DNA from: a virus
Lineage: Duplodnaviria > Caudoviricetes
Virus record (IMG/VR): IMGVR_UViG_3300033412_000476
Location: 1 to 64,000 of that record
Strand: one strand, 5' to 3'
DNA: 64,000 nucleotides
Shown here: one piece after another, positions 1 through 64,000 of the stretch
Layout of the letters: each line of letters starts with the position of its first letter
Position numbering within the stretch: position 1 is the stretch's first letter
Program-made: the position numbers and the translations under genes
Notes under the pieces: generated by a model
Database searches by the model: none
Seen by the model: the letters and a program-made list of their open reading frames with translations, nothing else
What the model was told of the DNA's origin: nothing

Positions 1-1
1 C

Positions 2-187
2 GCGAGGCAATCCATGGACACGCTCATCGCGCCGATCCTGCTGCGTAAGGCGGAGCTGATGCACGAGATCCTCGGCATTCGCCACGACATCTCGAGCGAC
101 ATTGGTCTGACCGAGCTCGCCGGCCGCAAGGGTGCAGACGCTTTGGTCGCGCAAGCTTTCGCAGCCTGGGACGGAAACATCACATGA
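2..187 (+). CDS. 3' end of a hypothetical protein entering from outside the window
   Basis: Open frame from base 2 (ARQSMDTLIAP...DGNIT*); its TGA overlaps the ATG at 184 (ATGA coupling). Confidence 0.5.
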   Translation, partial: ARQSMDTLIAPILLRKAELMHEILGIRHDISSDIGLTELAGRKGADALVAQAFAAWDGNIT

Positions 188-1866
188 CCATCGACGGCCT
201 GAACGAACGCGACATCGTCAAGATCCAAAAGGCGTTTGGGCCTGGCGCGCTCGGACTCGTCAAAGAGAATCCCTACATCCTCTCGCGGCTGTTTCCGCTC
301 AAGACCGTCGACGCGGTCGCAAGCAAGCTCGGTGTATTCAAGGTTGGCAACGTACACCGCGGCGTCGCCATTGCAGAGTACATGCTCGATCGCGCGATGC
401 TGGACGGGCACTGCTACGTGCACACGCACACGCTCGTCAGCCAGGCTAAAACTGATTGCAAGCTCAAGGAGTTCGACAAGGACGATCTGAGTTTGCACGG
501 CACTATCGTCGTCGACGGCGTACACGCAATGCTGCGCACGATCTACGAGGCGGAGAGCTTCGTAGCGAACCAGCTCCAAGCGCTGCTCGAGCTGCCGGAG
601 CTACCGGCCAAGTACACGCACGTTCAAGTCGACGGCGACATCGTGCTCGATGAACAGCAGAAGCTCGCAGTCGAACGCTGCTTGCAGGCGCGTGTGCTAG
701 TGGTCACCGGGCCGCCAGGTTCCGGCAAGACAACGATCACGGAGCATGTGCTCGAGGAGTTCGATGCGCAGCATGTGCATTACGCGCTCTGTGCGCCGAC
801 GGGCAAGGCTGCTAAGCGCTTCGCAGAGGTCACGGGGCGACCAGCAACGACGATTCACAGGCTACTGAAGTGGCAGTTCGATCCCGAGAGCGCCGGGGGC
901 TTCAGCTTCTACTACGGCGTACAGAACCCGTTGCCGCTCGATGTCGTGCTTGTCGACGAGTCGTCGATGATCGACATCCGGCTTGCTGCGGACATCCTTG
1001 CAGCGATCGATCCTGCGCGAACCCGAATCATCTTCATCGGCGACGCAGACCAGCTTCAACCGGTAGGGCCGGGATCGTTCTTTGGCGACATGATCGCCAG
1101 TGGCGTTGTTCCGACGGTTCGTCTGCAGACCGTCCACCGCGCGGCTGAAGCGAGCTGGATCTACCGCAACGCGCCCAAGATCCTCACTGGCAAGGACGTT
1201 GAGCTTGACACGGAAGTTGAAGACTTCATGTGGTACGAGCTCGCGACCACGCAAGCGCACGGCATCGGTGAGATCGCGGTGCAGGTGATCCGCAGGCTGC
1301 TCGAGGCCGGCCACACCTGGGATGAGTTTCAACTGATCACGCCGATGCGGATCAAAGAGGGTGGCGCGAATGCGCTCAACCTGCAGATTCGAGCAGAGCT
1401 GCTCGACGCCAAGGGCCTGACCGCCGAGATCGGCGCGTACGAAGACGCCGTCAAGGTCTGCCGCGGCGATCGCGTGATTCAAACCAAGAACAACTATCAG
1501 CTCGAGGTCTACAACGGGGAATGCGGCGAGGTCGCCATCGTAGAGACGCCATCGCGCGTTCGCGTCCGCTTCGACAACGAGTATCGCGACTACAAGGGCG
1601 TGACCGATTTACGCAATCTCGCGCTGTCGTACGCGCTTACCGTACACAAAGTGCAAGGGTCAGAGTGGCCAATCGTAATCGTTGTGTGTCACTCCGTCCA
1701 CGGGCGCATGCTCAACCGAAAACTGTTTTACACCGCGGTCACGCGAGCGCGGAAACAGGTGATCGTCATCGGCGACGAGCGTGGCGTCAAACAAGCGATC
1801 TCCAATACGCAGTACGTCACGCGCCGGACGCAGCTCATCCCGCGGCTGAAAGGCATGCTGCAGTGA
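184..1866 (+). CDS. recD2: RecD2-like SF1B helicase
   Basis: N-terminal ENPY.L HhH-type region, Walker A GPPGSGKTT, VLVDESSM, GDADQLQPVG, LSYALTVHKVQGSE, FYTAVTRAR. Confidence 0.9.
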   Translation: MTIDGLNERDIVKIQKAFGPGALGLVKENPYILSRLFPLKTVDAVASKLGVFKVGNVHRGVAIAEYMLDRAMLDGHCYVHTHTLVSQAKTDCKLKEFDKDDLSLHGTIVVDGVHAMLRTIYEAESFVANQLQALLELPELPAKYTHVQVDGDIVLDEQQKLAVERCLQARVLVVTGPPGSGKTTITEHVLEEFDAQHVHYALCAPTGKAAKRFAEVTGRPATTIHRLLKWQFDPESAGGFSFYYGVQNPLPLDVVLVDESSMIDIRLAADILAAIDPARTRIIFIGDADQLQPVGPGSFFGDMIASGVVPTVRLQTVHRAAEASWIYRNAPKILTGKDVELDTEVEDFMWYELATTQAHGIGEIAVQVIRRLLEAGHTWDEFQLITPMRIKEGGANALNLQIRAELLDAKGLTAEIGAYEDAVKVCRGDRVIQTKNNYQLEVYNGECGEVAIVETPSRVRVRFDNEYRDYKGVTDLRNLALSYALTVHKVQGSEWPIVIVVCHSVHGRMLNRKLFYTAVTRARKQVIVIGDERGVKQAISNTQYVTRRTQLIPRLKGMLQ

Positions 1867-2882
1867 GCCGGCTGGTTCTCAAGGTCAAGAATGCAAAGGG
1901 CACGCCACGCCGGCTGCCCTTGCATGAGGCGCTTGGCATGAAGCCCGGCAGCGCGTCACCTCGGGGATCGACTTACTACAAGACGTTTCAGCACTGTCCG
2001 CGAGAGTTCTTCATTCGGTACGTCCTTCAGTGGATCCCGCTCTTGCCGTCAGACGCGCTCACGATCGGTCTGCTCTGGCATCTGTGCCTCGAGCTCTACT
2101 ACCGCGCGATGCAGCGCCATCAGCACAAGACGCCTGTGCAGCCGACCAATCCGGCGTGGCTATGGGGCGGGTGCAACGAGGGCGCAGCGGAAGCGTACGC
2201 GCTGCTCGACAGACTGACTGAAGTCGAAGGTTACGCGGAGATCGCCGGCTTTGTTCGGATCATGCTCAACCACTACTTCGAGGCGTTCGATCGCGTCGAC
2301 AAGATCCGCATCTTGGCGGTCGAAGAGACGCTCGAGTACTGGTCAGACGACCCGTACACCTGTCGCGCGGACTTGATCGTCGAGGACTACGAACGCGGCG
2401 GGATGTTCTTCTGGGAGCACAAGTCCGCGGCCGCGCTCACGGAAGATTTGCTCGCAGCCTACGACATGGATTTGCAGATCCTCGGCGAATGGTGGCTCAT
2501 CGCGACGGTCGTCGACAAGGACGCGTACCCGCCGCTGCGTGGCGTGGTCGTCAACATCATGACCAAGCCGCGCTCGCTCGATCCCAAGACGTCGCTCAAG
2601 GCGCACCGGCACTTGGTCAACCCATCGCCCGGCCACGTGCAGGCGTTCGAGCACACGATCGGTACGCGCAACATCATGCTCGAGGCTGCCGAGCGTGCGG
2701 GTTGGCCGAAGTACCTCGGCAACTGTGCGGGCGCTGCACGCGGCTACAGCAAGTGCCCCTGCTACGACCTCTGCCAACAGCACCCAACGTTCACGGCGGA
2801 GCAGCTCAAACGCGCCGACGTTCGTAAGTTCGCCGGCTACACACTTGCCGCGGAGGCGCACGACGATGACGCAGACAGTTGA
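1863..2882 (+). CDS. PD-(D/E)XK exonuclease, Cas4/RecB-like, probable Fe-S cluster
   Basis: GTG overlapping recD2 stop; TFQHCPREF, ADLIVED...WEHKSA, C-terminal C..CPCYDLC. Confidence 0.8.
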   Translation: MSRLVLKVKNAKGTPRRLPLHEALGMKPGSASPRGSTYYKTFQHCPREFFIRYVLQWIPLLPSDALTIGLLWHLCLELYYRAMQRHQHKTPVQPTNPAWLWGGCNEGAAEAYALLDRLTEVEGYAEIAGFVRIMLNHYFEAFDRVDKIRILAVEETLEYWSDDPYTCRADLIVEDYERGGMFFWEHKSAAALTEDLLAAYDMDLQILGEWWLIATVVDKDAYPPLRGVVVNIMTKPRSLDPKTSLKAHRHLVNPSPGHVQAFEHTIGTRNIMLEAAERAGWPKYLGNCAGAARGYSKCPCYDLCQQHPTFTAEQLKRADVRKFAGYTLAAEAHDDDADS

Positions 2883-3615
2883 AGATCTCCTCGGGTGCAG
2901 CAACGCACTTGATCTCGTTACGACCTGGTCGCACTGGTTTTTCTACGGTGCGACCGGCACGGGGAAGACGCGGATGGCTTCAACTTTTCCGCGGCCGATC
3001 TTCCTGGTGCCGCAGAATGAGAAGTCGATCACGACGCTGCGGCAGCAGAACATCCTCTACTACGAGATCGTCGACATGAAGGCGAGTAAGCTCAACCCCA
3101 AGACAGGCCGCGGGTCGATGGAGTCGGTGATCGATCGTCTCGAGAAGGTCTACTTCAGCAGCCCTGACAACTGTCCGTTCGATACCATCGTCTGCGAGTC
3201 AATCTCACACTTCACAGACCTCGCGGTCGAAGAGCTGACGGACGGCGCGCAGAAGCAGATGAACCAACAGCAGTGGGGCGTCTTGGCTTCACACCTGCGC
3301 AACATCCAAACGCGCTTGCGCGCGATGGACGTCAACGCAGTCTTCACCGCGCTCGACACGACTGAGCAGAGTGAAGATGGCAAGGTCGTGCTCGGCCGGC
3401 CGCTCATCCCGGGTCAAGCCGCGCAGAAGCTTCCGAGCGCGTGCGACGTGATCGGCCATTGTGAGGTTCTCACTGGCGGCAAGGGCGGCAACATCTATCG
3501 CGTGCACTTCCGAGACCACAAGTGGTTTCCCGCGCGATCGCGCTTCCCAGGCTTACCCGACAAGGTCGACAACTTCGAGTACGCCAAAATCCAACATTTG
3601 CTCGCAGCAACGTGA
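2866..3615 (+). CDS. AAA_24/Sak4-like ATPase (ssDNA annealing)
   Basis: GGAGG RBS before ATG 2866; FYGATGTGKT, TIVCESIS, QQQWG..; lies between exonuclease and SSB. Confidence 0.72.
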   Translation: MTQTVEDLLGCSNALDLVTTWSHWFFYGATGTGKTRMASTFPRPIFLVPQNEKSITTLRQQNILYYEIVDMKASKLNPKTGRGSMESVIDRLEKVYFSSPDNCPFDTIVCESISHFTDLAVEELTDGAQKQMNQQQWGVLASHLRNIQTRLRAMDVNAVFTALDTTEQSEDGKVVLGRPLIPGQAAQKLPSACDVIGHCEVLTGGKGGNIYRVHFRDHKWFPARSRFPGLPDKVDNFEYAKIQHLLAAT

Positions 3616-3643
3616 ACGAAGTGACTAACCAAGGAGCCAGCAC

Positions 3644-4210
3644 ATGAGTCGTTTGAAGGTAACCGCATCGCAGTCCCGCGCCGACTTCCAGCCGCTGCCG
3701 AAGGGCACGTACGATCTCGACATCGTCAGCGTCGAAGAAGCCACCACGAGCAACAACAATCCGCAGCTGCGGATGAAGATGAGCGTGATGGACGGCGAGT
3801 ATGCCGGCAAGAACGTCATGCACTTCATGACGATCACGGACAAGACCGGCGGCTTCGTCAAGGAGATGATCGACGCTACGGGCATCGACGCCGAGATCGT
3901 CGAGCTCGATGAGGTCAACCCCGAGGACGGTAAGCCGTTCCTCTCGATCGACTTCGATCCCGAGGACTTCGTGGGCAAGCAGGTCCGTGCGGATGCCACC
4001 GTGCGTGAGTACGAAGGCAAGGAGAACAACCGCTTCAACAACTTCCGCCCGATCGAGGCGCAGGAAGTTGCAGCGCCATCGAACGCGAAGAACGCGCAGC
4101 CCACTAGCAAGGCCGCCGCTCCGGCGCAGGGTCGTGCGGCCGCGCAGCCTGCCAGCAACCAGCGTGCGGCTTCTCCTGGCAACCAGACGCGCCGCTCGCG
4201 CTCGGTGTAA
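3644..4210 (+). CDS. DUF669-family ssDNA-binding protein
   Basis: FQPLPKGTYDLDIVSVE...TSNNNPQL..GEYAGK...YEGKENNRF OB-type pattern with Ala-rich tail; AAGGAG RBS. Confidence 0.72.
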   Translation: MSRLKVTASQSRADFQPLPKGTYDLDIVSVEEATTSNNNPQLRMKMSVMDGEYAGKNVMHFMTITDKTGGFVKEMIDATGIDAEIVELDEVNPEDGKPFLSIDFDPEDFVGKQVRADATVREYEGKENNRFNNFRPIEAQEVAAPSNAKNAQPTSKAAAPAQGRAAAQPASNQRAASPGNQTRRSRSV

Positions 4211-4217
4211 TCGAGCC

Positions 4218-4721
4218 ATGAGCGACGCCGACAGCAACGGCTCGCAGCCGCCGCAGCTCAGTGCGGAAGAGCTCGAGCGCTTGCGCGTGGCCCTGATCCA
4301 TCAGGTGGCTCAGCAAACGCAGCAAGTGCTCGGGCTCGTCGGCTTCATCGTCGACGAGCGGGCGGTGCTCGCCGCGGCTGCGGAAGAGTTCAACTCACAG
4401 GACGAGCTGCTGAGCAAGGTCATGCCTACGTTTCACGGTGGCGACCGGAACAAGCATCCTCTGTTCGCTGCGATCTTGGGCAAGCAGCAGCAAGCGCTCG
4501 TCCTGACGCCAGGACAGCGACCGGAGCCGCCGATGCAAGTTGTAGGTCCGAAGAAGCTCGATCCGCGCAACCTAACGCAAGAGATCGTAGGCACGCTGCT
4601 CGCAATCATGCTGATGATGAACCCCGCGCTTCGTGCTGCGTACAAGCTGCTCGGCGTGCGTGTCGTCTTTCAGCAGATGAGCGTCAAACCCGCGCCGGTA
4701 CCACCGAGGATCGTATTGTGA
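4218..4721 (+). CDS. hypothetical protein
   Basis: ATG 4218 after the SSB stop; stop overlaps next GTG. Confidence 0.6.
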   Translation: MSDADSNGSQPPQLSAEELERLRVALIHQVAQQTQQVLGLVGFIVDERAVLAAAAEEFNSQDELLSKVMPTFHGGDRNKHPLFAAILGKQQQALVLTPGQRPEPPMQVVGPKKLDPRNLTQEIVGTLLAIMLMMNPALRAAYKLLGVRVVFQQMSVKPAPVPPRIVL

Positions 4722-5143
4722 AAAGAGTCGTCATTGAATCACCGCTCAAGGGCGATCGCGAGCTCAACAAGCTCTACGCACGCGTGTGCGCGCTGCACTG
4801 TCTCATCCGAGACGAGTCGCCGTACGCATCGCATCTGTTCTTCGATCATGCCGATCTGCTCGATGACGCCGTCGGTGCAGAACGCCAACTCGGCATCAAG
4901 GCCGGCTTCAGTTGGGGCGAGGCAGCACGCGTTCGCGCGTTCTACCTCGACCTCGGTGAATCCGAGGGAATGAAGCTTGGTCGGCTCGAAGCTGCGCGGC
5001 TGATGCAAGACGTCGATGATCGCCGACTCTTCCGGAACATGCAGCTCTCCGCGATCGCACGCGACACGCAGATCGAGGTGCTGCACAGCCTGCGGCACGA
5101 CTATCGAAAACTGATTTTGGAGCGCGCGAGCCATCAAGTATGA
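4718..5143 (+). CDS. conserved phage protein, nucleoside deoxyribosyltransferase-like fold suspected
   Basis: VVIESPLKGD..N..YAR.C...ESPYASHL...LDD...GI.AG..W...Y.D.G.S.GM pattern. Confidence 0.55.
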   Translation: MKRVVIESPLKGDRELNKLYARVCALHCLIRDESPYASHLFFDHADLLDDAVGAERQLGIKAGFSWGEAARVRAFYLDLGESEGMKLGRLEAARLMQDVDDRRLFRNMQLSAIARDTQIEVLHSLRHDYRKLILERASHQV

Positions 5144-8109
5144 ACAAGCCGCTCAAGCTGCCGGTCTTCGACTCACGCTACGCGAACTGCGAAAGCTGTG
5201 AGCTGCTGCCGCAGCTTGAGCGGCGCCACTTCTGTTGCGCCTATCGCCCTGAGAAGTTCAATGGCGTCATGATCGTGGGCGAGGGCCCGGGGCAGCAGGA
5301 GGTCAGCAAGGGTCGGCCGTTCGTCGGCATCTCGGGGCAGCTGCTGCGCCTGCTGTTCGACGACGTCGGCATCAACATCGACGAGTGCTACATCACCAAC
5401 GCGACGCTGTGTAAGCCGCCGCCCAAGGACAAGGCGCTACACGAAGAGTTTCCGCGTGCGATCCCGTCGTGCATTGGGCGGCTCGAAAAAGAGATTGAGG
5501 CCGTGCGGCCGAAGATCATCGTCACGCTCGGCGCGGCTGCATGGATTGCGATCAGTGGCTACGACGTTCAGAAGACGAAAACCGTACCGTTCGACTGTGA
5601 TAACTGTGATCCGCTCACGCGCAAAGTCGGGCCGGTGCTGCAGTGCGCCTCCGCGGTCGTAAATCCCGAGGACGAATCGACGTCGATCCCGTGCGGGTAC
5701 ACGCACTTCTTCCGGGCGAACAACGTCGCAGGCATCGACGCTGAGGAGCTGCTGCAGCTCAAAGCGCTGCCGTGTCCGAAGTGCGGCGCGACGTTCAAGC
5801 GTTTGCGGCCCAAGATGATCAAGTGCCCCAAGTGTGGCGGTCGTAAGCGCCGTAATGAGGAGTACACAGTTTTCGATTGGGAGTACAACGTCACTGCGGC
5901 AGCAGGTGCGATCTTTGTACCCGGCAAAGAGGACGAGCCGCGGCAGGAGTATGAGCTTGACCCCTGGCTCGCTGCGCAGGGCGTGCAATACGTACTGCCG
6001 ACGTACCACCCGGCGTTTCTGCTGCGCGGCCAGCAGTTCTACGCCAAGACCGTCCAGAAGCATCTGAAGAAGATCCCGCGGTTGCTCGGCGGCGGCAAGG
6101 TCGAGAAGGTGCAGTACACTGGCACAAGCGACCCCGCGGTCGTTCGCAACTTCGTGTACGCGTGGCTCAAGGAGAACGTAGAGCCGCCGCACTTCAGCAA
6201 CGATATCGAGACCGAAGCCTTCGACGCGGACGGCAAACCGACCGACGCGCGCGAGATCCGCAACGTCACCAAGATCAAGTGCATCGGGATCTCGACGCTG
6301 ACGCACACGCTCGTCGTCGACACGCGTAACTGCAATCCGAGCAACCCAGACGACAAGCTGCTCGAGGTGCTCTACCAGTACCTCACCGACGATCGGATCC
6401 CCAAGAGCTTCCATCACGGGTTCGGCTATGACTTGCCCGTTCTCGAGCTGGTGTGGGGCATTCCATGCTCGGAGACCGCGAACAGCTGCGTCGACGACAC
6501 GATGTGCGCGCACATCAACTTGTACCCAGACGAGCCCCACCGCTTGGAGCACGTCACGTTCGAGGTCGCCGACGTGCACGCGTGGAAGCCGCCGCGAACG
6601 CAGAACGGCGCGCAGGTGCACGCGAGCTATGAAGAGCTCGAGCTCTACAACGCGCGCGACACGTGGCACACGCGCCTGGCGATTGAGCACTTCGGCGTCA
6701 ACCGCGGTCAAGCAATCCCCGGCGGGCGCATGGACCGCGCGGGCCTCTCGAAGGTCTACGAAGTCGATTCGCAGCTCCGCAAGATCGCGCTCGGCATGAC
6801 CATGGCCGGCGTTCCGCTCAACTATCGGAAGTTCCGCGAGGTCGGCGAACACTCGCGTAAGCTCATCGCTGCCGCCGAAGCGTCGATCCGCTCGGCATTG
6901 AAAGAAGCTGATCACCCTGCGCCCAACGATCTGAACTTCAACAGCGCGCCCCAGCTCATCTCGCTGCTCTTCGGTCGCGACTCGTTCTTCCAGCTCGCCG
7001 CGGTAGACACGACGGCCAAGGGTCAACCCGAGACCTCGCGCGTTGCGTTGCAGAAGCTCCTCTCGACGACGGAGAACACGCAGGCGCTGAAGGTCCTCAA
7101 TGGCCTCATCGAGCTGCGCAAACAGAAGTATGTCGCGAGCAACTTCGTGTTCGCGCCCGCGATGCAGCCGTGGAAAGACGGCCGCGTCCACTTCATCTGG
7201 CAGTCGTGGGGCGCACGTACCGGGCGCTTCACCAGCTCGCCCAACGGCCAGAACGTACCTATTTGGCTTCGCGATGCGTTCGAAGCGCCAGAGGGCCGGT
7301 GCATCGTTGGCGCAGACGCTGACCAGCTCGAGCTGCGCATGATCGCGTGGCTGTCGGGCGATGAAGAGCTGATCAAGCGCGTGCTCGGCGCCAACGAGAA
7401 ACGCAAGCTCGAACCGGAATACGACCCGCACAGCTTCGTTGGAAGCATCGCCTTCCCGAACTACACCGCGCTGTCGCTGAGCGACCCAAATCACGTCAAG
7501 CCGACGCAGGACGGCGGCATCAAACGCTGCATGTGCGAGACCTGCCGGCGCAAAACGCTGCGCGACATCATCAAGCGCGTCATCTACGGCCTGAACTACG
7601 GCGCGGGTGAGTACACCGTGCTCGAGGCCATCTACAACGGCGGCTACGAGGGGCCGCCGATCACGATCCCGATGATCTCGCACGTGAAGAAAACTGTTTT
7701 CACGCTCTTCAAGGGCATCCCGCTTTGGCGTGACGAGCAGGTCAAGCTCGCGCGAGAAAACGGCGCGCTCTTCTCTCCCATCATGAAGCGTCGTCGCATC
7801 TTCCCGCTCGCGGGCTTCCCTGGCGTCGAGATCCCTATCACCGAGATCTTCAACTACCCCATCCAGTCGGGCGGCGCAGACTACATGAACGAGGCGTTCA
7901 TCTTGTTCTGCAACGAGCTGCCTTCGGTCGACCCCACCGCGTTTCCCATCGCGCAGATCCACGACGCCGGTTACGCCGAGGCGTCGGAGGATCGTGGCGA
8001 GGACGTCAAGAAACTGCTCGTAGAGTGCATGACCGTCGTGAAGGAGCGCCACGGCATCACGATGCGCTTCTCTGCATCCGGCAAGGTCGGCAAGACGATG
8101 GTAGCGTGA
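5140..8109 (+). CDS. polA: Family-4 uracil-DNA glycosylase fused to 3'-5' exonuclease and family A DNA polymerase (SPO1-type architecture)
   Basis: UDG: GEGPGQQE..GRPFVG, ITNATLCKPP, TYHPAFLLR. Exo: DIETE, YDL, YNARD. Pol motifs A DADQLELR, B RDIIKRVIYGLNYG, C QIHDA. Confidence 0.92.
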   Translation: MNKPLKLPVFDSRYANCESCELLPQLERRHFCCAYRPEKFNGVMIVGEGPGQQEVSKGRPFVGISGQLLRLLFDDVGINIDECYITNATLCKPPPKDKALHEEFPRAIPSCIGRLEKEIEAVRPKIIVTLGAAAWIAISGYDVQKTKTVPFDCDNCDPLTRKVGPVLQCASAVVNPEDESTSIPCGYTHFFRANNVAGIDAEELLQLKALPCPKCGATFKRLRPKMIKCPKCGGRKRRNEEYTVFDWEYNVTAAAGAIFVPGKEDEPRQEYELDPWLAAQGVQYVLPTYHPAFLLRGQQFYAKTVQKHLKKIPRLLGGGKVEKVQYTGTSDPAVVRNFVYAWLKENVEPPHFSNDIETEAFDADGKPTDAREIRNVTKIKCIGISTLTHTLVVDTRNCNPSNPDDKLLEVLYQYLTDDRIPKSFHHGFGYDLPVLELVWGIPCSETANSCVDDTMCAHINLYPDEPHRLEHVTFEVADVHAWKPPRTQNGAQVHASYEELELYNARDTWHTRLAIEHFGVNRGQAIPGGRMDRAGLSKVYEVDSQLRKIALGMTMAGVPLNYRKFREVGEHSRKLIAAAEASIRSALKEADHPAPNDLNFNSAPQLISLLFGRDSFFQLAAVDTTAKGQPETSRVALQKLLSTTENTQALKVLNGLIELRKQKYVASNFVFAPAMQPWKDGRVHFIWQSWGARTGRFTSSPNGQNVPIWLRDAFEAPEGRCIVGADADQLELRMIAWLSGDEELIKRVLGANEKRKLEPEYDPHSFVGSIAFPNYTALSLSDPNHVKPTQDGGIKRCMCETCRRKTLRDIIKRVIYGLNYGAGEYTVLEAIYNGGYEGPPITIPMISHVKKTVFTLFKGIPLWRDEQVKLARENGALFSPIMKRRRIFPLAGFPGVEIPITEIFNYPIQSGGADYMNEAFILFCNELPSVDPTAFPIAQIHDAGYAEASEDRGEDVKKLLVECMTVVKERHGITMRFSASGKVGKTMVA

Positions 8110-9269
8110 TGTCACTGGCGACTGAGCCTGTCGAGCTGCTCCGCTGGCACGTAGACTCCTGCGACGACTGCCCGTTCGCACATGCGGCGTCGATCGATCG
8201 CCGCGGGGTTGAGCACGCCTGCATCGCGCATCGCCCTGCCCGCGGTCTCGGTCGGCACCGGCCAAACTACGTGCCGACGTGGTGTCCGCTGCACACAGCG
8301 GACATCGCCGTCATCCGCGGCGATCGCAAGGGTGTGACTGCGCTTGCAAAGTTGCGCGCTGCTGCCGATGCGCCAGCAGCGATCATCCCTACAGCTGAAC
8401 CCAAGAAAGAGCCCAAGATGAAAGCGACACTTGTAGATGAACCGACGATCTTCGTTCTCGGTGAAACGCAGCTCGACGATCGTGGCCTTGTCGAACTCGT
8501 CGACTGGCTGAAAGAGTTCGCGCCGGAGTGCCTCGATCCTGAGGACGGATCAGCCTTCAATCGCATCTATCCGCACGTAGCTTTCGAGGGCGATCGCGCG
8601 CTCTCGGGCGGTGAGCTGCTCGTCGAGCTCGCTGGCCGCAAATGCTACAACAGTTTTGGCCGTAAGGCTGGTCGCAAGAGCAACGCGGAGTACATCGCCA
8701 ACTTGTTTGGCGAACCAGGCAAGATCCCTCACGCGAGCGTGCTCTATCACGCGAAGATGACGTTCTTCTTCGGCGGCGTGGGCCGCAGGCTCAGCCACGA
8801 GCTCATCCGCCACTACGTTGGCGCTGACCGGAGTGAAGAAGGCTCACCGAGTCAGGAGAGCACGCGCTTCACGCACCACAGCGGGCACTTCTCGGTGCAC
8901 CCGCGCGACGCGGACGACGTCGAAGCGCGCACGCGGTTTCACCAGGACATGAACACTGCATACGAGAACTATCTCGCGTACATCGATCGCGAAGTCACGC
9001 GCTACCGAGAGGCAAACGGCAAAGATCCGGTGGGTATGGACCGCAAGCGCATCTACGAAGCTGCGGCACAGCGGCTGCCAGGGGCGGCCTGCACGAGCTT
9101 CGTGTGGACCACCAACCCCATGGCCTTGGCCAAGCTCTTCGCCGAGCGCTGCGACTACGCAGCAGACCTCGAGATGCAGCGGTTCGCGATCAAGCTGCGA
9201 ACGCTCTGCTACGCCCGCTGGCCCAACCTGTTTGCTGCCGCCAACCCTGCGTGCACCGGTGCCAAATGA
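8109..9269 (+). CDS. thyX: FAD-dependent thymidylate synthase ThyX with Cys-rich N-terminal extension (core may start at 8418)
   Basis: ELAGRKCYNSF, HASVLYH..MTF, LSHELIRH, SQESTRF, ADLEMQ. Confidence 0.82.
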   Translation: MSLATEPVELLRWHVDSCDDCPFAHAASIDRRGVEHACIAHRPARGLGRHRPNYVPTWCPLHTADIAVIRGDRKGVTALAKLRAAADAPAAIIPTAEPKKEPKMKATLVDEPTIFVLGETQLDDRGLVELVDWLKEFAPECLDPEDGSAFNRIYPHVAFEGDRALSGGELLVELAGRKCYNSFGRKAGRKSNAEYIANLFGEPGKIPHASVLYHAKMTFFFGGVGRRLSHELIRHYVGADRSEEGSPSQESTRFTHHSGHFSVHPRDADDVEARTRFHQDMNTAYENYLAYIDREVTRYREANGKDPVGMDRKRIYEAAAQRLPGAACTSFVWTTNPMALAKLFAERCDYAADLEMQRFAIKLRTLCYARWPNLFAAANPACTGAK

Positions 9270-9595
9270 CGCGTCGACTTCACGAGATCGACGAAGTCAA
9301 CCGCGCGATCGAGATCGACGTTGAAATCGGCAATGCGAAGTACACCGTGCGGACTGCAGAAGCCAAGCTGCTGCTCTGCGAGCTGAAGTTCCAAGAGGGC
9401 TCGCTCAAGGACGCCGGCATCAACGGCGTAACCAACGAGGTGCTACTCGCGATCGTGATCGATCGGCTGCAGTGGTTTCAGCTTGGTATCAACTGGCGTT
9501 GCCGGCAGAACGCGATCGCGATTACCAAGCTCGAAGAAGCACTTCACTGGCTGCGCGATCGCGCCGATGAGCAAGAGCCGCCGCCGAAACGGTGA
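9266..9595 (+). CDS. tad1: Tad1-family anti-defence (Thoeris/CBASS signal sponge) homologue
   Basis: KFQEGSLKDAGINGVTNEVLLAIVIDRLQWFQ...CRQNAIAITKLEEALHWL matches the Tad1 core as recalled; ATG overlaps thyX stop. Confidence 0.8.
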   Translation: MTRRLHEIDEVNRAIEIDVEIGNAKYTVRTAEAKLLLCELKFQEGSLKDAGINGVTNEVLLAIVIDRLQWFQLGINWRCRQNAIAITKLEEALHWLRDRADEQEPPPKR

Positions 9596-9621
9596 ATAGG
9601 CGCGCGCGTGCTACCGTCAAG
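9593..9621 (+). promoter_or_regulatory. Degenerate copy of the ECF-like promoter, upstream of the lipoprotein/RHH/sigma genes
   Basis: TGAATA-N16-CGTCAAG; the TGA is the tad1 stop codon. Confidence 0.5.
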
Positions 9622-9635
9622 CCGGGGGAGGAGTC

Positions 9636-10310
9636 ATGAAGTACGTCGCTGTCCTACCTTTGCTGCTGGTCGCCTGCGGGTTCGAGGTCAACCCGCTTGG
9701 GCATGACGAGCCCAACTCGAGCGCGGACGAAATCGCCACGATCGGCGGGCATCATCTGACGGACGCAGCAGAGGAGCTCGATGGCGCCGAGGGCTCAGCA
9801 GTCGACGCGGGCGCGGAGGAAATCGACGGCGGATCGACGGAATCGACCGCCGGGCGGGGAGGGTTTTCCGACGGCGGGCATATACAAGCCGAGGACGGCG
9901 GCCACCTAGAACCGGACGCGGGTGAGCCGTCTGACGCGCGTGTGCCGCCGGATGCCAGTGAGCCGTCTGCAGAGCCGGACGCTGCCGCGGACGCCGCGCA
10001 GCCCACGGCAGAGCCGGACAGCGGCTACTACGCGCCGCGCAGTCGCAGTGCCTGCGAGGGCTGTGAGACGCAAACTGATTGTACGGACGGCTTCAGCTGC
10101 GTTGGCCAGCCAGGTGAAGGTTTGTGCCTACCGTACGTTGGGCAGGACGAGAGCTGCGACGCGATCTGCGGCGGCACGATGAAGCTCGCCGGGCTGACGT
10201 CGATGCCTGCGACCGGGGTGCTGGTCAACCTGTGCCGGCCAGACAACGGCGCGTCTTCGCTGTCGCAGGCATGCTTCAACTTTATAGTTGACGGGCATCG
10301 CTGTGATTGA
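9636..10310 (+). CDS. Lipoprotein, myxobacterial style (Asp/Ala/Gly low-complexity linker, Cys-rich C-terminus)
   Basis: MKY..LLLVA-C lipobox; DAG/DAA repeats; about 10 C-terminal Cys; GGAGGAG RBS. Confidence 0.75.
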   Translation: MKYVAVLPLLLVACGFEVNPLGHDEPNSSADEIATIGGHHLTDAAEELDGAEGSAVDAGAEEIDGGSTESTAGRGGFSDGGHIQAEDGGHLEPDAGEPSDARVPPDASEPSAEPDAAADAAQPTAEPDSGYYAPRSRSACEGCETQTDCTDGFSCVGQPGEGLCLPYVGQDESCDAICGGTMKLAGLTSMPATGVLVNLCRPDNGASSLSQACFNFIVDGHRCD

Positions 10311-10336
10311 CGTGTTCTGGGGGTCGCCTGTAGTAT
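10307..10336 (+). promoter_or_regulatory. Possible sigma70-type promoter for RHH and sigma genes
   Basis: TTGACG-N18-TAGTAT just upstream of GTG 10346. Confidence 0.4.
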
Positions 10337-10345
10337 TCGCCCATC

Positions 10346-10645
10346 GTGGCTGTCAACGTCATCACCTGTCGCTTTCCGCTCGAACTACTGGAAAGGATTG
10401 ACGAACAGGTCGCGCAGCTGCGAGCCGACGGTGCCAACGAGAAGTTCGCCACGCGCTCGAGTGTCATCCGAACGCTGCTCGCGCAGCAGCTCGTAGACGA
10501 TCCGCAGGGCCTACTGACCCGGGAGATCCTCGGCCGCACCTACCAGGTGCTGCAGGAGGTAACCGCCAAAGCCATGGCGCTGTGCGCCGAGAAGCTGCCG
10601 GAGATCACCGCACAGGTGCTCAACGAAGCAGACTTGGATGGCTAG
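10346..10645 (+). CDS. Ribbon-helix-helix (CopG/Arc-like) transcriptional regulator
   Basis: VITCRFPLELLERID.....TRSSVIRTLL beta-helix-helix pattern. Confidence 0.7.
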   Translation: MAVNVITCRFPLELLERIDEQVAQLRADGANEKFATRSSVIRTLLAQQLVDDPQGLLTREILGRTYQVLQEVTAKAMALCAEKLPEITAQVLNEADLDG

Positions 10646-10650
10646 CCGCG

Positions 10651-11163
10651 GTGGGCAAGCCACTCGACACTGCGACCGTCGAGCGGCTGCTCGCGGCGTA
10701 TCGTCCGCTGCTTTTGCACGCTTGTAAGCGCCATCCGCAGCTCGACCATCACGAGCTCCGCGCCTGCTGGGAGGACGCCTTGCTCGAGGCGTACGGCCAG
10801 CTCGACGACCGCGCGAGCGAAGCGACGTGGGTGCGTAAGGTGTTCCGCTGGCGGCTCGCAGCCCTCGTCAAACGTACCCTTGCAGAACCGTCCGCACTCG
10901 GGGACTCGCTCGGTGAGGACCCGCAGGTGCTCAACGGCATCAACCCCGAGCAGGCGTTTTGGGGTGAGTCGGCCATGGCCGAAGTGCTGCGGATGCCGCC
11001 GTCGACACAAACGATCGTGATAGCCCATCTGCACGGTTACACGTATGATGAAGTCGCGGCGCAGGTCGGGCTCAGCCGCTCGACGGCGTACGAAAAAGCC
11101 ACCGACGCTATCGACAGACTCAGGAGGCGCTTTGGCCTTGGGCGAGACAAAGAGCGGACCTAG
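10651..11163 (+). CDS. ECF-type sigma-70 family factor
   Basis: Region 2-like (LLAAYRPLL...WEDALLEAY...TWVRKVFRWRL) and region 4 HTH (HGYTYDEVAAQVGLSRSTA); start uncertain. Confidence 0.78.
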   Translation: MGKPLDTATVERLLAAYRPLLLHACKRHPQLDHHELRACWEDALLEAYGQLDDRASEATWVRKVFRWRLAALVKRTLAEPSALGDSLGEDPQVLNGINPEQAFWGESAMAEVLRMPPSTQTIVIAHLHGYTYDEVAAQVGLSRSTAYEKATDAIDRLRRRFGLGRDKERT

Positions 11164-11422
11164 CTGCTACGTCGACCCAAACTCGCCGCCGAGCTCCTAT
11201 GCGGTTGCCGCGGTGTACGAGGGCGATCCCGCTGGCTGGGCCAAGGTGGCGACGGCGACCGCGCTGCGTGCGATCTTCGTCGCGCCTGGCCTCGCCGTCG
11301 CAGGCATCCGCGGGCGCAAGCTACTCGTTGGCTCGCTCGCCGCGAGCGCGGGCATCACGACCGCGCTCTTTCTGCTCTACGGCCTCAAGCGTGCAGGGGT
11401 GATGAAATGGAGTCCGCAATAA
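11045..11422 (+). CDS. Small membrane protein (start uncertain, overlaps the sigma gene)
   Basis: Two hydrophobic segments in the C-terminal half. Confidence 0.5.
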   Translation: MMKSRRRSGSAARRRTKKPPTLSTDSGGALALGETKSGPSCYVDPNSPPSSYAVAAVYEGDPAGWAKVATATALRAIFVAPGLAVAGIRGRKLLVGSLAASAGITTALFLLYGLKRAGVMKWSPQ

Positions 11423-11664
11423 AGCTCATCAAGCTGCAGGTTCGCACGTGCCCGCCACTCGATGACGCGAGCGTGTGCGAGCGCACGATCTATTTGAACG
11501 CAACCGTCGTAGCCAAGATCGAAGACCTGCGCGGCGAGCACATGCTGGATTGGTCGCATGTGTGTTTGCTCGCAGCTGAAGCCAAAGAGCTTGAGCTCAC
11601 CAACGGATTTTACACGCGGGTCTCACCATCGCAGCTCGCACAGAAGCTGCTCGGCATCGAGTAG
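11407..11664 (+). CDS. hypothetical protein
   Basis: In-operon ORF overlapping the previous stop region. Confidence 0.5.
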   Translation: MESAIKLIKLQVRTCPPLDDASVCERTIYLNATVVAKIEDLRGEHMLDWSHVCLLAAEAKELELTNGFYTRVSPSQLAQKLLGIE

Positions 11665-11682
11665 AACCCAGCCGTACGCGAC

Positions 11683-12186
11683 GTGGACAACGATCGTCTC
11701 GAGATTCCGCCGCGCAACGACTCAATCCGCGCGGCCGCAACACTCGTCTCGTCACCACGTGTTCGTAGCTTCGTGGGCACCGTCGCCGCGCTCGTCGTGC
11801 TGCCAGCTGCTGGCTGGGTCGGCGCCAAGCTCGACACCAAGCTCGAGGTCGACGCGCTGGTGCGCCAGAACGGAGAGTTCCAAGGCCGCATCTCCGCGCT
11901 CGAGAGCCAGCGCAAGGACATGCAGTCGCACATCGATGCGCTCTCCGCGCCCGTCACCGAAGGCGTCTCGCCTGGCGGTCCGATCACCCAACTACAGGCG
12001 CAGATGCGTGTGGCGCACCGCAACGCATTGCTTGCCTACGCGGTCGGGCTCGCCTTCGACAAGGACAAGGCCCGCAAGCGCGCGGAGGCTGAGAGGTTCG
12101 TCACGGCCTACAACAACCAGCTGCGGCGCGGCATCACGCCGGATGTGGCGGCTGAGACCACAATCGACAGCATCGCCCTGCCTTGA
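11683..12186 (+). CDS. Membrane-anchored coiled-coil protein
   Basis: TM FVGTVAALVVLPAAGWVGA followed by a heptad-rich segment. Confidence 0.62.
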   Translation: MDNDRLEIPPRNDSIRAAATLVSSPRVRSFVGTVAALVVLPAAGWVGAKLDTKLEVDALVRQNGEFQGRISALESQRKDMQSHIDALSAPVTEGVSPGGPITQLQAQMRVAHRNALLAYAVGLAFDKDKARKRAEAERFVTAYNNQLRRGITPDVAAETTIDSIALP

Positions 12187-12198
12187 ACTATCCCGCGG

Positions 12199-12247
12199 TT
12201 TCAGCGTAGTCTTCTGAGGTCGTCGTGGCTCCCGGACGATGCTGAAA
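12199..12247 (+). other. Intergenic stem-loop
   Basis: TTTCAGCGT...ATGCTGAAA outer stem enclosing a TCGTC/GACGA hairpin. Confidence 0.35.
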
Positions 12248-12264
12248 ACGGGGGCAACAAAATC

Positions 12265-12543
12265 ATGAAGCTGCGCGGTCTGAGCCAGGTGTCGATCCCG
12301 TCGCTGAACGACATTCAGCAGTCGGTCTCGCAGCAGCTCGACCGCTCGATCGTGCTGCCCGCCGAGCGCGTAGCGCAGTACAGCCTGCTCGGCGCGGCGA
12401 GCGCGGCCGCGCTGACGGCGATCATCGCGCTCAGCGTTCGCCGCCGGCCGACCCGCTCGGTCGGCGCGCTGCTTCTGCTGCTCGCTGCACCGGTCGCTGG
12501 CGCCGGCATCGGCGTGATGGCCGCAACCAAAAGCAACACCTAG
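12265..12543 (+). CDS. Small two-TM putative virion membrane protein
   Basis: N-terminal LRGLS motif; two TM segments. Confidence 0.65.
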   Translation: MKLRGLSQVSIPSLNDIQQSVSQQLDRSIVLPAERVAQYSLLGAASAAALTAIIALSVRRRPTRSVGALLLLLAAPVAGAGIGVMAATKSNT

Positions 12544-12555
12544 GAGTCTGCGATC

Positions 12556-12840
12556 ATGAGTCAGCTTGGTTGTGGCTGCGACGGCAAGAGAATGAACGGC
12601 TTCGGCCTCGGCGCGGTCGACCACAGCGGTTTCGTCACGCTCGGCATGACGCCGAGCGACACCGGCGGAAATCAGCTTTTGCGCGACGTCGCGATCGGCG
12701 TCGGCGCCTTCGCCGCGGTTGCGCTCTACGATAACAAGGCGCCCAAGAAGTGGCCCAAGCCTAAGAAGCTGTGGCAAGACCTCGTCTTCGCAGGTGGGCT
12801 CTACCTGCTCGGCACGTACGTCGCCAACCGCGTGATCTGA
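12556..12840 (+). CDS. Small two-TM putative virion membrane protein
   Basis: AGGAG RBS; MNGFGLG motif; two TM segments. Confidence 0.65.
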   Translation: MSQLGCGCDGKRMNGFGLGAVDHSGFVTLGMTPSDTGGNQLLRDVAIGVGAFAAVALYDNKAPKKWPKPKKLWQDLVFAGGLYLLGTYVANRVI

Positions 12841-12846
12841 GGTTTC

Positions 12847-13185
12847 ATGGAGACGCGTCACAAGTCGTCGCAGCCGCGCGAGTTCGTGCAGGTCGTCACG
12901 ATCGACCATCACGCGTTCCACCTGAAGATCACGACGACGCATCGCACGACCATCGAGCGCGACAAGCAGCGCATGCGGTTTCGTGTCCCTGGCGACGACG
13001 GTGATCACACAGCAGCAGTAATGGATGGCCCGGAGCGGGAAGTCCACGACGTCTTCCACACCGTGACGCTGAGCACCGGCAAGGGCGGCAAGGTCGAAGA
13101 GATCAAGCTCGACAACGCCGCGCTCATCGTGCTGATCGAGTCGCTGTCGAAAGCCTGCAGCAAGCCGCAGCCGGCCTACTACTGA
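12847..13185 (+). CDS. hypothetical protein
   Basis: GAGG RBS, in operon. Confidence 0.55.
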   Translation: METRHKSSQPREFVQVVTIDHHAFHLKITTTHRTTIERDKQRMRFRVPGDDGDHTAAVMDGPEREVHDVFHTVTLSTGKGGKVEEIKLDNAALIVLIESLSKACSKPQPAYY

Positions 13186-13424
13186 TGCCCTCGTATCTCA
13201 CACCCAAGCAAGAGCGCGCGTACGCTGCGATCAAGCAGTCGTGCCTCAAGCGCCGCTGCAAGAGCAAAGCTCGCTGTCGCTCGGCTTGCGCAGCGATCGG
13301 AACGAAGAAACTTCGCGTCGAGTGCTCGCGCGCCTGCGGCAAACCCAAGCGGTGCACGGCTGTCTGCAGCGCCACCGCGGGCCGCATCGTCAACGCGAAG
13401 TTCCGTCGACGCCGCAGGCGCTAG
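13185..13424 (+). CDS. Cys/Arg/Lys-rich basic protein (protamine-like)
   Basis: CLKRRCKSKARCRSAC...RRRRRR. Confidence 0.6.
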   Translation: MPSYLTPKQERAYAAIKQSCLKRRCKSKARCRSACAAIGTKKLRVECSRACGKPKRCTAVCSATAGRIVNAKFRRRRRR

Positions 13425-13425
13425 C

Positions 13426-13605
13426 GTGGAGATCGAGCACATGCACTGTCCGTGCGCGTGTGATCACCCACAGCCGTTTCATCTCGCCGACGATGACCGT
13501 GTGCCGCCCGAACTGCGCGGCAAATGGATCTGCGGCGCGTGCTACCACGATGACCGCAGTCTCTGCGTCATGTTGCCGTGCACGCCCGAGATCTGCGGCG
13601 AGTAG
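13426..13605 (+). CDS. 59-aa Cys/His-rich putative zinc-binding protein (absent from ORF track)
   Basis: Read by hand: VEIEHMHCPCACDHPQPFH...WICGACYHDD..LCVMLPCTPEICGE*. Confidence 0.5.
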   Translation: MEIEHMHCPCACDHPQPFHLADDDRVPPELRGKWICGACYHDDRSLCVMLPCTPEICGE

Positions 13606-13671
13606 CGACTGCGTTTGACAGGCGCCAGCGCGGGGTGCACGTGCGGACTAGCAACCACGGGAGGCGCCGCA

Positions 13672-13884
13672 ATGACCCTACTCGGACTTCTCATATACCT
13701 GATTGTGTGGGGCTGCGTGCTGTACGTGCTGTGGTGGGGTCTGGGCAAGATCGGCCTGCCTGAGCCGTTCGGCAAGATCGCGACGGTCGTACTCGTCGTG
13801 GTGACGGTGATCGTGCTGCTCAACATCCTGTTCGTGTTGGGCGGCCGGCCGCTCTTCGACGTGCCGTTCCCGCGGCTGCGCTGA
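13672..13884 (+). CDS. Small two-TM membrane protein
   Basis: GGGAGG RBS; LLIYLIVWGCVLYVLWW...IATVVLVVVTVIVLLNILF. Confidence 0.7.
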   Translation: MTLLGLLIYLIVWGCVLYVLWWGLGKIGLPEPFGKIATVVLVVVTVIVLLNILFVLGGRPLFDVPFPRLR

Positions 13885-13885
13885 G

Positions 13886-14548
13886 CTACTTGCGCTTGAG
13901 CTTGCGCCGCTTGCTCGGGGGCTTGACTGGCGTTGCTGCAGGTCCACCAGCGCTGAACAGGCCCATCAGCTTGCGACGTCGCGTTGGCTTGCGTAGGTAC
14001 ATCCACGCGCCGATGCTGAGCGCGAGCGCACCGAGGCCACCGCCGACGTACCACCAGAAGTACGGATTGCCGCCGACGAGCGAGCTCTGCGTCGGGATGG
14101 GCGCGTTCGCGAGCGCGGTGTCGACCGCGGTCACGAAGTCGTTCGTTTCCTTCTCGACGCGCTCGAGGTCTTGCCCCACAGCCATCAGCGTGTTGTCGTC
14201 GCTCGCCTGCGCAGCACGAGCGAAGAGCTGCGCGAGCTCGTTCTGGATGATCCCATACTGATTGAATAAGCCGAGCTCGACTGTGCCCGGCACAGCGGAG
14301 TCGATGAGCTTCTTGCTCGCCTTACGCGCGAGGTTGAGCGTGGAGGTGAAGCGCGCCTGCAGCGCGTTCGCCGCCTGCGTTGACGGCCCTGCAGCTGCTT
14401 GCTGCGGCTGCGCCGGCTGCACATCGACCGCGCGCGGATCCGCAGGCTCGGGCGAAGGCGTCGACGACGCGGATGCGACCGGCGGAAGTCCGAAGGGGCG
14501 GTTGCCGCCGTTGCCTGCCGGGAAGGGGATCACATTTCCGCTGGACAT
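13886..14548 (-). CDS. Tail-anchored helical protein with basic C-terminus
   Basis: Helical ectodomain, TM WWYVGGGLGALALSIGAWMY, then RKPTRRRK...KRRKLKRK. Confidence 0.65.
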   Translation of the reverse strand: MSSGNVIPFPAGNGGNRPFGLPPVASASSTPSPEPADPRAVDVQPAQPQQAAAGPSTQAANALQARFTSTLNLARKASKKLIDSAVPGTVELGLFNQYGIIQNELAQLFARAAQASDDNTLMAVGQDLERVEKETNDFVTAVDTALANAPIPTQSSLVGGNPYFWWYVGGGLGALALSIGAWMYLRKPTRRRKLMGLFSAGGPAATPVKPPSKRRKLKRK

Positions 14549-14600
14549 GGAACGCGAGGCTACCACGCGACCACGGGTTTGAGCTACCCTGGACGCGACG

Positions 14601-15371
14601 ATGGCCGCTCCCACCGGCAAAGGCATCTATGCCATGGGGCCGCAGTTGTACCCTGACGGTGATCCTGCAGGGTACGCGAAGCGGCTCGGCTGCCGTTTTG
14701 TCGCGCTGATCAACGGCTACGGCGTCCAGACGCACGCAGTCCGCGCCAAAGACCTGGGGCTGCAAACCTATTTGTGGAGCCCGCCGGAGACCTGGCACCC
14801 CGACAACTGGGCCGACACGTTCTCGCTGCAGATGGAGCGCGTGGAGTCACTCGGGCTCGCCGGACTCATCGCGGACGTCGAAGACGCGCCGATGTGGCTC
14901 GGCCAGCACGACGACGTGCAAGCGCTCGGCGAGGCGCTCAAGTACGCCAGCAAGAACTACTCGATCGGCTTCACGTCATTTCCGGGCTGGCCGTATGTAG
15001 ACGACCTAGCGAAGATCTTCGGCGGATCGGTCTGGTGCTCGCCGCAGTTGTATGGCGTGCGCGACCCCGGCACGCCGCAAGTCGTCGCTGCACGAGGCAA
15101 AAGCTGGAAATCAGCTTTCGGCGCAGCGCGGTACGTCCCGTCGATTGCCGCGTGGAACCGCTCAGCGCAAGCGCAGGCGACGTACCTGCAGGCGTTTAGC
15201 GACGCCTTCGCTGCGATCATGTGGCTGTCGCCCGCGACGCCCGTCATTGACAGCCCGCTCTACAACGTGCTCAAGAGCTGGCAGCCGCCGCGTGGCAAAC
15301 CGTTCGATGGTCGAGAGCTCTTCTCGACGGCGAAGACCGGGTTTCTCAAATCGATGAGGGTATTTTCATGA
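14601..15371 (+). CDS. Putative glycoside hydrolase (GH25/GH18-like barrel), candidate endolysin
   Basis: KGIY..., GLQTYLW, LIADVED (DxE), SPQLY pattern. Confidence 0.5.
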   Translation: MAAPTGKGIYAMGPQLYPDGDPAGYAKRLGCRFVALINGYGVQTHAVRAKDLGLQTYLWSPPETWHPDNWADTFSLQMERVESLGLAGLIADVEDAPMWLGQHDDVQALGEALKYASKNYSIGFTSFPGWPYVDDLAKIFGGSVWCSPQLYGVRDPGTPQVVAARGKSWKSAFGAARYVPSIAAWNRSAQAQATYLQAFSDAFAAIMWLSPATPVIDSPLYNVLKSWQPPRGKPFDGRELFSTAKTGFLKSMRVFS

Positions 15372-15616
15372 AAGCAGACGCAGGATTGATGACGCTGATC
15401 GTCGCGGGCGGCGCCTTCGGCGTCGGGTACGCGCTGGCCAAGATCTCACAGTCGCAGAGCGGCATTCCCGCTGGTGCAGTCGCGAGCGGCACGAGCGGTC
15501 TGTCGGCCGTGGTGCGCTTCCAGCCGGCGCGATCGCTCAGCGGTTGGGGCACACCTGGCTTCGGTCGCGGTCGCCACGGCACGGGCGCTGCGATCTACTG
15601 GCGCAAGGTCGCCTGA
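15368..15616 (+). CDS. Small N-terminal TM protein
   Basis: TM LIVAGGAFGVGYALA; LSGWG motif. Confidence 0.6.
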   Translation: MKADAGLMTLIVAGGAFGVGYALAKISQSQSGIPAGAVASGTSGLSAVVRFQPARSLSGWGTPGFGRGRHGTGAAIYWRKVA

Positions 15617-15619
15617 ACC

Positions 15620-15841
15620 ATGAAGCGGAGAAACACCGGCCGCAAAAAGCGCCTTAGCCGGCGTGCATGCGCGTGTGCCGCGAGCAAGGACAGCAAGGGC
15701 GTGATCGGCGAGATCGTCTGTGGTCGAGTTGCCCGCAGCAAGCTTCGCCACTACTTGCGCGGCCGGCTCGACACGCGCTCGCCAAAGTCGACGCGCCGCG
15801 TCGTGTTTCTTCCGTGCACCAATCCGAGCAAAGGCTACTAG
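15620..15841 (+). CDS. Basic Cys/Arg-rich protein
   Basis: MKRRNTGRKKRLSRRACAC... Confidence 0.55.
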   Translation: MKRRNTGRKKRLSRRACACAASKDSKGVIGEIVCGRVARSKLRHYLRGRLDTRSPKSTRRVVFLPCTNPSKGY

Positions 15842-15871
15842 TTTCGACGCTACGGCGCGGGAGATCGAGCG

Positions 15872-16636
15872 ATGCGACGAAGCAAGCACCTGACCAAGAA
15901 GCAGAAGGAGCGCCTGCGGCAGATCGGCAAGTGGGCCGGCATCAGCGCGTTCGGCTACGAGGCGTTCATGCTGCTGGTGCAGCAGCGACAGAAGACACGT
16001 GACGTCTTCAATCTCGCGCTGCAGCGACAGGCCGCGTCACGCAAGCCGCTGCTCGTCGTCGGTAGTCCGAGCAGCAGCGTGCTCAGCAAGATCTTCGGCA
16101 CCGACTACGACTGCGCCGACCTGTGCATCGATCCGAAGGGCTGTCCGGGTTGCCCCAACAGCGACACGCGGCCTATCGGTCAGGCGCTCTCGGCGCTCGG
16201 GAGCGGCTCGTACGTCGTGTTCGTTTCCGCGGGGCAGCTCGAGCATGTCGACGACGTCACAGCGACGCTGCAAGAGCTGCAGCGCGTCAGCGGCGGCGAT
16301 CTGTTCGTCGCACACAAAAACCCGTGGACGCTGCTCTCGCTCTTCGGCAAGCGCCGCATTCTTGCTGCGCCACCGACGGGTAACTACACCGAGTGGCGCG
16401 ATCTGCCGTGGATGCCGGGACCGAGCGTCAAACAGCGCGTGGCGCTCAGCGGCATCGACACGAGCTCGCTACCGCAGCTCGGCGCGGTGCTCGGCGTCGC
16501 AGGTGGCTTCGTCGGCTACCAGCTCGGCGACAAGAAGCTGCTGCCGGCGATCGCAGGGCTCGCTGCCGGCACAGCGACCGCAGCGCTCATCGTCAAGAGC
16601 AAGCGTGACGCAGTGCTGACCGCCAGCGCGAGCTAA
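15872..16636 (+). CDS. Membrane-anchored degenerate class-I methyltransferase-like protein
   Basis: PLLVVG.P, DLCIDPKGCPGC, LEHVDD...LQELQRV; TMs at both ends. Confidence 0.5.
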   Translation: MRRSKHLTKKQKERLRQIGKWAGISAFGYEAFMLLVQQRQKTRDVFNLALQRQAASRKPLLVVGSPSSSVLSKIFGTDYDCADLCIDPKGCPGCPNSDTRPIGQALSALGSGSYVVFVSAGQLEHVDDVTATLQELQRVSGGDLFVAHKNPWTLLSLFGKRRILAAPPTGNYTEWRDLPWMPGPSVKQRVALSGIDTSSLPQLGAVLGVAGGFVGYQLGDKKLLPAIAGLAAGTATAALIVKSKRDAVLTASAS

Positions 16637-16641
16637 AGGTC

Positions 16642-16839
16642 ATGGTCGATCGCTACAGCATCGCGCAGGCCGAGGCGAACGTCTTCTATCCCGCGGTGAC
16701 GCAGGAGGAGCTCGCCGATGATCAGCTTTTGCTCGTCAACTACCGCAAGTCCCTAGGCCGGGAACGCCTTCTATGGGGAGGGATCGCGTTTGTCGCGGGC
16801 GCGTGGGTGTTCGAGTACTTGCGACGCGGCAGGGGCTAA
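16642..16839 (+). CDS. Small tail-anchored membrane protein
   Basis: C-terminal TM followed by RRGRG. Confidence 0.55.
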   Translation: MVDRYSIAQAEANVFYPAVTQEELADDQLLLVNYRKSLGRERLLWGGIAFVAGAWVFEYLRRGRG

Positions 16840-16862
16840 CGCAGAGTGAGTCGCAGGCTGCT

Positions 16863-17177
16863 GTGGACGACGAATCGTTCATCGAACGCGCGGTTCGCGC
16901 TCCCGTCGAATACTGCCTGTCTTTGCTGCGTGTTGTGATGCGTCAGCCTCTCGAGCGCTACGGCAAGGTCATGTTCAACCGCGGCGTGCAGTACGAACGC
17001 GAGCGTCGCCGGCTCGAGTCACTGCCGCCCAAGCCGATTTCAACGTCGATCATCGCGACCGCGGTCACTGTGGATCCTGACGAGTACGACCCGGATAGAA
17101 CCCCCGTGCGACCGCCGCTGTCAGTAGCCTCGGTGGAAGTGGTTGTGCCGCAGTCAGAGGACGAACGCGACGACTGA
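16863..17177 (+). CDS. hypothetical protein
   Basis: GTG start; acidic/Pro-rich C-terminus. Confidence 0.45.
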   Translation: MDDESFIERAVRAPVEYCLSLLRVVMRQPLERYGKVMFNRGVQYERERRRLESLPPKPISTSIIATAVTVDPDEYDPDRTPVRPPLSVASVEVVVPQSEDERDD

Positions 17178-17667
17178 TCGCGTAGTAGATGTTGCGCGTT
17201 GCAACACGGCATCGTGCGATCTGCCAGCGGCCTTCGAGCACCGCGCGTGCAGCTCGCATGACGTCGCCGTCCAAGTTAGGGGCGCCGTAGTGCATCGCGG
17301 TCGGGCAAGGACTGCTACGTAGCCCTGCGAGGAAGTCGACCGCAGCTGCGCGCAGCTCCGCCCACGCGAGGTTCTCTCTTTGCGAAAATCGAAGGTCATC
17401 GCTCGCCGGCAGCGAGCGTGCGAGCCGAGCGCGGGGGCTGTCACCCTTGATCGCTGAGTACGACCACAGCACGAGCGCGAAGGGCTGTGAGAAGACAGTG
17501 GCGCGGCGCCTGATCACGCCCAATACGGCGTCACACTCCGTCGCGGACCACCCACCTTCGACGAAGCAAGCCCTCGCTGCGTCGAGCGCCACATCCGCAC
17601 GCGCGGTGGACGATGGGAGGACTACAGCCAGAAAGGTGAGTAGTTTCGTTGTAATGCGAATCGACAT
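17065..17667 (-). CDS. Secreted SleB-like cell-wall hydrolase candidate
   Basis: Signal peptide (..STARA-D); ARACFVEGG..EC.AVLGVIRRR and PCPTAMHYG resemble the Hydrolase_2 LAR.I.AE/AV..VI.NR pattern. Confidence 0.45.
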   Translation of the reverse strand: MSIRITTKLLTFLAVVLPSSTARADVALDAARACFVEGGWSATECDAVLGVIRRRATVFSQPFALVLWSYSAIKGDSPRARLARSLPASDDLRFSQRENLAWAELRAAAVDFLAGLRSSPCPTAMHYGAPNLDGDVMRAARAVLEGRWQIARCRVATRNIYYAISRRVRPLTAAQPLPPRLLTAAVARGFYPGRTRQDPQ

Positions 17668-17895
17668 CCACTGTGGGTAACACGTCACTTCGAAAAAGCG
17701 CAAAGCTCACAAAAATAGGGGGCGGAAAAGTTCGAGCACCCTCCCGGGCTCCGCCCGGGTTATGGTTTCTTCCGCAAACAACAAGCCGAACGGTCTCCGC
17801 AGGTGGAGCTGTCGGCGACGGCGGGCTGGGGCGGTGGCCCCGCGCTACCCCCTGCCCCCGTTCCTAACGTAGCGCCGTCCGAGCGAGCCAAGCGA

Positions 17896-18810
17896 ATGAG
17901 CACCAACAGCAACTACACCCCGTCCGCCGGCCGCAGCTTCAGCAGCGAGATCTACTACCAGGCGGAGAGCCTCGGCCCGTTCAATGCGGTTGCTGGCCAC
18001 AGCTCGTTCGCGGCGTACTGCACGTTCATCCTGCGCGGCGGCATCCAGGACATTGCTGCGAACATGGTGGAGCAGGTGCTGTGGGGGAACCTGAACGTCG
18101 CCGATCAGCGCGGCTGGGAGATCTCACTCATCGGCGGTTCGGGCAACACGCTGTTTCTCGCAGCACGCATCGGCACGGGCGCGGACATCGTCAACGCCGC
18201 GGTGCTGATCACCGGCACGCAAGCGGACGGCATCATCACGCCGATCGAGCGCTTGGTCATGGCCGGCCTTTGGTACGACGGCACGACGCTGTACCTCAGC
18301 ATCAACGGCGTGCTCGCAGCCTACGATGCAAGCGCGGCACCTTCACCGAGCAATCTACTCGCGCGCATCGGCGCAGGGCACGCAGCTGTCGCGGCTGATC
18401 CAGCGATCAACGTCGACATCGTGAGCGTCGGCTACTTCAACGAGGCCGATTTCGACGGTGGCGGCGGTGGGATCGGCGAGTTCGCCAGCGACGCGTTCAG
18501 CGCGAGCCGTGCAAACAGCGGCATGTCGGCCTACCTGCGGCCCATCAGCGCAATCGACTGGACTCACCGCTACGACTTCGCGGCGAGCACCGGCGCGACG
18601 ATCATCAAGCAGCCCGACGGCTCTGCACTCTCGTCGTTCGGCCTGGCGCCTGCGACGCTCGAAGATCTCGGCGGCCAGGGCCTGAGCAACCCCGACCGCG
18701 AGACCAACACCGCTGCGCCACTCACGCGCGTCGGCGCCGTCCACGCGTTCACGCGTAAGAACGCCGACTGGTACGCGGGCGGCGCGTTTCTGACTGCACA
18801 GGGTGGCTGA
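17896..18810 (+). CDS. LamG/concanavalin-like virion protein, paralogue 1 of 4
   Basis: Shared motifs FAA(Y/F)CTF, LWGN, GW, LWYDG, VNG, DW.HRY, RKN.DWY.GG. Confidence 0.7.
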   Translation: MSTNSNYTPSAGRSFSSEIYYQAESLGPFNAVAGHSSFAAYCTFILRGGIQDIAANMVEQVLWGNLNVADQRGWEISLIGGSGNTLFLAARIGTGADIVNAAVLITGTQADGIITPIERLVMAGLWYDGTTLYLSINGVLAAYDASAAPSPSNLLARIGAGHAAVAADPAINVDIVSVGYFNEADFDGGGGGIGEFASDAFSASRANSGMSAYLRPISAIDWTHRYDFAASTGATIIKQPDGSALSSFGLAPATLEDLGGQGLSNPDRETNTAAPLTRVGAVHAFTRKNADWYAGGAFLTAQGG

Positions 18811-18857
18811 TCAGCTGAACCGCAAACGCGGCTAGGCAAGCCGCGAGGAGATCGACG

Positions 18858-19778
18858 ATGGGTTATTCGACGTTTGCACGGGGCTTTTCGGCTGCGGCCT
18901 ACTACCGCGGCGCCAGCGCCGGTGCGTTCAACGCGGTCGCGAGCGACAACACGTTCGCTGCGTTCTGCACGTTCAGCCTCAACTCGGGCTTGCAGGCGCC
19001 GGGCGGCTCGCCCACAGGAGAGTACCTCTGGGGCAACAGCGAAGACGCGAACTTCTCGGGCTGGTCACTCGAGCTCGTGGCCAGCGGCGGCGAGCTGCTC
19101 TTGCAGGCCAAGGTCGGCGACGGCTCGGCCTACGCCACGGTGCAAGAGCCAATCACCGGCCCTGCGGTCGCAGCGACGGGTCAGCTGCCCGCAGCGGGCA
19201 TCTTCAACCGCCTGATCCAGGCCGCGCTGTACCTCGATGGCACCAACATCGTGCTCGCGGTCAACGGCACGATCTGCGGCTTCACCGCGTTCGACCCCAC
19301 GACGTTCTCGCCGAGTGCGCTCGCAGCCTCGCTCGGTGCCGGCACGGCCGCTGTTGCTGCGCTGCCGGCGACGTTCGCGGAGATCCTCGCGTGCGGCTAC
19401 TCGAGCGACGTCGAATACGCGACCGGCATCGGACCCGGCTACATGGGCTCGGCGTTCGTCGCCGCGCAAGAGACCGACGGCAACGCCGGCTTCATCGTCG
19501 CGGACCAGGGCCTCGACTGGACGCACCGCTACAGCTTCCAAAGCGCGGCGCAGGGCTTGCCGGGCACGGTCAACAAGACCGCTGCAGGTAACCTTGTGAC
19601 GGGCTACCCCGTGGGGCCTTCATCGCTCGCCGACCTCGGCGGAAAGGGTCGCGCCAATCTCGGCACCTACAGCCCGGTGGCGCTCGCCAAAGGCGGCGGC
19701 AGCACGACGCTGCCGATCCTCAGCCAGCGCACACGCGCTGACTGGGCGCACCTCGGCACGTTCTTCTACACGCCGTAA
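18858..19778 (+). CDS. LamG/concanavalin-like virion protein, paralogue 2
   Basis: GAGGAG RBS; same motifs. Confidence 0.72.
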   Translation: MGYSTFARGFSAAAYYRGASAGAFNAVASDNTFAAFCTFSLNSGLQAPGGSPTGEYLWGNSEDANFSGWSLELVASGGELLLQAKVGDGSAYATVQEPITGPAVAATGQLPAAGIFNRLIQAALYLDGTNIVLAVNGTICGFTAFDPTTFSPSALAASLGAGTAAVAALPATFAEILACGYSSDVEYATGIGPGYMGSAFVAAQETDGNAGFIVADQGLDWTHRYSFQSAAQGLPGTVNKTAAGNLVTGYPVGPSSLADLGGKGRANLGTYSPVALAKGGGSTTLPILSQRTRADWAHLGTFFYTP

Positions 19779-19808
19779 TCTAGTTCAGCTGAAGGGACTC
19801 GCAGCCAC

Positions 19809-20795
19809 ATGTCCAACGCCAACTTCACGGCCGCGCTGAGTGGCTTCGCCAACGCGGGCCCGTACGGCTACCGCTCAGCCGATGCGGCGGACTTCGGCGC
19901 GGTGTCGGAGAACGGCTCGTTCGCCGCGTTCGTCACGGTCATCCCTCGCGGTTCTGCGCAGAGCTCGCAGCTCAACGCGCAGTACCTATGGGGCAACAAC
20001 GACGCGAGCGACGCCAACCGCGGGTGGTCGATCTCGATCGAGATCGTCGGTGGCCAGCTCGCGATCGTCGGACGCGTCGGCTACGGGTCGGGCGTGAGCG
20101 AAATCACGCTCGCAATCAGCGGTACCGGCTTGTCGGCCTTCGCTGAGCGCATGATGCAGATCGGCTTGTGGCTGTCGACTGCGAACTCGCCTGGCGTGCG
20201 CTTGACCGTCAACGGCAGCATCGCTGCGGTCGCAGGCGTGACGCTGCCGGACACGTTCGCGCCGAGCGCGTTCCCGGTCGGCCTCGGCATCCCGCCGGTC
20301 AGTCCGAGCACGATCGCCGCGACCGAGATCGACATCGTGGGCGCGGGCTACACCTACAACGTCGACTTCGACAACGACGACGACGTGGCAGACTACGCCG
20401 GTCGCGCGTGGAACGCTGCTCGCGGCGCGTGCGGTGCCGCAGTGGCGCTCGACCCCGACACTGGCGCCGACTGGGTGCACCGCTACAGCGCGGCGCAGCT
20501 CGGCCAAGGACAGCCGGCCGCGATCACCAAGCAGCCGACAAGCGCGCAGCTGCGCCAGGACGCGTTCCCCAACCCGGATGGCTACGCAACGGTGCCGGCG
20601 GCCGTGACCTTGGCCGATCAGGGCAACGTGCTGACGCCGACGAACGCCGACACGCAGATCGTGGCCTACAACCCCGTCGCGCTCAGCCGCTTGGGCGCGC
20701 TGTTCACCGGCGGCTACGTCGTCGCGCCGTTCCTGCGCGGTCGCAAGAACGTCGACTGGTACCAGGGCGGCAGCTATCTCATTCCCGAGGCGTGA
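19809..20795 (+). CDS. LamG/concanavalin-like virion protein, paralogue 3
   Basis: Same motifs; RKNVDWYQGG. Confidence 0.72.
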   Translation: MSNANFTAALSGFANAGPYGYRSADAADFGAVSENGSFAAFVTVIPRGSAQSSQLNAQYLWGNNDASDANRGWSISIEIVGGQLAIVGRVGYGSGVSEITLAISGTGLSAFAERMMQIGLWLSTANSPGVRLTVNGSIAAVAGVTLPDTFAPSAFPVGLGIPPVSPSTIAATEIDIVGAGYTYNVDFDNDDDVADYAGRAWNAARGACGAAVALDPDTGADWVHRYSAAQLGQGQPAAITKQPTSAQLRQDAFPNPDGYATVPAAVTLADQGNVLTPTNADTQIVAYNPVALSRLGALFTGGYVVAPFLRGRKNVDWYQGGSYLIPEA

Positions 20796-20837
20796 TCGGA
20801 CCCGCTAACCGTCAGCTGAACTGCATCGGAGGCTTCT

Positions 20838-21788
20838 GTGAGCAACGACAATCTGATTCAGGCCGTGAGCGGCTTCGACGTCGTCGACGACGTAAGCACA
20901 GGCCACTACCAGGCCGCGAGCGCTGGTGCCTTCAACCAAGGCAACGCCGTGGATGGATCGTTCGCTGCGTTCTGCACGTTCTACGTACGGGGCGAGCTCG
21001 TGGCGATGCCGAGCTCGCTGCCCGCGAGCGGCGCGCAGTTCCTCTGGGGCAACCTCTCGGGAAACAACGGCTGGTCGCTCTCGCTCGGGCTCGCCGACAA
21101 CGTGCTCAGCCTCATCGCGACGATCGGCACCGGCGCAGGCACGGTCACGGTCGCGTTCCCCTTGACCGGCTCGGCGCTCCCCAGCGGCAACTTCGCCTCC
21201 GTCATCGAGCGGCTGATCATGGCCGCGCTCTGGTACGACGGCGACAACCTGGCCTTGACCGTCAACGGCAACCTCGTCGCGCCGTCTGCCGTCGTGGCGA
21301 GCTTCGGCGTCAGCAACGCGGCCGTTCGCATGGGTCTGAACCCTGCAGGCTCTGCACCGGCCATATATGCTGACATCGTCAGCGTCGGCTTCTACAACGG
21401 CGTGCCGCTCTCGGCCACGACCCGCACCATCGGCCAGCTCGCTGGCCTAGCGTTCCGCTCTGCGCGCGAGTCCTTCGGCTCGGGGCTCATTCTGCCTGAC
21501 TCGGGTCACGACTGGACCTATCGCTACTGGGCGCGCACGCTCGCGTTCACCAACGCGCCGGCAGCGGCCAACGTGCGCAAGAACTCGATCGGCACGTCAA
21601 TCACCGCACCTGCTCCGGCCAACCAGCCGCTCGTCGACATCGGCCTGGGCGGCTCGCAGGACACAGCTGGCACGGCGATCGCGCTGCTGCCCTCCACCGA
21701 CAGTGGCCTATTCCTCGCGAGCCAGAAGAACGTCGACTGGTACCACGGCGGCGGCTCGATCGCGGTCGCGCCAGAAGGTCCGGCGTAA
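20838..21788 (+). CDS. LamG/concanavalin-like virion protein, paralogue 4
   Basis: GGAGG RBS; same motifs; QKNVDWYHGG. Confidence 0.72.
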   Translation: MSNDNLIQAVSGFDVVDDVSTGHYQAASAGAFNQGNAVDGSFAAFCTFYVRGELVAMPSSLPASGAQFLWGNLSGNNGWSLSLGLADNVLSLIATIGTGAGTVTVAFPLTGSALPSGNFASVIERLIMAALWYDGDNLALTVNGNLVAPSAVVASFGVSNAAVRMGLNPAGSAPAIYADIVSVGFYNGVPLSATTRTIGQLAGLAFRSARESFGSGLILPDSGHDWTYRYWARTLAFTNAPAAANVRKNSIGTSITAPAPANQPLVDIGLGGSQDTAGTAIALLPSTDSGLFLASQKNVDWYHGGGSIAVAPEGPA

Positions 21789-21955
21789 CGCTCACTCCGC
21801 ACGGTCCTCGAGCCACAGAGTCCCGAGCTGTAGAAACAGATTGAACGCCGCGGCGTGAAAGCACAGTCGCATCGCTAGATGCGGCCACAGCATGATCGCC
21901 GCGCTATGCGTGATAATCACAGCGTCCGCGATCACGAAGCGTCGCGTGCTCCACG

Positions 21956-22375
21956 TCATTGATCTTCTGGTGGCTCAGGCACGCTGCGGCCGTCGAACTT
22001 GCGCAGCTCGATGAGCGCGGCACGCTCGCGCCACCATTCGCTCGCCATGCCGCCGAGCACGCGCTTGTCGGCCGGCGTCGTGACCGCGCGCAGCTTCTCT
22101 CGCTCGCCAAGTAGGTAGTCGAGCGCTTTCGCGGCTGCGTATGCGACTGAGTCGCTCGGCGCGCGGCTGAGCTCATCACGCAGCGCAACGGCGGCCGCCA
22201 GCCCGCGCGAGTCGAACGCTCGAGGGCTGACAAGATCCGGCAAGGGCGGTGGCGGTGGCGGCTCGTTGATGCAGAGGTTGTTCTTGCGACAACGCTCGCA
22301 CGCGCGGTAGGCCACTGCGCCCGATCTGAAACGCTCGCGTTCATTTAGCGAGCAGCAGTCGATGCATAGAAACAT
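21956..22375 (-). CDS. hypothetical protein with N-terminal CxxC...CxxC
   Basis: ATG overlaps upstream stop; CIDC..CERC. Confidence 0.5.
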   Translation of the reverse strand: MFLCIDCCSLNERERFRSGAVAYRACERCRKNNLCINEPPPPPPLPDLVSPRAFDSRGLAAAVALRDELSRAPSDSVAYAAAKALDYLLGEREKLRAVTTPADKRVLGGMASEWWRERAALIELRKFDGRSVPEPPEDQ

Positions 22376-22845
22376 CAGCTGAACTCGCCGATGCACAGAT
22401 CGTACGTGCCATCGCCGTTGCCGACGCAGTGCCTGCCGTCGATGCGCCTTCGCCACATGCCCGACGTCGGCAGCTCGATCGCGTTGTTCTGTTCAAGCAG
22501 CGCTTGCCAGCTGTCGAGCCCGAAACGGCGAGCCTGCCGCCGCTTTTCTTCTTCGGAGCGCGGACGATCGTCGTCGCGCTCGCGCTCTTCGATGAACTCA
22601 CGCACGAAGCGTGCGTGGTCTTTGTGAATCTTGCCGTACTCGTCGACGATGCACACCTCCGCGGACTCGAGTAGCACTTTCCAGTCCGTCAACGTGTTGA
22701 TGCCGAAGTCGGGGTGGATGTGCAGCGCGAACGTCCAACCCATGCTCGACTTGCCGAGGTGCAGCACGTCAGGCGCAACGAGTACGTTCCAATCGACGAT
22801 GCGATGCAGCCCACGAACGAAGTAGTTGGTCCCCATCGTAATCAC
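22375..22845 (-). CDS. conserved phage hypothetical protein
   Basis: MGTNY...HLGKSS.GW.F pattern. Confidence 0.65.
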   Translation of the reverse strand: MITMGTNYFVRGLHRIVDWNVLVAPDVLHLGKSSMGWTFALHIHPDFGINTLTDWKVLLESAEVCIVDEYGKIHKDHARFVREFIEERERDDDRPRSEEEKRRQARRFGLDSWQALLEQNNAIELPTSGMWRRRIDGRHCVGNGDGTYDLCIGEFS

Positions 22846-23744
22846 CCCTTTGTCAGGCGCTTGGCGGCCTTTCGCAGCTTGGTTTTGTCGAGCTCTTCGC
22901 GCTCGATGACTGTATCCATCAGATCGCTGTCGACGATCTCCTCGAACGCGACGTTGATCAGCTCCTGCAGCACGCGCGGCTCGAGAGCGTCGACCTCCCA
23001 GCTCTCGTAGCCGTGCTTGTCGACGTACTTGCCGGCGCGGCTGTCGCTCATCTTCGCCGGGTTGGGCGGAGGGTCGTACTCTTCGATCTGCGCCATCGTC
23101 AGCGCGAGCTTGCGCACGGTGACCATGCCGTCCGCGCGTGTGAAGAGATTGAGCCGGTCTTGGATGTCGCGGACCATGTCCTCGCCGCTTGGATCATGAT
23201 CTCCCAGATAGAAGAGCCACATGTCGCGCGCTGGGCCGTCGTCTGCGCCGAACGCGTCGATGAAGCGCTGCGCGCTCGCGTACATGGCTGACTGGCTCGA
23301 GTAGCCCTTGTTGACCATCAGCGTGACGTGCCACTTGCGTGCGAGCGGTTCGAGTACACCCGCGAGCGCGGCCTTCTCGACCCAGAGCTCGGCGTAGCAG
23401 CGCTGCCCCTGCCAGCGCGGCAGCCGGTACGATCGCACCGCGGCATCGACCAGATCTTCGAGGTTCGAAAACTCGCTCCGCCTGTCGGGCTCACGGCCGC
23501 GGTCCTCGATCGCGTTCCAGTCGAGCATCCCCGCGAGCCGCGCCTTGCTGACGACGTTGCCGAGGTTCTTGTAGCTCTTCTCGGTGTTGGGGATCAGATC
23601 GCGCGAGACGAACTGGTAGTACAGCTGGCGCAGCGTGAGCGTCAGCCCCTGCGCACGGTACGCCGCGATGATCTCGTTACACTTGTCGACGACCTCGAGC
23701 GTGCTGCCCCGCGGGTTCCAAGCGACGAAAGTCTCGCGTGCCAT
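22842..23744 (-). CDS. Spo11/TopoVI-A-like (JetD-like) TOPRIM protein
   Basis: LTLRQLYYQ winged-helix Tyr motif, WVEKAAL, YLGDHDPSG (DxD), WEVDAL. Confidence 0.75.
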   Translation of the reverse strand: MARETFVAWNPRGSTLEVVDKCNEIIAAYRAQGLTLTLRQLYYQFVSRDLIPNTEKSYKNLGNVVSKARLAGMLDWNAIEDRGREPDRRSEFSNLEDLVDAAVRSYRLPRWQGQRCYAELWVEKAALAGVLEPLARKWHVTLMVNKGYSSQSAMYASAQRFIDAFGADDGPARDMWLFYLGDHDPSGEDMVRDIQDRLNLFTRADGMVTVRKLALTMAQIEEYDPPPNPAKMSDSRAGKYVDKHGYESWEVDALEPRVLQELINVAFEEIVDSDLMDTVIEREELDKTKLRKAAKRLTKG

Positions 23745-24169
23745 CAGCCTTCAGCTTTCCCGCCCATGCCAGCGGCGAAGTCCGCGCGTTTGCGGATCAG
23801 ATACCCGAAGCGCAACACGTCGTTGACCGGCGCGTCGGTGAAGTCCTTCATCTCGAGCGGGGCACCATGGCGACGCTCGAGACACCTCACGCAGAGGATG
23901 AACGGCGCGCCTTTCTCTCTGCCGGACTTTCGCAGAAGCGCGAGATAGGAAGGCATCGCTCGCGCGAGCGCGCGTGAATGGATCTCTTGCTTGATCAGGT
24001 ACACGCCTGGCACGGCGGCGTGCCACACGTGGTCATGCACGTTGAAGGCCCCACAGGGCCGCAAGCAGTCGAAGCAGTCAAACCAGTTGCCAAGCTCGCG
24101 CACGCTGTCGAGGAAGCGCTCGATCGAATCGATCGTCGGCTTATCGAGGTCGATCACACGTCCGGTCAT
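23744..24169 (-). CDS. hypothetical protein, CxxC motifs
   Basis: CFDC..C...CVRC; translational coupling. Confidence 0.55.
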   Translation of the reverse strand: MTGRVIDLDKPTIDSIERFLDSVRELGNWFDCFDCLRPCGAFNVHDHVWHAAVPGVYLIKQEIHSRALARAMPSYLALLRKSGREKGAPFILCVRCLERRHGAPLEMKDFTDAPVNDVLRFGYLIRKRADFAAGMGGKAEG

Positions 24170-24172
24170 CGA

Positions 24173-24562
24173 TCACTCCTCGCGCCAGTCGGCGTCGTTC
24201 CAAGGATTTTCGCCTTTGCGGATCGCAGCCCACTCCGCATCAGTTGGCGCGCGGAAGCTGCCGCGCGGCTCACTGACGTAACCCTCGTCGGGCCCGAGCG
24301 GGTGACTAGTGTTGAAGAACACGTAGCGGCCGACCCAGACTGAGATTCCGCCGGGTGCGTCGTCGAGCCCGAGATCGCTGAGCGTGGCCATGCTGTGCTC
24401 TTCGAGCTCGAGACGTACATGCGGACCGGCAGTGAAGAGCACGCAGCCTTCCCCGCGGCCGTTGCACGCGATGACAGCTAGCGAATCACGCTTCCACGCG
24501 CCCGGCGGGTAGCCGTCCCAGGGCTCACCTTTGTCCCGCTCTTCGAGCTTCAGGTGCGGCAT
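24173..24562 (-). CDS. hypothetical protein
   Basis: ATG coupled to the MTase stop. Confidence 0.55.
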   Translation of the reverse strand: MPHLKLEERDKGEPWDGYPPGAWKRDSLAVIACNGRGEGCVLFTAGPHVRLELEEHSMATLSDLGLDDAPGGISVWVGRYVFFNTSHPLGPDEGYVSEPRGSFRAPTDAEWAAIRKGENPWNDADWREE

Positions 24563-25368
24563 CAGCGCACCACATCGAGCAGCGGTTTTTCGTCGAGCTT
24601 GAACAGCTCTAGAATGCCGGTGCGCACGTTGGTGCCGCTCGGCTTGAAGCTGCCCTCCGGCAGTTCGATCCACACCCCGCCGAGGTGAATCACCGCCATG
24701 CGAAACGCCTTGATGGCCGCGCCTTCGCCGTAGAGCCAGCGCGGGCTCATCACCGAGACGAGCTTGCCGCCCGGCGCGAGCAGCTCGTACATGTGCGTGA
24801 CGTGCGCGATGTCCTGCCGATCGCTGAACGGTGGGTTGGCGACGATGCGATCGTAGCCGCGGCGGTCGTCGAGATCAGCAAGCCGCAGCTGCAGGAAGTC
24901 CGCGGCGACTAGGCGCGTGCCTTCGCGGAAGCGCTGGCTCAACAGCGTGCGGTTCTCCGGATGCAGCTCGCAATAGTCAACGATTGCGCCCGCTGTGCGT
25001 AGTACGCTGACGATCGCGCCTTGGCCGGCGCTCGGTTCGAGCACGCGCATGCCGCGCTCGACTACGGCGAGCTCAACGAGCTGCACCGCGACGGCCGGCG
25101 GCGTCGGGTAGAACTGATAGAGCTTGCGCAGGTCGGTGACTGCGCCCGTTGCGATCGCGTCTTCGACGACTTCGCGCGGATCGGAGTCGAAGACGTGCGC
25201 CTGCGCCTTGCGGCTCCACTTGCCGCCGAGTGCTTCGATGACTGCAGCAACCTGCAGGTAAAGCTTGCGGTCGAGCTGACCGCTCAGCTGCAGGTGCTTG
25301 CCGGCGACCGTCGCCGAACGCAGCACTTCGACGACGTCGGCGCGCAAGGTGATCTCTGTCTGAGCCAT
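24562..25368 (-). CDS. Amino (m6A/m4C) DNA methyltransferase, gamma-like
   Basis: FYPTP, VLEPSAGQG (motif I), ANPPF (motif IV), F..SGT.V; GAGGAG RBS. Confidence 0.8.
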   Translation of the reverse strand: MAQTEITLRADVVEVLRSATVAGKHLQLSGQLDRKLYLQVAAVIEALGGKWSRKAQAHVFDSDPREVVEDAIATGAVTDLRKLYQFYPTPPAVAVQLVELAVVERGMRVLEPSAGQGAIVSVLRTAGAIVDYCELHPENRTLLSQRFREGTRLVAADFLQLRLADLDDRRGYDRIVANPPFSDRQDIAHVTHMYELLAPGGKLVSVMSPRWLYGEGAAIKAFRMAVIHLGGVWIELPEGSFKPSGTNVRTGILELFKLDEKPLLDVVR

Positions 25369-25381
25369 CGATTGTTGCTCC

Positions 25382-25705
25382 TCAGCCTTTCTCTCGTGCA
25401 ATGCGCTCGGCGAGCGCAGCGACGTCGTTCTGTAGCGTTGCGACGAAAGCGCGCTTTGCCGCTTGGTACTCGGCTTCCGTCGCCACGTGTAGCTGCACGC
25501 CGGGATGCATCACGATCCCGAGCCAGATCGCACGTGCTCGCAAGTCATTGTGCTCAGGTGACGGCGCTTCATGCGGGCTGCCGGTCGCGCTGCCCTGCTC
25601 TGCCTCGCACCAGCGACGATAGGCGTATGCGATCATCACCGGGTCGCACCCGCGGTAGGTGTCGCCGTGCTTCTCGAGCTCAGGTGCTTTGTCTTCGCGG
25701 GCCAC
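25382..25705 (-). CDS. hypothetical protein
   Basis: In-operon ORF. Confidence 0.55.
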   Translation of the reverse strand: MAREDKAPELEKHGDTYRGCDPVMIAYAYRRWCEAEQGSATGSPHEAPSPEHNDLRARAIWLGIVMHPGVQLHVATEAEYQAAKRAFVATLQNDVAALAERIAREKG

Positions 25706-25708
25706 CCT

Positions 25709-26089
25709 TTATTCGCCCTCCGAGTGCAGCAACTTGGTCAGCATCACCTTTTGCGCTGCGATGATCGCGTCGAGCAGCGCCGGCATAAGCGCAAGTGCGT
25801 GAACGCGGGTCTTGCGCGGGGCTTTGAGTAGTGGCGTTGTCGCGCTGTTCGCGCCGCCGCGCGTCACGACGAGACACCAGGTACTTTCTGCTTTACCGAA
25901 CCCGACGCGGTACCGTTCTCCGCCTAGATCGAGCGGGACATCGGCACTGAGACCGACGCCAGCCGTGCGCAGTGCATCCTCGAACTCCTCGAGCCGTTCG
26001 TTGACATCCTCTGAGAGATCGTTGATCTCGTCCGCATTCGACTTGATCGTCGCGAGTCTCCGCGCGATGTCGGGATCGGCAATATGCAT
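25709..26089 (-). CDS. hypothetical protein
   Basis: AAGGGAG RBS; N-terminal coiled coil. Confidence 0.55.
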   Translation of the reverse strand: MHIADPDIARRLATIKSNADEINDLSEDVNERLEEFEDALRTAGVGLSADVPLDLGGERYRVGFGKAESTWCLVVTRGGANSATTPLLKAPRKTRVHALALMPALLDAIIAAQKVMLTKLLHSEGE

Positions 26090-26241
26090 TTGTCTCACGC
26101 TCCCTTGCGAGGACTCGAGGCTGACGCACGGTCGGTTGACGATGGCACGGAGCAAGCGCGGACCGCGGTTCATAACTCCGCGGAGGCAAACCACACTCGC
26201 TCTCTAATAGCCGGCCTTCCGTGCGTCAGCCTCCAACCCTC

Positions 26242-26466
26242 TCACTCCGAAATCAGTTTGTAGCGCAAGGTGAACCCTCGCACCGAAGCTTCAGATCTGC
26301 GCGCGGCGACGCTGCCATCTTCGAACACACGCGCGATGATCACAACGCGCTCACGCACCTTCGAATGCTTGCGGAACGGTCGACTTTCCAGCGCGAGCAC
26401 CTTCACACGTCGTCCGTTGTCGCGAGCGTCAAGCGATTCCCAAATCTGGTTGACGGCGACGGCCAT
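26242..26466 (-). CDS. small hypothetical protein
   Basis: QIWES.D.R..GRRV.V small beta-domain pattern. Confidence 0.5.
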   Translation of the reverse strand: MAVAVNQIWESLDARDNGRRVKVLALESRPFRKHSKVRERVVIIARVFEDGSVAARRSEASVRGFTLRYKLISE

Positions 26467-26831
26467 CACTCGCCCTTGCACATGCGGACGAGCCGCAACG
26501 TCGGGTGTTCACCGTCATTGCGCGTATGTGGCAGCGCGAACGCGATCCGCTCGCCGGCAGCAATCGCCGCCGCGCAGAGCAGTGCGCTGAGCTCGGGATC
26601 GACCGCGTTGTGATGCACGAGCGCGCCCCACCGCTCCGCCGCGAGCAGCGCCGTCAGCGCTGAACGCAGCGAATGCGCCTCGAGCGCGACGAGCAGCCCC
26701 TCTGCCTGGAAGTGCTCGGGCAGCGCGCCCGGCAGAAGCCGGTAGTGCATCGCTCGCGGGCTGCGCAGCTGGTGCGGTGCGATGACCGGCTGGATTGCGA
26801 TCCACAGCTTCTCGGTGAGCAGCTTCATCAC
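26466..26831 (-). CDS. hypothetical protein
   Basis: Coupled stop/start on both sides. Confidence 0.5.
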   Translation of the reverse strand: MMKLLTEKLWIAIQPVIAPHQLRSPRAMHYRLLPGALPEHFQAEGLLVALEAHSLRSALTALLAAERWGALVHHNAVDPELSALLCAAAIAAGERIAFALPHTRNDGEHPTLRLVRMCKGE

Positions 26832-27025
26832 AGGTCTCGCGAGTCGTCACGCAAGAGCACGACGTAGCCGTCCCGGTCGACGTTGACGCCGCTGCAAGGA
26901 CCCTGGCAGTCGCAGCCCTCAGTCAGCACGAACGCGTCGGGCGTCGTTTCCTGCAACTTCTGTAGCTGCGCGATCAGATCACCGAGCCGAATCGGTTTGA
27001 GCCTGGGTTTGTCGGTAGCCATCAC
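26828..27025 (-). CDS. hypothetical protein
   Basis: Coupled; EGCDC motif. Confidence 0.55.
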   Translation of the reverse strand: MMATDKPRLKPIRLGDLIAQLQKLQETTPDAFVLTEGCDCQGPCSGVNVDRDGYVVLLRDDSRDL

Positions 27026-27738
27026 AGAAATCCCTTCGGTGGGTACACCTTGCCAAGAGCGTCGAAGCCGTGGTGTTTCTCCGCGATCGAGTCTAGATGG
27101 CGCCCGAGGTCGCGCCCGTAGCGCTCGGCGCGCTCGCTACGAATCGAACGCGCGATCGCTGCCCCGAGGTTGGGCTCGCGCGCAGGCGCGGCAGCAGCCT
27201 CCGCGCGACCGTTGCACGCTGGGTAGCGGCTGCAGCCCTTGAAGGGGCCGCTGCGCCCGGTGCGCTCGACCTGGGGTGCGCCGCAGGCCGGGCAGCGGGG
27301 GCCGACCGTGGCGGCCTTGAACGCCTCACGGATTACGCCGGTGAGTCGCTCGAGGAAAGCGGCCTGGCGCTGCGCTTCTCCGCCCGCAGGCGCCGTCCGG
27401 AAGACGCGGACCGCCTGACAGAGCGGCTTGAATCCGAAGCCGTCCAAGCGGCGGTAGGCGCCTGCCGCGAGCGGTGCCGGCAAGGGCGCCGTATCAGCGA
27501 TGACGCCCCAGAAGATGCGGATTGCGTCGGCGCCACAGTCGCGCAGCTGCGCGTCGGTTGAAATCGACGTAAAGACGCGCACTTCGGTGCGCCTGCGCGC
27601 TGGCCGCAGCAGGGCCACAATCTCGTTTCCGCTGCTGCAGAGTAGGTAGCCCCCGCCCGACTGCTTGACGGCCGCGCCGATATTGTCGAGCGCGCCAAGC
27701 AGCGCCGCGGGCGGCACGTTGTAGAAGCGCGGGCTCAT
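27022..27738 (-). CDS. Protein with topoisomerase-type C4 zinc ribbon
   Basis: CPACG...RTGRSGPFKGCSRYPAC. Confidence 0.65.
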   Translation of the reverse strand: MSPRFYNVPPAALLGALDNIGAAVKQSGGGYLLCSSGNEIVALLRPARRRTEVRVFTSISTDAQLRDCGADAIRIFWGVIADTAPLPAPLAAGAYRRLDGFGFKPLCQAVRVFRTAPAGGEAQRQAAFLERLTGVIREAFKAATVGPRCPACGAPQVERTGRSGPFKGCSRYPACNGRAEAAAAPAREPNLGAAIARSIRSERAERYGRDLGRHLDSIAEKHHGFDALGKVYPPKGFL

Positions 27739-27887
27739 GACCGCGAACCGCGCTTGTAGATACTTGCGCTCGCGGCGAGTCCGCACACAACGCCCAAGGC
27801 AACGGCGCCCGGCGTGCCGAGATGCCACGCCGCCGTCAGCACGAACGCCGCCGCGCAGGCGATCACGAGAGGTAGATATCGAAGCAC
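27735..27887 (-). CDS. 50-aa two-TM membrane protein (absent from ORF track)
   Basis: AGGAG RBS plus CAAC-GTG; VLRYLPLVIACAAAFVLTAAWHLGTPGAVALGVVCGLAASASIYKRGSRS*; stop overlaps next ATG. Confidence 0.58.
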   Translation of the reverse strand: MLRYLPLVIACAAAFVLTAAWHLGTPGAVALGVVCGLAASASIYKRGSRS

Positions 27888-27903
27888 GTTGCTCTCCTAC
27901 AGG

Positions 27904-27960
27904 GCTCGGGTTCCAGCCGAGCGTCGCACAACCAGACGTTGCCTCAACCGGGCATATTCT
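27904..27960 (-). promoter_or_regulatory. Degenerate promoter plus leader hairpin cassette
   Basis: AGAATA-N16-CGTCTGG; GCTCGG-CTGGAAC-CCGAGC. Confidence 0.6.
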
Positions 27961-28495
27961 TCAAGACCGGTCGCACGATGAAGCCGTACGCGTCGAGCGC
28001 TGCAGCTTCACTCGCGGTCACACGGAAGACTTCGCCTGCGCGCAGCTGGGCAACGATCCACATCGCGGGCTCAATGCCGAGCCCGCTGCAAACCCGCAGC
28101 AGTGTCGCGACGTAAGCTTCGTGTTGCTCGCGGTCGAGCGGCAGCGCGACGACCTCCCAAGTGCACTCGATTACCGGCGGGCGTTTCGCAAACCAGCGCC
28201 CGAGCTCCGCTGCACTCGGCTGCCTGGGATTTGTCGTGAGGGCGATGAGCCGCTCGCGGGCTTCCGCTTCTAGCGCGCGGTTCTTCTCGTCGAGCGCTTC
28301 TAGCAGCGCATCCGCGCACGCGACCGCGGTACGTTCAACGCTGTCGTCTGCTGAGCCCGTCGCGTGACCCAAGATGTATGGTTGCCGCACCGTCGGATCC
28401 TCGAGCAGTAGCTTGAAGATCTCGAGCGCGAAGCGTTCACGTGTTTCCATCAGAGCGCTACCTTCCTGGTTCCATGCGAGCATAGTAGTGGCCAT
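27944..28495 (-). CDS. hypothetical protein
   Basis: ORF track; start uncertain. Confidence 0.5.
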   Translation of the reverse strand: MATTMLAWNQEGSALMETRERFALEIFKLLLEDPTVRQPYILGHATGSADDSVERTAVACADALLEALDEKNRALEAEARERLIALTTNPRQPSAAELGRWFAKRPPVIECTWEVVALPLDREQHEAYVATLLRVCSGLGIEPAMWIVAQLRAGEVFRVTASEAAALDAYGFIVRPVLKNMPG

Positions 28496-28850
28496 CGGGG
28501 AGAATCGAGACCAGGCGAATCAGACATGCACGAGACAGGATGCGCGCGGTCCTGATCTGTTGACCTCGTACCGGCGCAGATGCTTTCGGATCAGCCGGCA
28601 ACGACTGAAGTAACGCCGTCTGTGCAGGCGTGAGCCTAGGCGCTGTACCGCGCGAACGCCGCGCGCTGTACTGCGGGCTTTGACCCCGCAGCTTGTTGGC
28701 GAGCGCGCGGGCTGCGCCGAGCGTCAAGCCCCCGCGGACGTGCAGTGCGCCGATGACGTCGTCGTGGCTCAGCGACTCGAGCGCGGCGAGTATCGCGCCA
28801 ACGTCCTTTCGATTCAGTGGGATCACTTCGTTGGGTGTTTGCGAGCTCAC
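28458..28850 (-). CDS. hypothetical protein
   Basis: GTG overlapping the helicase stop. Confidence 0.45.
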   Translation of the reverse strand: MSSQTPNEVIPLNRKDVGAILAALESLSHDDVIGALHVRGGLTLGAARALANKLRGQSPQYSARRSRGTAPRLTPAQTALLQSLPADPKASAPVRGQQIRTARILSRACLIRLVSILPDGHYYARMEPGR

Positions 28851-30400
28851 TTCACGTCCCCGTCGAGCCACACCAGCTCATGCTTGGCGCGCGTGATGGC
28901 GACGTAGCGGATGTTCTCTTCTTCGGTGCCTTCACGCCAGGTCGTGGTCTCGCCGCGGCTCTTGCAGAAGGTCGCCGAGAGCAGCCACACGCGGCCAGCC
29001 TCGAGCCCCTTGGCGCGGTGGACGGTCGACAGCATGATCACGCTGCTGACGTCGTCGCCGGTGAAGAGCGTGTCAAAGCGCGCGTACAGCTCCGCGAAGC
29101 TGTAGATGCCCTCGACCAAGGCCGTGATGACCGCGCGGTTGTCTCCTGCGATCTCGATGGCGGTCTCGCCGGTGCTCGGGTCGATCTCGCCGCGCTCGAC
29201 GCGCTTGTTGATGACTCGGATCTCAGCGTCGAGCTGTCGGTCGAGCTCCGCGAGCAACCCATCGATGTTGCGCACGCCCGAGCGCTCCACACTCTCGACC
29301 TGCTTGCGCAAGCCTTGGCTGAGGTCACGGCCGCGGATGCGCGCGGCCTTGCCGTTCTTGAGCAGCGTGAGCGCTGCAGGCACGAGCGGGGCGTTGGTAC
29401 GGCTGAGCACGAAATCGCCCGGACCAGCTTCGCGCACGAGCGTGTCGCGTACGTCGAGTGCGTGGCGCACGATGCCGACCGGCGCGGTCGCCGCTGCAAC
29501 GAAGTCGAGGACCAACTTCACAGCCTCGGCCACGACTGCTTGCGGGCAGCGATAGGTGGTCTTCAGGCCCAGCTCGACAGCTTGGAGCGAGCCCTTCATG
29601 CGATCGAGTGCGCTCGCGTCCGCCCCGCGCCAGCTGTAGAGACACTGCCTGTCGTCGCCGATCACGCACACTCGGCCCTCCGGCCGCGTCGCCTTGGTTG
29701 CCAGCTCGAGCTGTGCCGCGGACATGTCCTGCGCTTCGTCAACGCACACGAGGTCATAGCGGCCGAACACCATCCCGTGCACGAGCGGCAGGAAGATCAT
29801 GTCCGAGAAGTCGATCGTGTCGGTCCGGTCGGCGGCGATCTCGGCAGCATCGAGCGCCCACTGCGCGACTGCGCCGTCAGTCCAGCCCCGATCTTCGTCG
29901 AAGTCCTCGCTCGGCAGCAGGTGACCGTAATCGAACGCCATCTGCGTGACGGTGTCCCATGCGCCGTCGTCAGCGTACGCGCGGCCCTTGTCGGTGTCCC
30001 AGTACACCAGGTGTGGCTTGATCTCGCGGATCTTGGTGCACAGCTCGGCAACGCAGCGCAGGACCGACTGAGGGGCGTTCTTGGGCACTACGGCCTTGGC
30101 CAAGGACCACTTGCGGCGGTTGTCGACGTTGAGCTTGGGCCACGCGCGCCGCAGGTACGAGAACCCCAGGCCGTGCAGCGTCTTAGCCTCGGCGCGCGGG
30201 TTGGTCAGCCGCGACTGCAGCTCATCGGCGATGATCTTGTTGAACGCCGCGAGCAAGATCCGGCGCTCGGGCGCACGCGAAATCCCCTCGATGATCGTCG
30301 TCGTCTTGCCCGTGCCAGCGCGAGCGCGAATCACCAGGTTGCCCTTGCCCTCGGCAAACCAGCGGAAGATGTCGTTTTGCTCGGGGCTCCAAGTCTTCAC
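28847..30400 (-). CDS. UvrD/Rep-family SF1A helicase
   Basis: ARAGTGKTT, VDEAQD, GDDRQCLYSWRGA, STVHRAKGLEA, YVAITRAK; start moved to GTG 30400 after GAGGGAG. Confidence 0.9.
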   Translation of the reverse strand: MKTWSPEQNDIFRWFAEGKGNLVIRARAGTGKTTTIIEGISRAPERRILLAAFNKIIADELQSRLTNPRAEAKTLHGLGFSYLRRAWPKLNVDNRRKWSLAKAVVPKNAPQSVLRCVAELCTKIREIKPHLVYWDTDKGRAYADDGAWDTVTQMAFDYGHLLPSEDFDEDRGWTDGAVAQWALDAAEIAADRTDTIDFSDMIFLPLVHGMVFGRYDLVCVDEAQDMSAAQLELATKATRPEGRVCVIGDDRQCLYSWRGADASALDRMKGSLQAVELGLKTTYRCPQAVVAEAVKLVLDFVAAATAPVGIVRHALDVRDTLVREAGPGDFVLSRTNAPLVPAALTLLKNGKAARIRGRDLSQGLRKQVESVERSGVRNIDGLLAELDRQLDAEIRVINKRVERGEIDPSTGETAIEIAGDNRAVITALVEGIYSFAELYARFDTLFTGDDVSSVIMLSTVHRAKGLEAGRVWLLSATFCKSRGETTTWREGTEEENIRYVAITRAKHELVWLDGDVK

Positions 30401-30450
30401 GGCTGCATACTCCCTCTGTTCAGGCTGCGGTGCCTGTTGCGTTGCCCTTC

Positions 30451-30478
30451 TTAGACGAATCCTCGCCACGGCTATTCA
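30451..30478 (-). promoter_or_regulatory. ECF-like promoter
   Basis: TGAATA-N15-CGTCTAA. Confidence 0.8.
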
Positions 30479-30485
30479 CTCGCTT

Positions 30486-30716
30486 TCACGGAAGCAGACA
30501 GTAGCTTGCGCGGCCGACGGCGATCGCGAGCGTTGCACCGTAGAAGTCGCGGCCGTCATCGCCGACGCGCACGACCCACACCCATTCGAGCGCGACCCCG
30601 AGCGGTTCGAGCGCGACAGCCTTGTGCTGCTCTCGCGAGATCGAGACTGTGTGATACGCCTGCGCCAAGCGCTCGATCTCAGCCTGCACTTCGGCGGCGC
30701 GGTGCAGCGTCTTCAC
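30486..30716 (-). CDS. small hypothetical protein
   Basis: Coupled to the upstream ORF. Confidence 0.55.
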   Translation of the reverse strand: MKTLHRAAEVQAEIERLAQAYHTVSISREQHKAVALEPLGVALEWVWVVRVGDDGRDFYGATLAIAVGRASYCLLP

Positions 30717-31018
30717 GGCAACGCTCGGAAGGTCGACCCGACCAGTGGCACGGCGATGTGTTCGCCGCGTGACTCGAGTGACCAGTCCGGATAGAGCGCC
30801 ACGCAGCCGGGCTCGGGCTCGAACGCGACGCTACCGATTGCCGCCCCGCGCTCAGCTCGACGCTGCAGCGCGTCGATTCGAGCCTGCGCAATGTCGGCCC
30901 GCTTGCGCGGCGAAAGGTGCGCTGTGCTGTTACCGATCTCGCCGCCGCGCCCTTGGATCGGCCCGACCAGCACACGACCATCCGCCAACTTCACGCGAAA
31001 CCGCACTACGCCTTCCAT
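30713..31018 (-). CDS. small hypothetical protein
   Basis: AGGAGGA RBS, start MEGVVRF. Confidence 0.6.
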   Translation of the reverse strand: MEGVVRFRVKLADGRVLVGPIQGRGGEIGNSTAHLSPRKRADIAQARIDALQRRAERGAAIGSVAFEPEPGCVALYPDWSLESRGEHIAVPLVGSTFRALP

Positions 31019-31043
31019 TCCGATCCTCCTACAGCTCGCCCGC

Positions 31044-31071
31044 TTAGACGAAAACTGTTTTCGGCGATTCA
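31044..31071 (-). promoter_or_regulatory. ECF-like promoter
   Basis: TGAATC-N15-CGTCTAA; spacer holds GAAAACAGTTTTC inverted repeat. Confidence 0.8.
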
Positions 31072-31260
31072 ACGCTCCGCGGCGTCGACCTCCAAGATCG
31101 TGAAGACCACCGCGCGCAGCCGAGCGTATGTCAGCTCGTCGCCCGGCTTGGATGCACGCGCACCCATTCGGAAGAGCCGACCGAGCGCCATCCGCATCAA
31201 CACGGCGCGCTCGTCCTTGCTCAGCGAGGCGATCGCCTCCGCTTCTGCAGGTAGGCTCAT
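31069..31260 (-). CDS. small hypothetical protein
   Basis: Stop TGA is the -35 box of the next promoter. Confidence 0.55.
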   Translation of the reverse strand: MSLPAEAEAIASLSKDERAVLMRMALGRLFRMGARASKPGDELTYARLRAVVFTILEVDAAER

Positions 31261-31265
31261 GATCT

Positions 31266-31655
31266 TCAGGCCCCCCAGATCAAGCCGTCGTCACCCACAT
31301 ACAGGTGATACTCGTGGAACGCTTTGCATGCATCGGTGAGCGTTGTTGCGGCGGGCTCCGACCAATCGCCATCCCAGAACCCCGCGCCGTGGCCGTTGCG
31401 CGTCAGCCAAAAGTCGTGGCCGGCTTGCTCGTCCTCAGAGTGCTCGCTCACGCGGGCCCACTGACCGGACCACGTCGAGCGCTGCGCTTCGAAGAAGGCT
31501 TTGCAGTCCGCTTCGAGCTTCGCGCGAGTCTCGGGCGCGAGATCTTCCGGGCCGTAGTTGTCGTCGATCGGATCGCCGCCGTCGTCGCGACTCTCGTCGT
31601 TGCTCGACCACAGGGCGCACGTGATGTACGCCCGCGTGAAGTCCGCGAGGCTCAC
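31266..31655 (-). CDS. conserved phage early protein (GHDFWLTRNxHGAGFWD family)
   Basis: AYITCALWSS...AGHDFWLTRNGHGAGFWDGDW; function not known to me. Confidence 0.72.
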   Translation of the reverse strand: MSLADFTRAYITCALWSSNDESRDDGGDPIDDNYGPEDLAPETRAKLEADCKAFFEAQRSTWSGQWARVSEHSEDEQAGHDFWLTRNGHGAGFWDGDWSEPAATTLTDACKAFHEYHLYVGDDGLIWGA

Positions 31656-31885
31656 AACGACACCTCGCGGTCAAAGGTGACCTGCAGGTTGAACACGCCG
31701 TGCACGTCGTGCCGCAGGGGCACGAGCGCGTAGATCCGCTGCGCACGTAGCGCGAAGCTGCACCGGTGCACGACCATGTCCGGGCTGCGTCGGCAGCTCT
31801 TCAGCAGCCCTTGCGCCGCTGCGCGATCGATCGGCTTGCCGTTCCAGGGCAAGCCCGTGCCAAAGAGAACGTATTGATAGCCCAC
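31652..31885 (-). CDS. small hypothetical protein
   Basis: AGGAG plus CAAC-GTG after the hairpin. Confidence 0.55.
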   Translation of the reverse strand: MGYQYVLFGTGLPWNGKPIDRAAAQGLLKSCRRSPDMVVHRCSFALRAQRIYALVPLRHDVHGVFNLQVTFDREVSL

Positions 31886-31900
31886 GTTGCTTGTCTCCTG

Positions 31901-31955
31901 CCCCGGGTTCCAGCCGGGGTTGCATCTTAGACGTTGTCTGCTTGCTCTGCATTCA
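31901..31955 (-). promoter_or_regulatory. Promoter plus leader hairpin cassette
   Basis: TGAATG-N16-CGTCTAA; CCCCGG-CTGGAAC-CCGGGG. Confidence 0.8.
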
Positions 31956-32160
31956 TCCATTCGAGCAGCGAAACATGCCGATCGACGATCTTCACAGTGA
32001 AGGTGTGACCCGTCCGCGCAAGCGACACGCACAGCGCCGAGAAGTCCGTATCGGTGTGGTGCGCATGCACGTACGGCTCACCCTTCGCGATACGCGCCGA
32101 GCCAAGGCGTGCGTTGTGACCACAGCGCAAGCGCACCACCTCGACAACTACGGCGCTCAC
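31927..32160 (-). CDS. small hypothetical protein
   Basis: GTG coupled to upstream stop; its TAA is inside CGTCTAA. Confidence 0.5.
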   Translation of the reverse strand: MSAVVVEVVRLRCGHNARLGSARIAKGEPYVHAHHTDTDFSALCVSLARTGHTFTVKIVDRHVSLLEWMNAEQADNV

Positions 32161-32372
32161 GGTGCCTCGACTGCGCGCACGTCTGCGACGTCGTAGTTGA
32201 CCTCGCAGCCCGCGAAAACGCCGGAGTCGATCTTCAGGACCGCGAGCACCCCGCGGCCATAGTCGTGATACCGCACGAATGTGTAGCCTTTGAACCAGTC
32301 CGCGCAGCGGTAGGCCCACAGCGTGCGCACTTCGACCGGCGCACCGGGTTTCAGATCGAGTTGCGTGTTCAT
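32157..32372 (-). CDS. small hypothetical protein (SH3-like pattern)
   Basis: LKPGAPVEV...WFKG..FV; coupled. Confidence 0.5.
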   Translation of the reverse strand: MNTQLDLKPGAPVEVRTLWAYRCADWFKGYTFVRYHDYGRGVLAVLKIDSGVFAGCEVNYDVADVRAVEAP

Positions 32373-32599
32373 CGCGACACCGCGTCTGCAGGCACGTAGG
32401 CGTAGCGGTGTGCGAGGTCGTGGCGACCGAACGAGTCCGGGCCGGCGTTCCACTCAGGCAGGAACCGCTCGGGGTTCCTGACGGCATACAGCGGCTTGCC
32501 CATGCCGTCGGGGACGACGTCCAGCTCGGTCCCCGCGGGGACGTCGATCACCGTCGAGCGCGTGATCGTGAGCCGTAGTGCTCGGTTGGTGACTGGCAT
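32369..32599 (-). CDS. small hypothetical protein
   Basis: GAGGTAGG RBS. Confidence 0.55.
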   Translation of the reverse strand: MPVTNRALRLTITRSTVIDVPAGTELDVVPDGMGKPLYAVRNPERFLPEWNAGPDSFGRHDLAHRYAYVPADAVSR

Positions 32600-32603
32600 G
32601 TTC

Positions 32604-32882
32604 CTACCTCAGCCCTTTCCAGTGTTGGATCTGAAGATCTTTTGCGTACCGCTCGGTATCGGCGACACTCACCCAATGCCAGGGTGCGCCCGCACAGAGT
32701 CGAAACTGCAGCGCGACACCTAGCTCAACGCCAACACGTGCGTCTGTGTTCAGCACGTCGCGCAGAGCTTGCATTGCGCCGAGCAACGTTCGATGTGGTC
32801 GGCTGCTAGCGGGCCAGCCTCTGGGGTTGTCAGCGTGCACGGGGCCGCCGTCGCTTACGTATCTGATCCGCCAAGTGCCCAC
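32604..32882 (-). CDS. small hypothetical protein
   Basis: GAGG RBS. Confidence 0.5.
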   Translation of the reverse strand: MGTWRIRYVSDGGPVHADNPRGWPASSRPHRTLLGAMQALRDVLNTDARVGVELGVALQFRLCAGAPWHWVSVADTERYAKDLQIQHWKGLR

Positions 32883-32886
32883 GGTG

Positions 32887-33102
32887 CTACCTCACGCCCG
32901 GCGGGAAGATCTCGGCGAACGCTTCCGCCTCGTCGTCGAAGTTGAAGTGACCCCATTCGCAGCGCGCTTTGCGGACAACCGCTGCGCGGTCAGCACCCTT
33001 GATCGTGCTGTACGGGCAGCGCGCAACCCAGGTGCCGTCAGGCGCTTGCGTCAAGCTGTAGTTGGTGCGGATGTACCGCTGCCGTTCGTTCGGCGTTGAC
33101 AC
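32887..33102 (-). CDS. small hypothetical protein
   Basis: GGAGG plus CAAC-GTG. Confidence 0.6.
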   Translation of the reverse strand: MSTPNERQRYIRTNYSLTQAPDGTWVARCPYSTIKGADRAAVVRKARCEWGHFNFDDEAEAFAEIFPPGVR

Positions 33103-33116
33103 GTTGCCTCCGTTCT

Positions 33117-33170
33117 CGCGGGTTCCGCCGCGTTGTGCTGATTAGACGTTGCTCGTGCTCGAGGGATTCA
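33117..33170 (-). promoter_or_regulatory. Promoter plus leader hairpin cassette
   Basis: TGAATC-N16-CGTCTAA; CGCGG-CGGAAC-CCGCG. Confidence 0.82.
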
Positions 33171-33513
33171 CCCGACCGGGGCAGAAATCGCCCCGCACGC
33201 ACGTCTGCGTGACTGCGGAGAGCACCGATCCACAGCGTGAGCACGCGCCGATCGTCGGCGCAGTGCGGCCCGACGCTGCGCTCGCGATCTTCGCAAGCAG
33301 TGCTCGCCCGGCTTCCGTTGCGGTCGCGTACGGATAGGCGACTGTCACCAGATCCTTGCGTGCCAGCTCATAGCAGGCTCCGCCGTTGGTTGCTTCGTGG
33401 CACCCATGCGGTCGAGCGGCCGCGAGTAGCGTGTCGTACAGGCGCCAACTGAGGGCCTTGCAGCCGTTGTCCCGGGCTGCTGTCCACGTGCGTTTGGCTT
33501 GGGCGCGGTTCAT
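33142..33513 (-). CDS. hypothetical protein, C-terminal CxxC..C..C
   Basis: Stop TAA inside CGTCTAA. Confidence 0.55.
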   Translation of the reverse strand: MNRAQAKRTWTAARDNGCKALSWRLYDTLLAAARPHGCHEATNGGACYELARKDLVTVAYPYATATEAGRALLAKIASAASGRTAPTIGACSRCGSVLSAVTQTCVRGDFCPGRVNPSSTSNV

Positions 33514-33767
33514 GGTTCTTCACCACAGCGGCGAAGCACGTCACAGTAGTAGGCGTCAAGCGTCCCGCAGTGGAGTCGACCCGACTCCATGTTCAGCAAA
33601 CCCCGCGCTGCGCGGCACAAGTCAGCCAGGTAGTCCGCGGCGTACTCGTCCGCAGCCCACTGCGCAGCGGCCGTAACGATCGCTCTGTGCAGCTGCACAT
33701 GTGCTCGCTCGGGACCGCGGGGTGACGCCATCGCGGCGTCGTGCCGAGTCTTCTCGTCCGTGCTCAC
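33510..33767 (-). CDS. small hypothetical protein
   Basis: GGAAGG plus CAAC-GTG. Confidence 0.6.
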   Translation of the reverse strand: MSTDEKTRHDAAMASPRGPERAHVQLHRAIVTAAAQWAADEYAADYLADLCRAARGLLNMESGRLHCGTLDAYYCDVLRRCGEEP

Positions 33768-33783
33768 GTTGACCTTCCGTTCT

Positions 33784-33839
33784 GCGCGGGTTTCCGCCGC
33801 GCGTGCCTGGTTAGACGAAAACTGTTTGCGAGGTATTCA
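33784..33839 (-). promoter_or_regulatory. Promoter plus leader hairpin cassette
   Basis: TGAATA-N16-CGTCTAA; GCGCGG-CGGAAAC-CCGCGC. Confidence 0.85.
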
Positions 33840-34130
33840 GTCGTTCCAAGGCCGACGATCGGCGCCGTCGGAGTCTTTGAGTGTGCACAGCGCGCACGGG
33901 TTAGGGCCTGGCCTGCCGCAGTCGCACGCGACCTCACGCCGCGACAACTCGAGCCCGTCGAACGTTGCCGCACACTGAGCCACGCGAGCGGGGTTGAGCA
34001 CGCGCAGCGCGTCGCCTTCCGCCGACGACTCTGCGGCGCGCGTGCGGAGCACGAGGCTGCGAAACTCGCGGTAGTCCTCGGGTGACTGCGCAGTGACGTC
34101 CACGAGCCAGCCCTTGCGAAGCGTGATCAT
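33837..34130 (-). CDS. small hypothetical protein with CxC..CxxC
   Basis: Stop TGA is the -35 box. Confidence 0.55.
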   Translation of the reverse strand: MITLRKGWLVDVTAQSPEDYREFRSLVLRTRAAESSAEGDALRVLNPARVAQCAATFDGLELSRREVACDCGRPGPNPCALCTLKDSDGADRRPWND

Positions 34131-34471
34131 GTCGCCACCTCCCCGATCACTTCGCCCGAGATACCATCGAAAAGCAGGAACGACCGCGCGGTATTGCCCA
34201 GCTTTTCAGCCGCCCACACACGCGCTTCCGCGATGCTGGCGAAGCAGCCCCGGGTCAAGGTCGCGAACGGTCCCGTTGACTCTGTGGGGTGCCATTCGGT
34301 GCGACCCTCGATCGTGAACGGAATGCAAACCGTCCAGTAGCGGTCGAACACTAGCGAGCCGTCGACGTCGACCTTTCGGCCAACCACTGACGCCAGATCA
34401 CCCATAGCCACAAGCACCCTCCGTCGGCCTGCCATCTTCAGTGCGCGTAGGCCAGATCGCGCAGACCCCAA
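34127..34471 (-). CDS. small hypothetical protein (start uncertain)
   Basis: Stop coupled to the next ATG. Confidence 0.5.
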   Translation of the reverse strand: MGSARSGLRALKMAGRRRVLVAMGDLASVVGRKVDVDGSLVFDRYWTVCIPFTIEGRTEWHPTESTGPFATLTRGCFASIAEARVWAAEKLGNTARSFLLFDGISGEVIGEVAT

Positions 34472-34486
34472 GTCGGGGTTTCGGCT

Positions 34487-34732
34487 TCAGTCGATCGTCA
34501 GATCGTACAGGTGCTGGACGCCACCGTCGGAGTAGTCGACGCCCCACAGCAAGCGCGCCGCACCGGGGTCACGCTTGGGGCTGAGCCCTACCGCGATCGT
34601 CTCGCCCGACTCGCAGCTGACGTCGGAAGCCAGCTCGCGCGCTGCAGCTTCGATGGCCTGCGGGTTCGCTTCGCCATGCAGCTGCCGAGCATGGCAGTCG
34701 CCAAACCGATCCTTGATCACCACACAACCCAT
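34487..34732 (-). CDS. small hypothetical protein
   Basis: AAAGGAG RBS after the hairpin. Confidence 0.6.
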   Translation of the reverse strand: MGCVVIKDRFGDCHARQLHGEANPQAIEAAARELASDVSCESGETIAVGLSPKRDPGAARLLWGVDYSDGGVQHLYDLTID

Positions 34733-34748
34733 GACGCATCGCTCCTTT

Positions 34749-34799
34749 GCGCGGGTTCCGCCGCGCGCTTGTTAGACGGGCTTGCGCCCGAGAGATTCA
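34749..34799 (-). promoter_or_regulatory. Promoter plus leader hairpin cassette
   Basis: TGAATC-N15-CGTCTAA; GCGCGG-CGGAAC-CCGCGC. Confidence 0.85.
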
Positions 34800-35153
34800 C
34801 TTCGCCGCGTACTTCGCCCAACGGCGAGCGCGCTTGATGCGGTACTGCGCGCGGACATCGGCGATCGCCTCGTCACGCGTAGCGCCGAGCCCGGTCGCAA
34901 CGAGGTTTCCGCCGCGGTACAGCTCAGCGTGCCGGTAGCCCCCGGGCATACCCGGGGTGTAGGGGTCCTCGCGCACCTGAAAGCGCTGGCCAAAGCCGTC
35001 CAGCTCGCGAAGCTTCGCCTTGTCTTCGCTGTAGGTCGCCGCCGCGCGCAACCAGCGGACCGTCGCAGAGGTGCCGCACAGCGCGGTCACTTCGCCGATG
35101 TCGTGCTCCGCACTACCGGGCCGACCCGACGCAACCATGGACCCTACACGCAT
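34797..35153 (-). CDS. first leftward early-type gene, hypothetical
   Basis: AGGAGG RBS; stop TGA is the next -35 box. Confidence 0.6.
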   Translation of the reverse strand: MRVGSMVASGRPGSAEHDIGEVTALCGTSATVRWLRAAATYSEDKAKLRELDGFGQRFQVREDPYTPGMPGGYRHAELYRGGNLVATGLGATRDEAIADVRAQYRIKRARRWAKYAAK

Positions 35154-35170
35154 TCGCCGTACCTCCTGCC

Positions 35171-35224
35171 GGGGGTTTCCGCCCCGTTCGCCCATTTAGA
35201 CGGGGGCCCCCGGGGGCGTATTCA
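35171..35224 (-). promoter_or_regulatory. Leftward central promoter plus hairpin
   Basis: TGAATA-N16-CGTCTAA; GGGG-CGGAAAC-CCCC. Confidence 0.85.
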
Positions 35225-35229
35225 AAGGC

Positions 35230-35291
35230 TGTCAAAAAATAGCTCTTTTTTGACAAAAAGCCTGCGTATTACTATAGTAATACACGCTTTT
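35230..35291. promoter_or_regulatory. AT-rich divergence centre: 10-6-10 inverted repeat, 18-bp palindrome and rightward sigma70 promoter
   Basis: TGTCAAAAAA-TAGCTC-TTTTTTGACA (35230-35255); GTATTACTATAGTAATAC (35266-35283); TTGACA-N17-TATAGT (35250-35278). Confidence 0.75.
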
Positions 35292-35303
35292 CTTTGGGCA
35301 TGG

Positions 35304-35356
35304 TGAATACGGCCCGAAAACCGCCGTCTAATAGGGCGAACGCGGCGGAAACCGCG
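35304..35356 (+). promoter_or_regulatory. Rightward central promoter plus hairpin
   Basis: TGAATA-N15-CGTCTAA; CGCGG-CGGAAA-CCGCG. Confidence 0.85.
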
Positions 35357-35396
35357 GAAGAACCCCCGGGATGGATCCGGGGCTGAAGGAGGGCTT

Positions 35397-35894
35397 ATGG
35401 CACTGCATTTCAAGGGTGAACGGGGCGTCCAGTACGCCGGGCGCGTGCTGCGCGACCGCTACGTGAGTGACGTTCGGATCATGAGTGACGTTTGGGCTGG
35501 ACAGTACATGCTCGATTGCGTCGAGCCCGATGGATCGATCACGTCGATCGCGTACATGACGGAAGGCTTTGGCGGGAACCCGGGGCTGGAGTCGTGGGAG
35601 ATCGACGCCACCCCGGAAGCGATCGCGCAGCACGAAGCTTGGCTCGCGGCGCGCGAGGCTGAGCGCGTCGAGCTGGAAGCGCGCCGCGCTCGCGCGATCG
35701 CCGCAGCTGAGGCTAAGGCGGTTCGCAAGGGCCGGCGCTGCAAGGTTGTGCGCGGTCGCAAGGTGCCCAAGGGCACGGAAGGCGTGTGCATCTGGGTTGG
35801 CGACGGTCACTACGGCGAGCGTTGCGGCATCAAGGACGACTCCGGAACCGTCCACTGGACCGCGAGCAAGAACGTCGAAGCGATCGCCCCGTGA
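35397..35894 (+). CDS. first rightward early-type gene, hypothetical with SH3/KOW-like C-terminus
   Basis: AAGGAGG RBS; KGRRCKVVRGRKVPKGTEG...GERCGI. Confidence 0.65.
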   Translation: MALHFKGERGVQYAGRVLRDRYVSDVRIMSDVWAGQYMLDCVEPDGSITSIAYMTEGFGGNPGLESWEIDATPEAIAQHEAWLAAREAERVELEARRARAIAAAEAKAVRKGRRCKVVRGRKVPKGTEGVCIWVGDGHYGERCGIKDDSGTVHWTASKNVEAIAP

Positions 35895-35906
35895 TCGCTA
35901 GCGCGT

Positions 35907-35992
35907 GAGCCCCCTGCGGGGCTCCGCATCCCTCGCAGCGCAAGCGCCCGACGTTGGCGCGGCGAGGGATGCGCCGGCCGGAACACCGGCGC
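35907..35992 (+). other. Structured intergenic leader ending in a GGAA-loop hairpin
   Basis: GAGCCCC/GGGGCTC hairpin; CGCATCCCTCGC/GCGAGGGATGCG 12-bp stem; GCGCCGG-CCGGAACA-CCGGCGC then AGGAGG (inner coordinates approximate). Confidence 0.6.
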
Positions 35993-36007
35993 TAGGAGGC
36001 TAGGAAC

Positions 36008-36349
36008 GTGGATCAACATGATCTCCCGCGGAGCTTTGGCCGACGTACGGCCGGTGTAGCTAACGCACGTGCAGCAGCACAACGGCTGATCGCCGATGCG
36101 ACCGCGCTGGACGGCGGTGCGATCGACCGCGCGAAGTATCTGCTAGAGCTTCGCCCCGCAACGCTGGCCAAAGCCTGCGGGATCACTACGGCTGATCTGC
36201 AAGCACTGCTCTGCGAAGCCCGTGAGCAGTACCACACCGCTGAGCACGCGCGACCTGTGCGCGCCAGTGTCAGCATGATCCGTCGGCGTGTCGAGTTTCG
36301 CGTAGCGCTCGCGCTCGCGAAAGAGATCGTAGTGAATACCGGCAGCTGA
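36008..36349 (+). CDS. hypothetical protein, possible HTH
   Basis: PATLAKACGITTADL; RBS plus AAC-GTG. Confidence 0.55.
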   Translation: MDQHDLPRSFGRRTAGVANARAAAQRLIADATALDGGAIDRAKYLLELRPATLAKACGITTADLQALLCEAREQYHTAEHARPVRASVSMIRRRVEFRVALALAKEIVVNTGS

Positions 36350-36361
36350 AGCGCCGTCTAA
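36333..36361 (+). promoter_or_regulatory. ECF-like promoter (no hairpin)
   Basis: TGAATA-N16-CGTCTAA. Confidence 0.82.
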
Positions 36362-36388
36362 GACAGCAAACCCGAGAGAAGGAAGAAC

Positions 36389-36775
36389 ATGGCAAAGTCT
36401 ACTGTGGACACAGTCCGCGGCGTCCCGTTCGCGGACATGGGCGAAGAAGAGCTTGCGGCGTACGCACACGGCGCTGCGCAGTCGAGCGATGAAGGCTATA
36501 ACCAAGCCGTCGCACGCGCGGCACGCAAGGAAATCGCCAAGCGCGCCAAGCGCGCCAACGATCTGACCGAGTACGCGGTCGACGGCTTCAACGGTGCTGA
36601 GTGCAGATTGCTCTACTCGTCGGCGGCATGGTTTGCGTTCCAGCTCGGGGTTTACCTCAAAGCGACCGGGCGCTCGACCCCGCGCGACGTTCGCATGGGT
36701 CGTGGGTACTCGGTGCGCTGCGCCGACATGCTCTTCAAGCACGTGGACGGCGCGACGTTCGAACGCGTGCAGTGA
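36389..36775 (+). CDS. hypothetical protein
   Basis: Stop TGA is the next -35 box. Confidence 0.6.
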   Translation: MAKSTVDTVRGVPFADMGEEELAAYAHGAAQSSDEGYNQAVARAARKEIAKRAKRANDLTEYAVDGFNGAECRLLYSSAAWFAFQLGVYLKATGRSTPRDVRMGRGYSVRCADMLFKHVDGATFERVQ

Positions 36776-36828
36776 ATACCGGCGGCTGAAGTTTCGTCTA
36801 ACCACAAACCGCGCGGCGGAACCCGCGC
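36773..36828 (+). promoter_or_regulatory. Promoter plus leader hairpin cassette
   Basis: TGAATA-N16-CGTCTAA; GCGCGG-CGGAAC-CCGCGC; AGGAGAGG. Confidence 0.87.
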
Positions 36829-36844
36829 ATCGTTAGGAGAGGTC

Positions 36845-37222
36845 ATGGAGCAACTCAGCTTGGGGATGCTGACGTGCGACGCGCACGAGGCATCGGCACC
36901 TTACGAGTCGGATCGTTGGGCGAGCACCGATCGCGGCTGGCTGTACGACCCTGCGCACCCTAATGCGGACTACCACGGCGGCAACCTGCCGATCGGCAAC
37001 TATCTCGATTACGGGCCGTGCGGAGAGCACTACCGCAACAACCCCGACGGCGCCGTGCACGTGTGCTTCACGCCGTGGTGGATCGACCCCGTGACGCGGT
37101 CGATCTGCCGCGGAGTGACAGAGAGCACGCACGTGCACACCCCTGCAGAGGCGCAAGCCTGGCTCGCCGAGCAGTACCGCCTGTGGACGGCGCGGCGTGC
37201 CGCAGACAAGGTGACGCCGTGA
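36845..37222 (+). CDS. hypothetical protein
   Basis: Strong RBS; coupled to the RadC-like gene. Confidence 0.6.
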   Translation: MEQLSLGMLTCDAHEASAPYESDRWASTDRGWLYDPAHPNADYHGGNLPIGNYLDYGPCGEHYRNNPDGAVHVCFTPWWIDPVTRSICRGVTESTHVHTPAEAQAWLAEQYRLWTARRAADKVTP

Positions 37223-37689
37223 AAAACTACTTGGACAAACTGATTGTACGGCGCGAGCGGAGCCTCGTGTGCGAGTCGGACGGGCCGCTCGGCCGCAAGA
37301 TCACGCACAGCGGCGACATCGCGAAGATCGCGATCCCGCTGATTGGGCCTGAGGCTGTCGAAGTGTTCGTGATCTTCGCGCTGACCGCGCGACACAAGGT
37401 CACGGGCTACCACGAAGTGGCGCGTGGCTCGCTAAGCAGCTGCGCAGTCAGCCCCGGGGACGTCGCGCGCGTCGCGTTGATCGCGGGCACGCCGGCCTTC
37501 ATCGTGGCCCACAACCACCCTAGCGGCGAGCCTGAGCCCAGCCCCGAGGACATCGCGCTCACGCGGAAGATCAAGCAGGCTTTCGACCTGCTCGGACTGA
37601 CCCTGCTCGATCACGTGATCGTCACGAGCGAGCACCACAAGAGCTTGCTCGATATGGGCCTGCTCGACGTTTCCGTGAAACCGGCGTGA
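37219..37689 (+). CDS. RadC-like JAB domain protein
   Basis: EVFVIF...EVARGSL...HNHPSGEPEPSPED...LLDHVIV; stop TGA is a -35 box. Confidence 0.88.
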   Translation: MKNYLDKLIVRRERSLVCESDGPLGRKITHSGDIAKIAIPLIGPEAVEVFVIFALTARHKVTGYHEVARGSLSSCAVSPGDVARVALIAGTPAFIVAHNHPSGEPEPSPEDIALTRKIKQAFDLLGLTLLDHVIVTSEHHKSLLDMGLLDVSVKPA

Positions 37690-37749
37690 ATACCGGCAGC
37701 TGAAGTTTCGTCTAAGAGGCACAAGCAAGCGGCGCGGCTGGACCCGCGC
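37687..37749 (+). promoter_or_regulatory. Promoter plus leader hairpin cassette
   Basis: TGAATA-N16-CGTCTAA; GCGCGG-CTGGAC-CCGCGC. Confidence 0.85.
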
Positions 37750-37766
37750 AAGGATGGGAGAGCAAC

Positions 37767-38339
37767 ATGGCAACGGACATCATGGCTTGGTGGAAGCTGC
37801 ACTTGCCGCCGCACCTGCGCGAGACGGCGCCCGAGCGGCCCGAGGGAACCGACCTCGCGATCTGGCGCGAGGAGATCGACGGCAATCCGTTCGCGTACGG
37901 CTTCCAAGGCAAAGCGCGTCAGCCCGTGTGGGCCTATCGCTTCAAGGACGCCGCGCACCGTGAGCGGTTCATCGGTGAGAAGATCGCCGCACGTAGGGCG
38001 CACTTCGGTCGCAAGGCTGAGCGCGCAGCGGAACGCAAGCAGGCGACGCACAGCCTCACGGTGGGTGACATCTTGTCCTCGAGCTGGGGCTACGACCAGA
38101 CCAACGTCGATTTCTACGAGGTGGTCGCCGTCCCTAGCTCCAAGTCGGTAATCATCCGGAAGATCGCCAGTCAGGCGGCCGCTCGCGACCGCGTCGCGCC
38201 GCAGCCCGGGGTGTTCATCGAGGGCCCCATGCTCAAGCGCGTGACCGCCCACGGCTCCGTGAAGATCGAGGATTACGCCTGGGCCAGCAAGTGGTCCGGA
38301 GCTCCGATGTACCAGACCGACATCCACGAGGGTCACTGA
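37767..38339 (+). CDS. conserved phage hypothetical protein
   Basis: VGDIL.SSWGYDQTNVDFYEVV pattern. Confidence 0.68.
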   Translation: MATDIMAWWKLHLPPHLRETAPERPEGTDLAIWREEIDGNPFAYGFQGKARQPVWAYRFKDAAHRERFIGEKIAARRAHFGRKAERAAERKQATHSLTVGDILSSSWGYDQTNVDFYEVVAVPSSKSVIIRKIASQAAARDRVAPQPGVFIEGPMLKRVTAHGSVKIEDYAWASKWSGAPMYQTDIHEGH

Positions 38340-38354
38340 GCTTTGCGCCTGCGT

Positions 38355-38407
38355 TGAATACCTGAAAACTGTTTTCGTCTAAGCTGACGGCTCGGCTGGA
38401 ACCCGAG
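38355..38407 (+). promoter_or_regulatory. Promoter plus leader hairpin cassette
   Basis: TGAATA-N15-CGTCTAA (spacer GAAAACTGTTTTC); CTCGG-CTGGAAC-CCGAG. Confidence 0.85.
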
Positions 38408-38424
38408 CAGAAGGGAGAATCAAC

Positions 38425-38787
38425 GTGCAACTCGACATCGAATACGTGCTCGCGGGCGAGCCGGAAGACTGCGACCCAGCAGATCACTTCGACGACAGCG
38501 ACGAAGGCGACGCCGACGTCACATGGGTTCATGAGCAACTCAGCGCCGGCAACCAGTGGGCCTGGTTTCGCGCGGTCGTCACCGCCCGCGTTACACTCGA
38601 CGGCCAAACGTTCGAAGGCGTCGACTCGCTCGGGTGCTGCTCGTACAAGTCGGAGGACGACTTTCGACAGTGCCAGTACTTCGACGACATGAAGACTGAG
38701 GCGCGCTACGCCTTGCTCGCGTCACTGCACACCGCCGTCCGTAGGGGCGAGCTTGCCGCGGTCGCGCTGACCCAGGTGACGCCATGA
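38425..38787 (+). CDS. conserved phage hypothetical protein (acidic)
   Basis: G..WAWF...V......G.DSLG.CSY pattern; GGGAG plus CAAC-GTG. Confidence 0.65.
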   Translation: MQLDIEYVLAGEPEDCDPADHFDDSDEGDADVTWVHEQLSAGNQWAWFRAVVTARVTLDGQTFEGVDSLGCCSYKSEDDFRQCQYFDDMKTEARYALLASLHTAVRRGELAAVALTQVTP

Positions 38788-39032
38788 TCTACGGACGATT
38801 TGGCGACGCAGTCACGATCGTGCGCATGGGCACGCTCGACGACGTCAAGACGATCGACGGCCGCAAGCCCGACAAGCAGGACCGCGAGGCTGTCGAGATC
38901 GGTAGCTACGTCGTAGTCCGCCAGGACAACGGCAAAGAGCGGCTCTACCACCTTGCGTTCCTGCGCGCCGACGGCGGCAGCAAAGAGATCAACGAGGCAA
39001 TCGCCGCCTGCGACCCCTGGAGCCAGCCATGA
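38784..39032 (+). CDS. small hypothetical protein
   Basis: Coupled. Confidence 0.58.
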   Translation: MIYGRFGDAVTIVRMGTLDDVKTIDGRKPDKQDREAVEIGSYVVVRQDNGKERLYHLAFLRADGGSKEINEAIAACDPWSQP

Positions 39033-39244
39033 AGGGTCTACGCCGGCTGAAGCAGCCGCAGATCGAGTACATCGGCCGCGGGCCTCGTGTGGTCGCGCTG
39101 AGCGCAGCGAGCGCGCTCTACTTCTTCGGCTTCGACAGCGAAAACTATGAAGCTGTCGACGTCGGTCCGCCGGCTGATCCGCACCGCTGGAAGCCGGAAG
39201 CTCGCGTGTACGAGTGCCGCAAGAAGCAATCGAAGATGAACTGA
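39029..39244 (+). CDS. small hypothetical protein
   Basis: Coupled. Confidence 0.5.
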   Translation: MKGLRRLKQPQIEYIGRGPRVVALSAASALYFFGFDSENYEAVDVGPPADPHRWKPEARVYECRKKQSKMN

Positions 39245-39246
39245 GC

Positions 39247-39265
39247 CTCGAGCTGGAACCTCGAG
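39247..39265 (+). promoter_or_regulatory. Leader hairpin without recognisable promoter
   Basis: CTCGAG-CTGGAAC-CTCGAG, then GGGAG plus AAC-GTG. Confidence 0.75.
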
Positions 39266-39286
39266 CATCAACAGGGAGAAACGAAC

Positions 39287-39556
39287 GTGAGTATGAACAG
39301 ACCCAGCGTCACCGTACGTAACAACAACGTCCCCGGTGCGGCGGCTGACGGTGAGACGATCGTCGAGTTTAGCTTTCAGGACAGCACTGGCGGGCTGATC
39401 TCGTTCAGCATCGACGCGGAAGGCAACCCGCGCGTGGAGCTCTACCGCTGCGACGAAGGCATCCGCGTAGGACTCGACAATCTGACTGACCACAAAGGCG
39501 GCAAGCTGATCGCCGCGAGCGACATGTCGCTAGCCCGGATCGGAATCACCAAGTGA
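39287..39556 (+). CDS. small hypothetical protein
   Basis: RBS; coupled downstream. Confidence 0.58.
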   Translation: MSMNRPSVTVRNNNVPGAAADGETIVEFSFQDSTGGLISFSIDAEGNPRVELYRCDEGIRVGLDNLTDHKGGKLIAASDMSLARIGITK

Positions 39557-39828
39557 GCACCCACGATCCCGAGCTGCTGTTCATCGCGCACTACCCGCCG
39601 GGCCCGGTGCGCACGTTCGCCGCGCGGCTGCTCAACGAGGTGGGCTGCGCGGTGCAGACCGAAGACTACATCGCAGGCGTCGCCGAGTGCTGCGGCTGCA
39701 GCACCGCCGACCGCGAGCGCGTGATCACGCGCGCCATCGATTGCGGCTTTCTGCGCGCTGACGCGCTGCAGTGGGCGCCCCGAGGCAAACCCCGCTACAT
39801 CCCTTGCCTGTTCGCGGTGCAGCCATGA
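39553..39828 (+). CDS. small hypothetical protein
   Basis: Coupled. Confidence 0.5.
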   Translation: MSTHDPELLFIAHYPPGPVRTFAARLLNEVGCAVQTEDYIAGVAECCGCSTADRERVITRAIDCGFLRADALQWAPRGKPRYIPCLFAVQP

Positions 39829-40166
39829 GTTTCACCATGAAGGCGATCGCCATCGAGATGCGCAAGCGCGTCGCCACGCGGCGCAAGCCTACACTGGACG
39901 CGCTACGCGCGATGTCGCTACAGCAGATCGATCAGCTTCTCACGGAGTGCGCGGTCAAGGTTGTTCGCCTGCATACGTCGAAGTCGACGCCGCTGCGTTC
40001 GTACGCCTGCAAGCTCCGGCGGTTCGACGGCTCAACAGTCGAGCGCTTCGCAACGACAGCCGGACAGGCACTTCTCGACGCGCTCGACAGCGCAACAGAC
40101 GCCGGCTGGTTCGGCGATCACTACGAGCAACGAAACCAACTACAGGAGACAGCGCAAGATGAGTGA
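39825..40166 (+). CDS. hypothetical protein
   Basis: Coupled. Confidence 0.5.
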   Translation: MSFTMKAIAIEMRKRVATRRKPTLDALRAMSLQQIDQLLTECAVKVVRLHTSKSTPLRSYACKLRRFDGSTVERFATTAGQALLDALDSATDAGWFGDHYEQRNQLQETAQDE

Positions 40167-40374
40167 GAGAACCGACAGAGCCCGCGTGGTTGCGGGCGCA
40201 ATCAAAGCCAAGGTCGCTGCCTACGAGAACGGCGAGTGCGACAACGGCGCGCTCGACGTTGCCACCAACGCGATCGCCATGCTCGGCCAGCTGGCCGACG
40301 CGGTGCTCACGCTCGCCGAAGAGCACGATCATCTCGAGCGCACGCTCGCCTCACGCACGGATCACCTCGCGTGA
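40159..40374 (+). CDS. small helical hypothetical protein
   Basis: AGGAG RBS. Confidence 0.5.
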   Translation: MSERTDRARVVAGAIKAKVAAYENGECDNGALDVATNAIAMLGQLADAVLTLAEEHDHLERTLASRTDHLA

Positions 40375-40571
40375 CCAAACCCCTGAACGAGATACTTCAA
40401 ACGAAGATCCTCGAGCAACGCTCCGGCGCGCTGCTGCGCGCGTACGAGCTGATGCAGGAGACTGCGAAGCAGATGCCTCCGGCTGCGCGCAAGCTGGCCG
40501 ATCGCGCGCTCCTCGAGCTCGAGGCGTTCGGCCAGAGTCTCGAGCGTGAGTACCGCTCAAGGGGACTGTAG
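40371..40571 (+). CDS. small helical hypothetical protein
   Basis: GTG coupled to upstream stop. Confidence 0.5.
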   Translation: MTKPLNEILQTKILEQRSGALLRAYELMQETAKQMPPAARKLADRALLELEAFGQSLEREYRSRGL

Positions 40572-40573
40572 CG

Positions 40574-40822
40574 ATGACGCTCGAGGAGATCATCGCAGCG
40601 ATCGGCCGGCACATGTTCTCGCGAACGCAGCTGAACCGCGAAGTCTCCGCACGCGTGCACCTACACAACGACGTGCTCATCGGCAGTCTGTACCGCGACG
40701 TGCTCACTGACGAGATCACGCTGCTAGTTCAACTCGGCCAAGCTTGGTGCTACGGCTGGCAGCCCGAGGAAGCCCGCGCAACGTACTACCTGTCGCGGTT
40801 CACCAGGAGCCTGCGGCCATGA
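40574..40822 (+). CDS. small hypothetical protein
   Basis: In operon. Confidence 0.5.
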   Translation: MTLEEIIAAIGRHMFSRTQLNREVSARVHLHNDVLIGSLYRDVLTDEITLLVQLGQAWCYGWQPEEARATYYLSRFTRSLRP

Positions 40823-41211
40823 AGAACAGAAACCGTTTCAGGACCATCCACCGGAAAGCAACGATGCCCGCGCCCAAGAACGTGATCTTCGCCCCAACGA
40901 GCGTGCACATCTATCCGGACAGTCAACGGGGGCAGGTTGCCTTCGAGCTGCGCAACAAGGCTAATAAGCCGCTGATGACGCTGCTACTCGAACCTGAGGG
41001 CGCCGCGAATCTGTTTGCGAAGCTCGGAGAGGCCCTCGTCGCGATCACCGGTACCGCGGACCACTGGCGTCGCGGCGCTGTCGAGCCGCAGAAGACGCAA
41101 GCGCGCTGCACATGCCCTTGCCCTGACGATCCCGACAAGCCGTCGACCGATCCGACCGCGCACTACATCGGTTGTCCGTTTCGCGCAGAGCTCGAGGCGC
41201 AGACCGAGTGA
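40819..41211 (+). CDS. hypothetical protein, C-terminal CxC...H..CP
   Basis: AGGAG RBS; coupled. Confidence 0.55.
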   Translation: MKNRNRFRTIHRKATMPAPKNVIFAPTSVHIYPDSQRGQVAFELRNKANKPLMTLLLEPEGAANLFAKLGEALVAITGTADHWRRGAVEPQKTQARCTCPCPDDPDKPSTDPTAHYIGCPFRAELEAQTE

Positions 41212-41522
41212 AGATCAGAGTCAAGACGCCGCGACGGCTGCCGCCCAAGGCAGAAGCGATCGATTACCCAGAGATCATTTCGCAGATCAATCGGGAGCTG
41301 GAGCACCACGGCCTGAGCGCGCTCGACTTGCTCAGCAGCTTCGCGCTGCATCTGTTGGGCGTCGCGCTGGACGTCACCCCGCAGCACCCCGTCAGCCAAC
41401 AAAAGGTCTATAGAGACCTGCACTTAGAGATCAGCCGCATGGTCGGAGAGGCGCTCGACCGCAAGCAGCGTCTACTCGGATCTCCGCTGGGCAACCAGTC
41501 GCTACCGAAGGAGCGAGACTAG
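41208..41522 (+). CDS. hypothetical protein
   Basis: GTG coupled. Confidence 0.5.
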   Translation: MKIRVKTPRRLPPKAEAIDYPEIISQINRELEHHGLSALDLLSSFALHLLGVALDVTPQHPVSQQKVYRDLHLEISRMVGEALDRKQRLLGSPLGNQSLPKERD

Positions 41523-41550
41523 GAGCACGCGCGCGAAAATAGATTTCGGC

Positions 41551-41604
41551 TGAATCTTGTCGTAACGTCGGCGTCGCAGTTCAACCCTCGGCTGGAACCC
41601 GAGG
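41551..41604 (+). promoter_or_regulatory. Degenerate promoter plus leader hairpin cassette
   Basis: TGAATC-N15-CGTCGCA; CCTCGG-CTGGAAC-CCGAGG; AAGGAG. Confidence 0.7.
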
Positions 41605-41625
41605 CGCACCAAGGAGAAAAACAAC

Positions 41626-42417
41626 GTGGCAGATTTCATTTCAACAGGGGTCTTGTCCCTCGATTGCGCGCTCGGTGGCGGCTACCCGAAGAACGGCATC
41701 GCCGAGATCTACGGCGAGATGGGCGCGGGGCGGCTGACGCTCGCGCTGCATGCGATCGCAGAGTGCCAGCTGCAGCCCGACGGCGTCACGTTCATGTTCG
41801 CGCACGGCGATCAGATCGCGCCCTTCGACGCAGTCTACGGCATGCGGCTAGGCGTCGACCCTCAGCGGTTTCTGCACTTCGAGCAGCGCAAGCTCGAGTT
41901 GCTTTTTCGCTGCCTGCGCAGCGCCGTCACCGGCAGTCATCCGCCCGACCTCGTGATCGTCGACCTCCGCCGCGGCATCGCGCGACTGTCGGCCGAAGAA
42001 GGCAGTGAGCTGGTCGCCCGGCTCTCGCTCTTTCTGCGCGAGCACTGCTCTCACAAGCAGCGCACGAGCTTGCTCTTTCTCAGCGACGGCAAGCTGCAGC
42101 CGCTGCAGTTTCACGCGCAGCAGCGCATCCTGCTGCAGTTCGACCGCGTCGCGCCCAACGACGACACGCTCGTGCACGCGAACATCGTCAAAAACCGGCT
42201 CGGCGAGCCGTACAAGCAGCTGAGCCTGCAGCTGACGCCCGGCGACGGCGTCGATCTGATCGCGGACATCGTGCGGACGGCCGCCTACGCCGGTGTGCTG
42301 CCACACCAGAACGTCGAGGCGCTGTGCGTAGAGCTCCGCCGCGACAACCACGCCCGCGAGGCGCTCTGCCGTACCGTGCGCAGCAAGATGCTCTTTGGCG
42401 CGAGCGTTGCGCAGTGA
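41626..42417 (+). CDS. Degenerate (probably ATPase-dead) RecA-like protein
   Basis: ISTGVLSLDCALGGGYPKNGIAEIYG is RecA-like, but Walker A reads GEMGAGRL; IVKNR.G.P and GDG.D at the C-terminus. Confidence 0.75.
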   Translation: MADFISTGVLSLDCALGGGYPKNGIAEIYGEMGAGRLTLALHAIAECQLQPDGVTFMFAHGDQIAPFDAVYGMRLGVDPQRFLHFEQRKLELLFRCLRSAVTGSHPPDLVIVDLRRGIARLSAEEGSELVARLSLFLREHCSHKQRTSLLFLSDGKLQPLQFHAQQRILLQFDRVAPNDDTLVHANIVKNRLGEPYKQLSLQLTPGDGVDLIADIVRTAAYAGVLPHQNVEALCVELRRDNHAREALCRTVRSKMLFGASVAQ

Positions 42418-42701
42418 CAGTAACCCGCTACGCGCTCGTGCACCCAGAGATGGGGATCTACCTCGGCAGCGCGATGGGCCTTGGGTTCTGGTCCAAACTA
42501 GATCCTGTCGGCCAGCCTGCGGCGGTGACGTTCGACTCGGAGCAGCAAGCGCACGACGTCGTAAAGACCTGGGACGCGCCCGTCACGGGCTACACGCTGC
42601 ACGCCGTCGAAATCGCGTACGGCGTGTACGCCACCGTCGATGAGTGCGTTCGCGCCGGCCTACCGAAGTGGAACCCGTGGGATCAACGGAGCACACGATG
42701 A
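42414..42701 (+). CDS. conserved phage hypothetical protein
   Basis: GIYLGS.MGLGFWS.LDP.GQ..A.TF pattern; coupled. Confidence 0.62.
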   Translation: MTVTRYALVHPEMGIYLGSAMGLGFWSKLDPVGQPAAVTFDSEQQAHDVVKTWDAPVTGYTLHAVEIAYGVYATVDECVRAGLPKWNPWDQRSTR

Positions 42702-43348
42702 ACGACTTCGACGACGTCCTAGAGCGCGACAAGCAGAAGCCGCCCGACTACCCGCTGTGCTGGCCCAACGGCTGGCCGCGCGTGCCTGCGAGCGAACGCA
42801 AGCGCGCACGCTACGAAGTCACACGCGCGGCCGCGCTCGAGGACTTGTTCGAGTCATTGCGACTGATGCAGTGCATCGACGTCGTCGTCTCGCTCAACGT
42901 GAAGTTCAAAGCCGGCGTGTCACTCAGCAACGCGCCCGAGCCCGCTGACCCGGGCGTCGCGGTCTACTGGACGCGCAAGGGCAAGTCGGGCTGCATGGCT
43001 TGCGACAAGTACCTGACGCTGCGCGACAACATCCGCGCGATCGGCTCGGCGCTCGAGGGCATTCGCCAGGTCGAACGCAGCGGCGCGAGCGAAGTCCTCG
43101 AGAAGGTCTTCACGGGCCTCAAAGCGCTGCCCGCGCACATCACGCCGGCACGCGGCTGGCGCGAAGTACTGGGCTTCTCGCAGCTACACCCCGGTGAGCT
43201 GCCGACTCGCAAGCAGGTCGATGACGCCTACAGAACCCTCAGCCGCAGCCGACACCCCGACCACGGCGGCAGCCAAGAGCAGTTCGTCGAGCTTACGACC
43301 GCGCGCGAAGACGCGCTACGTGAGATCGACTGGAAGGCGCGGCTATGA
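42698..43348 (+). CDS. Phage J-domain (DnaJ-like) protein
   Basis: N-terminal YPL.WP.GWPR domain; C-terminal WREVLG...AYR.L.R.RHPDHGGS. Confidence 0.82.
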   Translation: MNDFDDVLERDKQKPPDYPLCWPNGWPRVPASERKRARYEVTRAAALEDLFESLRLMQCIDVVVSLNVKFKAGVSLSNAPEPADPGVAVYWTRKGKSGCMACDKYLTLRDNIRAIGSALEGIRQVERSGASEVLEKVFTGLKALPAHITPARGWREVLGFSQLHPGELPTRKQVDDAYRTLSRSRHPDHGGSQEQFVELTTAREDALREIDWKARL

Positions 43349-43566
43349 GCAGCAAGGATGATCGCAAACTAGCCGCGGCGAAAGAAAAGCTGCGGCGGAC
43401 GGTTACGCCGACGACGCTCGAAGAGCGTGCCCTCGTCCTATACGCTGAGACGCGCGAATCGTGGTGGGTCGACTCGCTGCAGCTGCTGCAGGCGCGCTGC
43501 CTCGCGATGTCGATGATCGCGCAAGCGCAGATCTTGCGAAAGCTCGGCGCGGATGATGACCTCTGA
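43345..43566 (+). CDS. small hypothetical protein
   Basis: Coupled. Confidence 0.5.
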   Translation: MSSKDDRKLAAAKEKLRRTVTPTTLEERALVLYAETRESWWVDSLQLLQARCLAMSMIAQAQILRKLGADDDL

Positions 43567-43866
43567 ATGAGGAGAACGCACGTGGATCCAACCGAGACCT
43601 TCCTGAAACTGGTCAACACCCTCGCTGAGCTCGAAGCCGAGCACGAAGAAGATCCGAAGAACCCAAACACCGCGCGGCTGCGGAAAGAGGCTGTAGAGCT
43701 ACTCGACTCGCTGTCGGAGTGGCTCGGGCGTCTCGGCGGCTTCCCGCCCAAGCTCTCCGAGCTCGACCTCGGCGAAGGCGAAGACGAAAATGAAGATGGC
43801 GACGACGTCATCGATGCCGACTTCGGGGAAGAAGACGACGATCTTGGCGTCGACGACGGCGACTGA
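43567..43866 (+). CDS. hypothetical protein with very acidic C-terminus
   Basis: ELDLGEGEDENEDGDD...; possible DNA mimic. Confidence 0.55.
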   Translation: MRRTHVDPTETFLKLVNTLAELEAEHEEDPKNPNTARLRKEAVELLDSLSEWLGRLGGFPPKLSELDLGEGEDENEDGDDVIDADFGEEDDDLGVDDGD

Positions 43867-44729
43867 TGAAGCCTCTCATCAAGTGGATCGGCGGGAAGGG
43901 AAAGCTGCTGCCGCAGCTACTGCCGCTGCTGCCGCCGCTCGAGAGTATCCACACGTACGTCGAGCCGTTTCTCGGCAGCGGCGCGCTGTTCTTCGCGCTC
44001 GAGTTCGATGACGACGACGCCGTCGTGCTCGGTGACAGTAACCCTGCGCTGATCAACGTCTACCGCAGCGTGCGTGACTCGATTTCAACCGTGACGATTC
44101 GGCTCGAAGCGCTGGCGGAAGGGCACTACGCCGCAGAGAAGCGCGGCGACGAAGTAGTACGCAGCTACTACAACAAGATCCGCGACGCCTTCAACTCAGA
44201 CGATTCCGGCGACATTCCTGCTGCGGCGCGGTTCCTCTATCTCAACCGCACGTGCTTCAACGGCGTCTGGCGTGTCAACCGCGACGGCGAGTTCAACGTC
44301 CCACTCGGCGACTACAAGCACCCTGCGATCTATGACGAAGCGCTGCTGCTCGCAGCGAACAAACGCTTACGCCAGCGCTGCGTGCAGCTGGTGCTCGGCG
44401 ACTTCAGTGACGTCATCTTCTACGCGCGCGAGCTGCGCGACGCGTTCGTCTACCTCGATCCGCCGTACGTGCCGGTCTCGGAGACCGCGGACTTCACGAG
44501 CTACACCGTGGAGAAGTTCGGGCAGGCGGATCTCGAGCGGCTACGCGCGCTGTGTGATGAGCTCGACAGTGCAGGCGCACGGTTTATGCTGAGCAACAGC
44601 ACTGCACCGACTGTCCGCGAGCTTTTTGGCAAGTACGACATTCAAGAGATCAGCCGGCGCGGCAGCATCAACAGCGACAAGAACAAGCGCGGCGACGTCA
44701 CCGAGCTCGTAGTCAGGAACTACCGATGA
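43866..44729 (+). CDS. dam: Dam-family (D12 class) N6-adenine DNA methyltransferase
   Basis: KWIGGKGKLL, YVEPFLGSG, FLYLNRTCFNG..R.N..G.FNVP.G, FVYLDPPY, FMLSNS. Confidence 0.92.
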   Translation: MKPLIKWIGGKGKLLPQLLPLLPPLESIHTYVEPFLGSGALFFALEFDDDDAVVLGDSNPALINVYRSVRDSISTVTIRLEALAEGHYAAEKRGDEVVRSYYNKIRDAFNSDDSGDIPAAARFLYLNRTCFNGVWRVNRDGEFNVPLGDYKHPAIYDEALLLAANKRLRQRCVQLVLGDFSDVIFYARELRDAFVYLDPPYVPVSETADFTSYTVEKFGQADLERLRALCDELDSAGARFMLSNSTAPTVRELFGKYDIQEISRRGSINSDKNKRGDVTELVVRNYR

Positions 44730-45367
44730 CCCGCATGACCGTCGGACCCAAGCGCTCGCGCAGCAAGGAACGCAAAAAGCCCGCGGTCTCGTTCGCACGC
44801 GAGGACTGGCTCAAGCTCCGTACGGCGCTGCGCGACGATCCCGAGCTCGAGGGCGCGGTGCTGCGCGTGATGATGGCAACGAGCGTTCGAATCCAGGACA
44901 TTCTACTCGTGCGCCTCGACGCCATCCGCGCGGCTTTGCGACACGACGACGGACTCATCGAAGTGATCCAGAAGGGCGGCAGCCGGCGAATGCTGCCCGT
45001 CGCAGGCGCGCACCACGAATGGTCCGCGCTACTGGCGCACTGCAAACAAGCCAACGCCGCAGCGACGATCGTAGCCGAGGCCGTGTGCCCTGCCTCGAGC
45101 TGGGGCGCCAAGGGCGGTGGCGGCGCCTACCAGCGCGTGCGCCGACACCTGCAGGCAGTAAGCGACCGCATCGGCATCGACGGGCGCGTGCACCTGCACC
45201 GCATCCGCCGAACGGTGGCCACGACCGCGTTGCGGCACACCAAGGACATCAAGCTCGTCGCGGAGATGCTCGGGCACAAACACGTTTCGACGACCGAGAT
45301 CTACGTCGACGAGGCCCGCAGCGACGACGTGGCCGCGCTGCAGCGCCAGCTGATGGAGGACCCTTGA
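44726..45367 (+). CDS. Minimal tyrosine recombinase (catalytic domain only)
   Basis: SVRIQD (R), QKGG (K), HRIRRT (HxxR), LGHK (H), TEIY (Y); 213 aa. Confidence 0.85.
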   Translation: MTRMTVGPKRSRSKERKKPAVSFAREDWLKLRTALRDDPELEGAVLRVMMATSVRIQDILLVRLDAIRAALRHDDGLIEVIQKGGSRRMLPVAGAHHEWSALLAHCKQANAAATIVAEAVCPASSWGAKGGGGAYQRVRRHLQAVSDRIGIDGRVHLHRIRRTVATTALRHTKDIKLVAEMLGHKHVSTTEIYVDEARSDDVAALQRQLMEDP

Positions 45368-45633
45368 AGACGAACGCGATCATGCTCTCGGTTGCCGTGC
45401 TGCTTGGCGGCACTGCTGCAGCGTTCGCGCTCGTGTCCTCGATCATCGTCGGCTTCGTGTACACCAAAAGCTTCTACACGAAGCTCTTCCACGTGCTCGG
45501 GCTGAATCCAGCGCTCGACGACGGCGCCGATCTCATGTGCTTCTTCGCGACGACGATCACGATGGCGCTCGTGTACTTCTGCTTGTGCATGGTCGGCCGT
45601 GCATGGTTTGTCGCGCTGCAGAAGCGCGGCTAG
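45364..45633 (+). CDS. Small two-TM membrane protein
   Basis: TTG overlapping the recombinase stop; two TMs. Confidence 0.55.
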   Translation: MKTNAIMLSVAVLLGGTAAAFALVSSIIVGFVYTKSFYTKLFHVLGLNPALDDGADLMCFFATTITMALVYFCLCMVGRAWFVALQKRG

Positions 45634-45637
45634 CGAA

Positions 45638-45666
45638 TAGACACTAGCTTGCGCGCGTCATAGACT
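45638..45666 (+). promoter_or_regulatory. sigma70-type promoter facing a gene-free gap
   Basis: TAGACA-N17-TAGACT. Confidence 0.45.
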
Positions 45667-45672
45667 GCAGAC

Positions 45673-45800
45673 GCCGGCACGCGAAGCTTTTCGCCTTTCT
45701 CACGTTGGGCTCTCCGGGCGACGCGTGCGTATCCACGGTGGGCTCCCCGAGAGCTCCGCTCCCGTACCGAGGCCAAAGCGGGAGCCCCGCGAGGGCTTTT
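45673..45800 (+). ncRNA. Candidate structured small RNA (about 130 nt)
   Basis: Promoter upstream, several stems, terminator at the 3' end, no ORF. Confidence 0.45.
45783..45800 (+). terminator. Short intrinsic terminator at the early/late convergence
   Basis: AGCCC-CGCGA-GGGCT-TTT. Confidence 0.55.
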
Positions 45801-46519
45801 CAGTCCCAGCCGGGCGGTAGCTGATCGACGGTCTCGTTCAGTCGCGCGGCCGCGTCGATGATGACCGCGATCGTCACGAAGTCGAGGCCCATCGCGCGCA
45901 GGTGCGCGACAGCGGCCTCCGGCGTGTCGACGCGCAGAATACCGGCTGCGGTCCACACGAGCACGGAGATGGCTTGGGGCTGTCCGCCCATCGGCGGAGT
46001 GTGCAGGCCGCGCAGACCGCGCAGGTGCGTTGCCCAGCGCGTGATCTCCGGTGAAACGAGCACGAGCTTCTGCTCTGCGAAGCTGCCGCGTGCGTTCGCA
46101 ACGGCGGCTTGCAAGAGGATCTCGCTCATGTAGATCGGCGAGAGCGCGTTGCACTGCGCGGCGCTCGACCGGAACGCTGCGGCCTCGCCCTCGATGCTGA
46201 AGTCGCAGACCTTCTGCAGGTGGTCCCAGTCGTGGACGGCGCGCGCCTTCCAGTTGGTCTGCGGATCCCAGAGCGGTGTGTCGCTGCCGCCCTTGTAGAC
46301 GTACATCGTGCCGGTCGACGCGATCTGATCGCGCATGTGCTCGAAGCTCTTGTACGGGTCGTGGTCGACGAACTGCACGCGGATCGGCAGCCGCTCGAAA
46401 GCCGCGTCGATGCGCGCCCGTTCAGCGCGAACCATCGCCTGCACTCGCGGGTCATGCGTGCTGTCGGGCGCGTTCTCGTACGCAAGCGCGAGCCGTTCGA
46501 TGTCAGCCGGACTAAGCAT
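45800..46519 (-). CDS. Zincin-like (HDxxH) domain protein, possibly virion-associated
   Basis: DPY...M...RAVHDWDH....F..EGE; LRGLRGL motif before the C-terminal domain. Confidence 0.55.
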   Translation of the reverse strand: MLSPADIERLALAYENAPDSTHDPRVQAMVRAERARIDAAFERLPIRVQFVDHDPYKSFEHMRDQIASTGTMYVYKGGSDTPLWDPQTNWKARAVHDWDHLQKVCDFSIEGEAAAFRSSAAQCNALSPIYMSEILLQAAVANARGSFAEQKLVLVSPEITRWATHLRGLRGLHTPPMGGQPQAISVLVWTAAGILRVDTPEAAVAHLRAMGLDFVTIAVIIDAAARLNETVDQLPPGWD

Positions 46520-46718
46520 CGCTCGCCTTCTCATCACCAAAGTACGTGATCACGTAGCGCCCGTCGGATGTGAGCTTCGGAACGCCGCGCTTGCCGCGCG
46601 CCTGAGCTGCAGCGGAGAGCCGCGCGTCGATACAGCGCGTGCAGAATGGGTTCTCTTGGTAGCCGGCGTCGGTCGCCAAAAACACCCGCAGGCAGTACTT
46701 GCAGGTGCGCTCACTCAT
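46512..46718 (-). CDS. small zinc-finger protein
   Basis: CKYC...CTRC. Confidence 0.55.
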   Translation of the reverse strand: MSERTCKYCLRVFLATDAGYQENPFCTRCIDARLSAAAQARGKRGVPKLTSDGRYVITYFGDEKASDA

Positions 46719-46993
46719 CGCGCGATCGCCCTGACACCAAGCAAACCCGCCATCCCATAATCGCTGGCCTTGACCGCACTTGCCCCACCCGACCCCGACC
46801 CACTCGCAACGCTCGGCGCCGCGTCAGCGGCCCCGAGCACTCTCGCAGCGGCGAAGGTCGTCGACAGCAGGCCGCTGGTCAGCGCCAGCGCGAGCGCTTC
46901 TTCGCGACGGCCCTTGGCAAAGAGGCCCATTGCCGTCAGCCCGGTCAGCCCCGAGCCGACGACAGCGAGCGCGAGCCAGTGCTGCCGAGTCAT
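46715..46993 (-). CDS. small two-TM membrane protein
   Basis: MTRQHWLALAVVGSGL...; two TMs. Confidence 0.6.
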   Translation of the reverse strand: MTRQHWLALAVVGSGLTGLTAMGLFAKGRREEALALALTSGLLSTTFAAARVLGAADAAPSVASGSGSGGASAVKASDYGMAGLLGVRAIAR

Positions 46994-47006
46994 AGTCACC
47001 AGCGTA

Positions 47007-47531
47007 TCAGAGCCCCTGGGCCTTGCGGTAGGCCGCCACCATGGCCTCGAAGCGCTCGACCATGTACTCCACGGTCTGCCCGTACTCGAGCGCAAAGCGC
47101 GTCAGCTTGCCGAGGTCGAGCAAGTCTTCGTCGGTGAGCTCTGCGGGCTCACTGGCAGCCTTGGCGGGCCGGCCGCGCTTGGGCGCAGCAGCTCGAGCTG
47201 CAGCGGCACCCGCGACCGCGTCCGCGCGCTCCGCGACAGCCCCCGCAACCGGCGCCGTAGCAACGCCGTTGCCGCGGTAGGCGGCCACTGCAGCGTCGTC
47301 GGCAGCTTCCTGTTCGACGGCCGCGGCGGCTGTCAGGGGCGCGCTGGCGCCGTCCTGCGGCTCGTCCTCGGCGTCTTCCGCGCCGGTGTCGACTTCGGCC
47401 GCGGCTTCGGGTCGCGCGGGCTCTGCAGGGCGCTGCGCCGCGTTGCCGTTGGTCGTGCGCCGGCCGCGGCGCTGGGTCGCCGACTGGGCGGCCGAAGCTG
47501 TTTTGAGCGTATCAGCAGACATACGAGCCAT
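47007..47531 (-). CDS. Ala-rich protein with AT-hook-like PKRGRP motif
   Basis: GGAGGAG RBS; low-complexity N-terminus, helical C-terminus. Confidence 0.6.
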   Translation of the reverse strand: MARMSADTLKTASAAQSATQRRGRRTTNGNAAQRPAEPARPEAAAEVDTGAEDAEDEPQDGASAPLTAAAAVEQEAADDAAVAAYRGNGVATAPVAGAVAERADAVAGAAAARAAAPKRGRPAKAASEPAELTDEDLLDLGKLTRFALEYGQTVEYMVERFEAMVAAYRKAQGL

Positions 47532-47607
47532 GGGTTGGGTTCTCCTCCGACTTGGAAGAACGCAAGCTCGCACGGCCGTATTCAGGGGTCAACAATGCGC
47601 TTACCGC

Positions 47608-49017
47608 TCAGCTCCCGCTTTCGAAGCTGAGCATGTCGCCGGTCGGAGCTGCACCGATTCCCGTTGCGGCCCAACCTGCCTGATCGGGTGCCGTAGTGAA
47701 GACGGTAGTTGTGACGCGTGAGTCGAGCTGAATCCAGGTGTTGCCGTCGCGCGAGACTTCCGCGACGACGTTCGCGCCGGACCGCCGTACGCGCAACGCG
47801 ATCGGCGCGGTGCCATCGAGCGAAGCATAGCCCTTGGCGGTGAACACACTTCGTGCGGTCGAGCTGGTCCACACGGCGATCGCGAGAGACGTGAGGTTGT
47901 TGGCGCCGTCCTGCACCAGCTGCGCGAGATACACCTTGCCGGTGCCGCTCTCGCGCAGCAGCACCGACAGCACGCCCACACCCGCAGTCAGAGGCGTGGT
48001 GAATCGGAACGTCGCACGCGCGAACGCAGATGCAGCTGAGTTCGCGACAGTCATCCCGCGCAGCTGCCCGGGCGAAGCGCCATCGTTCGGGCCGGTGATG
48101 CGCGTCGCACCATTTTGATCGGCCGAGGTGGCGCCGCCTTGGTTGAACCACGTGAAGGTCGCGATCAGACCAGGCTCTTTACCGAGTAGCCCATTGATCA
48201 CAGGTCGCCACGCTGCGCCGTCATCGACCCACTCACCGACGGGCGCGTCAGTCAGGTAGGCGATCTTGCCGGCGTGCCCCGCGGCAGGCCGCGCGCCGTA
48301 CGTGCCGTAATAGGGCACAGTGCCATTGAGCGCGTCGAGCGCCGCTTTCACGGTGGCGCCCGTCACACCCGAATCGTTGGTCACTTGGCTCGCGGCGTAG
48401 TCACCGGCGGCAGCAACCACAGCGCCGGTACGCGTGAACACGCTGGTGACCGCAGCGCCAGGCGTGATCCCGTCGAGCTTGGCTTTGTCCGCGCCGCTCA
48501 GAAAGCCTGCAGCGCCCGAGGCTACGGCTACGGCATGTTGAGTGCCGCCTCCGCGCACGCCGTGCTGCACATCGGTCGCGAGCACACCGACTTGTACATC
48601 GTTAGCGTTGACGGTGATCGACCCGTCCGCGTTCGCGCCCACGTCGAACGTGCGATCAATGCTCAGATCTCCGCCACCCGTCAGACCCGCGCCGGCTGTG
48701 AGCGTGCGCCCGAGCGGCGGATAGAACGCCGCGTAGTCACCGGCCGCCGCGACCACCGCGCCGACGCGACCGAAGACCGAGACCACCGGTGCGGCAGGAA
48801 TCGAAGCGATCTCGGTTTGAAGAGTGTTGAGCGCGTCTTTGACGGTTGCGCCGACTACGGCTGAGTCGTTGGTGACGAGGCTTGCGGAGTAGTCACCGAG
48901 GACTGCAACGACGTTGCCGACGCGGCCAAAGACGCTGAGTACTGGCACCGCAGGAATGTCCGGCGCAGTCCAGATGGGGACTACCGAGCCGATCGCTGTG
49001 GGGTTTGCGCCCGACAC
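47608..49017 (-). CDS. Fibre/spike protein 1
   Basis: Three V.SVF.R.G.VVA..GDY repeats; C-terminal beta-sandwich head. Confidence 0.75.
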   Translation of the reverse strand: MSGANPTAIGSVVPIWTAPDIPAVPVLSVFGRVGNVVAVLGDYSASLVTNDSAVVGATVKDALNTLQTEIASIPAAPVVSVFGRVGAVVAAAGDYAAFYPPLGRTLTAGAGLTGGGDLSIDRTFDVGANADGSITVNANDVQVGVLATDVQHGVRGGGTQHAVAVASGAAGFLSGADKAKLDGITPGAAVTSVFTRTGAVVAAAGDYAASQVTNDSGVTGATVKAALDALNGTVPYYGTYGARPAAGHAGKIAYLTDAPVGEWVDDGAAWRPVINGLLGKEPGLIATFTWFNQGGATSADQNGATRITGPNDGASPGQLRGMTVANSAASAFARATFRFTTPLTAGVGVLSVLLRESGTGKVYLAQLVQDGANNLTSLAIAVWTSSTARSVFTAKGYASLDGTAPIALRVRRSGANVVAEVSRDGNTWIQLDSRVTTTVFTTAPDQAGWAATGIGAAPTGDMLSFESGS

Positions 49018-50040
49018 TTACGCGCGACCGACGCCAAAGCGCGCACGGCAGCGAGCCTGCATGTACGCGTCGTTTGCAGCGAAGTTGCCTACCGTCGTGT
49101 CGACGATCGCGATCATCAACATGTCGGTGCCGCTTGAGCCAGAAAAGCCGAAAGCCTGCAGCGTGCACGTGACCACTGTGTCATTGCCTGTGAAGTTGGG
49201 CGCGACGTCGACGCCGTCGATCTGGTACTTCGCGCCGGTCGACAGGGGCAGCATGCTGTGCACGTGATAGCCAAAATCGTTGGCGGGGGTCACGATGTTG
49301 ATCCCCTGTGTGCCCCCGGTGAAGTCGACTTGTGTGACGTAGTTGTCTGCGTTGTTCGCGCGACCGGCGACGAACACGTGTCCCGTGAGTCCCACGCCAG
49401 CCACGCACCCGATGCGAGCGTTTGCCACCGCAGCGAACGAGCGCGCACGCGCGACGACGTACCACGCGTAGCGATTGGCTGCGGGCACTGCGACAGCAGC
49501 GTTCATCACAGCCGCTGTCGTGGCCGGCGTGGCGAAGGGGTTGTCACCTGGACCGCCGAACGCGGTGTAAGTCGTGTTGCCCGCAGCCACCCCGAGATTT
49601 GCCCCTGCGACTCGGTCCCTGATCGCGGTGAAGTTGCCACCGGCCACGGTCACGTTCGGATTTCCCGTCAACGCAAGCTCGACCTCCCACCAGTACTTCA
49701 GCGCTGACCCCAGAAACGAGGTCATCGGGATCATGGGGTCGACTTTGTGAACGTGGTCGGCGCGCGCTGCGCTGGCTGACACGCCATCGGCCGCGATGTT
49801 GCCGACCGTAAGGAGAGCAGGCGAACCGAACGTCACCTGCCCGGCAAGCAGAGTGTTCAGCGCGTCTGCGACGGTTGCGCCAGCAACAGTGGAGTCGTTG
49901 GTGACGAGGCTTGCGGAGTAGTCACCGAGTACTGCGACAACCGCGCCCACGCGTCCGAAGACTGAGGTCACCGGCGCAGGCGGTATCGTCGGCGCAGTCC
50001 AGATGGGGACTACCGAGCCGATCGCTGTGGGGTTTGCGCC
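48863..50040. repeat. Direct repeats shared by the 5' ends of the two fibre genes
   Basis: 51 bp identical at 48961-49011 and 49990-50040; 38 bp identical at 48863-48900 and 49892-49929. Confidence 0.85.
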
Positions 50041-50046
50041 GGCCAT
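49018..50046 (-). CDS. Fibre/spike protein 2, LamG-like head
   Basis: Near-identical N-terminus to fibre 1; different head (..YQIDG..). Confidence 0.75.
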   Translation of the reverse strand: MAGANPTAIGSVVPIWTAPTIPPAPVTSVFGRVGAVVAVLGDYSASLVTNDSTVAGATVADALNTLLAGQVTFGSPALLTVGNIAADGVSASAARADHVHKVDPMIPMTSFLGSALKYWWEVELALTGNPNVTVAGGNFTAIRDRVAGANLGVAAGNTTYTAFGGPGDNPFATPATTAAVMNAAVAVPAANRYAWYVVARARSFAAVANARIGCVAGVGLTGHVFVAGRANNADNYVTQVDFTGGTQGINIVTPANDFGYHVHSMLPLSTGAKYQIDGVDVAPNFTGNDTVVTCTLQAFGFSGSSGTDMLMIAIVDTTVGNFAANDAYMQARCRARFGVGRA

Positions 50047-50049
50047 GAG

Positions 50050-50652
50050 TTACATCGATAGGGCGTAGTAGACCGACAGCGTGTTGCCTGCGTGTGCCGT
50101 CAGATCGAGCACGTTGAGTCGGAACGCTAGGGCGCCTGCGACGTCATAGGTCTGCGCGAAGCGCGCAGTACCAGCGGCGAGCACATCGGTGCGGAGCTCG
50201 GTCCCCTCGAGCGGCCGCGAACCAAAGCCGCCGGCAGCGAAGCGCGAGCCCACCGGCGCCAACGGCGTGACCGTGCCGCCGATGAGCGTCATGGCGTGCC
50301 AGACGCCGTCGCTACGCCGCACCTCGGGAATGACCGACAGCCGCCCGCCGACCGCCATCACATACTCGAGATAGATCTCGCAGAGCCGGTACTCCTGACA
50401 CTGCAGCTCGGGCAGCGCTTGGTACTCCGCGCCCTGCGCGCTCGAGATGATGACCTCGAGCTCGGAGACGAGCGGCACAGTCTGCGTCGTGAACGCCGGC
50501 TCTTTGACCCAGGGGGCGTCATCGTCACCGGGGGCGCCTTCGTTGCCGCCCGACTGCTGATTGGTGTAGCCGGCCGGATCAGCAGGCTTGCGATCGCGAA
50601 ACATCACGTCGAGGTCGTGGCGCGTGCTGTCGGTGTTCTTGCGGTTGTCCAT
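50050..50652 (-). CDS. beta-rich putative minor virion protein
   Basis: Strand-like pattern ending FRLNVLD...LSVYYAL. Confidence 0.6.
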   Translation of the reverse strand: MDNRKNTDSTRHDLDVMFRDRKPADPAGYTNQQSGGNEGAPGDDDAPWVKEPAFTTQTVPLVSELEVIISSAQGAEYQALPELQCQEYRLCEIYLEYVMAVGGRLSVIPEVRRSDGVWHAMTLIGGTVTPLAPVGSRFAAGGFGSRPLEGTELRTDVLAAGTARFAQTYDVAGALAFRLNVLDLTAHAGNTLSVYYALSM

Positions 50653-50925
50653 CTAGCGAAATCTCGTTTCCGGCACGCTCTGCTCGCGAGCCATGTTCGC
50701 CGCGCGGACCATCTTCGTGATGCCGCGAAACGCAAGTGCAACGCGCGGCGCCCGGGCTTCGAGGATCTTCCCGCCGGCAAGCAGCGCGAGCTTGCCGAAG
50801 ACCGCTACGCCGCTCTGCGCGACCTGCGCGCAAGTGGGGTGCGCGACGCCAAGCTGTTTTCGACCGGCGGTGAGCATGGTGCCCGCACCGATCGGGACGT
50901 CCCCGCGGCAGAGCACGCACTGCAC
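50653..50925 (-). CDS. small protein (CxxC...HxxC, then amphipathic helix)
   Basis: CVLC...HPTC. Confidence 0.55.
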   Translation of the reverse strand: MQCVLCRGDVPIGAGTMLTAGRKQLGVAHPTCAQVAQSGVAVFGKLALLAGGKILEARAPRVALAFRGITKMVRAANMAREQSVPETRFR

Positions 50926-50927
50926 GA

Positions 50928-51110
50928 TCAGAACTTCCCGGTCTTGACAGCCTGACGCGCCGCGTTCGACGCCGCGAAGGCTGCGCAGGGCGTACAGCCC
51001 TGCTTTTTGACGCGGCGCTGCCCCGGCTGCGGCTGCTGCGAGAGGTGAGCGCCCATGCCCACGAACGCCGCCTTACCGAGCGTCTTGAGGATTGCCAACT
51101 TTACGCTCAT
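50928..51110 (-). CDS. small protein with CxxC
   Basis: AGGAG RBS; MSVKLAILKTLGK...GCTPC. Confidence 0.55.
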   Translation of the reverse strand: MSVKLAILKTLGKAAFVGMGAHLSQQPQPGQRRVKKQGCTPCAAFAASNAARQAVKTGKF

Positions 51111-51123
51111 GACCGGACTCCTT

Positions 51124-51522
51124 TCAGCGGGTGCGGCGCTTGATGCGATCGCGCACGGCCCACAGCATACCGCCAAGGCCGCCGACGACGAGCACCGCGC
51201 CTAGGCCCTTTTGGGTGTACCACGTCGCCATACCCGTGCTGACACTCGTCAGGCCGGCAGCGAACGCGGCACCCTTGATGGCGCCCTCACGGTGATCGCT
51301 GGCCACCCAGCCCAGCAGCGCGCCACCCAGGCCCGCGCCTGCGAGCGTCGCAGCCGCGTAGAGCGGAGAATCGACCGCCGTAGCCGCGCCAAGCCGGCTG
51401 CCGCCACGCACGCCGTGGAAGGGGATGCCGGTCGCGTCGGCGGGCATCAGCAGCGTCTGCATGGTGCCAAGGCCGCCAAGACCCGCACCGGGTGCACCAT
51501 CGAAGTTTCCGGCGGGCAGCAT
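51124..51522 (-). CDS. Three-TM putative virion membrane protein
   Basis: GAGGAG RBS; LGGLG and RLGA motifs; basic tail. Confidence 0.65.
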   Translation of the reverse strand: MLPAGNFDGAPGAGLGGLGTMQTLLMPADATGIPFHGVRGGSRLGAATAVDSPLYAAATLAGAGLGGALLGWVASDHREGAIKGAAFAAGLTSVSTGMATWYTQKGLGAVLVVGGLGGMLWAVRDRIKRRTR

Positions 51523-51524
51523 CT

Positions 51525-51860
51525 TCAGCTCTCCTCGTCGAAGTACTCGATCACTACGCCGAGCTCGACCATGCCGCCGGTGCCGGGCACCGTCAGCGCG
51601 TTGATCGTCTGGTGCGCCTGCAGATAGATCGGCATGACGATGTCAGTCGGCAGGTTCACGAACAAGAACGCGCGACCGGGCCCGGCTTCGTCGGGCGTGG
51701 GCCGATCGATCGAGAACGCGCAGCGCGGTCCGGGCGGCACGAGCAGCCGCACGCGGCGGATCGCACCGGGCGGCGCCTGTAGCTCAGCCGAGACGATCTC
51801 CCGCGCCTGCAGGTCGACTGTGGCGCGGTAGCTCTCGGTCGGTTTTCGCAGATGCCGCAT
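51525..51860 (-). CDS. Small beta-sandwich protein, penton-like candidate
   Basis: 111 aa, strand-rich, directly after the DJR-like genes. Confidence 0.45.
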   Translation of the reverse strand: MRHLRKPTESYRATVDLQAREIVSAELQAPPGAIRRVRLLVPPGPRCAFSIDRPTPDEAGPGRAFLFVNLPTDIVMPIYLQAHQTINALTVPGTGGMVELGVVIEYFDEES

Positions 51861-51868
51861 GAAGCTCC

Positions 51869-52831
51869 CTACGAGACCATGATGTAGCCGGCCATGCCGA
51901 TGCACAGCACGTCCGGCAGCTCATCGACCAAGGCGCGGACGTCGACGGTGACGCCCTCGCCGGGGTTCCAGATCATCCCGTCACCGGGGAACTGGTGGAC
52001 GACCGCGCGGCCGGTCGAGAGCCCGAGCAGCGTCGCTTGCGGGTAAGGCGCGTTGATGTTCTGCGGGCCGACGAACCAGTCGGCCTGCGTGCCGTTGCCG
52101 ACCTGCCGGATCTTGATCCGGATGCGACCGATCGCGCCGGTCGGATCGGACTGGTCGATGGCCGCACCGACCGTGACCGTCATATCGGTGATGAGAATCG
52201 GCTCGCTGCCACTGTTGGTGAAGTCGGGCGAGGTGAAATCGAGCGGCTGCGTGGTCTCGAGCTGCACCGAGCCCGTCAGGATGTACGGCCGGTGCGAGAG
52301 CGCGCCGATGCCGTGGAACGCGACAGCGACCGGCACCGCGTCCGAAGGATCCGAAGCGTCCTGCAGCTGAACGCGAATCTGAAACGTGTCGCGCACGGCG
52401 AGCACGAGCGGCTGACCGCAAGCCACGAAGTCCCAGTGCGCGTTGCCCGCGGAGAACGCCTCGGGGGCAGCGACGACCTTGTTGCCCCAGAGCGTGAGCG
52501 GGAGCGGCTCGCGGTTCATGTAAAACTGATTGTGGAACTGAAACCGCACGCCGATGCGGCCGACGTCGAGCGGGTTGGCCACCGACGGCTGCGCGTCGGT
52601 CGTCAGATAGCGCACGGCCGCCACGATGTGCGTGAGCCGGATGGGAAACTGCTCGCCGTTGTAGAACACCTCGGGTTGGCCCGAGGTGATGATGTTCCGA
52701 TCCGAGTTGAGGGTGATCTCGTCGAAGAACAGCCGCGGCTCGTTGATGATGCCCTTGCTGAGCAACGTCTTTCCGAGCTGGATGACGTAGTCGAGGTATT
52801 CGGAGGTTCCCTTGGGCGGCAGTTGCGGCAT
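51869..52831 (-). CDS. Double jelly-roll-like capsid protein candidate A
   Basis: Internal duplication: FYNGEQFPIRLTHI...VAFHGI and FTNSGSEPILITDM...IGMAGY. Confidence 0.55.
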   Translation of the reverse strand: MPQLPPKGTSEYLDYVIQLGKTLLSKGIINEPRLFFDEITLNSDRNIITSGQPEVFYNGEQFPIRLTHIVAAVRYLTTDAQPSVANPLDVGRIGVRFQFHNQFYMNREPLPLTLWGNKVVAAPEAFSAGNAHWDFVACGQPLVLAVRDTFQIRVQLQDASDPSDAVPVAVAFHGIGALSHRPYILTGSVQLETTQPLDFTSPDFTNSGSEPILITDMTVTVGAAIDQSDPTGAIGRIRIKIRQVGNGTQADWFVGPQNINAPYPQATLLGLSTGRAVVHQFPGDGMIWNPGEGVTVDVRALVDELPDVLCIGMAGYIMVS

Positions 52832-52837
52832 GGTGAC

Positions 52838-53971
52838 TTAGCCCTCGATCGTTGCAAAGCCGTTGAACGAAACGCCGATGTGATAGACCGGCGTCTCATC
52901 GGTCGGCACGGCGTCCATTTCGAGCTCGACGCTCAGCTGACCATCCGGCGGGAGCGTGATCGGTTCCGGCAGATCCATCACGAGCGCGGGCGTGATGGCG
53001 TCGAACACCAGCGCGAGCGGCGCACCGGGCCGCCACCAGTAGGTTTGCGAGCCGGTGCCGATCGTGCGAATGCGCGTGCCGGTGCGGAGCGCGAGCGGTG
53101 ACGGCCTTGCGCTCGCGCCAAACTGGGCGACGAGCCGCTGATCGTAAAGCCGCTGATCGATCGCAACGCGCAGGTCCGTGATCATCGAGCTGCCGTCGCG
53201 CGCGTCGTTCTGCCCAATGAAGCTGTTAGGGTTGCTGCTGCTACCGCTCGGAAAGCGCGAGAGTGGCGGCCACCAGCTGTCCGAGGTCGGAATGACGACC
53301 GGCGTACCGACACCGTAGCCGTCCGGCGGGTAGGGCCAACGCTCTTCCGGATTGAACTCGGTGATGTTTCCGGTGAACGGAAACAGATTTCGCAGGCACT
53401 GCCGCGCCGATCCGGGCCACAGACCGCCCTGCTGCTGATAGAGCATCCACGCGGTCGCGAGCGCGTCTTCAGCAACGCCGCTCACCCCTACGCCGGGGAA
53501 CGGCGTGTGCGCGGACAAGTCCCACTCGAGCGAGCCTTGCTTGGGCACGATGAGCGGGTTGTCGAGCCGCAGCATCGACTGACCCCACATCGAGCTCGGC
53601 AAGTACGTCGCCACCTCGCCCGCATCGCCCGCGATCAGATCGTTGGGCGGCTGCGCGGTCGGTTTTGGCGCCATCGACGCGCAGTCGATGAACTTGCGAT
53701 CGTTCCAGTGAAACTGCTGCGGCGAGCTGATCTTCAGCCGCGCGCGATTGAGTACTGCGGAGGTCTCGTTGTAGCCGACGCCAGAAACGTCGGTCGGCGT
53801 CCCCTGCAGCAAGTAGTTGACCGCGCAGAGCGCGATGCGCTTGAGCGTGATCGGGTGGCGCTCGCCGTTGTAGAAGTGCCGGCGCGGGAGCTCGAGCTGC
53901 ACAGGCGCCGCGTGTGCGTCCACGTTCGCGATGGACCAAAGCGAGCGCGGCTCGTAGTAAAGGCCGGCCAT
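52838..53971 (-). CDS. Double jelly-roll-like capsid protein candidate B (paralogue of A)
   Basis: FYNGERHPITLKRI, ITDLRV.ID, RIRTIGTGSQTYWW, VSFNGF align to A. Confidence 0.55.
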   Translation of the reverse strand: MAGLYYEPRSLWSIANVDAHAAPVQLELPRRHFYNGERHPITLKRIALCAVNYLLQGTPTDVSGVGYNETSAVLNRARLKISSPQQFHWNDRKFIDCASMAPKPTAQPPNDLIAGDAGEVATYLPSSMWGQSMLRLDNPLIVPKQGSLEWDLSAHTPFPGVGVSGVAEDALATAWMLYQQQGGLWPGSARQCLRNLFPFTGNITEFNPEERWPYPPDGYGVGTPVVIPTSDSWWPPLSRFPSGSSSNPNSFIGQNDARDGSSMITDLRVAIDQRLYDQRLVAQFGASARPSPLALRTGTRIRTIGTGSQTYWWRPGAPLALVFDAITPALVMDLPEPITLPPDGQLSVELEMDAVPTDETPVYHIGVSFNGFATIEG

Positions 53972-54108
53972 TAGAGGATCTCCGCGGGGCCGATGACGAC
54001 CTGCGTCGTGTACGTCGGCTGTCTCGGCCGCTTCAGCCACAAGATCCACACCGAGCCGGCGATGAAGCCGACCAGCGCGAAACCGAGCTGCTGCGTTTGC
54101 TTGCGCAT
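53971..54108 (-). CDS. 45-aa single-TM protein
   Basis: MRKQTQQLGFALVGFIAGSVWILWLKRPR...; coupled at both ends. Confidence 0.55.
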   Translation of the reverse strand: MRKQTQQLGFALVGFIAGSVWILWLKRPRQPTYTTQVVIGPAEIL

Positions 54109-54443
54109 CAGGCCGTCACATCCAACTGCAAGCCCTTCTTGCCTGCGTCGACGATGATCGCGTCGATCTCCTCGCCGTTCAGGAAGTGCCCGTGGTACGC
54201 CTCGAGCACACCGCCGCTGCGATCGGCGACGAATGCGCCGACGAAGTCGATGCCGCCCATCTGCGCTGCGGCGTAGGCCATGGCGCTCTTCTTGGTGAAG
54301 AACCAGCGCGAGGGCGTGCGCGCGTAGCCGTCGCTGGTCGTGGTCACGTTGTAGACCTGGAAGCTGTGGCTGGCGAACCACGCGCCGACTGCAGCCGCAA
54401 CAGCTACGGCGCCGGCCACGAGCACTTTCGGATTCGCCTTCAT
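54108..54443 (-). CDS. N-terminal TM protein
   Basis: GGAGG RBS; VLVAGAVAVAAAVGAWF. Confidence 0.6.
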   Translation of the reverse strand: MKANPKVLVAGAVAVAAAVGAWFASHSFQVYNVTTTSDGYARTPSRWFFTKKSAMAYAAAQMGGIDFVGAFVADRSGGVLEAYHGHFLNGEEIDAIIVDAGKKGLQLDVTA

Positions 54444-54466
54444 CTCACCCGACCTCCAGAAAGGCC

Positions 54467-54507
54467 AACGCCCCTGCGATACCCTGGGAGGATACCGTAG
54501 GGGCGTC
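54467..54507 (-). terminator. Long stem-loop after the three capsid paralogues
   Basis: ACGCCCCT/AGGGGCGT outer stem extended by a wobble-containing inner stem; no U-tract. Confidence 0.4.
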
Positions 54508-54535
54508 CGCCCACCAAGGACCCAACGCTCGCGCG

Positions 54536-55255
54536 CTACGCGACCGGACGGCGCTTCAGACCGTCGAGGTAGATGCGCATGCGCCAGTCCTGATCGACCA
54601 GGAGAGCACCCGCGGGCGTGCGGAAGCGAACCTTGATCGTCCGATCGCTCGAGATGAGGATCGGCATGTTGAGCAGGCGCTGGTTCTTCTTCGGCCCGAG
54701 CTCGCCGCCCGTGCCGTAGTTCAGGTTCAGCGACGTCGCGCCGCCGTTGGCGATGGTCAGCGCGTCACCGCTGCCCGTCGCGTAGGCGCCCACGCCCTGC
54801 CCGACGTACGCCAGCGGAGACTGGAACATCGGCTTGCTGATGTTGCTGCCGACCATCAGCTCGAGCAGCGCTTGCTGCTTCATCAGCGCGTGGTTGGTGC
54901 CGCTGAAGATCGGTGCCACCGCTTCGTCGTCGTTGGGCGGGTTGGTGTACACCGAGTCTTGGTTGTTGCTGCCTTCGATCGCGAACAGCTCGTAAGTCAC
55001 GCTGAAGACGATCGCCGCTTCGTCGTGGTTGAGCTTGCTCTTGACCACCTGGTTGGTGTCGGCCTGCGTCGCCATGCGTCGCCCGGTCGAGATCTGACCG
55101 GCCTGCGGCACCTGGCCGCCGACGACGTATGAGAACGCGTACAGGTCGACCTGTGCGCCAGCTGCGCCTTCGATGGTCGAGAACAGCGGCCAGTGCAGCC
55201 ACTCCTCGATCCGGAAGACCGAGCCGTCGGGCATCTTGAAGGTATCGATCGCCAT
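54536..55255 (-). CDS. Single jelly-roll major capsid protein candidate 3
   Basis: MPDG...EW..PLFST, DTN....L..., P.....V.F, RIYLDG.KRRP; AAGGAG RBS. Confidence 0.6.
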   Translation of the reverse strand: MAIDTFKMPDGSVFRIEEWLHWPLFSTIEGAAGAQVDLYAFSYVVGGQVPQAGQISTGRRMATQADTNQVVKSKLNHDEAAIVFSVTYELFAIEGSNNQDSVYTNPPNDDEAVAPIFSGTNHALMKQQALLELMVGSNISKPMFQSPLAYVGQGVGAYATGSGDALTIANGGATSLNLNYGTGGELGPKKNQRLLNMPILISSDRTIKVRFRTPAGALLVDQDWRMRIYLDGLKRRPVA

Positions 55256-55280
55256 GACCTGCTCCTTGTGCCTTTCGGCC

Positions 55281-55979
55281 TCACGCCACCGGACGGCGGC
55301 GTTCTCCATCGAGGTAGGTGCGCAGGCGAATGCGCGAGTTGGTGGCCAAGTTCAGGTTCGTCACCTGACCCGGGCCCGGAAGGAAGACGATGCCGAAGGC
55401 TTCGCCGCCCGCGATCTGCAGCGGCGAGGCGAGCTCGCGCGTTGCTTCCGTCGCGGGGTAGCCGTTGTTCGCGGGCACCTCGCCGTTGCCACCCGCGCCG
55501 CTCACCTGCGAGCGACCACCGCTGATCGTGTAGAAGATGCCCGTACCCGACGGCCAGTACGACAGCGGCGAGTTGGTGTACTGCTTGACGCCCGCGATGA
55601 CGAACTGCATCACGAGGTCACGCTGGATGCGGAGCATGTCCGGCAGCGGCACGCCCGGGGGATCGCAGTCGGGGAACCGGTCGACGCTCGCCGCCGGCCC
55701 GATCTTGGTCACCTCCACGCCGATGGCGCGGATGGTGATCTGCTCGTTCTCGGGCAGCTTGCCGCCCTCGCCCTGCAGATTGGTGTCGATGATGGTCGAC
55801 TGCCGCGGTCCCACGCTGCCGGGGACCACGCCGCCTTGACCGTACGAGAACGCGATGATGCCGCTGTTGAAGCTGCCCGCCGCGATCTCGACCGTGCTGT
55901 AGAGCGGCACGGCCATCGTCCACTCCCCGGGAATGACCACATTCCCGTTGGGGAGCCGAACCTTGTCGATTTGTGCCAT
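55281..55979 (-). CDS. Single jelly-roll major capsid protein candidate 2
   Basis: LPNG...EW...PLYSTVEI, DTNLQGEGGKLPENEQITIRAIGV, RTYLDG.RRRP. Confidence 0.62.
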   Translation of the reverse strand: MAQIDKVRLPNGNVVIPGEWTMAVPLYSTVEIAAGSFNSGIIAFSYGQGGVVPGSVGPRQSTIIDTNLQGEGGKLPENEQITIRAIGVEVTKIGPAASVDRFPDCDPPGVPLPDMLRIQRDLVMQFVIAGVKQYTNSPLSYWPSGTGIFYTISGGRSQVSGAGGNGEVPANNGYPATEATRELASPLQIAGGEAFGIVFLPGPGQVTNLNLATNSRIRLRTYLDGERRRPVA

Positions 55980-56009
55980 GGGATTGCTCCTGTGCCCTTC
56001 GCCTTCGGT

Positions 56010-56756
56010 TCAGCTCGTGGGCCGCTTGTAGAGGCCGTCGAGGTAGACGCGAACGCGTGCGAAGCGCGCGTCGTCGATGCCGCCCTCCTCGCCGCCTTCG
56101 ATGCCCAGCTCACCGAGCTCGATGCCCTGCCCGGTGCCGTCGTCGGAGTAGTTCAGCAGCAAGCGGAACTTCTCCTGACCACCGATGTGCTGCGGGACCA
56201 CGTTGGTCCGCACGGCCTGTTGCGACGGCAGGCCCGCGAAACCGTAGTTCGCGATCGTGCCCTCTGCGCTCGGTGCGAGCATGCCCGCGCCGAAGTTGTA
56301 GTAGCCGAAGCCCGCCATCGCGTACTTCTTCTGGCTGATCTCGAGCGTCATCAGCAGACGTAGCGCCATGACGCTGAGCATCAGCGGCGTCGGCGCAGGT
56401 TCACCGTTGCTGAGCGCCGCAGGCGCGCTGAAGTCCGGCGCGTCCTCGTCCGTGACGTGCCGACGGAACACCTCGGGGCGGATGGCGTAGACCATCAGCT
56501 CTTCGGTGTCGGCCATGGCGCCGGGGTTGGCCATGTTGGTGTCGAGCTCCGTCGCCGTCCGCTGGTTGGCGATGGCCACCGGCGCAAACGCCGGAACCGG
56601 ATCGCCCGCGGTGTACTGGAACAGCGACATCTCCTGAGTGTTGGTGCCGCTCAGGATCTCGACGGTCGAGAACTGCGGACGATCAGTCCAGTCGACGAAC
56701 GCGATCACGCGCCCGTCGGCCAGCTTGATCTCCACGATCTGCGAGTTGTCACCCAT
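56010..56756 (-). CDS. Single jelly-roll major capsid protein candidate 1
   Basis: LADG...DW..PQFSTVEI, DTNM..PG.M...EL.VYAI, RVYLDG..KRP. Confidence 0.62.
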   Translation of the reverse strand: MGDNSQIVEIKLADGRVIAFVDWTDRPQFSTVEILSGTNTQEMSLFQYTAGDPVPAFAPVAIANQRTATELDTNMANPGAMADTEELMVYAIRPEVFRRHVTDEDAPDFSAPAALSNGEPAPTPLMLSVMALRLLMTLEISQKKYAMAGFGYYNFGAGMLAPSAEGTIANYGFAGLPSQQAVRTNVVPQHIGGQEKFRLLLNYSDDGTGQGIELGELGIEGGEEGGIDDARFARVRVYLDGLYKRPTS

Positions 56757-56784
56757 GGTGGTCTCCGTGTGGGGTGTCCGCGCT

Positions 56785-57354
56785 TCAGCGCATCCGGAAC
56801 GTCGGGGTACCGAACGCGCCCGGAATGACCGCGCTCAGGCCGCTGAGGTTGACGGACTCACCGCCGCCCGGGCCGTAGCTGCCAGCGGCTGCCGGCTGCA
56901 TCACGACTGCGCCCATACCTCGGCGCGCGCCGTTCATCTGCTGCGCGACGATGGCGCCCATGCCGCGAATGCCGCTGGTGCCAGCAGGCATCATCGACAT
57001 GCCGCTCATCATCGCGGGCAGCTTGGTCGCTGCGAACGCGATCGCGGAACCGGCCGCGGCTGCGATGCCGGCGGGCTTGCTCGTGGTGACCCACAAGATC
57101 CCGCTGACCAGCAGACCGAGAACGAGTCCGACTGCGTCGGCGTTGTTGACGACCGGCGCGTTCTCCGCGGTCGGTGCAACGAGTTGCTTGACCCCGACCG
57201 CACCGAGAATCGTCGTGGCGCCGCCGAGTGCCGCAGGTCCGAAAGCACCGAGAGTGCTCGACGGATTGCTGAGCCGCTCGGCGCCGCTCAGGCGCTTGAC
57301 GGTGATGATCGAACCAAGGCGGCGACGCCGCCGTCCGTGCCTTCTCCGTGCCAT
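56785..57354 (-). CDS. Virion membrane protein with Arg-rich N-terminus
   Basis: MARRRHGRRRRRLGS; three hydrophobic segments; IRGMGA, RRGMGA, LSGLS motifs. Confidence 0.68.
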   Translation of the reverse strand: MARRRHGRRRRRLGSIITVKRLSGAERLSNPSSTLGAFGPAALGGATTILGAVGVKQLVAPTAENAPVVNNADAVGLVLGLLVSGILWVTTSKPAGIAAAAGSAIAFAATKLPAMMSGMSMMPAGTSGIRGMGAIVAQQMNGARRGMGAVVMQPAAAGSYGPGGGESVNLSGLSAVIPGAFGTPTFRMR

Positions 57355-57435
57355 CGTCACATCTCCTATACGCAGCCCGCTCCGGTTTTTTCCGGACAAA
57401 CTACGTTCGTGCGTTTCTTTTCCGGCGGCGTTGCC

Positions 57436-57708
57436 TTACGCGCCCTTGACCCTGCGAACGCGGATGCGTGCGCGACAGCCCTTGCGAAGCACGGCCGCCG
57501 CATGCTTGGCCGCGCGCTTGTTGGTGTGACACGTCTGCTTGGCAGCCGACTTGCCCTTGCCCTTGAACACGCACCAGCGGTGCTTGCGCCGACCACGGCT
57601 GCCGGCGCGGCCGGGCTTGGTGTAAGACGCGCACACGCGCATCTTCTTGGCCGGTCCGTACTTCTGTAGGACCGTGATCGTCTTCTTGCGTTTGCACCTG
57701 CGAGCCAT
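57436..57708 (-). CDS. Cys/Lys/Arg-rich core protein candidate
   Basis: GGAGG RBS; MARRCKRKK...KHRWCVFK...CRARIRVRR. Confidence 0.65.
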   Translation of the reverse strand: MARRCKRKKTITVLQKYGPAKKMRVCASYTKPGRAGSRGRRKHRWCVFKGKGKSAAKQTCHTNKRAAKHAAAVLRKGCRARIRVRRVKGA

Positions 57709-58133
57709 CAGCGCCTCCGTCGTCCTTTGCGGCGGTGGGTCCAGACCCAAGCGCCGATTGCCGTCGCAGCCAGTCCCACACCCACGGCCCAACCAAAGCC
57801 GCGAAGTTGAACGAGCTCGCCCGCGTGTTGGCGGTCCTTGCTCGTCCGATTGAGCACGTCATGCAGCTTCGCGTTCAGCGTGTCGGCTCGCTGGCGCCAC
57901 GCACTGAGCGACGGCGCGTCACCAGGCAGCGTGATCGTGTCGCTCTTCAAGAGCGAGATCTGCTGCGCGAGTGAGTCGAGCTCGTTTTTGTAGCCGACGA
58001 CGTCGACGCCCTGGTCGAGCAGAATCGACAGATTCTGCACGGCCTGGATGTGCAAATCCTCGAGCCCCGCGACCGTTTCGTTGAGATCAGTCTGCGCGGT
58101 TGCGTCGAGAACGCCGATGGCGTGAGAAAGCAT
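57708..58133 (-). CDS. Tail-anchored helical-bundle protein
   Basis: LRGFG, then TM, then HRRKGRRRR. Confidence 0.65.
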   Translation of the reverse strand: MLSHAIGVLDATAQTDLNETVAGLEDLHIQAVQNLSILLDQGVDVVGYKNELDSLAQQISLLKSDTITLPGDAPSLSAWRQRADTLNAKLHDVLNRTSKDRQHAGELVQLRGFGWAVGVGLAATAIGAWVWTHRRKGRRRR

Positions 58134-58138
58134 CGCTG

Positions 58139-58942
58139 CTACCTGCGCCTTCGCTTGCCGCGGTTGATCCACCAGACGATCGTACCGCCGAGCCCGACGA
58201 CGCCGAGCCCGACCGCGAGCAGCGGTACACGACTGGCGACGCGGGTACCGACGACGTGGATGTCCTCGCCGGTGAAATCTGTTTGCGTCTCGAGCGGCGC
58301 GAGCTCTTGATCGGTCAGGTGCTGAATCGGCGTGCTGGGGTCCGGCGCGTTGAGCACATCCGCCACCGGCGCAGCGATGCCGCCTGGCACCGTCGACATG
58401 GTCGTCGAGATCACCTGCGGCGGCCCTACAGGCGTTCCGGTCGGCGTGTTGACCGGCACGGTGTTGCGGATGACCGAGCCGCTGCTGTTGATGACAGCCT
58501 GCGCGTCGGCCGCGTCCGAGCCGTCGCCTGGAATGGGCAGCGGCTCGTTCAGGACGCTCGTCACCGGCGCAGCGCTCGGCGGAGTCAGCGCATCGATGCC
58601 GTCCTTGTTCTGCGCGGCCCACACGGGCATCGCGCTCGCCTTGCTTGGCGGCACGGAGATGCCGGCGGCGCCACAGATGATCGTGCACAGCGCGGACGAA
58701 GTGTTGGGTCCGTACTTGCCGTCTTCCACCAGCTTGACCCAGCGCCGGCTGCTGCCGAGCTTCTTGAGCAAGCTGCTGATGATCGGCCCGTTCGCGTTCC
58801 ATGCCTGCTGGTACGCGAGGACATCGGGGCTCGCCGCGCTGCTGCCAGTCACGGCGAGCGCCCGAATCATGCGCTGAGCAAAGCCCCGCATCTGAACGAC
58901 CATGTCGTTCTCGTGCGGAGCGATTTGTACCGCGGCGGCCAT
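58139..58942 (-). CDS. Tail-anchored protein with PG_binding_1-like N-terminal domain
   Basis: VLAYQQAWN...LVEDGKYGPNTSSAL; Pro-rich linker; TM plus RGKRRRR. Confidence 0.65.
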   Translation of the reverse strand: MAAAVQIAPHENDMVVQMRGFAQRMIRALAVTGSSAASPDVLAYQQAWNANGPIISSLLKKLGSSRRWVKLVEDGKYGPNTSSALCTIICGAAGISVPPSKASAMPVWAAQNKDGIDALTPPSAAPVTSVLNEPLPIPGDGSDAADAQAVINSSGSVIRNTVPVNTPTGTPVGPPQVISTTMSTVPGGIAAPVADVLNAPDPSTPIQHLTDQELAPLETQTDFTGEDIHVVGTRVASRVPLLAVGLGVVGLGGTIVWWINRGKRRRR

Positions 58943-58981
58943 GGAGTGACTCCTTGTCGGAGTCAGCGCGTCAGGCGCTGA

Positions 58982-59134
58982 CTACCGCTTGGCACGCTTG
59001 AGGCACTTGTTACGACGACCACGCTTCAGGCACGCCGTCTTGCGACGACCACCGCCGCTGCGCTTGCCGCGGCGCTTGCCACCACCCGACCCGCACTTGC
59101 GGAAACGACCCTTGGCAGTTCTGCATCGACGCAT
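58982..59134 (-). CDS. 50-aa protamine-like protein (absent from ORF track)
   Basis: GAGGAG RBS; MRRCRTAKGRFRKCGSGGGKRRGKRSGGGRRKTACLKRGRRNKCLKRAKR*. Confidence 0.65.
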   Translation of the reverse strand: MRRCRTAKGRFRKCGSGGGKRRGKRSGGGRRKTACLKRGRRNKCLKRAKR

Positions 59135-59137
59135 GAT

Positions 59138-59287
59138 TCAGCTCCTCTTTCGGCGACAAACGAACTTGCGGCAAACCCGTTTGCCGCGGACTCTGCGGTA
59201 CCCGCCCTTGCAGATGGCGCGGGAGCCTCGCGGACAGCGCCTGCAGCGCTTCGCATGCTTACTCGTCCCGCAGAGACCACTCGCCAT
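59138..59287 (-). CDS. 49-aa Cys/Arg-rich protein
   Basis: MASGLCGTSKHAKRCRRCPRGSRAICKGGYRRVRGKRVCRKFVCRRKRS. Confidence 0.62.
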   Translation of the reverse strand: MASGLCGTSKHAKRCRRCPRGSRAICKGGYRRVRGKRVCRKFVCRRKRS

Positions 59288-59301
59288 CTCGCACCTTCCC
59301 T

Positions 59302-59913
59302 TCAACGCTTTCGACAGACGAACTTTTTGCAGACCTTGCGGCCCTTGATCTTGCGATAGCCGCCGGTGCACACCGCGCGACCGCCGTTCTTGCACTTGCG
59401 CTTGCAGACGACCTTGCGGTTGCCCGCGCTTCGAGCGCCCGCGCGCGTGTTCGAAGTGAGCACGCCGTGCTTGTCCCAGCAGAGCTTGCGCCGAACGGTC
59501 TTGCCGCTCTTGAGCGTCATCTTGACGTTCTTGCAGCGCGCAGTGCGGCCGGGCTTGCGCGAGACGCCTTTGCGACGCGGCTTCTCTTCGACGGTATCGG
59601 AGAAGAGCTCGAGCTGCGCGCCTTCACGCACGCCCGCGCCCATCAAACGCGCGGCGCCAGCATCGCGAGCGCGAACGACGCTCCACTTGACGACGTCGTA
59701 GCGATCGAGACCGAGATCGTTTGCGAGCACACGCGCCGCGCGCTCGGGGCGTTCGCCTGGACCAAGCTCCGCGGCGTGCTTGTCGCCGTAGCGATCCTGC
59801 ACGACAACGAAACGGCTCTTCGCGGCGGCTTCACCGAAGCCGTAGCCGGCGGGCGCGGCCGGTAGACCACGGAAGCCGTACGGAACGAACCCATATGCGG
59901 GCTGTAGTGCCAT
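59302..59913 (-). CDS. Protein with C-terminal Cys/Lys/Arg modules
   Basis: C-terminus VCTGGYRKIKGRKVCKKFVCRKR is paralogous to 59138-59287. Confidence 0.65.
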   Translation of the reverse strand: MALQPAYGFVPYGFRGLPAAPAGYGFGEAAAKSRFVVVQDRYGDKHAAELGPGERPERAARVLANDLGLDRYDVVKWSVVRARDAGAARLMGAGVREGAQLELFSDTVEEKPRRKGVSRKPGRTARCKNVKMTLKSGKTVRRKLCWDKHGVLTSNTRAGARSAGNRKVVCKRKCKNGGRAVCTGGYRKIKGRKVCKKFVCRKR

Positions 59914-59973
59914 CGTCGTTGGGAGCGGCACTGCAGTTGACTTTTGCCGAGTCAACTACAGTGCGATTGGAGT

Positions 59974-60660
59974 CTAGCGGTGTCGTCGCCGTTTCGTCAA
60001 CTTCAACATGCCTCGCTTGCGCGCGTAGGTGAGACCTACCGCGAAGAAGAACCCGATGCCGACGAGGCCACCGAGCTGCCGCAGGTAGCCTGAATCCGGA
60101 ACAGATTCGGGCGTGTCTGCGACGGAATCACCCGACGGCACCGTGACCGTTGGCGTCGGTCCACCGTACGGCGGCACGGTTGGCGTGGACGGCGTGGAAT
60201 ATGGCGGCGTGCTTTGCTGCGGAGGCGTCGTCGGCGTACTCGGCGTCGACGGCGTCTGTCTTGGTGCAGGGCACTGTTGTTCCACATAGCCCGCCCACTG
60301 TGCTGCGCCAGCAGCCGCGGTGGTCTTGCCCGCAGCGATGTTCTGGCAGATCTGATCGAAAACGTGTTTGTGCGCCGGGCTGTTGATGCAGGTCTTGACG
60401 TATGCCGGCGCCTGCGCGAGCAGCGAGCTCCACATCGAGTTGCAAGCGTTGGTCACTTCTGCGGTCGGTGACGTCGACGTCGTCGGTGCTGTCGTCTTCG
60501 GTGGAGTTGTCGTCTTGGGCGGCGTGATGACCTGTACATCACCTTGCGTCGGCGCGTAGTAGCCGCGGCTCCGCTGAAGCTCCGTCAGCGCAGGCTGCCG
60601 AATGTTCGTTGCAACCGCGGTGGCTGGCGTCGACGCGCCCAAGCGAACAACGACGTGCAT
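59974..60660 (-). CDS. Tail-anchored protein with Cys-helical domain and Pro/Thr linkers
   Basis: C...W......QIC...G...W.GY.E domain; TM plus KRRRHR. Confidence 0.65.
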   Translation of the reverse strand: MHVVVRLGASTPATAVATNIRQPALTELQRSRGYYAPTQGDVQVITPPKTTTPPKTTAPTTSTSPTAEVTNACNSMWSSLLAQAPAYVKTCINSPAHKHVFDQICQNIAAGKTTAAAGAAQWAGYVEQQCPAPRQTPSTPSTPTTPPQQSTPPYSTPSTPTVPPYGGPTPTVTVPSGDSVADTPESVPDSGYLRQLGGLVGIGFFFAVGLTYARKRGMLKLTKRRRHR

Positions 60661-60669
60661 GGCTGGCTC

Positions 60670-62598
60670 CTACCGTAGCGGATTGCTCGACCGAATAAAA
60701 CCCTGCTTGAAGAGCGTGAACAGACTCGGTCGCGGGTTCTTGCCGTACTTGTTCTCGAGATAGCCCTTCCATGCGTTGCTCGCTTGGATGAGCGACCAGC
60801 TACCGCTGGCGAGCTGACTGCAGATCTGCGTGTGCATCTGCTTGTCCGCGGCCGTCACGACGTAGCGATACGGTGAGTTGGTGACGAACTTCTGCCAGTC
60901 TTCCTCGCACGGCAGCGAGCCGTGCTGCGTGACGGCCGGTGTTGGGGGCGGCAGATCAGGAACATCCGCGGCACACGCTGGCCGCGGTTGACCCTCACAG
61001 ATCTCACAGGCATTGCCGGCGCGCGTCCACCAGACCGCGCAAGCCGCACGCGCCGTGCGGACAACACTCGTAACCGTCGCCGTGAAAAGGCCAGGGAGGA
61101 GATCTCGATAGCGCGTGATGGCGACGCCGAGACGATAATAAAGGTCAGCCGTTGCCCCGTCGGCGAGCAGCCGGTAGCCGGCGCCGGTGAAAGTTCGGCT
61201 GAAGGGGTCACGTACGACGAAGAACGGTTCGTAGCCTCCACCGACCGCGCCTCCGATGAGCGAAACGAGTTTGTCCGCAATCCGCTGCATCGAGTTTTGG
61301 AATGGAGCGAGCGGTGAGCTCGCCACGGCCTGCTGCACTTTGGCGCCGAACTCGACGCTCTTCAGACACTGCGCGTCACTCGGATCGCACGTGAGCGCCG
61401 GATTGGCGAGCGCGATACGTGTGCGGGCGGTGACGTTGGTCAATAGGCCCTTGAAGTAGTCCGCGTAGTCCGTGCGCGTAACCGGCTGGCGTGCGATCGC
61501 GCCGTCGCTTCGCTTGGCGAAGCTGCCGTCTGCAGCAAGGCGCGGCGAGCTCTGCGCCAGCCACATGTTCAGATGCGTCTGCAGAACCACGTCGTAGCTC
61601 GCACCAAGAATCGTCCGCACGTGGTCTGCAACCGCATCGAGGCCGAACGCGAGGTTCGGATACGCCTGAGTGCCGTAGAAGGTGATCTTCGGCGCCGTCG
61701 CTTCGCCACGCGCGTGCGCTAGGTACGTCGAGAGCGAAACGACGCTGTTGGCCTTACCCATGCCGAGTGGCCAGTAGCTCGGGTCGCTGCCGCTGTAGCC
61801 CCAGTCTTGCACTGACCACAGCCGCCACTGCATGCACGCACGCAGCAGCGCCGGATCGCTAGCGTAGCGCTTGAGATCGGCGCGGTCCTTGTCGCCGTGG
61901 CTGGCAATCCAGTGCGCGGCCCACGTCGACGACCACGGCTGCATTGCCGCAAGCAAGAGCGGCCAGATGGGGCTCGGATGCTGATACAGTGGCGAACGCG
62001 CGCCAGGCGCCGCAGCCCACTGCACCACGAGCTCAGAGAATGGCGAGGGGCAGAGGCGTGAGTTGACTGCAGCATCGCGAATCGCGGTCGTGGCTGCGGT
62101 CTTTGCGAAATCTGCTTTCGCGACCGCCCACGCGGCGACCTCACTTGCGGCCGCTCCGATCGACTTGGGCCCGGTGCCGAAGATCACCGGCAGAAGCGCA
62201 AGCTCGGGCACGCCTGCGATGCCGCCCGAGTAGATGTCACTCCACGGAAATGGGAAGGCAAAGAGCGCGTAGTTGACGTGTGCCCAGCAGTCGAGCGCCC
62301 AGACGACCTTGAACTCCGACGATGACGTCGAGCTCGGGCGCATCGCGAGCGCGGCACGCAGGTAGTTTTGCACCCACGTGAAGTAGTCACGCGGGAAGAC
62401 GAGCTGCGCACTCTGCGCATTCGGATCACCGCCAAACTCGAGCCACGCGGCAGGACAGCGGTAAGTGTAGATCGCGTCGCCGCTCATGTTGCCGGCGTTG
62501 CACTGCCGCACGGCATAGCTCGGTCCGCTCACGACAGGCTGCGAAGCTCGCAGCGCCTCGAGCTTGTTGAAATACGTCAGTGTGTCGGCTTGCGCCAC
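60670..62598 (-). CDS. Large putative virion protein (642 aa)
   Basis: Long ORF in the structural operon; C-terminal domain shared with 59974-60660. Confidence 0.65.
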   Translation of the reverse strand: MAQADTLTYFNKLEALRASQPVVSGPSYAVRQCNAGNMSGDAIYTYRCPAAWLEFGGDPNAQSAQLVFPRDYFTWVQNYLRAALAMRPSSTSSSEFKVVWALDCWAHVNYALFAFPFPWSDIYSGGIAGVPELALLPVIFGTGPKSIGAAASEVAAWAVAKADFAKTAATTAIRDAAVNSRLCPSPFSELVVQWAAAPGARSPLYQHPSPIWPLLLAAMQPWSSTWAAHWIASHGDKDRADLKRYASDPALLRACMQWRLWSVQDWGYSGSDPSYWPLGMGKANSVVSLSTYLAHARGEATAPKITFYGTQAYPNLAFGLDAVADHVRTILGASYDVVLQTHLNMWLAQSSPRLAADGSFAKRSDGAIARQPVTRTDYADYFKGLLTNVTARTRIALANPALTCDPSDAQCLKSVEFGAKVQQAVASSPLAPFQNSMQRIADKLVSLIGGAVGGGYEPFFVVRDPFSRTFTGAGYRLLADGATADLYYRLGVAITRYRDLLPGLFTATVTSVVRTARAACAVWWTRAGNACEICEGQPRPACAADVPDLPPPTPAVTQHGSLPCEEDWQKFVTNSPYRYVVTAADKQMHTQICSQLASGSWSLIQASNAWKGYLENKYGKNPRPSLFTLFKQGFIRSSNPLR

Positions 62599-62607
62599 AG
62601 CGGCGCC

Positions 62608-63030
62608 TTACCGGCGACGCGGCTTGGCGTAGCCCTGCACGGCCGCGACGCCGAGCGTGATGAGCGGCATGAAGATGCCGGCGAGGCCATAGCCGACGGT
62701 CGCCAGCGTCTTGCCGCCCGAGCGCTTGTAGCCGTGGTAGCCGCCGACGAAGGCGCCGAGGATGTGCGCGGTCGTCATCGCGATCGAGCTCTGCACGCTC
62801 GGAACCGCGAGCGGCATGCCGAACGTTTCTTGGCTCCACTGGTTGGCGCGAGACATACGCGCCGCGACCTGATCGACCGGCCCGCCGTTGTCGACCGAAC
62901 CGTTGCTGCCGTTGACCGCCGCCGTCGTCATGATCTGCGCAGGCGGCTGAGGCACCGAGTTGTTCGGCAAGGGGTCGAACGCCGGCACCGAGGGGTCCTG
63001 CAGCGCAGCGATCGTCGTGGAATCTGCCAT
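62608..63030 (-). CDS. Membrane protein, YHGY.R family paralogue 1
   Basis: GAGGAG RBS; GGYHGYKRS...G..G.F.P......QGYAKPRRR. Confidence 0.68.
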   Translation of the reverse strand: MADSTTIAALQDPSVPAFDPLPNNSVPQPPAQIMTTAAVNGSNGSVDNGGPVDQVAARMSRANQWSQETFGMPLAVPSVQSSIAMTTAHILGAFVGGYHGYKRSGGKTLATVGYGLAGIFMPLITLGVAAVQGYAKPRRR

Positions 63031-63046
63031 GGGGTCGTCCTTCTCC

Positions 63047-63559
63047 TCAGCGCCGACCGCGCGGCCGCGCGTAACCTTGTGCGATCGAAACGATGGGCGT
63101 GACCACCGGGAAGATCGCGCCCATGAAGCCCCAGCCGACGCCGGCCATCACCGATCGGTCTCGCCGGTAGCCGTGGTAGGCCGAGATGCCGGCACTCACG
63201 AGCGAGAGCGCAGCCGTCGCGATGACTGCGCCAAGCTGCACCGTCGGGCTCGACTTCTGCCAAGGAAACGTCGGCAGACCGGGCAGGTTCATCGCGACCG
63301 GATCGCCGGAGCTCTGCGTGACGTCGACCATCGGATCGCTCGCCGAGGTCGCGAGTACCTGATCACCGACAGCGCCGAGGCCGTGAAGCAGCCGAGCGGT
63401 GCCGAACAAGCCGCCGAGCGTCGTCTGTCGAAGCAGGTTTTGCGGCTGCTGCGGTGTGACGCGGCGAGGCTGCCCCATCCAGTTGGTGCGCACCATGGGC
63501 TCGAACGCCGCGCCCAGGCGACCCAGCGTCATAATCTCGGTTGGCGCCATGTACGGCAT
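63047..63559 (-). CDS. Membrane protein, YHGY.R family paralogue 2
   Basis: SAYHGYRR.RS..GVGWG..G.IFP...P...AQGYARP; LHGLG motif. Confidence 0.68.
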   Translation of the reverse strand: MPYMAPTEIMTLGRLGAAFEPMVRTNWMGQPRRVTPQQPQNLLRQTTLGGLFGTARLLHGLGAVGDQVLATSASDPMVDVTQSSGDPVAMNLPGLPTFPWQKSSPTVQLGAVIATAALSLVSAGISAYHGYRRDRSVMAGVGWGFMGAIFPVVTPIVSIAQGYARPRGRR

Positions 63560-63563
63560 CGAT

Positions 63564-63992
63564 TCAACCCTTCGAGTACCAAGGCCGCGGTTTGCTGCCG
63601 ATGCGCGCGAAGATCGACTGCTTGACTGCAGCAACCTCGTTGTGCGCAGCGCTCGCGCGAATCGCGGCATTCTGCGCGGCGATCTCGCGGCTCGCTTTGT
63701 CCTGCGCCACGAAGTTCGCGAGGTCGGTCGCCGTGAGATACTCGTCGGGCGGCAGATAGCCCTTGGTCAGCGGCCTGCGGTGAATGTTGGGATTGACCGT
63801 CTGCACGGTCAGAGCCGTTGCGCCGTTGCTCGTGCCAAACGAGGCCGGCGACATCTGCACCGGCGGAACACCAGCAGCCGCAACGAGCACGCCCGAGTGC
63901 TGCTCACCGTAGTCACGCGCCGAGACGTAGCCCTGCGCGTTCTGCGTGAACTGGATCGCAGCAGAACCACTCTTCCAGCGCGTGAACATCAT
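63564..63992 (-). CDS. hypothetical protein (may begin outside the window)
   Basis: ORF track; GAAGGG RBS for the next gene lies in its 3' end. Confidence 0.55.
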   Translation of the reverse strand: MMFTRWKSGSAAIQFTQNAQGYVSARDYGEQHSGVLVAAAGVPPVQMSPASFGTSNGATALTVQTVNPNIHRRPLTKGYLPPDEYLTATDLANFVAQDKASREIAAQNAAIRASAAHNEVAAVKQSIFARIGSKPRPWYSKG

Positions 63993-64000
63993 CCGCTGCG

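Follow-up and report, generated by a model that had tools for sequence, protein, structure and literature searches.

A glycine-centred motif specific to late proteins of large, apparently tailless phages, and a putative maturation protease

Described systems and the genome that carries the window

Proteolytic maturation of particles with jelly-roll capsids is regarded as a trait of eukaryotic viruses, namely adenoviruses, virophages and giant viruses, and we know of no maturation protease in bacterial or archaeal viruses that combine such capsids with an internal membrane, the families of PRD1, PM2, P23-77 and HHIV-2 included. The adenovirus protease (adenain or AVP, family C5) recognizes (M/I/L)XGX-G and (M/I/L)XGG-X, and in PRD1 as in adenovirus the arms of minor proteins bind capsomers. 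Documented AVP cuts include IVGL|G and QRGF|G (PMC4246237). In phage 80alpha, proteins without homology to one another lose 13–14 N-terminal residues to Prp, which cuts them at a common motif (PMC5744158). LapG cleaves between two alanines (PMC3032545) and phage SSIP-1 has a PRD1-adenovirus type architecture with two types of capsid protein (PMC6356626).

Here we analysed a stretch of 64,000 nucleotides (the window) from a phage genome that is complete at 87,067 bp, using a gene model of 157 genes (47 late proteins and 110 others); statistics on the refined motif described below draw on ten related genomes, with gene coordinates taken from the database at three loci and a final early-protein set without G005. 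The original prediction, made from the window, held that a recurring (M/I/L)xG(L/F/M/W)(G/S/A) string in otherwise unrelated putative virion proteins is a shared tag for adenovirus-like cleavage.

The relatives form a family of phages of 77–89 kb with a jelly-roll late protein and without detectable tailed-phage hallmark genes; the family is new, and its large phages are apparently tailless. No large late protein matched a terminase large subunit, portal or HK97-fold capsid in Pfam, PHROGs or NCBIfam, almost all late proteins returned nothing from these databases, and PF03237, PF04860 and PF05065 found no match in the complete genome, a search that very divergent versions could escape. The prohead proteases S78 and ClpP were not found in the genome either. 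Neither megablast of the late block nor tblastn of the jelly-roll protein and one shell paralog gave a match in 50,697 phage records, and a search for related loci with a single protein found none. The late block encodes many small transmembrane (TM) proteins, from which we infer an internal lipid membrane, and at least six late proteins share a sorting-signal-like C-terminus consisting of a TM helix and a polybasic tail. Candidate shell and core proteins include the following.

51869–53971, minus strand: two paralogous beta proteins of 320 aa (51869–52831) and 377 aa (52838–53971), which cluster as one family
54536–56756, minus strand: three tandem paralogs of 239, 232 and 248 aa, whose codon bias is the highest in the genome
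57436–57708, minus strand: a 90-aa protein, very Lys/Arg/Cys-rich in composition and conserved in the relatives L003–L005

The AF2 model of the 320-aa protein, built with 45 homologs, reached a pLDDT of 93.8 and best matched the capsid proteins of PBCV-1 and EhV-201 (Z 8.8), the Faustovirus MCP (8.1), HHIV-2 (7.9) and PRD1 P3 (7.6), over ~120 aligned residues and against a background that the tool states as Z 7–8; Foldseek gave low-TM jelly-roll matches only. As modelled, this late protein has a viral jelly-roll fold, with a putative capsid role. The three tandem paralogs are candidate major shell proteins, for which atlas searches provided leads only (PM2 P2 and PRD1 P3 clusters at 0.76–0.77, NCLDV Capsid_N at TM 0.40–0.42); their family profile showed no homology to the 320-aa family and no match to PDB sequences, and an atlas search with a 642-aa protein returned nothing. 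The 90-aa protein is a candidate DNA-condensing core protein, as is a second one at 59302–59913.

Like PRD1, PM2, P23-77 and the archaeal HHIV-2, this phage combines a jelly-roll late protein with many small late membrane proteins and no detected tailed-phage hallmarks. It differs in size (87 kb versus at most ~44 kb in these cultured phages), in having five jelly-roll-type or candidate shell proteins, and in packaging genes: FtsK/HerA-type ATPases (PF01580, PF04665) gave no match, no late protein carries a Walker A motif, and the P-loop proteins of the genome are helicases and a Sak4-like AAA_24 protein only.

A narrow motif specific to late proteins

All strings listed in the original prediction are present in the sequence, but LRGLRGL (45800 ORF) and RRGMG break its own pattern, and the ORF cited as 57708–58802 is a composite whose real gene spans 57708–58133. 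In the 47 late proteins, the loose pattern [MIL]xG[LFMW][GSA] occurs 15 times, a 2-fold enrichment (15 versus 7) over full shuffles (6.3 expected, p = 0.001) and 12-aa block shuffles (7.2, p = 0.007), while the 110 other window proteins hold 6 against ~7 expected. Of the 120 ways to order these residue classes, however, the predicted one ranked only fourth in the window, with a probability of 0.26 that some ordering attains its z-score, and 40th in eight held-out relatives (p = 0.26); the pattern is thus no better than its scrambles and does not replicate. Nor are most sites kept in homologues: MRGFA was found in 1 of 5, LGGLG in register in 1 of 4, MAGFG in 1 of 8, and IRGMG and LSGLS in 0 of 8. 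We conclude that the loose pattern carries no specific signal. Its predicted placement at N-terminal leaders and TM junctions is borne out at residues 3, 13, 15 and 18 and at one site directly before a TM segment, but the overall N-terminal bias is not significant (8 versus 5.2, p = 0.13).

A narrower motif, [L/M/I]-x-G-[L/F/M]-G-(A)-(V/I/L), is real and specific to late proteins: at least 18 unrelated small ones, of membrane-anchored or core-like type, carry it in arms that are mostly variable and lie outside the membrane. Across the ten related genomes, G-[LFM]-G is over-represented in late proteins only (GLG 103 versus 60.4, z 4.9; GFG 43 versus 27; GMG 22 versus 12). Of 113 non-redundant G[LFM]G sites in late proteins, 33% have L/M/I at position −2, against 16% in the local background (p = 6e-6), and 29% have Ala at position +1, against 14% (p = 2e-5); the 85 sites outside TM segments give 32% and 33%, and early proteins give 15% and 6% with no tripeptide excess. 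Density is 2.85 per 1000 aa in late and 1.01 in early proteins, a contrast that also sets membrane or disordered proteins against globular enzymes. The second Gly is preferentially followed by Ala and then Val/Ile/Leu; a search for an extended consensus past +1/+2 found none. L.GLG ranks first of its 30 orderings (13 families versus 4.4), a level reached in 0 of 300 shuffles. Carrier proteins often hold at least two copies, at positions from residue 3 to beyond 300, and some copies fall in TM helices or in probably folded proteins. The late-only distribution, across genomes of differing composition, argues against a nucleotide motif read in frame as the cause. Of the proposed shared virion tag, this tighter core is what stands; the motif as written fails by the refuting conditions that the prediction itself had named, being no more enriched than its composition-matched scrambles and mostly unconserved in homologues.

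The motif may instead be a by-product of the structural class of its carriers (Gly/Ala/Leu-rich, membrane-proximal and disordered) and of post hoc pattern choice, with no discrete function, a reading that we consider rather unlikely. It would account for a loose pattern that equals its scrambles and fails in the hold-out and for the poor register conservation at most window sites, and the early-protein control does belong to a different protein class. When every 4-of-5 residue pattern was scanned blind, L.GLG did not stand out, its z of 4.0 comparing with 7.1 for the average null maximum. Read backwards, the string shows some enrichment too, in 10 families versus 13 forward (with TM segments set aside, 11 instances from 8 families versus 20 from 10), the broader [LMI].G[LFM]G is about as frequent forward (32 in 14 families) as reversed (30 in 13), and in the stricter [LMIFV]xGLG non-TM subset the flanking bias is weak (Ala 9/32, p = 0.016 uncorrected). 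Yet local composition is already fixed by the 12-aa block shuffles; GLG is 1.7-fold in excess while LGL is depleted and GLL, LLG, LGG and GGL match expectation; the flanking positions, unused in picking the G[LFM]G sites, are biased at the p values given above; and TM segments carry a weaker signal than the sequence outside them. Were the motif only such a by-product, degenerate Gly/hydrophobic patterns in membrane-rich proteomes would need scramble, reverse and hold-out controls.

A conserved transglutaminase-fold enzyme and putative cleavage

Two proteins bear on the claim that the protease is encoded outside the window or is the protein at 45800.

75301–75906 of the genome, minus strand: transglutaminase-fold Cys-His-Asp enzyme, outside the window, a conserved core gene
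45800–46519, minus strand: the 'zincin-like' protein of the original prediction, a protease reading without support

The first half of that claim was borne out by the search for a transglutaminase-like protease in the full genome, which recovered one LapG-like enzyme outside the window. The 45800 protein was rejected as a zincin, with HDWDH in place of HExxH, no Pfam match and no meaningful PDB or structural relative; among relatives, it occurs in L003 only.

The enzyme matches Transglut_core at E = 1.9e-4 (PF01841, 22.1 bits against a cutoff of 23), and most of its 74 homologs, at 38–70% identity, lie above the PF01841 threshold (G004 homolog, 23.3 bits). An alignment of 29 sequences shows no variation at C122, H156 or D175. 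In a profile match, the closest solved relative is chain E of 4U65, Pseudomonas fluorescens LapG (E = 1.3e-4; PMC4359373), whose Cys and His align with those of the enzyme, and a simple hydropathy test found no N-terminal hydrophobic segment or signal peptide. The gene is present in four of five relatives tested, both complete ones included; in G001 it shares a strand with the late block, at a distance of 1.6 kb. By sequence, the product is a conserved, LapG-like cysteine protease of transglutaminase fold, catalytically intact as judged by its triad and predicted to be proteolytic.

Besides being its closest solved sequence relative, LapG shares with the enzyme the Transglut_core domain and the invariant Cys-His-Asp; LapG itself is site-specific and cuts between small residues, Ala-Ala (PMC3032545). 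In contrast, LapG works in the periplasm under the control of LapD and c-di-GMP, whereas the phage protein lacks a signal peptide, measures ~200 aa and has its own conserved N-terminal region and two near-invariant Cys; the match between them spans only ~75 residues. The sole relative in 50,697 GenBank phage records is gp34 of SSIP-1, annotated as a structural protein, which retains the triad motifs at 30% identity over the catalytic core. SSIP-1 is a tailless membrane phage and, like our phage, has a late module rich in membrane proteins. It differs in that its genome is half the size and gp34 has a C-terminal TM segment that the enzyme lacks; no further common virion proteins were detectable, and in SSIP-1 the full motif is not enriched (3 versus 1.5), only G[LFM]G (13 versus 7.6).

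Because a real, narrow motif and a conserved cysteine protease occur together in these phages, adenovirus-style cutting is possible. We propose, with a probability of roughly 0.35, that the motif is the recognition and putative cleavage site of the virus-encoded cysteine protease. As particles mature, this enzyme would clip leaders off small membrane and core proteins or cleave their arms, much as in adenovirus, down to the small residues around the scissile bond and the hydrophobic residue a short way upstream of it. Since the protease is unrelated to adenain, such a system would be convergent and not homologous. Both systems show a short site with an upstream hydrophobic residue and Gly or small residues around the presumed cut, recurring in unrelated small core and membrane-active virion proteins; very basic core-like proteins occur here too; and AVP is packaged, as the SSIP-1 relative of our enzyme is a virion protein. 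The AVP sites IVGL|G and QRGF|G fit the refined motif (PMC4246237). On the other hand, no clan CE protease is detectable here, neither AVP consensus form shows enrichment, the fold of the candidate enzyme is that of a transglutaminase (papain-like), the host is bacterial and cleavage is putative. With Prp and 80alpha the parallel lies in a cysteine protease acting on short leaders of non-homologous virion proteins at a common motif (PMC5744158), and several copies here lie at residues 3–35; Prp, however, is a host enzyme of another fold that cuts F|A, whereas the enzyme considered here is encoded by the virus and many motif copies lie in the interior of their proteins.

Several observations speak against cleavage. 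The blind scan misses L.GLG, reversed strings are enriched too and SSIP-1 lacks full-motif enrichment; copies lie inside TM helices or probably folded proteins; the trailing Ala-Val/Ile resembles a beta-strand as much as P' residues; and a virion-borne papain-fold enzyme could serve entry or lysis instead.

A true adenovirus-type system, with a clan CE adenain/Ulp1-family protease homologous to the enzymes of adenoviruses, polintons and virophages, is close to refuted. It would fit the jelly roll of 51869–52831, which best matched capsid proteins from the PRD1-adenovirus lineage, and LRGFG, MNGFG and IRGMG agree with the type-1 consensus. The adenain/Ulp1 search, however, returned no Peptidase_C5 or C48 match at E ≤ 10 (PF00770 and PF02902, six-frame, complete 87-kb genome), in a screen that also missed the weak Transglut_core match and that a very divergent clan CE member could escape. 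Both consensus forms are unenriched, in the window ([MIL]xGxG 22 versus 15.4, p = 0.07; [MIL]xGGx 13 versus 15.2) as in the held-out relatives (37 versus 32.8 and 33 versus 32.4 families).

It is also very improbable that the motif is a tag for a host machine, such as a host peptidase or membrane insertion or sorting, in place of a viral enzyme. Many carriers are membrane proteins, the sorting-signal-like C-terminus recurs in at least six late proteins, and phage 80alpha does rely on a host protease at a common N-terminal motif (PMC5744158); the range of motif positions, from residue 3 to beyond 300, counts against such a tag. Prepilin-type, lipobox and Tat readings were rejected on inspection, there being no hydrophobic stretch after the motif, no Cys and no RR-x-F-L-K.

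Extending the cleavage reading to the whole particle gives a more speculative picture, which we hold to be unlikely in full: an undescribed family of tailless phages of 77–89 kb, which probably infect Gemmatimonadota and would have both a membrane and a jelly-roll capsid, would mature in an adenovirus-like manner by convergent reinvention. Sites of the type [LMI]-x-G-[LFM]-G|A in small membrane proteins and in DNA-condensing core proteins would be cut by a virion-associated LapG-like protease, in common with SSIP-1, in a virus with no recognizable packaging ATPase. If true, it would become testable how large particles that contain a membrane are assembled, and 87 kb of DNA condensed in them, with no recognizable packaging motor, and whether cleavage maturation arose more than once in such viruses. 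As SSIP-1 is culturable, the role of the protease is directly testable.

Sites in individual late proteins

51466–51480, minus strand: LGGLG, residues 15–19 of the tail-anchored protein 51124–51522; fits the refined core
63374–63388, minus strand: LHGLG, residues 58–62 of the membrane protein 63047–63559; refined core, then AV
57792–57806, minus strand: LRGFG, residues 110–114 of 57708–58133, directly before a C-terminal TM segment and polybasic tail
56911–56970, minus strand: IRGMG (56956–56970) and RRGMG (56911–56925) in 56785–57354; a conserved repeat, G-h-G-A-[IV]-V-x-[EQ], present twice
57277–57291, minus strand: LSGAE, residues 22–26 of 56785–57354; degenerate copy of a fixed family site after GS[IV]IxV[RK]
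56304–56318, minus strand: MAGFG, within the abundant paralog 56010–56756
58877–58891, minus strand: MRGFA, residues 18–22 of 58139–58942
52016–52030, minus strand: LLGLS, within the jelly-roll protein 51869–52831
12271–12285, plus strand: LRGLS, residues 3–7 of the two-TM protein 12265–12543
12592–12606, plus strand: MNGFG, then LGAV, residues 13–17 of the small protein 12556–12840
15536–15550, plus strand: LSGWG, in 15368–15616

The LGGLG of 51124 is in register in L003 only, and all orthologs carry at least one copy of L-x-G-[LI]-[GSR] in a variable N-terminal arm, at shifting positions; at the main site of this family the window protein reads RLGAAT (51379–51396). Orthologs of LHGLG read LSGLA, LGKLA and GGFRG, and the 63047 family has a second h-x-G-h site upstream (TLGGLF, IMGGMG, TLNGLG). 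At LRGFG, the orthologs read LRGFG, LRGLV, LRGLY and VTGLL; QLRG[FL] is kept in 4 of 5, and the last Gly is not conserved.

The LSGAE site reads VSGLG, MRGLG, MSGLG and LKGLG in G001, L007, L008 and L009, and LSG[AVT]E or LNGSE in the window's clade. The two family sites with the best conservation are ones at which the proteins of the window have lost the motif (LSGAE, RLGAAT), and this counts against the cleavage reading. In the repeat of the same 56785 protein, the core G-h-G-A-I-V is conserved in 9–10 genomes, while the first position of the predicted pattern varies (T, V, S, G). By analogy with minor-protein arms, the motif could be real and uncut: a Gly-flanked hydrophobic strand or turn, [LMI]-x-G-[LFM]-G-A-[VIL], in flexible arms that would dock small membrane and core proteins onto jelly-roll shell proteins or each other, for example as a strand added to a sheet edge. 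We regard such docking as a tentative and somewhat improbable alternative. The motif statistics suit it as they suit cleavage, as do the preference for Ala and then Val/Ile/Leu after the second Gly and the frequent presence of at least two copies per protein, and the twice-repeated G-h-G-A-I-V-x-E, kept in all genomes, would suit multivalent shell binding; but docking leaves the conserved protease without a proposed substrate, and positional turnover in variable arms suits a linker site at least equally well.

For cleavage at the motif, three strings are poor candidates. MAGFG lies in a block whose core [AG]G[FL][GA]YYN is conserved and whose first position is M in 2 of 9 sequences and otherwise E, S, R or Q; belonging to a probably folded protein, it is no candidate site. 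MRGFA is found in the closest relative only, the others reading MRFHT, LRLIE, RNRAA and VETAA, and is probably a chance occurrence. LLGLS is a structural element of the modelled jelly roll and so no candidate site, L268 and G270 being invariant in 45 homologs within a confidently folded region.

The three plus-strand carriers, 12265, 12556 and 15368, belong to a block where relatives encode lysis enzymes (SLT and M23), and their products may not be virion proteins. LSGWG is retained in L030 and replaced by VVNRF in L031. For LRGLS one ortholog was found, with LPGLG at the equivalent place. MNGFG aligns with R-FNGLG-AI and K-MSGLG-AV in its orthologs, a conserved [KR]-h-[NS]-G-L-G-A-[VI] after a CGC motif, in a block that may be a lysis cassette.

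The genome and its late blocks

The IMG/VR virus contig is 87,267 bp long with approximately 65% G+C, the window being its first 64 kb. Comparison of the contig ends showed that bases 1–200 recur, with one mismatch, at 87068–87267, and this 200-bp overlap shows that the genome is complete, at 87,067 bp; IMG/VR labels the contig linear, and the CheckV completeness estimate of 66%, which would make it a fragment, is not borne out. Gene modelling by codon usage predicts 157 genes with little space between them. Replication functions are those of an ordinary phage: a RecD-like helicase, an exonuclease, AAA_24 and DUF669 proteins, PolA fused to a UDG domain, ThyX, a UvrD-like helicase, a RecA-like protein, Dam and an integrase-family protein. 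Late genes of both blocks have no relative in Pfam, PHROG or NCBIfam.

Early genes and late blocks (window coordinates unless stated)
5140–8109: family A DNA polymerase with a fused N-terminal uracil-DNA-glycosylase-superfamily domain
8109–9269: ThyX with a long N-terminal extension
10651–11163, plus strand: sigma-70 region-4-like protein, start of the plus-strand block
11138–21788, plus strand: second late block
14601–15371, plus strand: unassigned 256-aa protein where relatives have the SLT and M23 genes
45800–64202 (genome coordinates, running past the window end), minus strand: main late block

The plus-strand block at 10651–17177 encodes several small proteins with one or two transmembrane (TM) segments, and its counterpart in relatives contains genes for SLT and M23 peptidases, which makes a lysis cassette probable. 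For comparison we used the syntenic late blocks of eight homolog contigs, G001 (an IMG/VR relative that is complete and has terminal repeats) and plus-strand block counterparts from three contigs.

A short motif specific to late proteins

The original prediction proposed that [MIL]xG[LFMW][GSA] recurs in putative virion proteins as an adenovirus-like cleavage or sorting tag. All of its listed strings were found in the sequence, but LRGLRGL and RRGMG lie outside the pattern itself, and the ORF cited as 57708–58802 is a composite, the real gene being 57708–58133. There is an excess of the pattern in late proteins, with 15 instances in 47 proteins versus 6.3 in full shuffles (P = 0.001) and 7.2 in 12-residue block shuffles that keep local composition fixed (P = 0.007), and 6 versus approximately 7 expected in the other 110 proteins. 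Since the pattern was written after its instances had been seen, we compared it with comparable patterns. It ranked fourth among the 120 orderings of its five residue classes, with [LFMW][GSA]G[MIL]x more enriched (17 versus 7.3), and the probability that any ordering attains its z-score was 0.26. In a hold-out set of eight genomes, which excluded the window genome and its nearest relative, it came 40th of 120 by carrier families (P = 0.26). Adenain consensus forms were not enriched (22 versus 15.4, P = 0.07; 13 versus 15.2). In register, MRGFA is retained in the closest relative only, LGGLG of protein 51124 (51124–51522) in one of four, MAGFG in one of eight, and IRGMG and LSGLS in none of eight; relatives have LRGLV, LRGLY or VTGLL at the LRGFG site and LSGLA, LGKLA or GGFRG at the LHGLG site. 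Judged by the refuting conditions that the prediction set for itself, the motif as first written fails, and it should be dropped.

A tighter form, L-x-G-L-G, was noticed in unrelated proteins while instances in relatives were being listed. When every 4-of-5 residue pattern was scanned blind, it was not outstanding (z = 4.0 versus a null maximum averaging 7.1). When its own residues were reordered, it ranked first of 30 arrangements (13 families versus 4.4 expected, with 0 of 300 shuffles matching). The reverse GLG.L is somewhat enriched too (10 families), and the broader [LMI].G[LFM]G is nearly as frequent in one direction as in the other, so counts by themselves give a modest directional signal.

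The clearest evidence for the motif is its dissection into tripeptides and flanks. GLG occurs 1.7 times as often as expected (103 versus 60.4, z = 4.9), and GFG and GMG are also in excess; LGL is depleted, and the counts of GLL, LLG, LGG and GGL are as expected. Flanking positions played no part in choosing G[LFM]G sites, and at 113 non-redundant late sites position −2 is L, M or I in 33% versus a local background of 16% (P = 6e-6) and position +1 is Ala in 29% versus 14% (P = 2e-5); the 85 sites outside TM segments, from 18 families, give 32% and 33%. Across the window genome and G001, 205 early proteins have unbiased flanks (15% and 6%), and a wider early-protein set has no tripeptide excess; density per 1,000 residues is 1.01 in early versus 2.85 in late proteins. 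Together these biases give the refined motif [LMI]-x-G-[LFM]-G-(A)-(V/I/L), a short motif specific to late proteins, so that the initial observation survives in narrower form. Late proteins are membrane-bound or disordered and early ones globular, so the contrast also compares structural classes, and the motif may be a by-product of such a class that serves no discrete function, a reading about as likely as the docking strand considered below.

Three families are conserved across orthologs in the way that short linear motifs would be expected to be. No ortholog of 51124 lacks the motif: each has one or more copies, at positions that differ between orthologs, in the variable N-terminal arm, and the window protein has lost the copy at the family's main site (RLGAAT). 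In the family of 56785 (56785–57354) a site following GS[IV]IxV[RK] is fixed: four divergent genomes have VSGLG, MRGLG, MSGLG or LKGLG there, and the clade of the window has LSG[AVT]E. This family also has a G-h-G-A-I-V-x-E element (h, hydrophobic) repeated twice. The family of 12556 (12556–12840) retains [KR]-h-[NS]-G-L-G-A-[VI].

A LapG-like protease and readings of the motif

The protease had been expected outside the window or in 45800 (45800–46519), described as zincin-like. The zincin idea should be dropped: the protein has HDWDH instead of HExxH, no Pfam or PDB relatives and a counterpart in only one relative. Across the complete genome, the adenain and Ulp1 profiles PF00770 and PF02902 had no match at E ≤ 10, and prohead proteases S78 and ClpP were absent; with no detectable adenain, a system homologous to that of adenovirus is close to excluded. 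Beyond the window lies a different candidate.

75301–75906 in genome coordinates (11301–11906 of L001, the locus beyond the window), minus strand: 201-aa LapG-like protein with a transglutaminase core (E = 1.9e-4)

This protein has 74 homologs at 38–70% identity, most above the Pfam threshold, and its gene belongs to the core set of the phage family: four of the five IMG/VR relatives carry it, both complete genomes among them. Cys122, His156 and Asp175 are invariant, and the best solved relative (4U65 chain E, E = 1.3e-4) is Pseudomonas fluorescens LapG, a Cys-His-Asp protease (PMC4359373) that cleaves LapA between Ala108 and Ala109 (PMC3032545). The genome thus encodes a conserved cysteine protease that is intact by its sequence. 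No signal peptide was found by hydropathy. The gene lies 1.6 kb past the late block on the same strand in G001; it is free-standing in the window genome, and in relatives G004 and G005 the domain forms the C-terminal part of an ORF of at least 667 aa (L019:64–2067), the remainder of which contains no known domain.

Our best single guess, at a probability of roughly 0.35, is that the LapG-like enzyme would recognise the motif as its site and process small membrane and core proteins during maturation. Such a scheme would be analogous to adenovirus maturation, where the protease AVP (adenain) cuts IVGL|G and QRGF|G (PMC4246237), and similar to the trimming of phage 80alpha proteins by Prp at a shared N-terminal motif (PMC5744158), although with an unrelated protease. 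Almost as likely, the motif might serve uncleaved as a docking or packing strand. Of the earlier interpretation, a protease outside the window has gained support, as a cysteine protease in place of a zincin or adenain, and together with the tighter motif it merits a bench test.

Among 50,697 GenBank phage records, the only LapG-like relative is gp34 of SSIP-1 (Salisaeta icosahedral phage 1), which is annotated ‘structural protein’, stands first in the structural gene cluster, retains the triad motifs and has a C-terminal TM helix. By that annotation, the enzyme is virion-associated in the one cultured relative, which fits a packaged maturation protease and, equally well, an entry or lysis enzyme. 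In the SSIP-1 late module G[LFM]G is mildly enriched (13 versus 7.6, P = 0.04) and the full motif is not (3 versus 1.5). Separately, a segment of SSIP-1 gp43, a 2,319-aa structural protein (L034 26863–33822), is 37% identical to the window's N6-methyltransferase-like protein (24562–25368; E = 3e-27), a methylase-like domain within a giant virion protein.

The virion-like module

The surrounding module may be a more important find than the motif. The 320-aa protein at 51869–52831 has 78 homologs, many on contigs of 77–89 kb, and a 45-homolog alignment gave a confident all-beta AlphaFold model (pLDDT 93.8). Its best structural matches, over approximately 120 residues, are capsid jelly-roll domains of membrane-containing viruses (PBCV-1 and EhV-201, Z = 8.8; Faustovirus, 8.1; HHIV-2, 7.9; PRD1 P3, 7.6), where Z of 7–8 is common background by the structural tool's own statement. 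The modelled jelly-roll fold class is well supported, and a putative capsid role is inferred. The 377-aa neighbour is a paralog by clustering.

Further late proteins
54536–56756, minus strand: three tandem paralogs with the genome's strongest codon bias
51124–51522, 57708–58133, 58139–58942, 59974–60660, 62608–63030, 63047–63559 and 13886–14533: C-terminal TM helix plus polybasic tail (at least seven late proteins)
57436–57708 and 59302–59913: two protamine-like Lys-, Arg- and Cys-rich proteins
17896–21788: four tandem paralogs of 304–328 aa sharing an MS-x-N-type N-terminus
47608–49017 and 49018–50046: pair sharing the N-terminus M[SA]GANPTAIGSV

The three tandem paralogs gave atlas leads only, to PM2 P2, PRD1 P3 and NCLDV capsid clusters, and profile comparison detected no homology to the 320-aa family. 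Terminase, portal, HK97 capsid, and FtsK-type and A32-type ATPases were not found anywhere in the complete 87-kb genome, and Walker A motifs are absent from the late proteins. A provirus copy resides in a Gemmatimonadota chromosome, and we found no published description of this phage group. The module has a jelly-roll protein and many membrane proteins, and this is possibly a group of very large phages without tails that is so far undescribed.

As a shared late-protein feature, the TM helix with polybasic tail (KRRRR, RRKGRRRR or KPRRR, for example) is more striking than the motif, and the architecture is kept in orthologs. They resemble tail-anchored membrane proteins and could turn their basic ends towards the DNA. 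The protamine-like proteins and the polybasic N-terminus of membrane protein 56785 are candidates for a DNA-condensing core and could be relevant to DNA packing in a phage that lacks a recognisable packaging ATPase. The paralogs at 17896–21788 and 47608–50046 probably act as host-recognition or spike proteins that can be exchanged on a shared anchor.

Follow-up and report, generated by a model that had tools for sequence, protein, structure and literature searches.

A divergent array of putative ECF-type promoters, probably read by a virus-encoded sigma factor, in an uncultured 87-kb bacterial virus

The stretch of DNA analysed here (the window) comprises the first 64,000 nucleotides of an 87,267-base viral record, IMG/VR IMGVR_UViG_3300033412_000476. 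A two-part motif, TGAAT-N16/17-CGTCTAA, occurs 12 times in the window where none is expected by chance, and two degenerate copies flank the array. The putative promoters, with the length of the spacer (N) between their two boxes, are as follows:
27932 to 27960, minus strand: degenerate promoter, AGAAT-N17-CGTCTGG, before a 50-aa ORF (27735-27887)
30451 to 30478, minus strand: N16, before the gene for a 517-aa DNA helicase (28847-30400); no leader hairpin
31044 to 31071, minus strand: N16, before gene 30713-31018; no hairpin
31927 to 31955, minus strand: N17, before gene 31652-31885
33142 to 33170, minus strand: N17, before gene 32887-33102
33811 to 33839, minus strand: N17, before ORF 33510-33767
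34772 to 34799, minus strand: N16, before gene 34487-34732
35196 to 35224, minus strand: N17, innermost leftward copy, before gene 34797-35153
35304 to 35331, plus strand: N16, innermost rightward copy, before gene 35397-35894, in tandem with and downstream of a sigma70-like promoter
36333 to 36361, plus strand: N17, before gene 36389-36775; no hairpin
36773 to 36801, plus strand: N17, before gene 36845-37222 and a RadC gene
37687 to 37715, plus strand: N17, before gene 37767-38339
38355 to 38382, plus strand: N16, before gene 38425-38787; spacer palindrome GAAAAC-T-GTTTTC
41551 to 41578, plus strand: degenerate promoter, TGAAT-N16-CGTCGCA, before a RecA-like gene (41626-42417)

The heptamer CGTCTAA is the top repeated 7-mer in the gaps upstream of genes. 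It occurs 12 times in the window, whereas shuffled sequence has 3.5 copies on average and never more than 8, and every one of the 12 has TGAAT 16 or 17 nt upstream, an arrangement found in none of 100 shuffles. The first-pass annotation had given the same 12 positions and strands, all in exact agreement, and its spacing of 15-16 nt, counted from the hexamer TGAATA, is the same distance. One further CGTCTAA lies in the rest of the record (70455, minus strand) and has no TGAAT. When both strands of all 87 kb were scanned with a position-weight matrix, a search the annotation had recommended, the 12 sites scored 25-38 bits and the next best 15.2 and 13.7 bits, with no further site above 15.2.

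The array is ordered about a single point. Seven copies, all on the minus strand, lie left of 35.25 kb and five, all on the plus strand, lie to the right, so that every copy points away from the centre, as had been described. All 12 strong sites lie on the same strand as the gene that follows, with no antisense case, antisense frequency having been proposed as a check on the promoter assignment. The start codon follows CGTCTAA by 25-65 nt, with a GGAG/GGAA-type ribosome-binding site every time, and the CAAC-GTG/ATG start context, said to be frequent, is present at six strong sites and at both degenerate ones. The degenerate copies likewise proved real, each being followed by a leader hairpin like that of the strong sites.

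Some of the spacers fall into sub-families: those at 36333, 36773 and 37687 are near-identical, and those at 31044, 33811 and 38355 have AAAC-N-GTTTTCGTCTAA in common. At 31044 the spacer holds a palindrome (GAAAAC-A-GTTTTC), and the TGA of the site also ends the gene upstream; an upstream stop codon coincides with the cassette edge at 5 of the 12 sites. These shared spacers and edges, along with the way the units separate small ORFan genes, would suit a repeat whose main role is in recombination, as a mobile cassette of regulatory sequence comparable to the PeSLs of T4-type phages, which show that such units can drive shuffling (PMC2839356). The copies would then be identical because they were copied recently and genes were shuffled, not because a single sigma factor selects for them, and the loop of the leader hairpin would be kept by descent only. 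Most spacers, however, have nothing in common, in contrast to the two invariant boxes, a pattern that points to selection on the boxes, and the hairpin stems carry compensatory changes while the loop GGA stays in 12 of 12 copies. Though a part for recombination is conceivable, we consider it rather unlikely to be the main explanation, and it does not compete with promoter function, with which it is in any case compatible.

The two boxes have close counterparts among cellular promoters. Those of group ECF26 carry a -35 element GGAATA and a -10 element CGTCT, and one mapped example from S. meliloti, GCGAATA-N-GCGTCTAATC, is a CGTCTAA case (PMC6180224); the -10 element of Neisseria sigma-E is CGTCTAAH, with transcription starting 6 nt downstream (PMC2893595). 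The viral motif, with its 16-17 bp spacer and invariant CGTC core, fits both published forms. Together with the bipartite layout, the position before a ribosome-binding site and the uniform co-orientation, this argues for the non-sigma70, ECF-type promoter class that the first-pass annotation had proposed.

The same letters can be parsed as weak sigma70-type promoters, with a -35 element (T/G)TGAAT, a gap of 18-19 bp and a -10 element TCTAA(G/C/T), needing a virus-encoded activator that would bind the conserved CG and the spacer repeats. TTGAAT shares 4 of its 6 letters with TTGACA, and TCTAAT shares 5 of 6 with TATAAT; inverted repeats are mildly enriched in the spacers (mean best stem 3.83 versus 2.91 in shuffled sequence, P about 0.0005). 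That said, the spacer sequences differ among copies and so offer no common operator, the -10 positions that matter most to sigma70, A2 and T6, are occupied by C and mostly by G or C, respectively, the gap between the hexamers exceeds the optimum, and an invariant CGTC is a hallmark of ECF -10 elements. A sigma70 scan picks up none of the 12 sites, and this parsing strikes us as highly improbable.

Sites that do resemble sigma70 promoters are found elsewhere, two of them at suggestive positions with respect to the array and to the single sigma factor gene of the record:
9593 to 9621, plus strand: best sub-threshold copy of the motif, GTGAATAGG-N-CGTCAAG, 15.2 bits; candidate feedback promoter
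10307 to 10336, plus strand: sigma70-like site TTGACG-18-TAGTAT (9/12), 9 nt before the GTG of an RHH-like gene (10346-10645)
10651 to 11163, plus strand: gene encoding an ECF-like sigma factor of 170 aa with two domains; the record has no other sigma gene
35250 to 35278, plus strand: sigma70-like promoter TTGACA-17-TATAGT (11/12) at the divergence centre, the only strong one in the record
35266 to 35283, no strand assigned: 18-bp perfect palindrome GTATTACTATAGTAATAC over the sigma70-like -10 element; candidate operator

Only five intergenic sigma70-like sites match at 9/12 or better, the divergence centre and the site before the RHH-like/sigma pair among them, and the left arm of the array has no sigma70-like promoter. 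The RHH-like gene immediately precedes the sigma gene, in a group of lipoprotein-like, RHH-like, sigma and membrane-protein genes. This group is headed both by one of the five sigma70-like sites and, in a 40-nt gap, by the best sub-threshold motif copy; the latter is perhaps a promoter of the same class, being a copy of only 15 bits that was singled out post hoc.

Several lines of comparison place the 170-aa protein among ECF-like sigma factors. It aligns with TIGR02937 (sigma70-ECF) over positions 3-164 of 165 (E=2e-8), at a score of 34 bits that lies under the 42.9-bit cut-off, and it has no match to Pfam Sigma70_r2. A profile built from 21 homologues matches the solved structures of ECF SigE/RpoE and of WhiG across both domains; Sigma70_r4 is matched in all 21 members of the profile and Sigma70_r2 in 8. 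The predicted structure (pLDDT 88.8) consists of two helical domains joined by a floppy linker, and a Foldseek search with this model ranks sigma factors at the top, mostly of the ECF type. There is no close sequence similarity to phage sigma factors, the PHROG sigma match reaching only E=1.8e-6. The 87-kb record has no other sigma-like gene and no T7-type polymerase, and the membrane protein downstream of the sigma factor has no recognisable anti-sigma domain. In more distant relatives (helicase 38-42% and DNA polymerase 26-50% identical) the motif is absent in the loci examined and the sigma factor is absent in the records searched.

It is probable that the virus's own sigma factor reads these promoters, a link that rests on one genome. 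The motif is so near to cellular ECF promoters, nearly identical to mapped ECF26 sites (GGAATA...CGTCT, once CGTCTAA) and to the Neisseria CGTCTAAH, that a host sigma factor could read it as well, for example an envelope-stress sigma released at virus entry. The arms would then be true early genes, with the viral sigma serving other promoters or only reinforcing the host one. Similar TGAATAAA-N-CCGTCTAA pairs precede genes of unrelated low-GC viral contigs, the arms hold small ORFan genes of a sort usually expressed first, and the lack of a sigma70-like promoter in the left arm points the same way, as does the distance of the sigma gene, which sits 25 kb from the regulon in the replication block. 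Yet the virus has an ECF-like sigma of its own, and the search for repeated promoter-like motifs turned up no other that it could read; the best of the weak copies stands at the head of the sigma gene group, an arrangement as in self-regulated ECF operons; and dependence on a normally sequestered stress sigma would be risky for a virus. We therefore judge reading by a host ECF sigma unlikely.

Most of the cassettes include a second element, a short hairpin in the leader, which does not appear in the first-pass text on these promoters:
27904 to 27922, minus strand: leader hairpin, 6-bp stem, loop CTGGAAC
31833 to 31855, minus strand: extra hairpin, 8-bp stem, loop CTGGAAC, about 30 nt inside the CDS of gene 31652-31885
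31901 to 31919, minus strand: leader hairpin, 6 bp, loop CTGGAAC
33117 to 33132, minus strand: leader hairpin, 5 bp, loop CGGAAC
33784 to 33802, minus strand: leader hairpin, 6 bp, loop CGGAAAC
34749 to 34766, minus strand: leader hairpin, 6 bp, loop CGGAAC
35170 to 35186, minus strand: leader hairpin, 5 bp, loop CGGAAAC
35341 to 35356, plus strand: leader hairpin, 5 bp, loop CGGAAA, with a second, unrelated 7-bp hairpin after it
36811 to 36828, plus strand: leader hairpin, 6 bp, loop CGGAAC
37732 to 37749, plus strand: leader hairpin, 6 bp, loop CTGGAC
38390 to 38408, plus strand: leader hairpin, 6 bp, loop CTGGAAC
39247 to 39265, plus strand: hairpin, 6 bp, loop CTGGAAC, in a 48-nt gap lacking the promoter motif, before a gene starting at 39293
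41586 to 41604, plus strand: leader hairpin, 6 bp, loop CTGGAAC

The hairpin accompanies 9 of the 12 strong promoters and both degenerate ones, and it stands in one promoter-less gap. All 12 leader-position copies are in sense orientation, with stems of 5-6 bp in seven distinct versions and a GGA(A) loop whose GGA is invariant; the outer ends of the two degenerate-site hairpins, 27904 and 41604, are also the limits that the first-pass annotation gave for the array. Among eight aligned sequences (seven leader copies with 7-nt loops and the in-gene copy), 97.9% of cells pair and all six stem pairs have changes on both sides, a covariation score of 0.94 compared with 0.26 in shuffles, none of 500 scoring as high. 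The hairpin is the predicted minimum-energy fold in all 12 leader copies, at folding energies no better than those of shuffled sequence (z -0.9 to +0.6). CGTCTAA precedes it by 5-9 nt in 8 of 9 cases, and the start codon follows 14-17 nt after it in 9 of 12.

If transcripts start some 6-7 nt past CGTCTAA, this GC-rich hairpin would lie 0-4 nt from the 5' end in most cassettes, and 2-5 nt before the ribosome-binding site. Its most likely role would be protection of the mRNA 5' end, combined with a loop that an RNA-binding translational regulator could contact; three strong promoters without a hairpin, one hairpin without a promoter and one within a gene indicate that a purely 5'-terminal role is not the whole story. 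The regulator might be a host protein of the CsrA/RsmA type, bound to the loop GGA and to a second GGA in the Shine-Dalgarno sequence, and either gating translation or being soaked up by abundant viral leaders. The invariant GGA in loops of 6-7 nt and the GGAG/GGAA sequence a few nucleotides downstream give a dual-site geometry as in the glgC leader, within the 10-63 nt bridging range (PMC7652899). But GGA is present in any ribosome-binding site, the loops do not match the consensus ACA...GGA...GU, the stems have 5-6 GC-rich pairs where high-affinity CsrA hairpins mostly have four or fewer, and the virus encodes no CsrA; a CsrA site is thus quite improbable.

Taken together, the sequence evidence suggests that a two-part promoter of the ECF (group 4 sigma) type stands before 12-14 small groups of genes to either side of a single control centre, the 12 strong and two degenerate sites, and perhaps 9593, being its copies. 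The account we favour, and hold to be moderately likely, is a cascade from host sigma70 to the viral sigma factor, acting through standard expression cassettes. Host sigma70 would first fire the central promoter at 35250, rightward, and the weaker one at 10307 before the RHH-like/sigma pair. The host RNA polymerase core carrying the viral sigma would then turn on both arms (about 21.8-45.6 kb), its sigma4 domain contacting (G/T)TGAATAC and its sigma2 domain CGTCTAA. The arms contain small genes of unknown function together with helicase, RadC, RecA-like, methylase and integrase-like genes. The viral sigma may also boost its own gene group, by way of the weak copy at 9593.

Such a cascade is a known phage strategy, of which this virus would be a tidy new example. 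In the coliphage phiEco32, sigma70 serves the early genes and the phage's own distant sigma, gp36, the middle and late ones (PMC12276001). Like the virus described here, phiEco32 is of the lytic type and has one small, very divergent sigma70-family protein; as in the proposed cascade, this protein redirects the host core polymerase to a private promoter class and the first promoters are read by host sigma70. The gp36 promoters, however, consist of a single -10-like element (AATGTA centred at -11.5), whereas those proposed here are bipartite, with ECF spacing and a CGTC core. The nearest promoter match is ECF26 (S. meliloti RpoE1/3/4/6; PMC6180224), with its -35 GAATA, spacer of about 16-17 bp and -10 CGTCT(AA), and the Neisseria sigma-E -10 element, CGTCTAAH, matches too (PMC2893595). 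Many ECF26 loci also have a lipoprotein-like gene upstream of the sigma gene and a small membrane protein gene downstream. Those cellular systems are stress regulons with dedicated anti-sigma factors, while here the array lies in a virus, and the viral -35 element has T or G before TGAAT in place of the cellular ECF26 GGGAAT.

The cassettes themselves recall the PeSLs of T4-type phages (PMC2839356, PMC4122927), in which a short promoter plus stem-loop unit recurs ahead of many small ORFan genes within a plastic part of the genome. PeSLs combine a sigma70-like promoter with a terminator stem-loop; the viral cassette has an ECF-like promoter, and its stem-loop lies downstream in the leader, with no U-run and a conserved loop. 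With a hairpin at or near their presumed 5' end, the leaders resemble both 5'-terminal stabilisers and CsrA dual-site leaders such as glgC (PMC7652899), and they share with the latter a hairpin directly upstream of the ribosome-binding site and GGA in both loop and binding site. The viral loops do not follow the SELEX consensus for CsrA and sit on longer stems, and, in contrast to either kind of leader, one viral copy is operon-internal and one lies inside a gene.

The 64-kb window contains 12 copies of the heptamer CGTCTAA, where dinucleotide-preserving shuffles average 3.5 and reach at most 8, and the first-pass annotation had the position and strand of every copy right: 30451, 31044, 31927, 33142, 33811, 34772 and 35196 on the minus strand, and 35325, 36355, 36795, 37709 and 38376 on the plus strand. 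It had also claimed a TGAAT element ahead of each copy, and this is borne out in all 12. The spacer is 16 nt in 5 sites and 17 nt in 7, the combined pattern found no match in 100 shuffles, and TGAAT itself is rare in this 65% GC genome (57 occurrences, both strands). In a position-weight scan of both strands, the 12 strong sites score 25-38 bits and the next best 15.2 and 13.7 bits. The whole record, a single-contig IMG/VR virus entry of 87,267 b whose first 64 kb form the window, holds a thirteenth CGTCTAA at 70455 on the minus strand, without TGAAT.

The copies do radiate from a centre near 35.25 kb, as had been proposed, with all 7 minus-strand copies to its left and all 5 plus-strand copies to its right. 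Each strong site runs in the same direction as the next gene (12/12, none antisense), and the ribosome-binding site (RBS) that the copies were said to precede is of the form GGAG or GGAA, the start codon lying 25-65 nt downstream of the motif copy. Two degenerate copies, suspected at either end of the array, are both real:

27932-27960, minus strand, degenerate promoter AGAAT-N17-CGTCTGG
41551-41578, plus strand, degenerate promoter TGAAT-N16-CGTCGCA

While CGTCTAA is constant in the 12 strong sites, CGTC is retained in both degenerate sites and in a weak, sub-threshold site at 9593. The observation of a dispersed array diverging from one centre is confirmed.

The motif had been read as a non-sigma70 promoter class of ECF type, and the sequence comparisons support that interpretation. 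Its layout, two boxes separated by a 16-17 bp spacer with a constant CGTC, is that of promoters used by group 4 (ECF) sigma factors. The common ECF -35 motif with AAC (GGAAC/TGAAAC) is not matched; the -35 element here, TGAAT(A), fits the GGAATA variant of ECF26. Indeed, the Sinorhizobium meliloti ECF26 sigmas RpoE1/3/4/6 use promoters with GGAATA at -35 and CGTCT at -10, mapped by 5'-RACE or RNA-seq, one of which reads GCGAATA-N-GCGTCTAATC (PMC6180224), and the -10 consensus of Neisseria sigma-E is CGTCTAAH, with transcription starting 6 nt downstream (PMC2893595). A sigma70 scan passes none of the 12 strong sites. Judged as sigma70 promoters they are poor, with the two critical -10 positions wrong and a hexamer spacing that would be 18-19 bp.

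The remaining gene-upstream gaps of the record yielded no other repeated promoter-like motif. Within the array, short inverted repeats are mildly enriched in the spacers between the boxes (mean best stem 3.83 vs 2.91, P ~0.0005, the copies being non-independent). A 13-bp palindrome, GAAAAC-N-GTTTTC, touches the -10 box in two promoter spacers (31050-31062 and 38364-38376); there is a half-copy at 33819 and a third full copy inside the DNA polymerase gene at 7689-7701. Outside the window, at 70062-70091 and 70447-70476 on the minus strand, two copies of TTGACCAAAC-N-AAAGGATACT (sigma70-like TTGACC-18-GATACT, 9/12) precede two adjacent minus-strand genes, and the second holds the thirteenth CGTCTAA in its spacer. 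Four consecutive plus-strand genes of similar size (306-335 aa) at 17803-21788 are possibly paralogous; CAGCTGAAC stands shortly before the RBS of two of them, and the same 9-mer precedes the gene at 84415. It could be another, weaker regulatory motif.

In a gene call based on codon usage, genes run leftward from 35.15 kb to about 21.8 kb and rightward from 35.4 kb to about 45.6 kb, and the motif copies divide these two blocks into about 14 units. Most of the genes are small and of unassigned function, the recognisable products being a DNA helicase, RadC, a RecA-like protein, a DNA methylase and an integrase-like protein. The predicted promoters sit in same-strand intergenic gaps of 39-85 nt, the divergent gap at the centre being 243 nt, and they often overlap the 3' end of the upstream gene; at 5 of the 12 sites that gene ends on the TGA of TGAAT. 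Stop codons within TGAAT or CGTCTAA were considered as a special signal and rejected, about one in three being expected. Such built-in stops are unremarkable because in a 65% GC genome the AT-rich box is the first stop that the upstream frame meets, and we regard the overlap as compaction.

What might read these promoters? The record encodes no T7-type polymerase and has a single sigma-like gene, at 10651-11163, whose product of 170 aa falls in the size range of ECF sigma factors (sigma2 and sigma4 only, ~170-200 aa) and has the corresponding two-domain composition. It falls short of the curated family cut-offs (Sigma70_r2, Sigma70_r4_2, TIGR02937): the alignment to TIGR02937 (sigma70-ECF) runs from end to end (E=2e-8), its 34 bits staying under the 42.9-bit cut-off; for Sigma70_r4_2, whose cut-off is 25.7 bits, the protein scores 25.3-25.6 and a genome search 27.2, above it; and Pfam Sigma70_r2 does not match. 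An exhaustive search returned 61 homologues, mostly of ~170 aa. Their alignment varies too much to be used in pattern scans. Built from 21 of them, a profile matches the solved ECF SigE, RpoE and WhiG over both domains, and all 21 members match region 4 (Sigma70_r4), with 8 of the 21 matching region 2 (Sigma70_r2). In the AlphaFold model (pLDDT 88.8) a disordered linker connects two helical domains, and Foldseek ranks sigma factors at the top, mostly ECF (Mtb SigE/H/L, E. coli sigma-E, AlgU, SigW). Because of these profile alignments, the model and the Foldseek ranking, we take the protein to be a divergent two-domain sigma, predicted to work like an ECF sigma. A 94-aa gene (11138-11422) overlaps the end of the sigma gene and to the eye looks like a two-helix membrane protein; Pfam gave it no matches, and no anti-sigma domain was found in it.

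The alternative is that an ECF sigma of the host reads the sites. This is a serious rival, and the resemblance of the motif to cellular promoters speaks for it; we nevertheless hold it to be unlikely. The Atlas neighbours of the viral sigma are viral or come from soil phyla, and the record has no tRNA genes to hint at a host. A regulon of the viral sigma, built from standard promoter-hairpin-RBS cassettes, is in our judgement the probable mechanism. Three further sites bear on how such a regulon might be switched on:

35250-35278, plus strand, sigma70-like promoter TTGACA-17-TATAGT, the only site of at least 10/12 in the whole record
10307-10336, sigma70-like site TTGACG-18-TAGTAT (9/12), ending 9 nt short of the GTG start of an RHH-like gene
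9593-9621, weak ECF-like copy GTGAATAGG-N-CGTCAAG, the best sub-threshold site (15.2 bits), picked out after the fact

The first of these sits exactly between the innermost motif copies, and the first and second are two of only 5 intergenic sigma70-like sites in the record at 9/12 or better; the left arm has no sigma70-like promoter. The RHH-like gene (10346-10645) directly precedes the sigma gene. The weak copy lies two genes upstream of sigma, in a 40-nt gap heading a group of genes in the order lipoprotein-like, RHH-like, sigma and small membrane-like protein. From this arrangement in one genome we infer a cascade in which host sigma70 would produce the viral sigma, which would then activate both arms and reinforce its own expression.

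The divergence centre itself (35225-35300) is AT-rich. An 11-bp inverted repeat, TTGTCAAAAAA-N6-TTTTTTGACAA, overlaps the -35 of the sigma70-like promoter, whose -10 is covered by GTATTACTATAGTAATAC, a perfect palindrome of 18 bp. Both are candidate operators, the RHH-like protein being perhaps what binds them. Upstream of the weak copy, a ThyX-type thymidylate synthase gene (8271-9269, plus strand) precedes a 109-aa ORF (9266-9595, plus strand) with a weak match to the Acb2/Tad1 hairpin domain (E=1e-4, below cut-off). Acb2/Tad1 is a family of anti-defence sponge proteins.

Relatives were sought in several collections, to see whether sigma gene and motif occur together. Megablast of 10 kb against a phage collection found nothing, and tblastn of the DNA polymerase against phages gave only matches of ~26% identity or less. 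Helicase and DNA-polymerase relatives in IMG/VR (26-50% protein identity) had no motif in the helicase loci examined and no sigma in the five records searched. Searches of IMG/VR recovered neither the sigma nor two of its orthologues (P0122 and P0131), and a third, P0123, was not recovered from the genome contig collection, where the DNA-polymerase alignment recovered only a match to the UDG domain, in a Sphingomonadales MAG. A metagenome scan with the query P0009 gave intein-like matches only, and an IMG/VR scan for promoter plus GGAAC returned 63 loci, none from a relative. Four of these collection loci (L053, L069, L078 and L083, unrelated viral contigs of ~40% GC) carry paired (A/T)TGAATAAA-N-CCGTCTAA sites ~390 nt apart, each directly before an RBS and ATG, the GGAAC there being merely the RBS; they resemble the ECF-type promoters of some other, Firmicutes-like system.

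Sigma orthologues were located on NCBI, JGI or ENA contigs. An NCBI contig of 89,071 b carries an orthologue (41% identical) together with the DNA polymerase, P0131 lies on a JGI contig of ~86 kb, and P0189 on an ENA contig. The record's DNA polymerase I (5140-8109, plus strand) carries a family-4 uracil-DNA glycosylase domain as an insertion (Pfam PF03167 + PF00476). More than 120 homologues of it were found in metagenomes, many of them on contigs of 76-89 kb, which suggests that an uncultured virus group with ~87-kb genomes is widespread. On this basis the record may be near-complete despite a CheckV estimate of 66%.

The most original part of the array is a hairpin with a conserved loop in the leaders. 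It follows 9 of the 12 strong promoters and both degenerate ones, and occurs in one gap without a promoter motif (39247); all 12 of these leader hairpins are in sense orientation within 27.9-41.6 kb. Each has a GC-rich stem of 5-6 bp and a loop of CTGGAAC, CGGAAC, CGGAAAC, CGGAAA or CTGGAC, so that GGA is constant in 12/12. A further copy lies within a gene:

31833, thirteenth hairpin copy, ~30 nt inside the gene 31652-31885, same loop, 8-bp stem

There are 7 distinct stems, which differ solely by two-sided changes, at 5 of 6 positions. Formal pair counting covered 8 sequences, the 7 leader copies with 7-nt loops and the in-gene copy, all selected by requiring at least 4 flanking pairs; in this set 97.9% of cells pair, compensatory changes occur in 6/6 pairs, and the covariation score is 0.94 vs 0.26 in shuffles (0/500 as high). 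Individual folding energies are no better than those of shuffles (z -0.9 to +0.6), and no Rfam family matches the hairpin. As a separate candidate, the loop GGAAC was tried as a -35 box and rejected, its distance to any CGT being variable and the RBS falling in the would-be spacer.

The distance from CGTCTAA to the hairpin is 5-9 nt in 8 of 9 cases, placing its first base at or within ~4 nt of the expected 5' end, and in 9 of 12 cases the hairpin ends 14-17 nt ahead of the start codon. We read it as a putative 5' stabiliser that also displays its loop to an RNA-binding regulator beside the RBS. A role at the 5' end is an incomplete account because of the promoter-less and in-gene copies. A more speculative reading, which we think quite improbable, is that promoter and hairpin form a two-layer private expression system, the viral ECF-like sigma supplying transcription and a putative dedicated RNA-binding factor, viral or host, reading the invariant GGA(A) loop at its fixed spacing from the RBS. 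The factor would thereby time or gate translation of every cassette, intra-operon cistrons included.

A different RNA element may lie nearby. At 34423-34486 on the minus strand, in an 81-nt gap between leftward genes within the unit begun by the promoter at 34772, there is a sub-threshold match to the Hammerhead_II ribozyme (RF02276; 31.4 bits vs a gathering score of 37, E=0.005 on 16 kb). It spans the full model length with the core intact (CGAAAC, the GUC cleavage triplet and CUGAAGA), and one stem has several non-canonical pairs.

The array provides a ready transcription map of an otherwise unannotated 87-kb virus, with about 14 units in two arms around one centre, and proposes a testable sigma70-to-viral-sigma cascade. 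It would also supply a compact sigma/promoter pair, probably orthogonal, with 12 naturally occurring promoter variants, and its short leader hairpin adds a conserved loop on a clearly covarying stem.

The hairpin invites comparison with CsrA/RsmA leaders, in which one GGA lies in a hairpin loop and a second at the RBS 10-63 nt away; the CsrA consensus is RUACARGGAUGU, on short stems of 4 bp or fewer (PMC7652899). As in those dual-site leaders, GGA is present in 12/12 loops and a GGAG/GGAA RBS lies within a few nt of the hairpin. Unlike CsrA sites, the loops are C(U)GGAA(A)C on stems of 5-6 GC-rich pairs and depart from the consensus, and the virus encodes no CsrA. The promoter-early stem-loop (PeSL) cassettes of T4-type phages resemble the array in being repeated among small ORFan genes, and sub-families of near-identical spacers within the array suggest that cassettes were copied, as with PeSLs (PMC2839356). 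Unlike PeSLs, the array lacks a strong sigma70-like early promoter, with 0/12 sites in the sigma70 scan; and where the PeSL stem-loop acts as a terminator, the hairpin here comes after the promoter and lacks a trailing U-run. On the transcribed strand a terminator scan reported no leader hairpin, its single overlapping match (36829-36810) being antisense. In phiEco32, sigma70 acts early and gp36 later (PMC12276001), a logic that the cascade proposed here would share. The record has a viral sigma, a private motif and sigma70-like sites (at 35250 and 10307), and its predicted promoter is bipartite, unlike the single-element promoter of phiEco32. Together, phiEco32 and the PeSLs are published precedents for the array.
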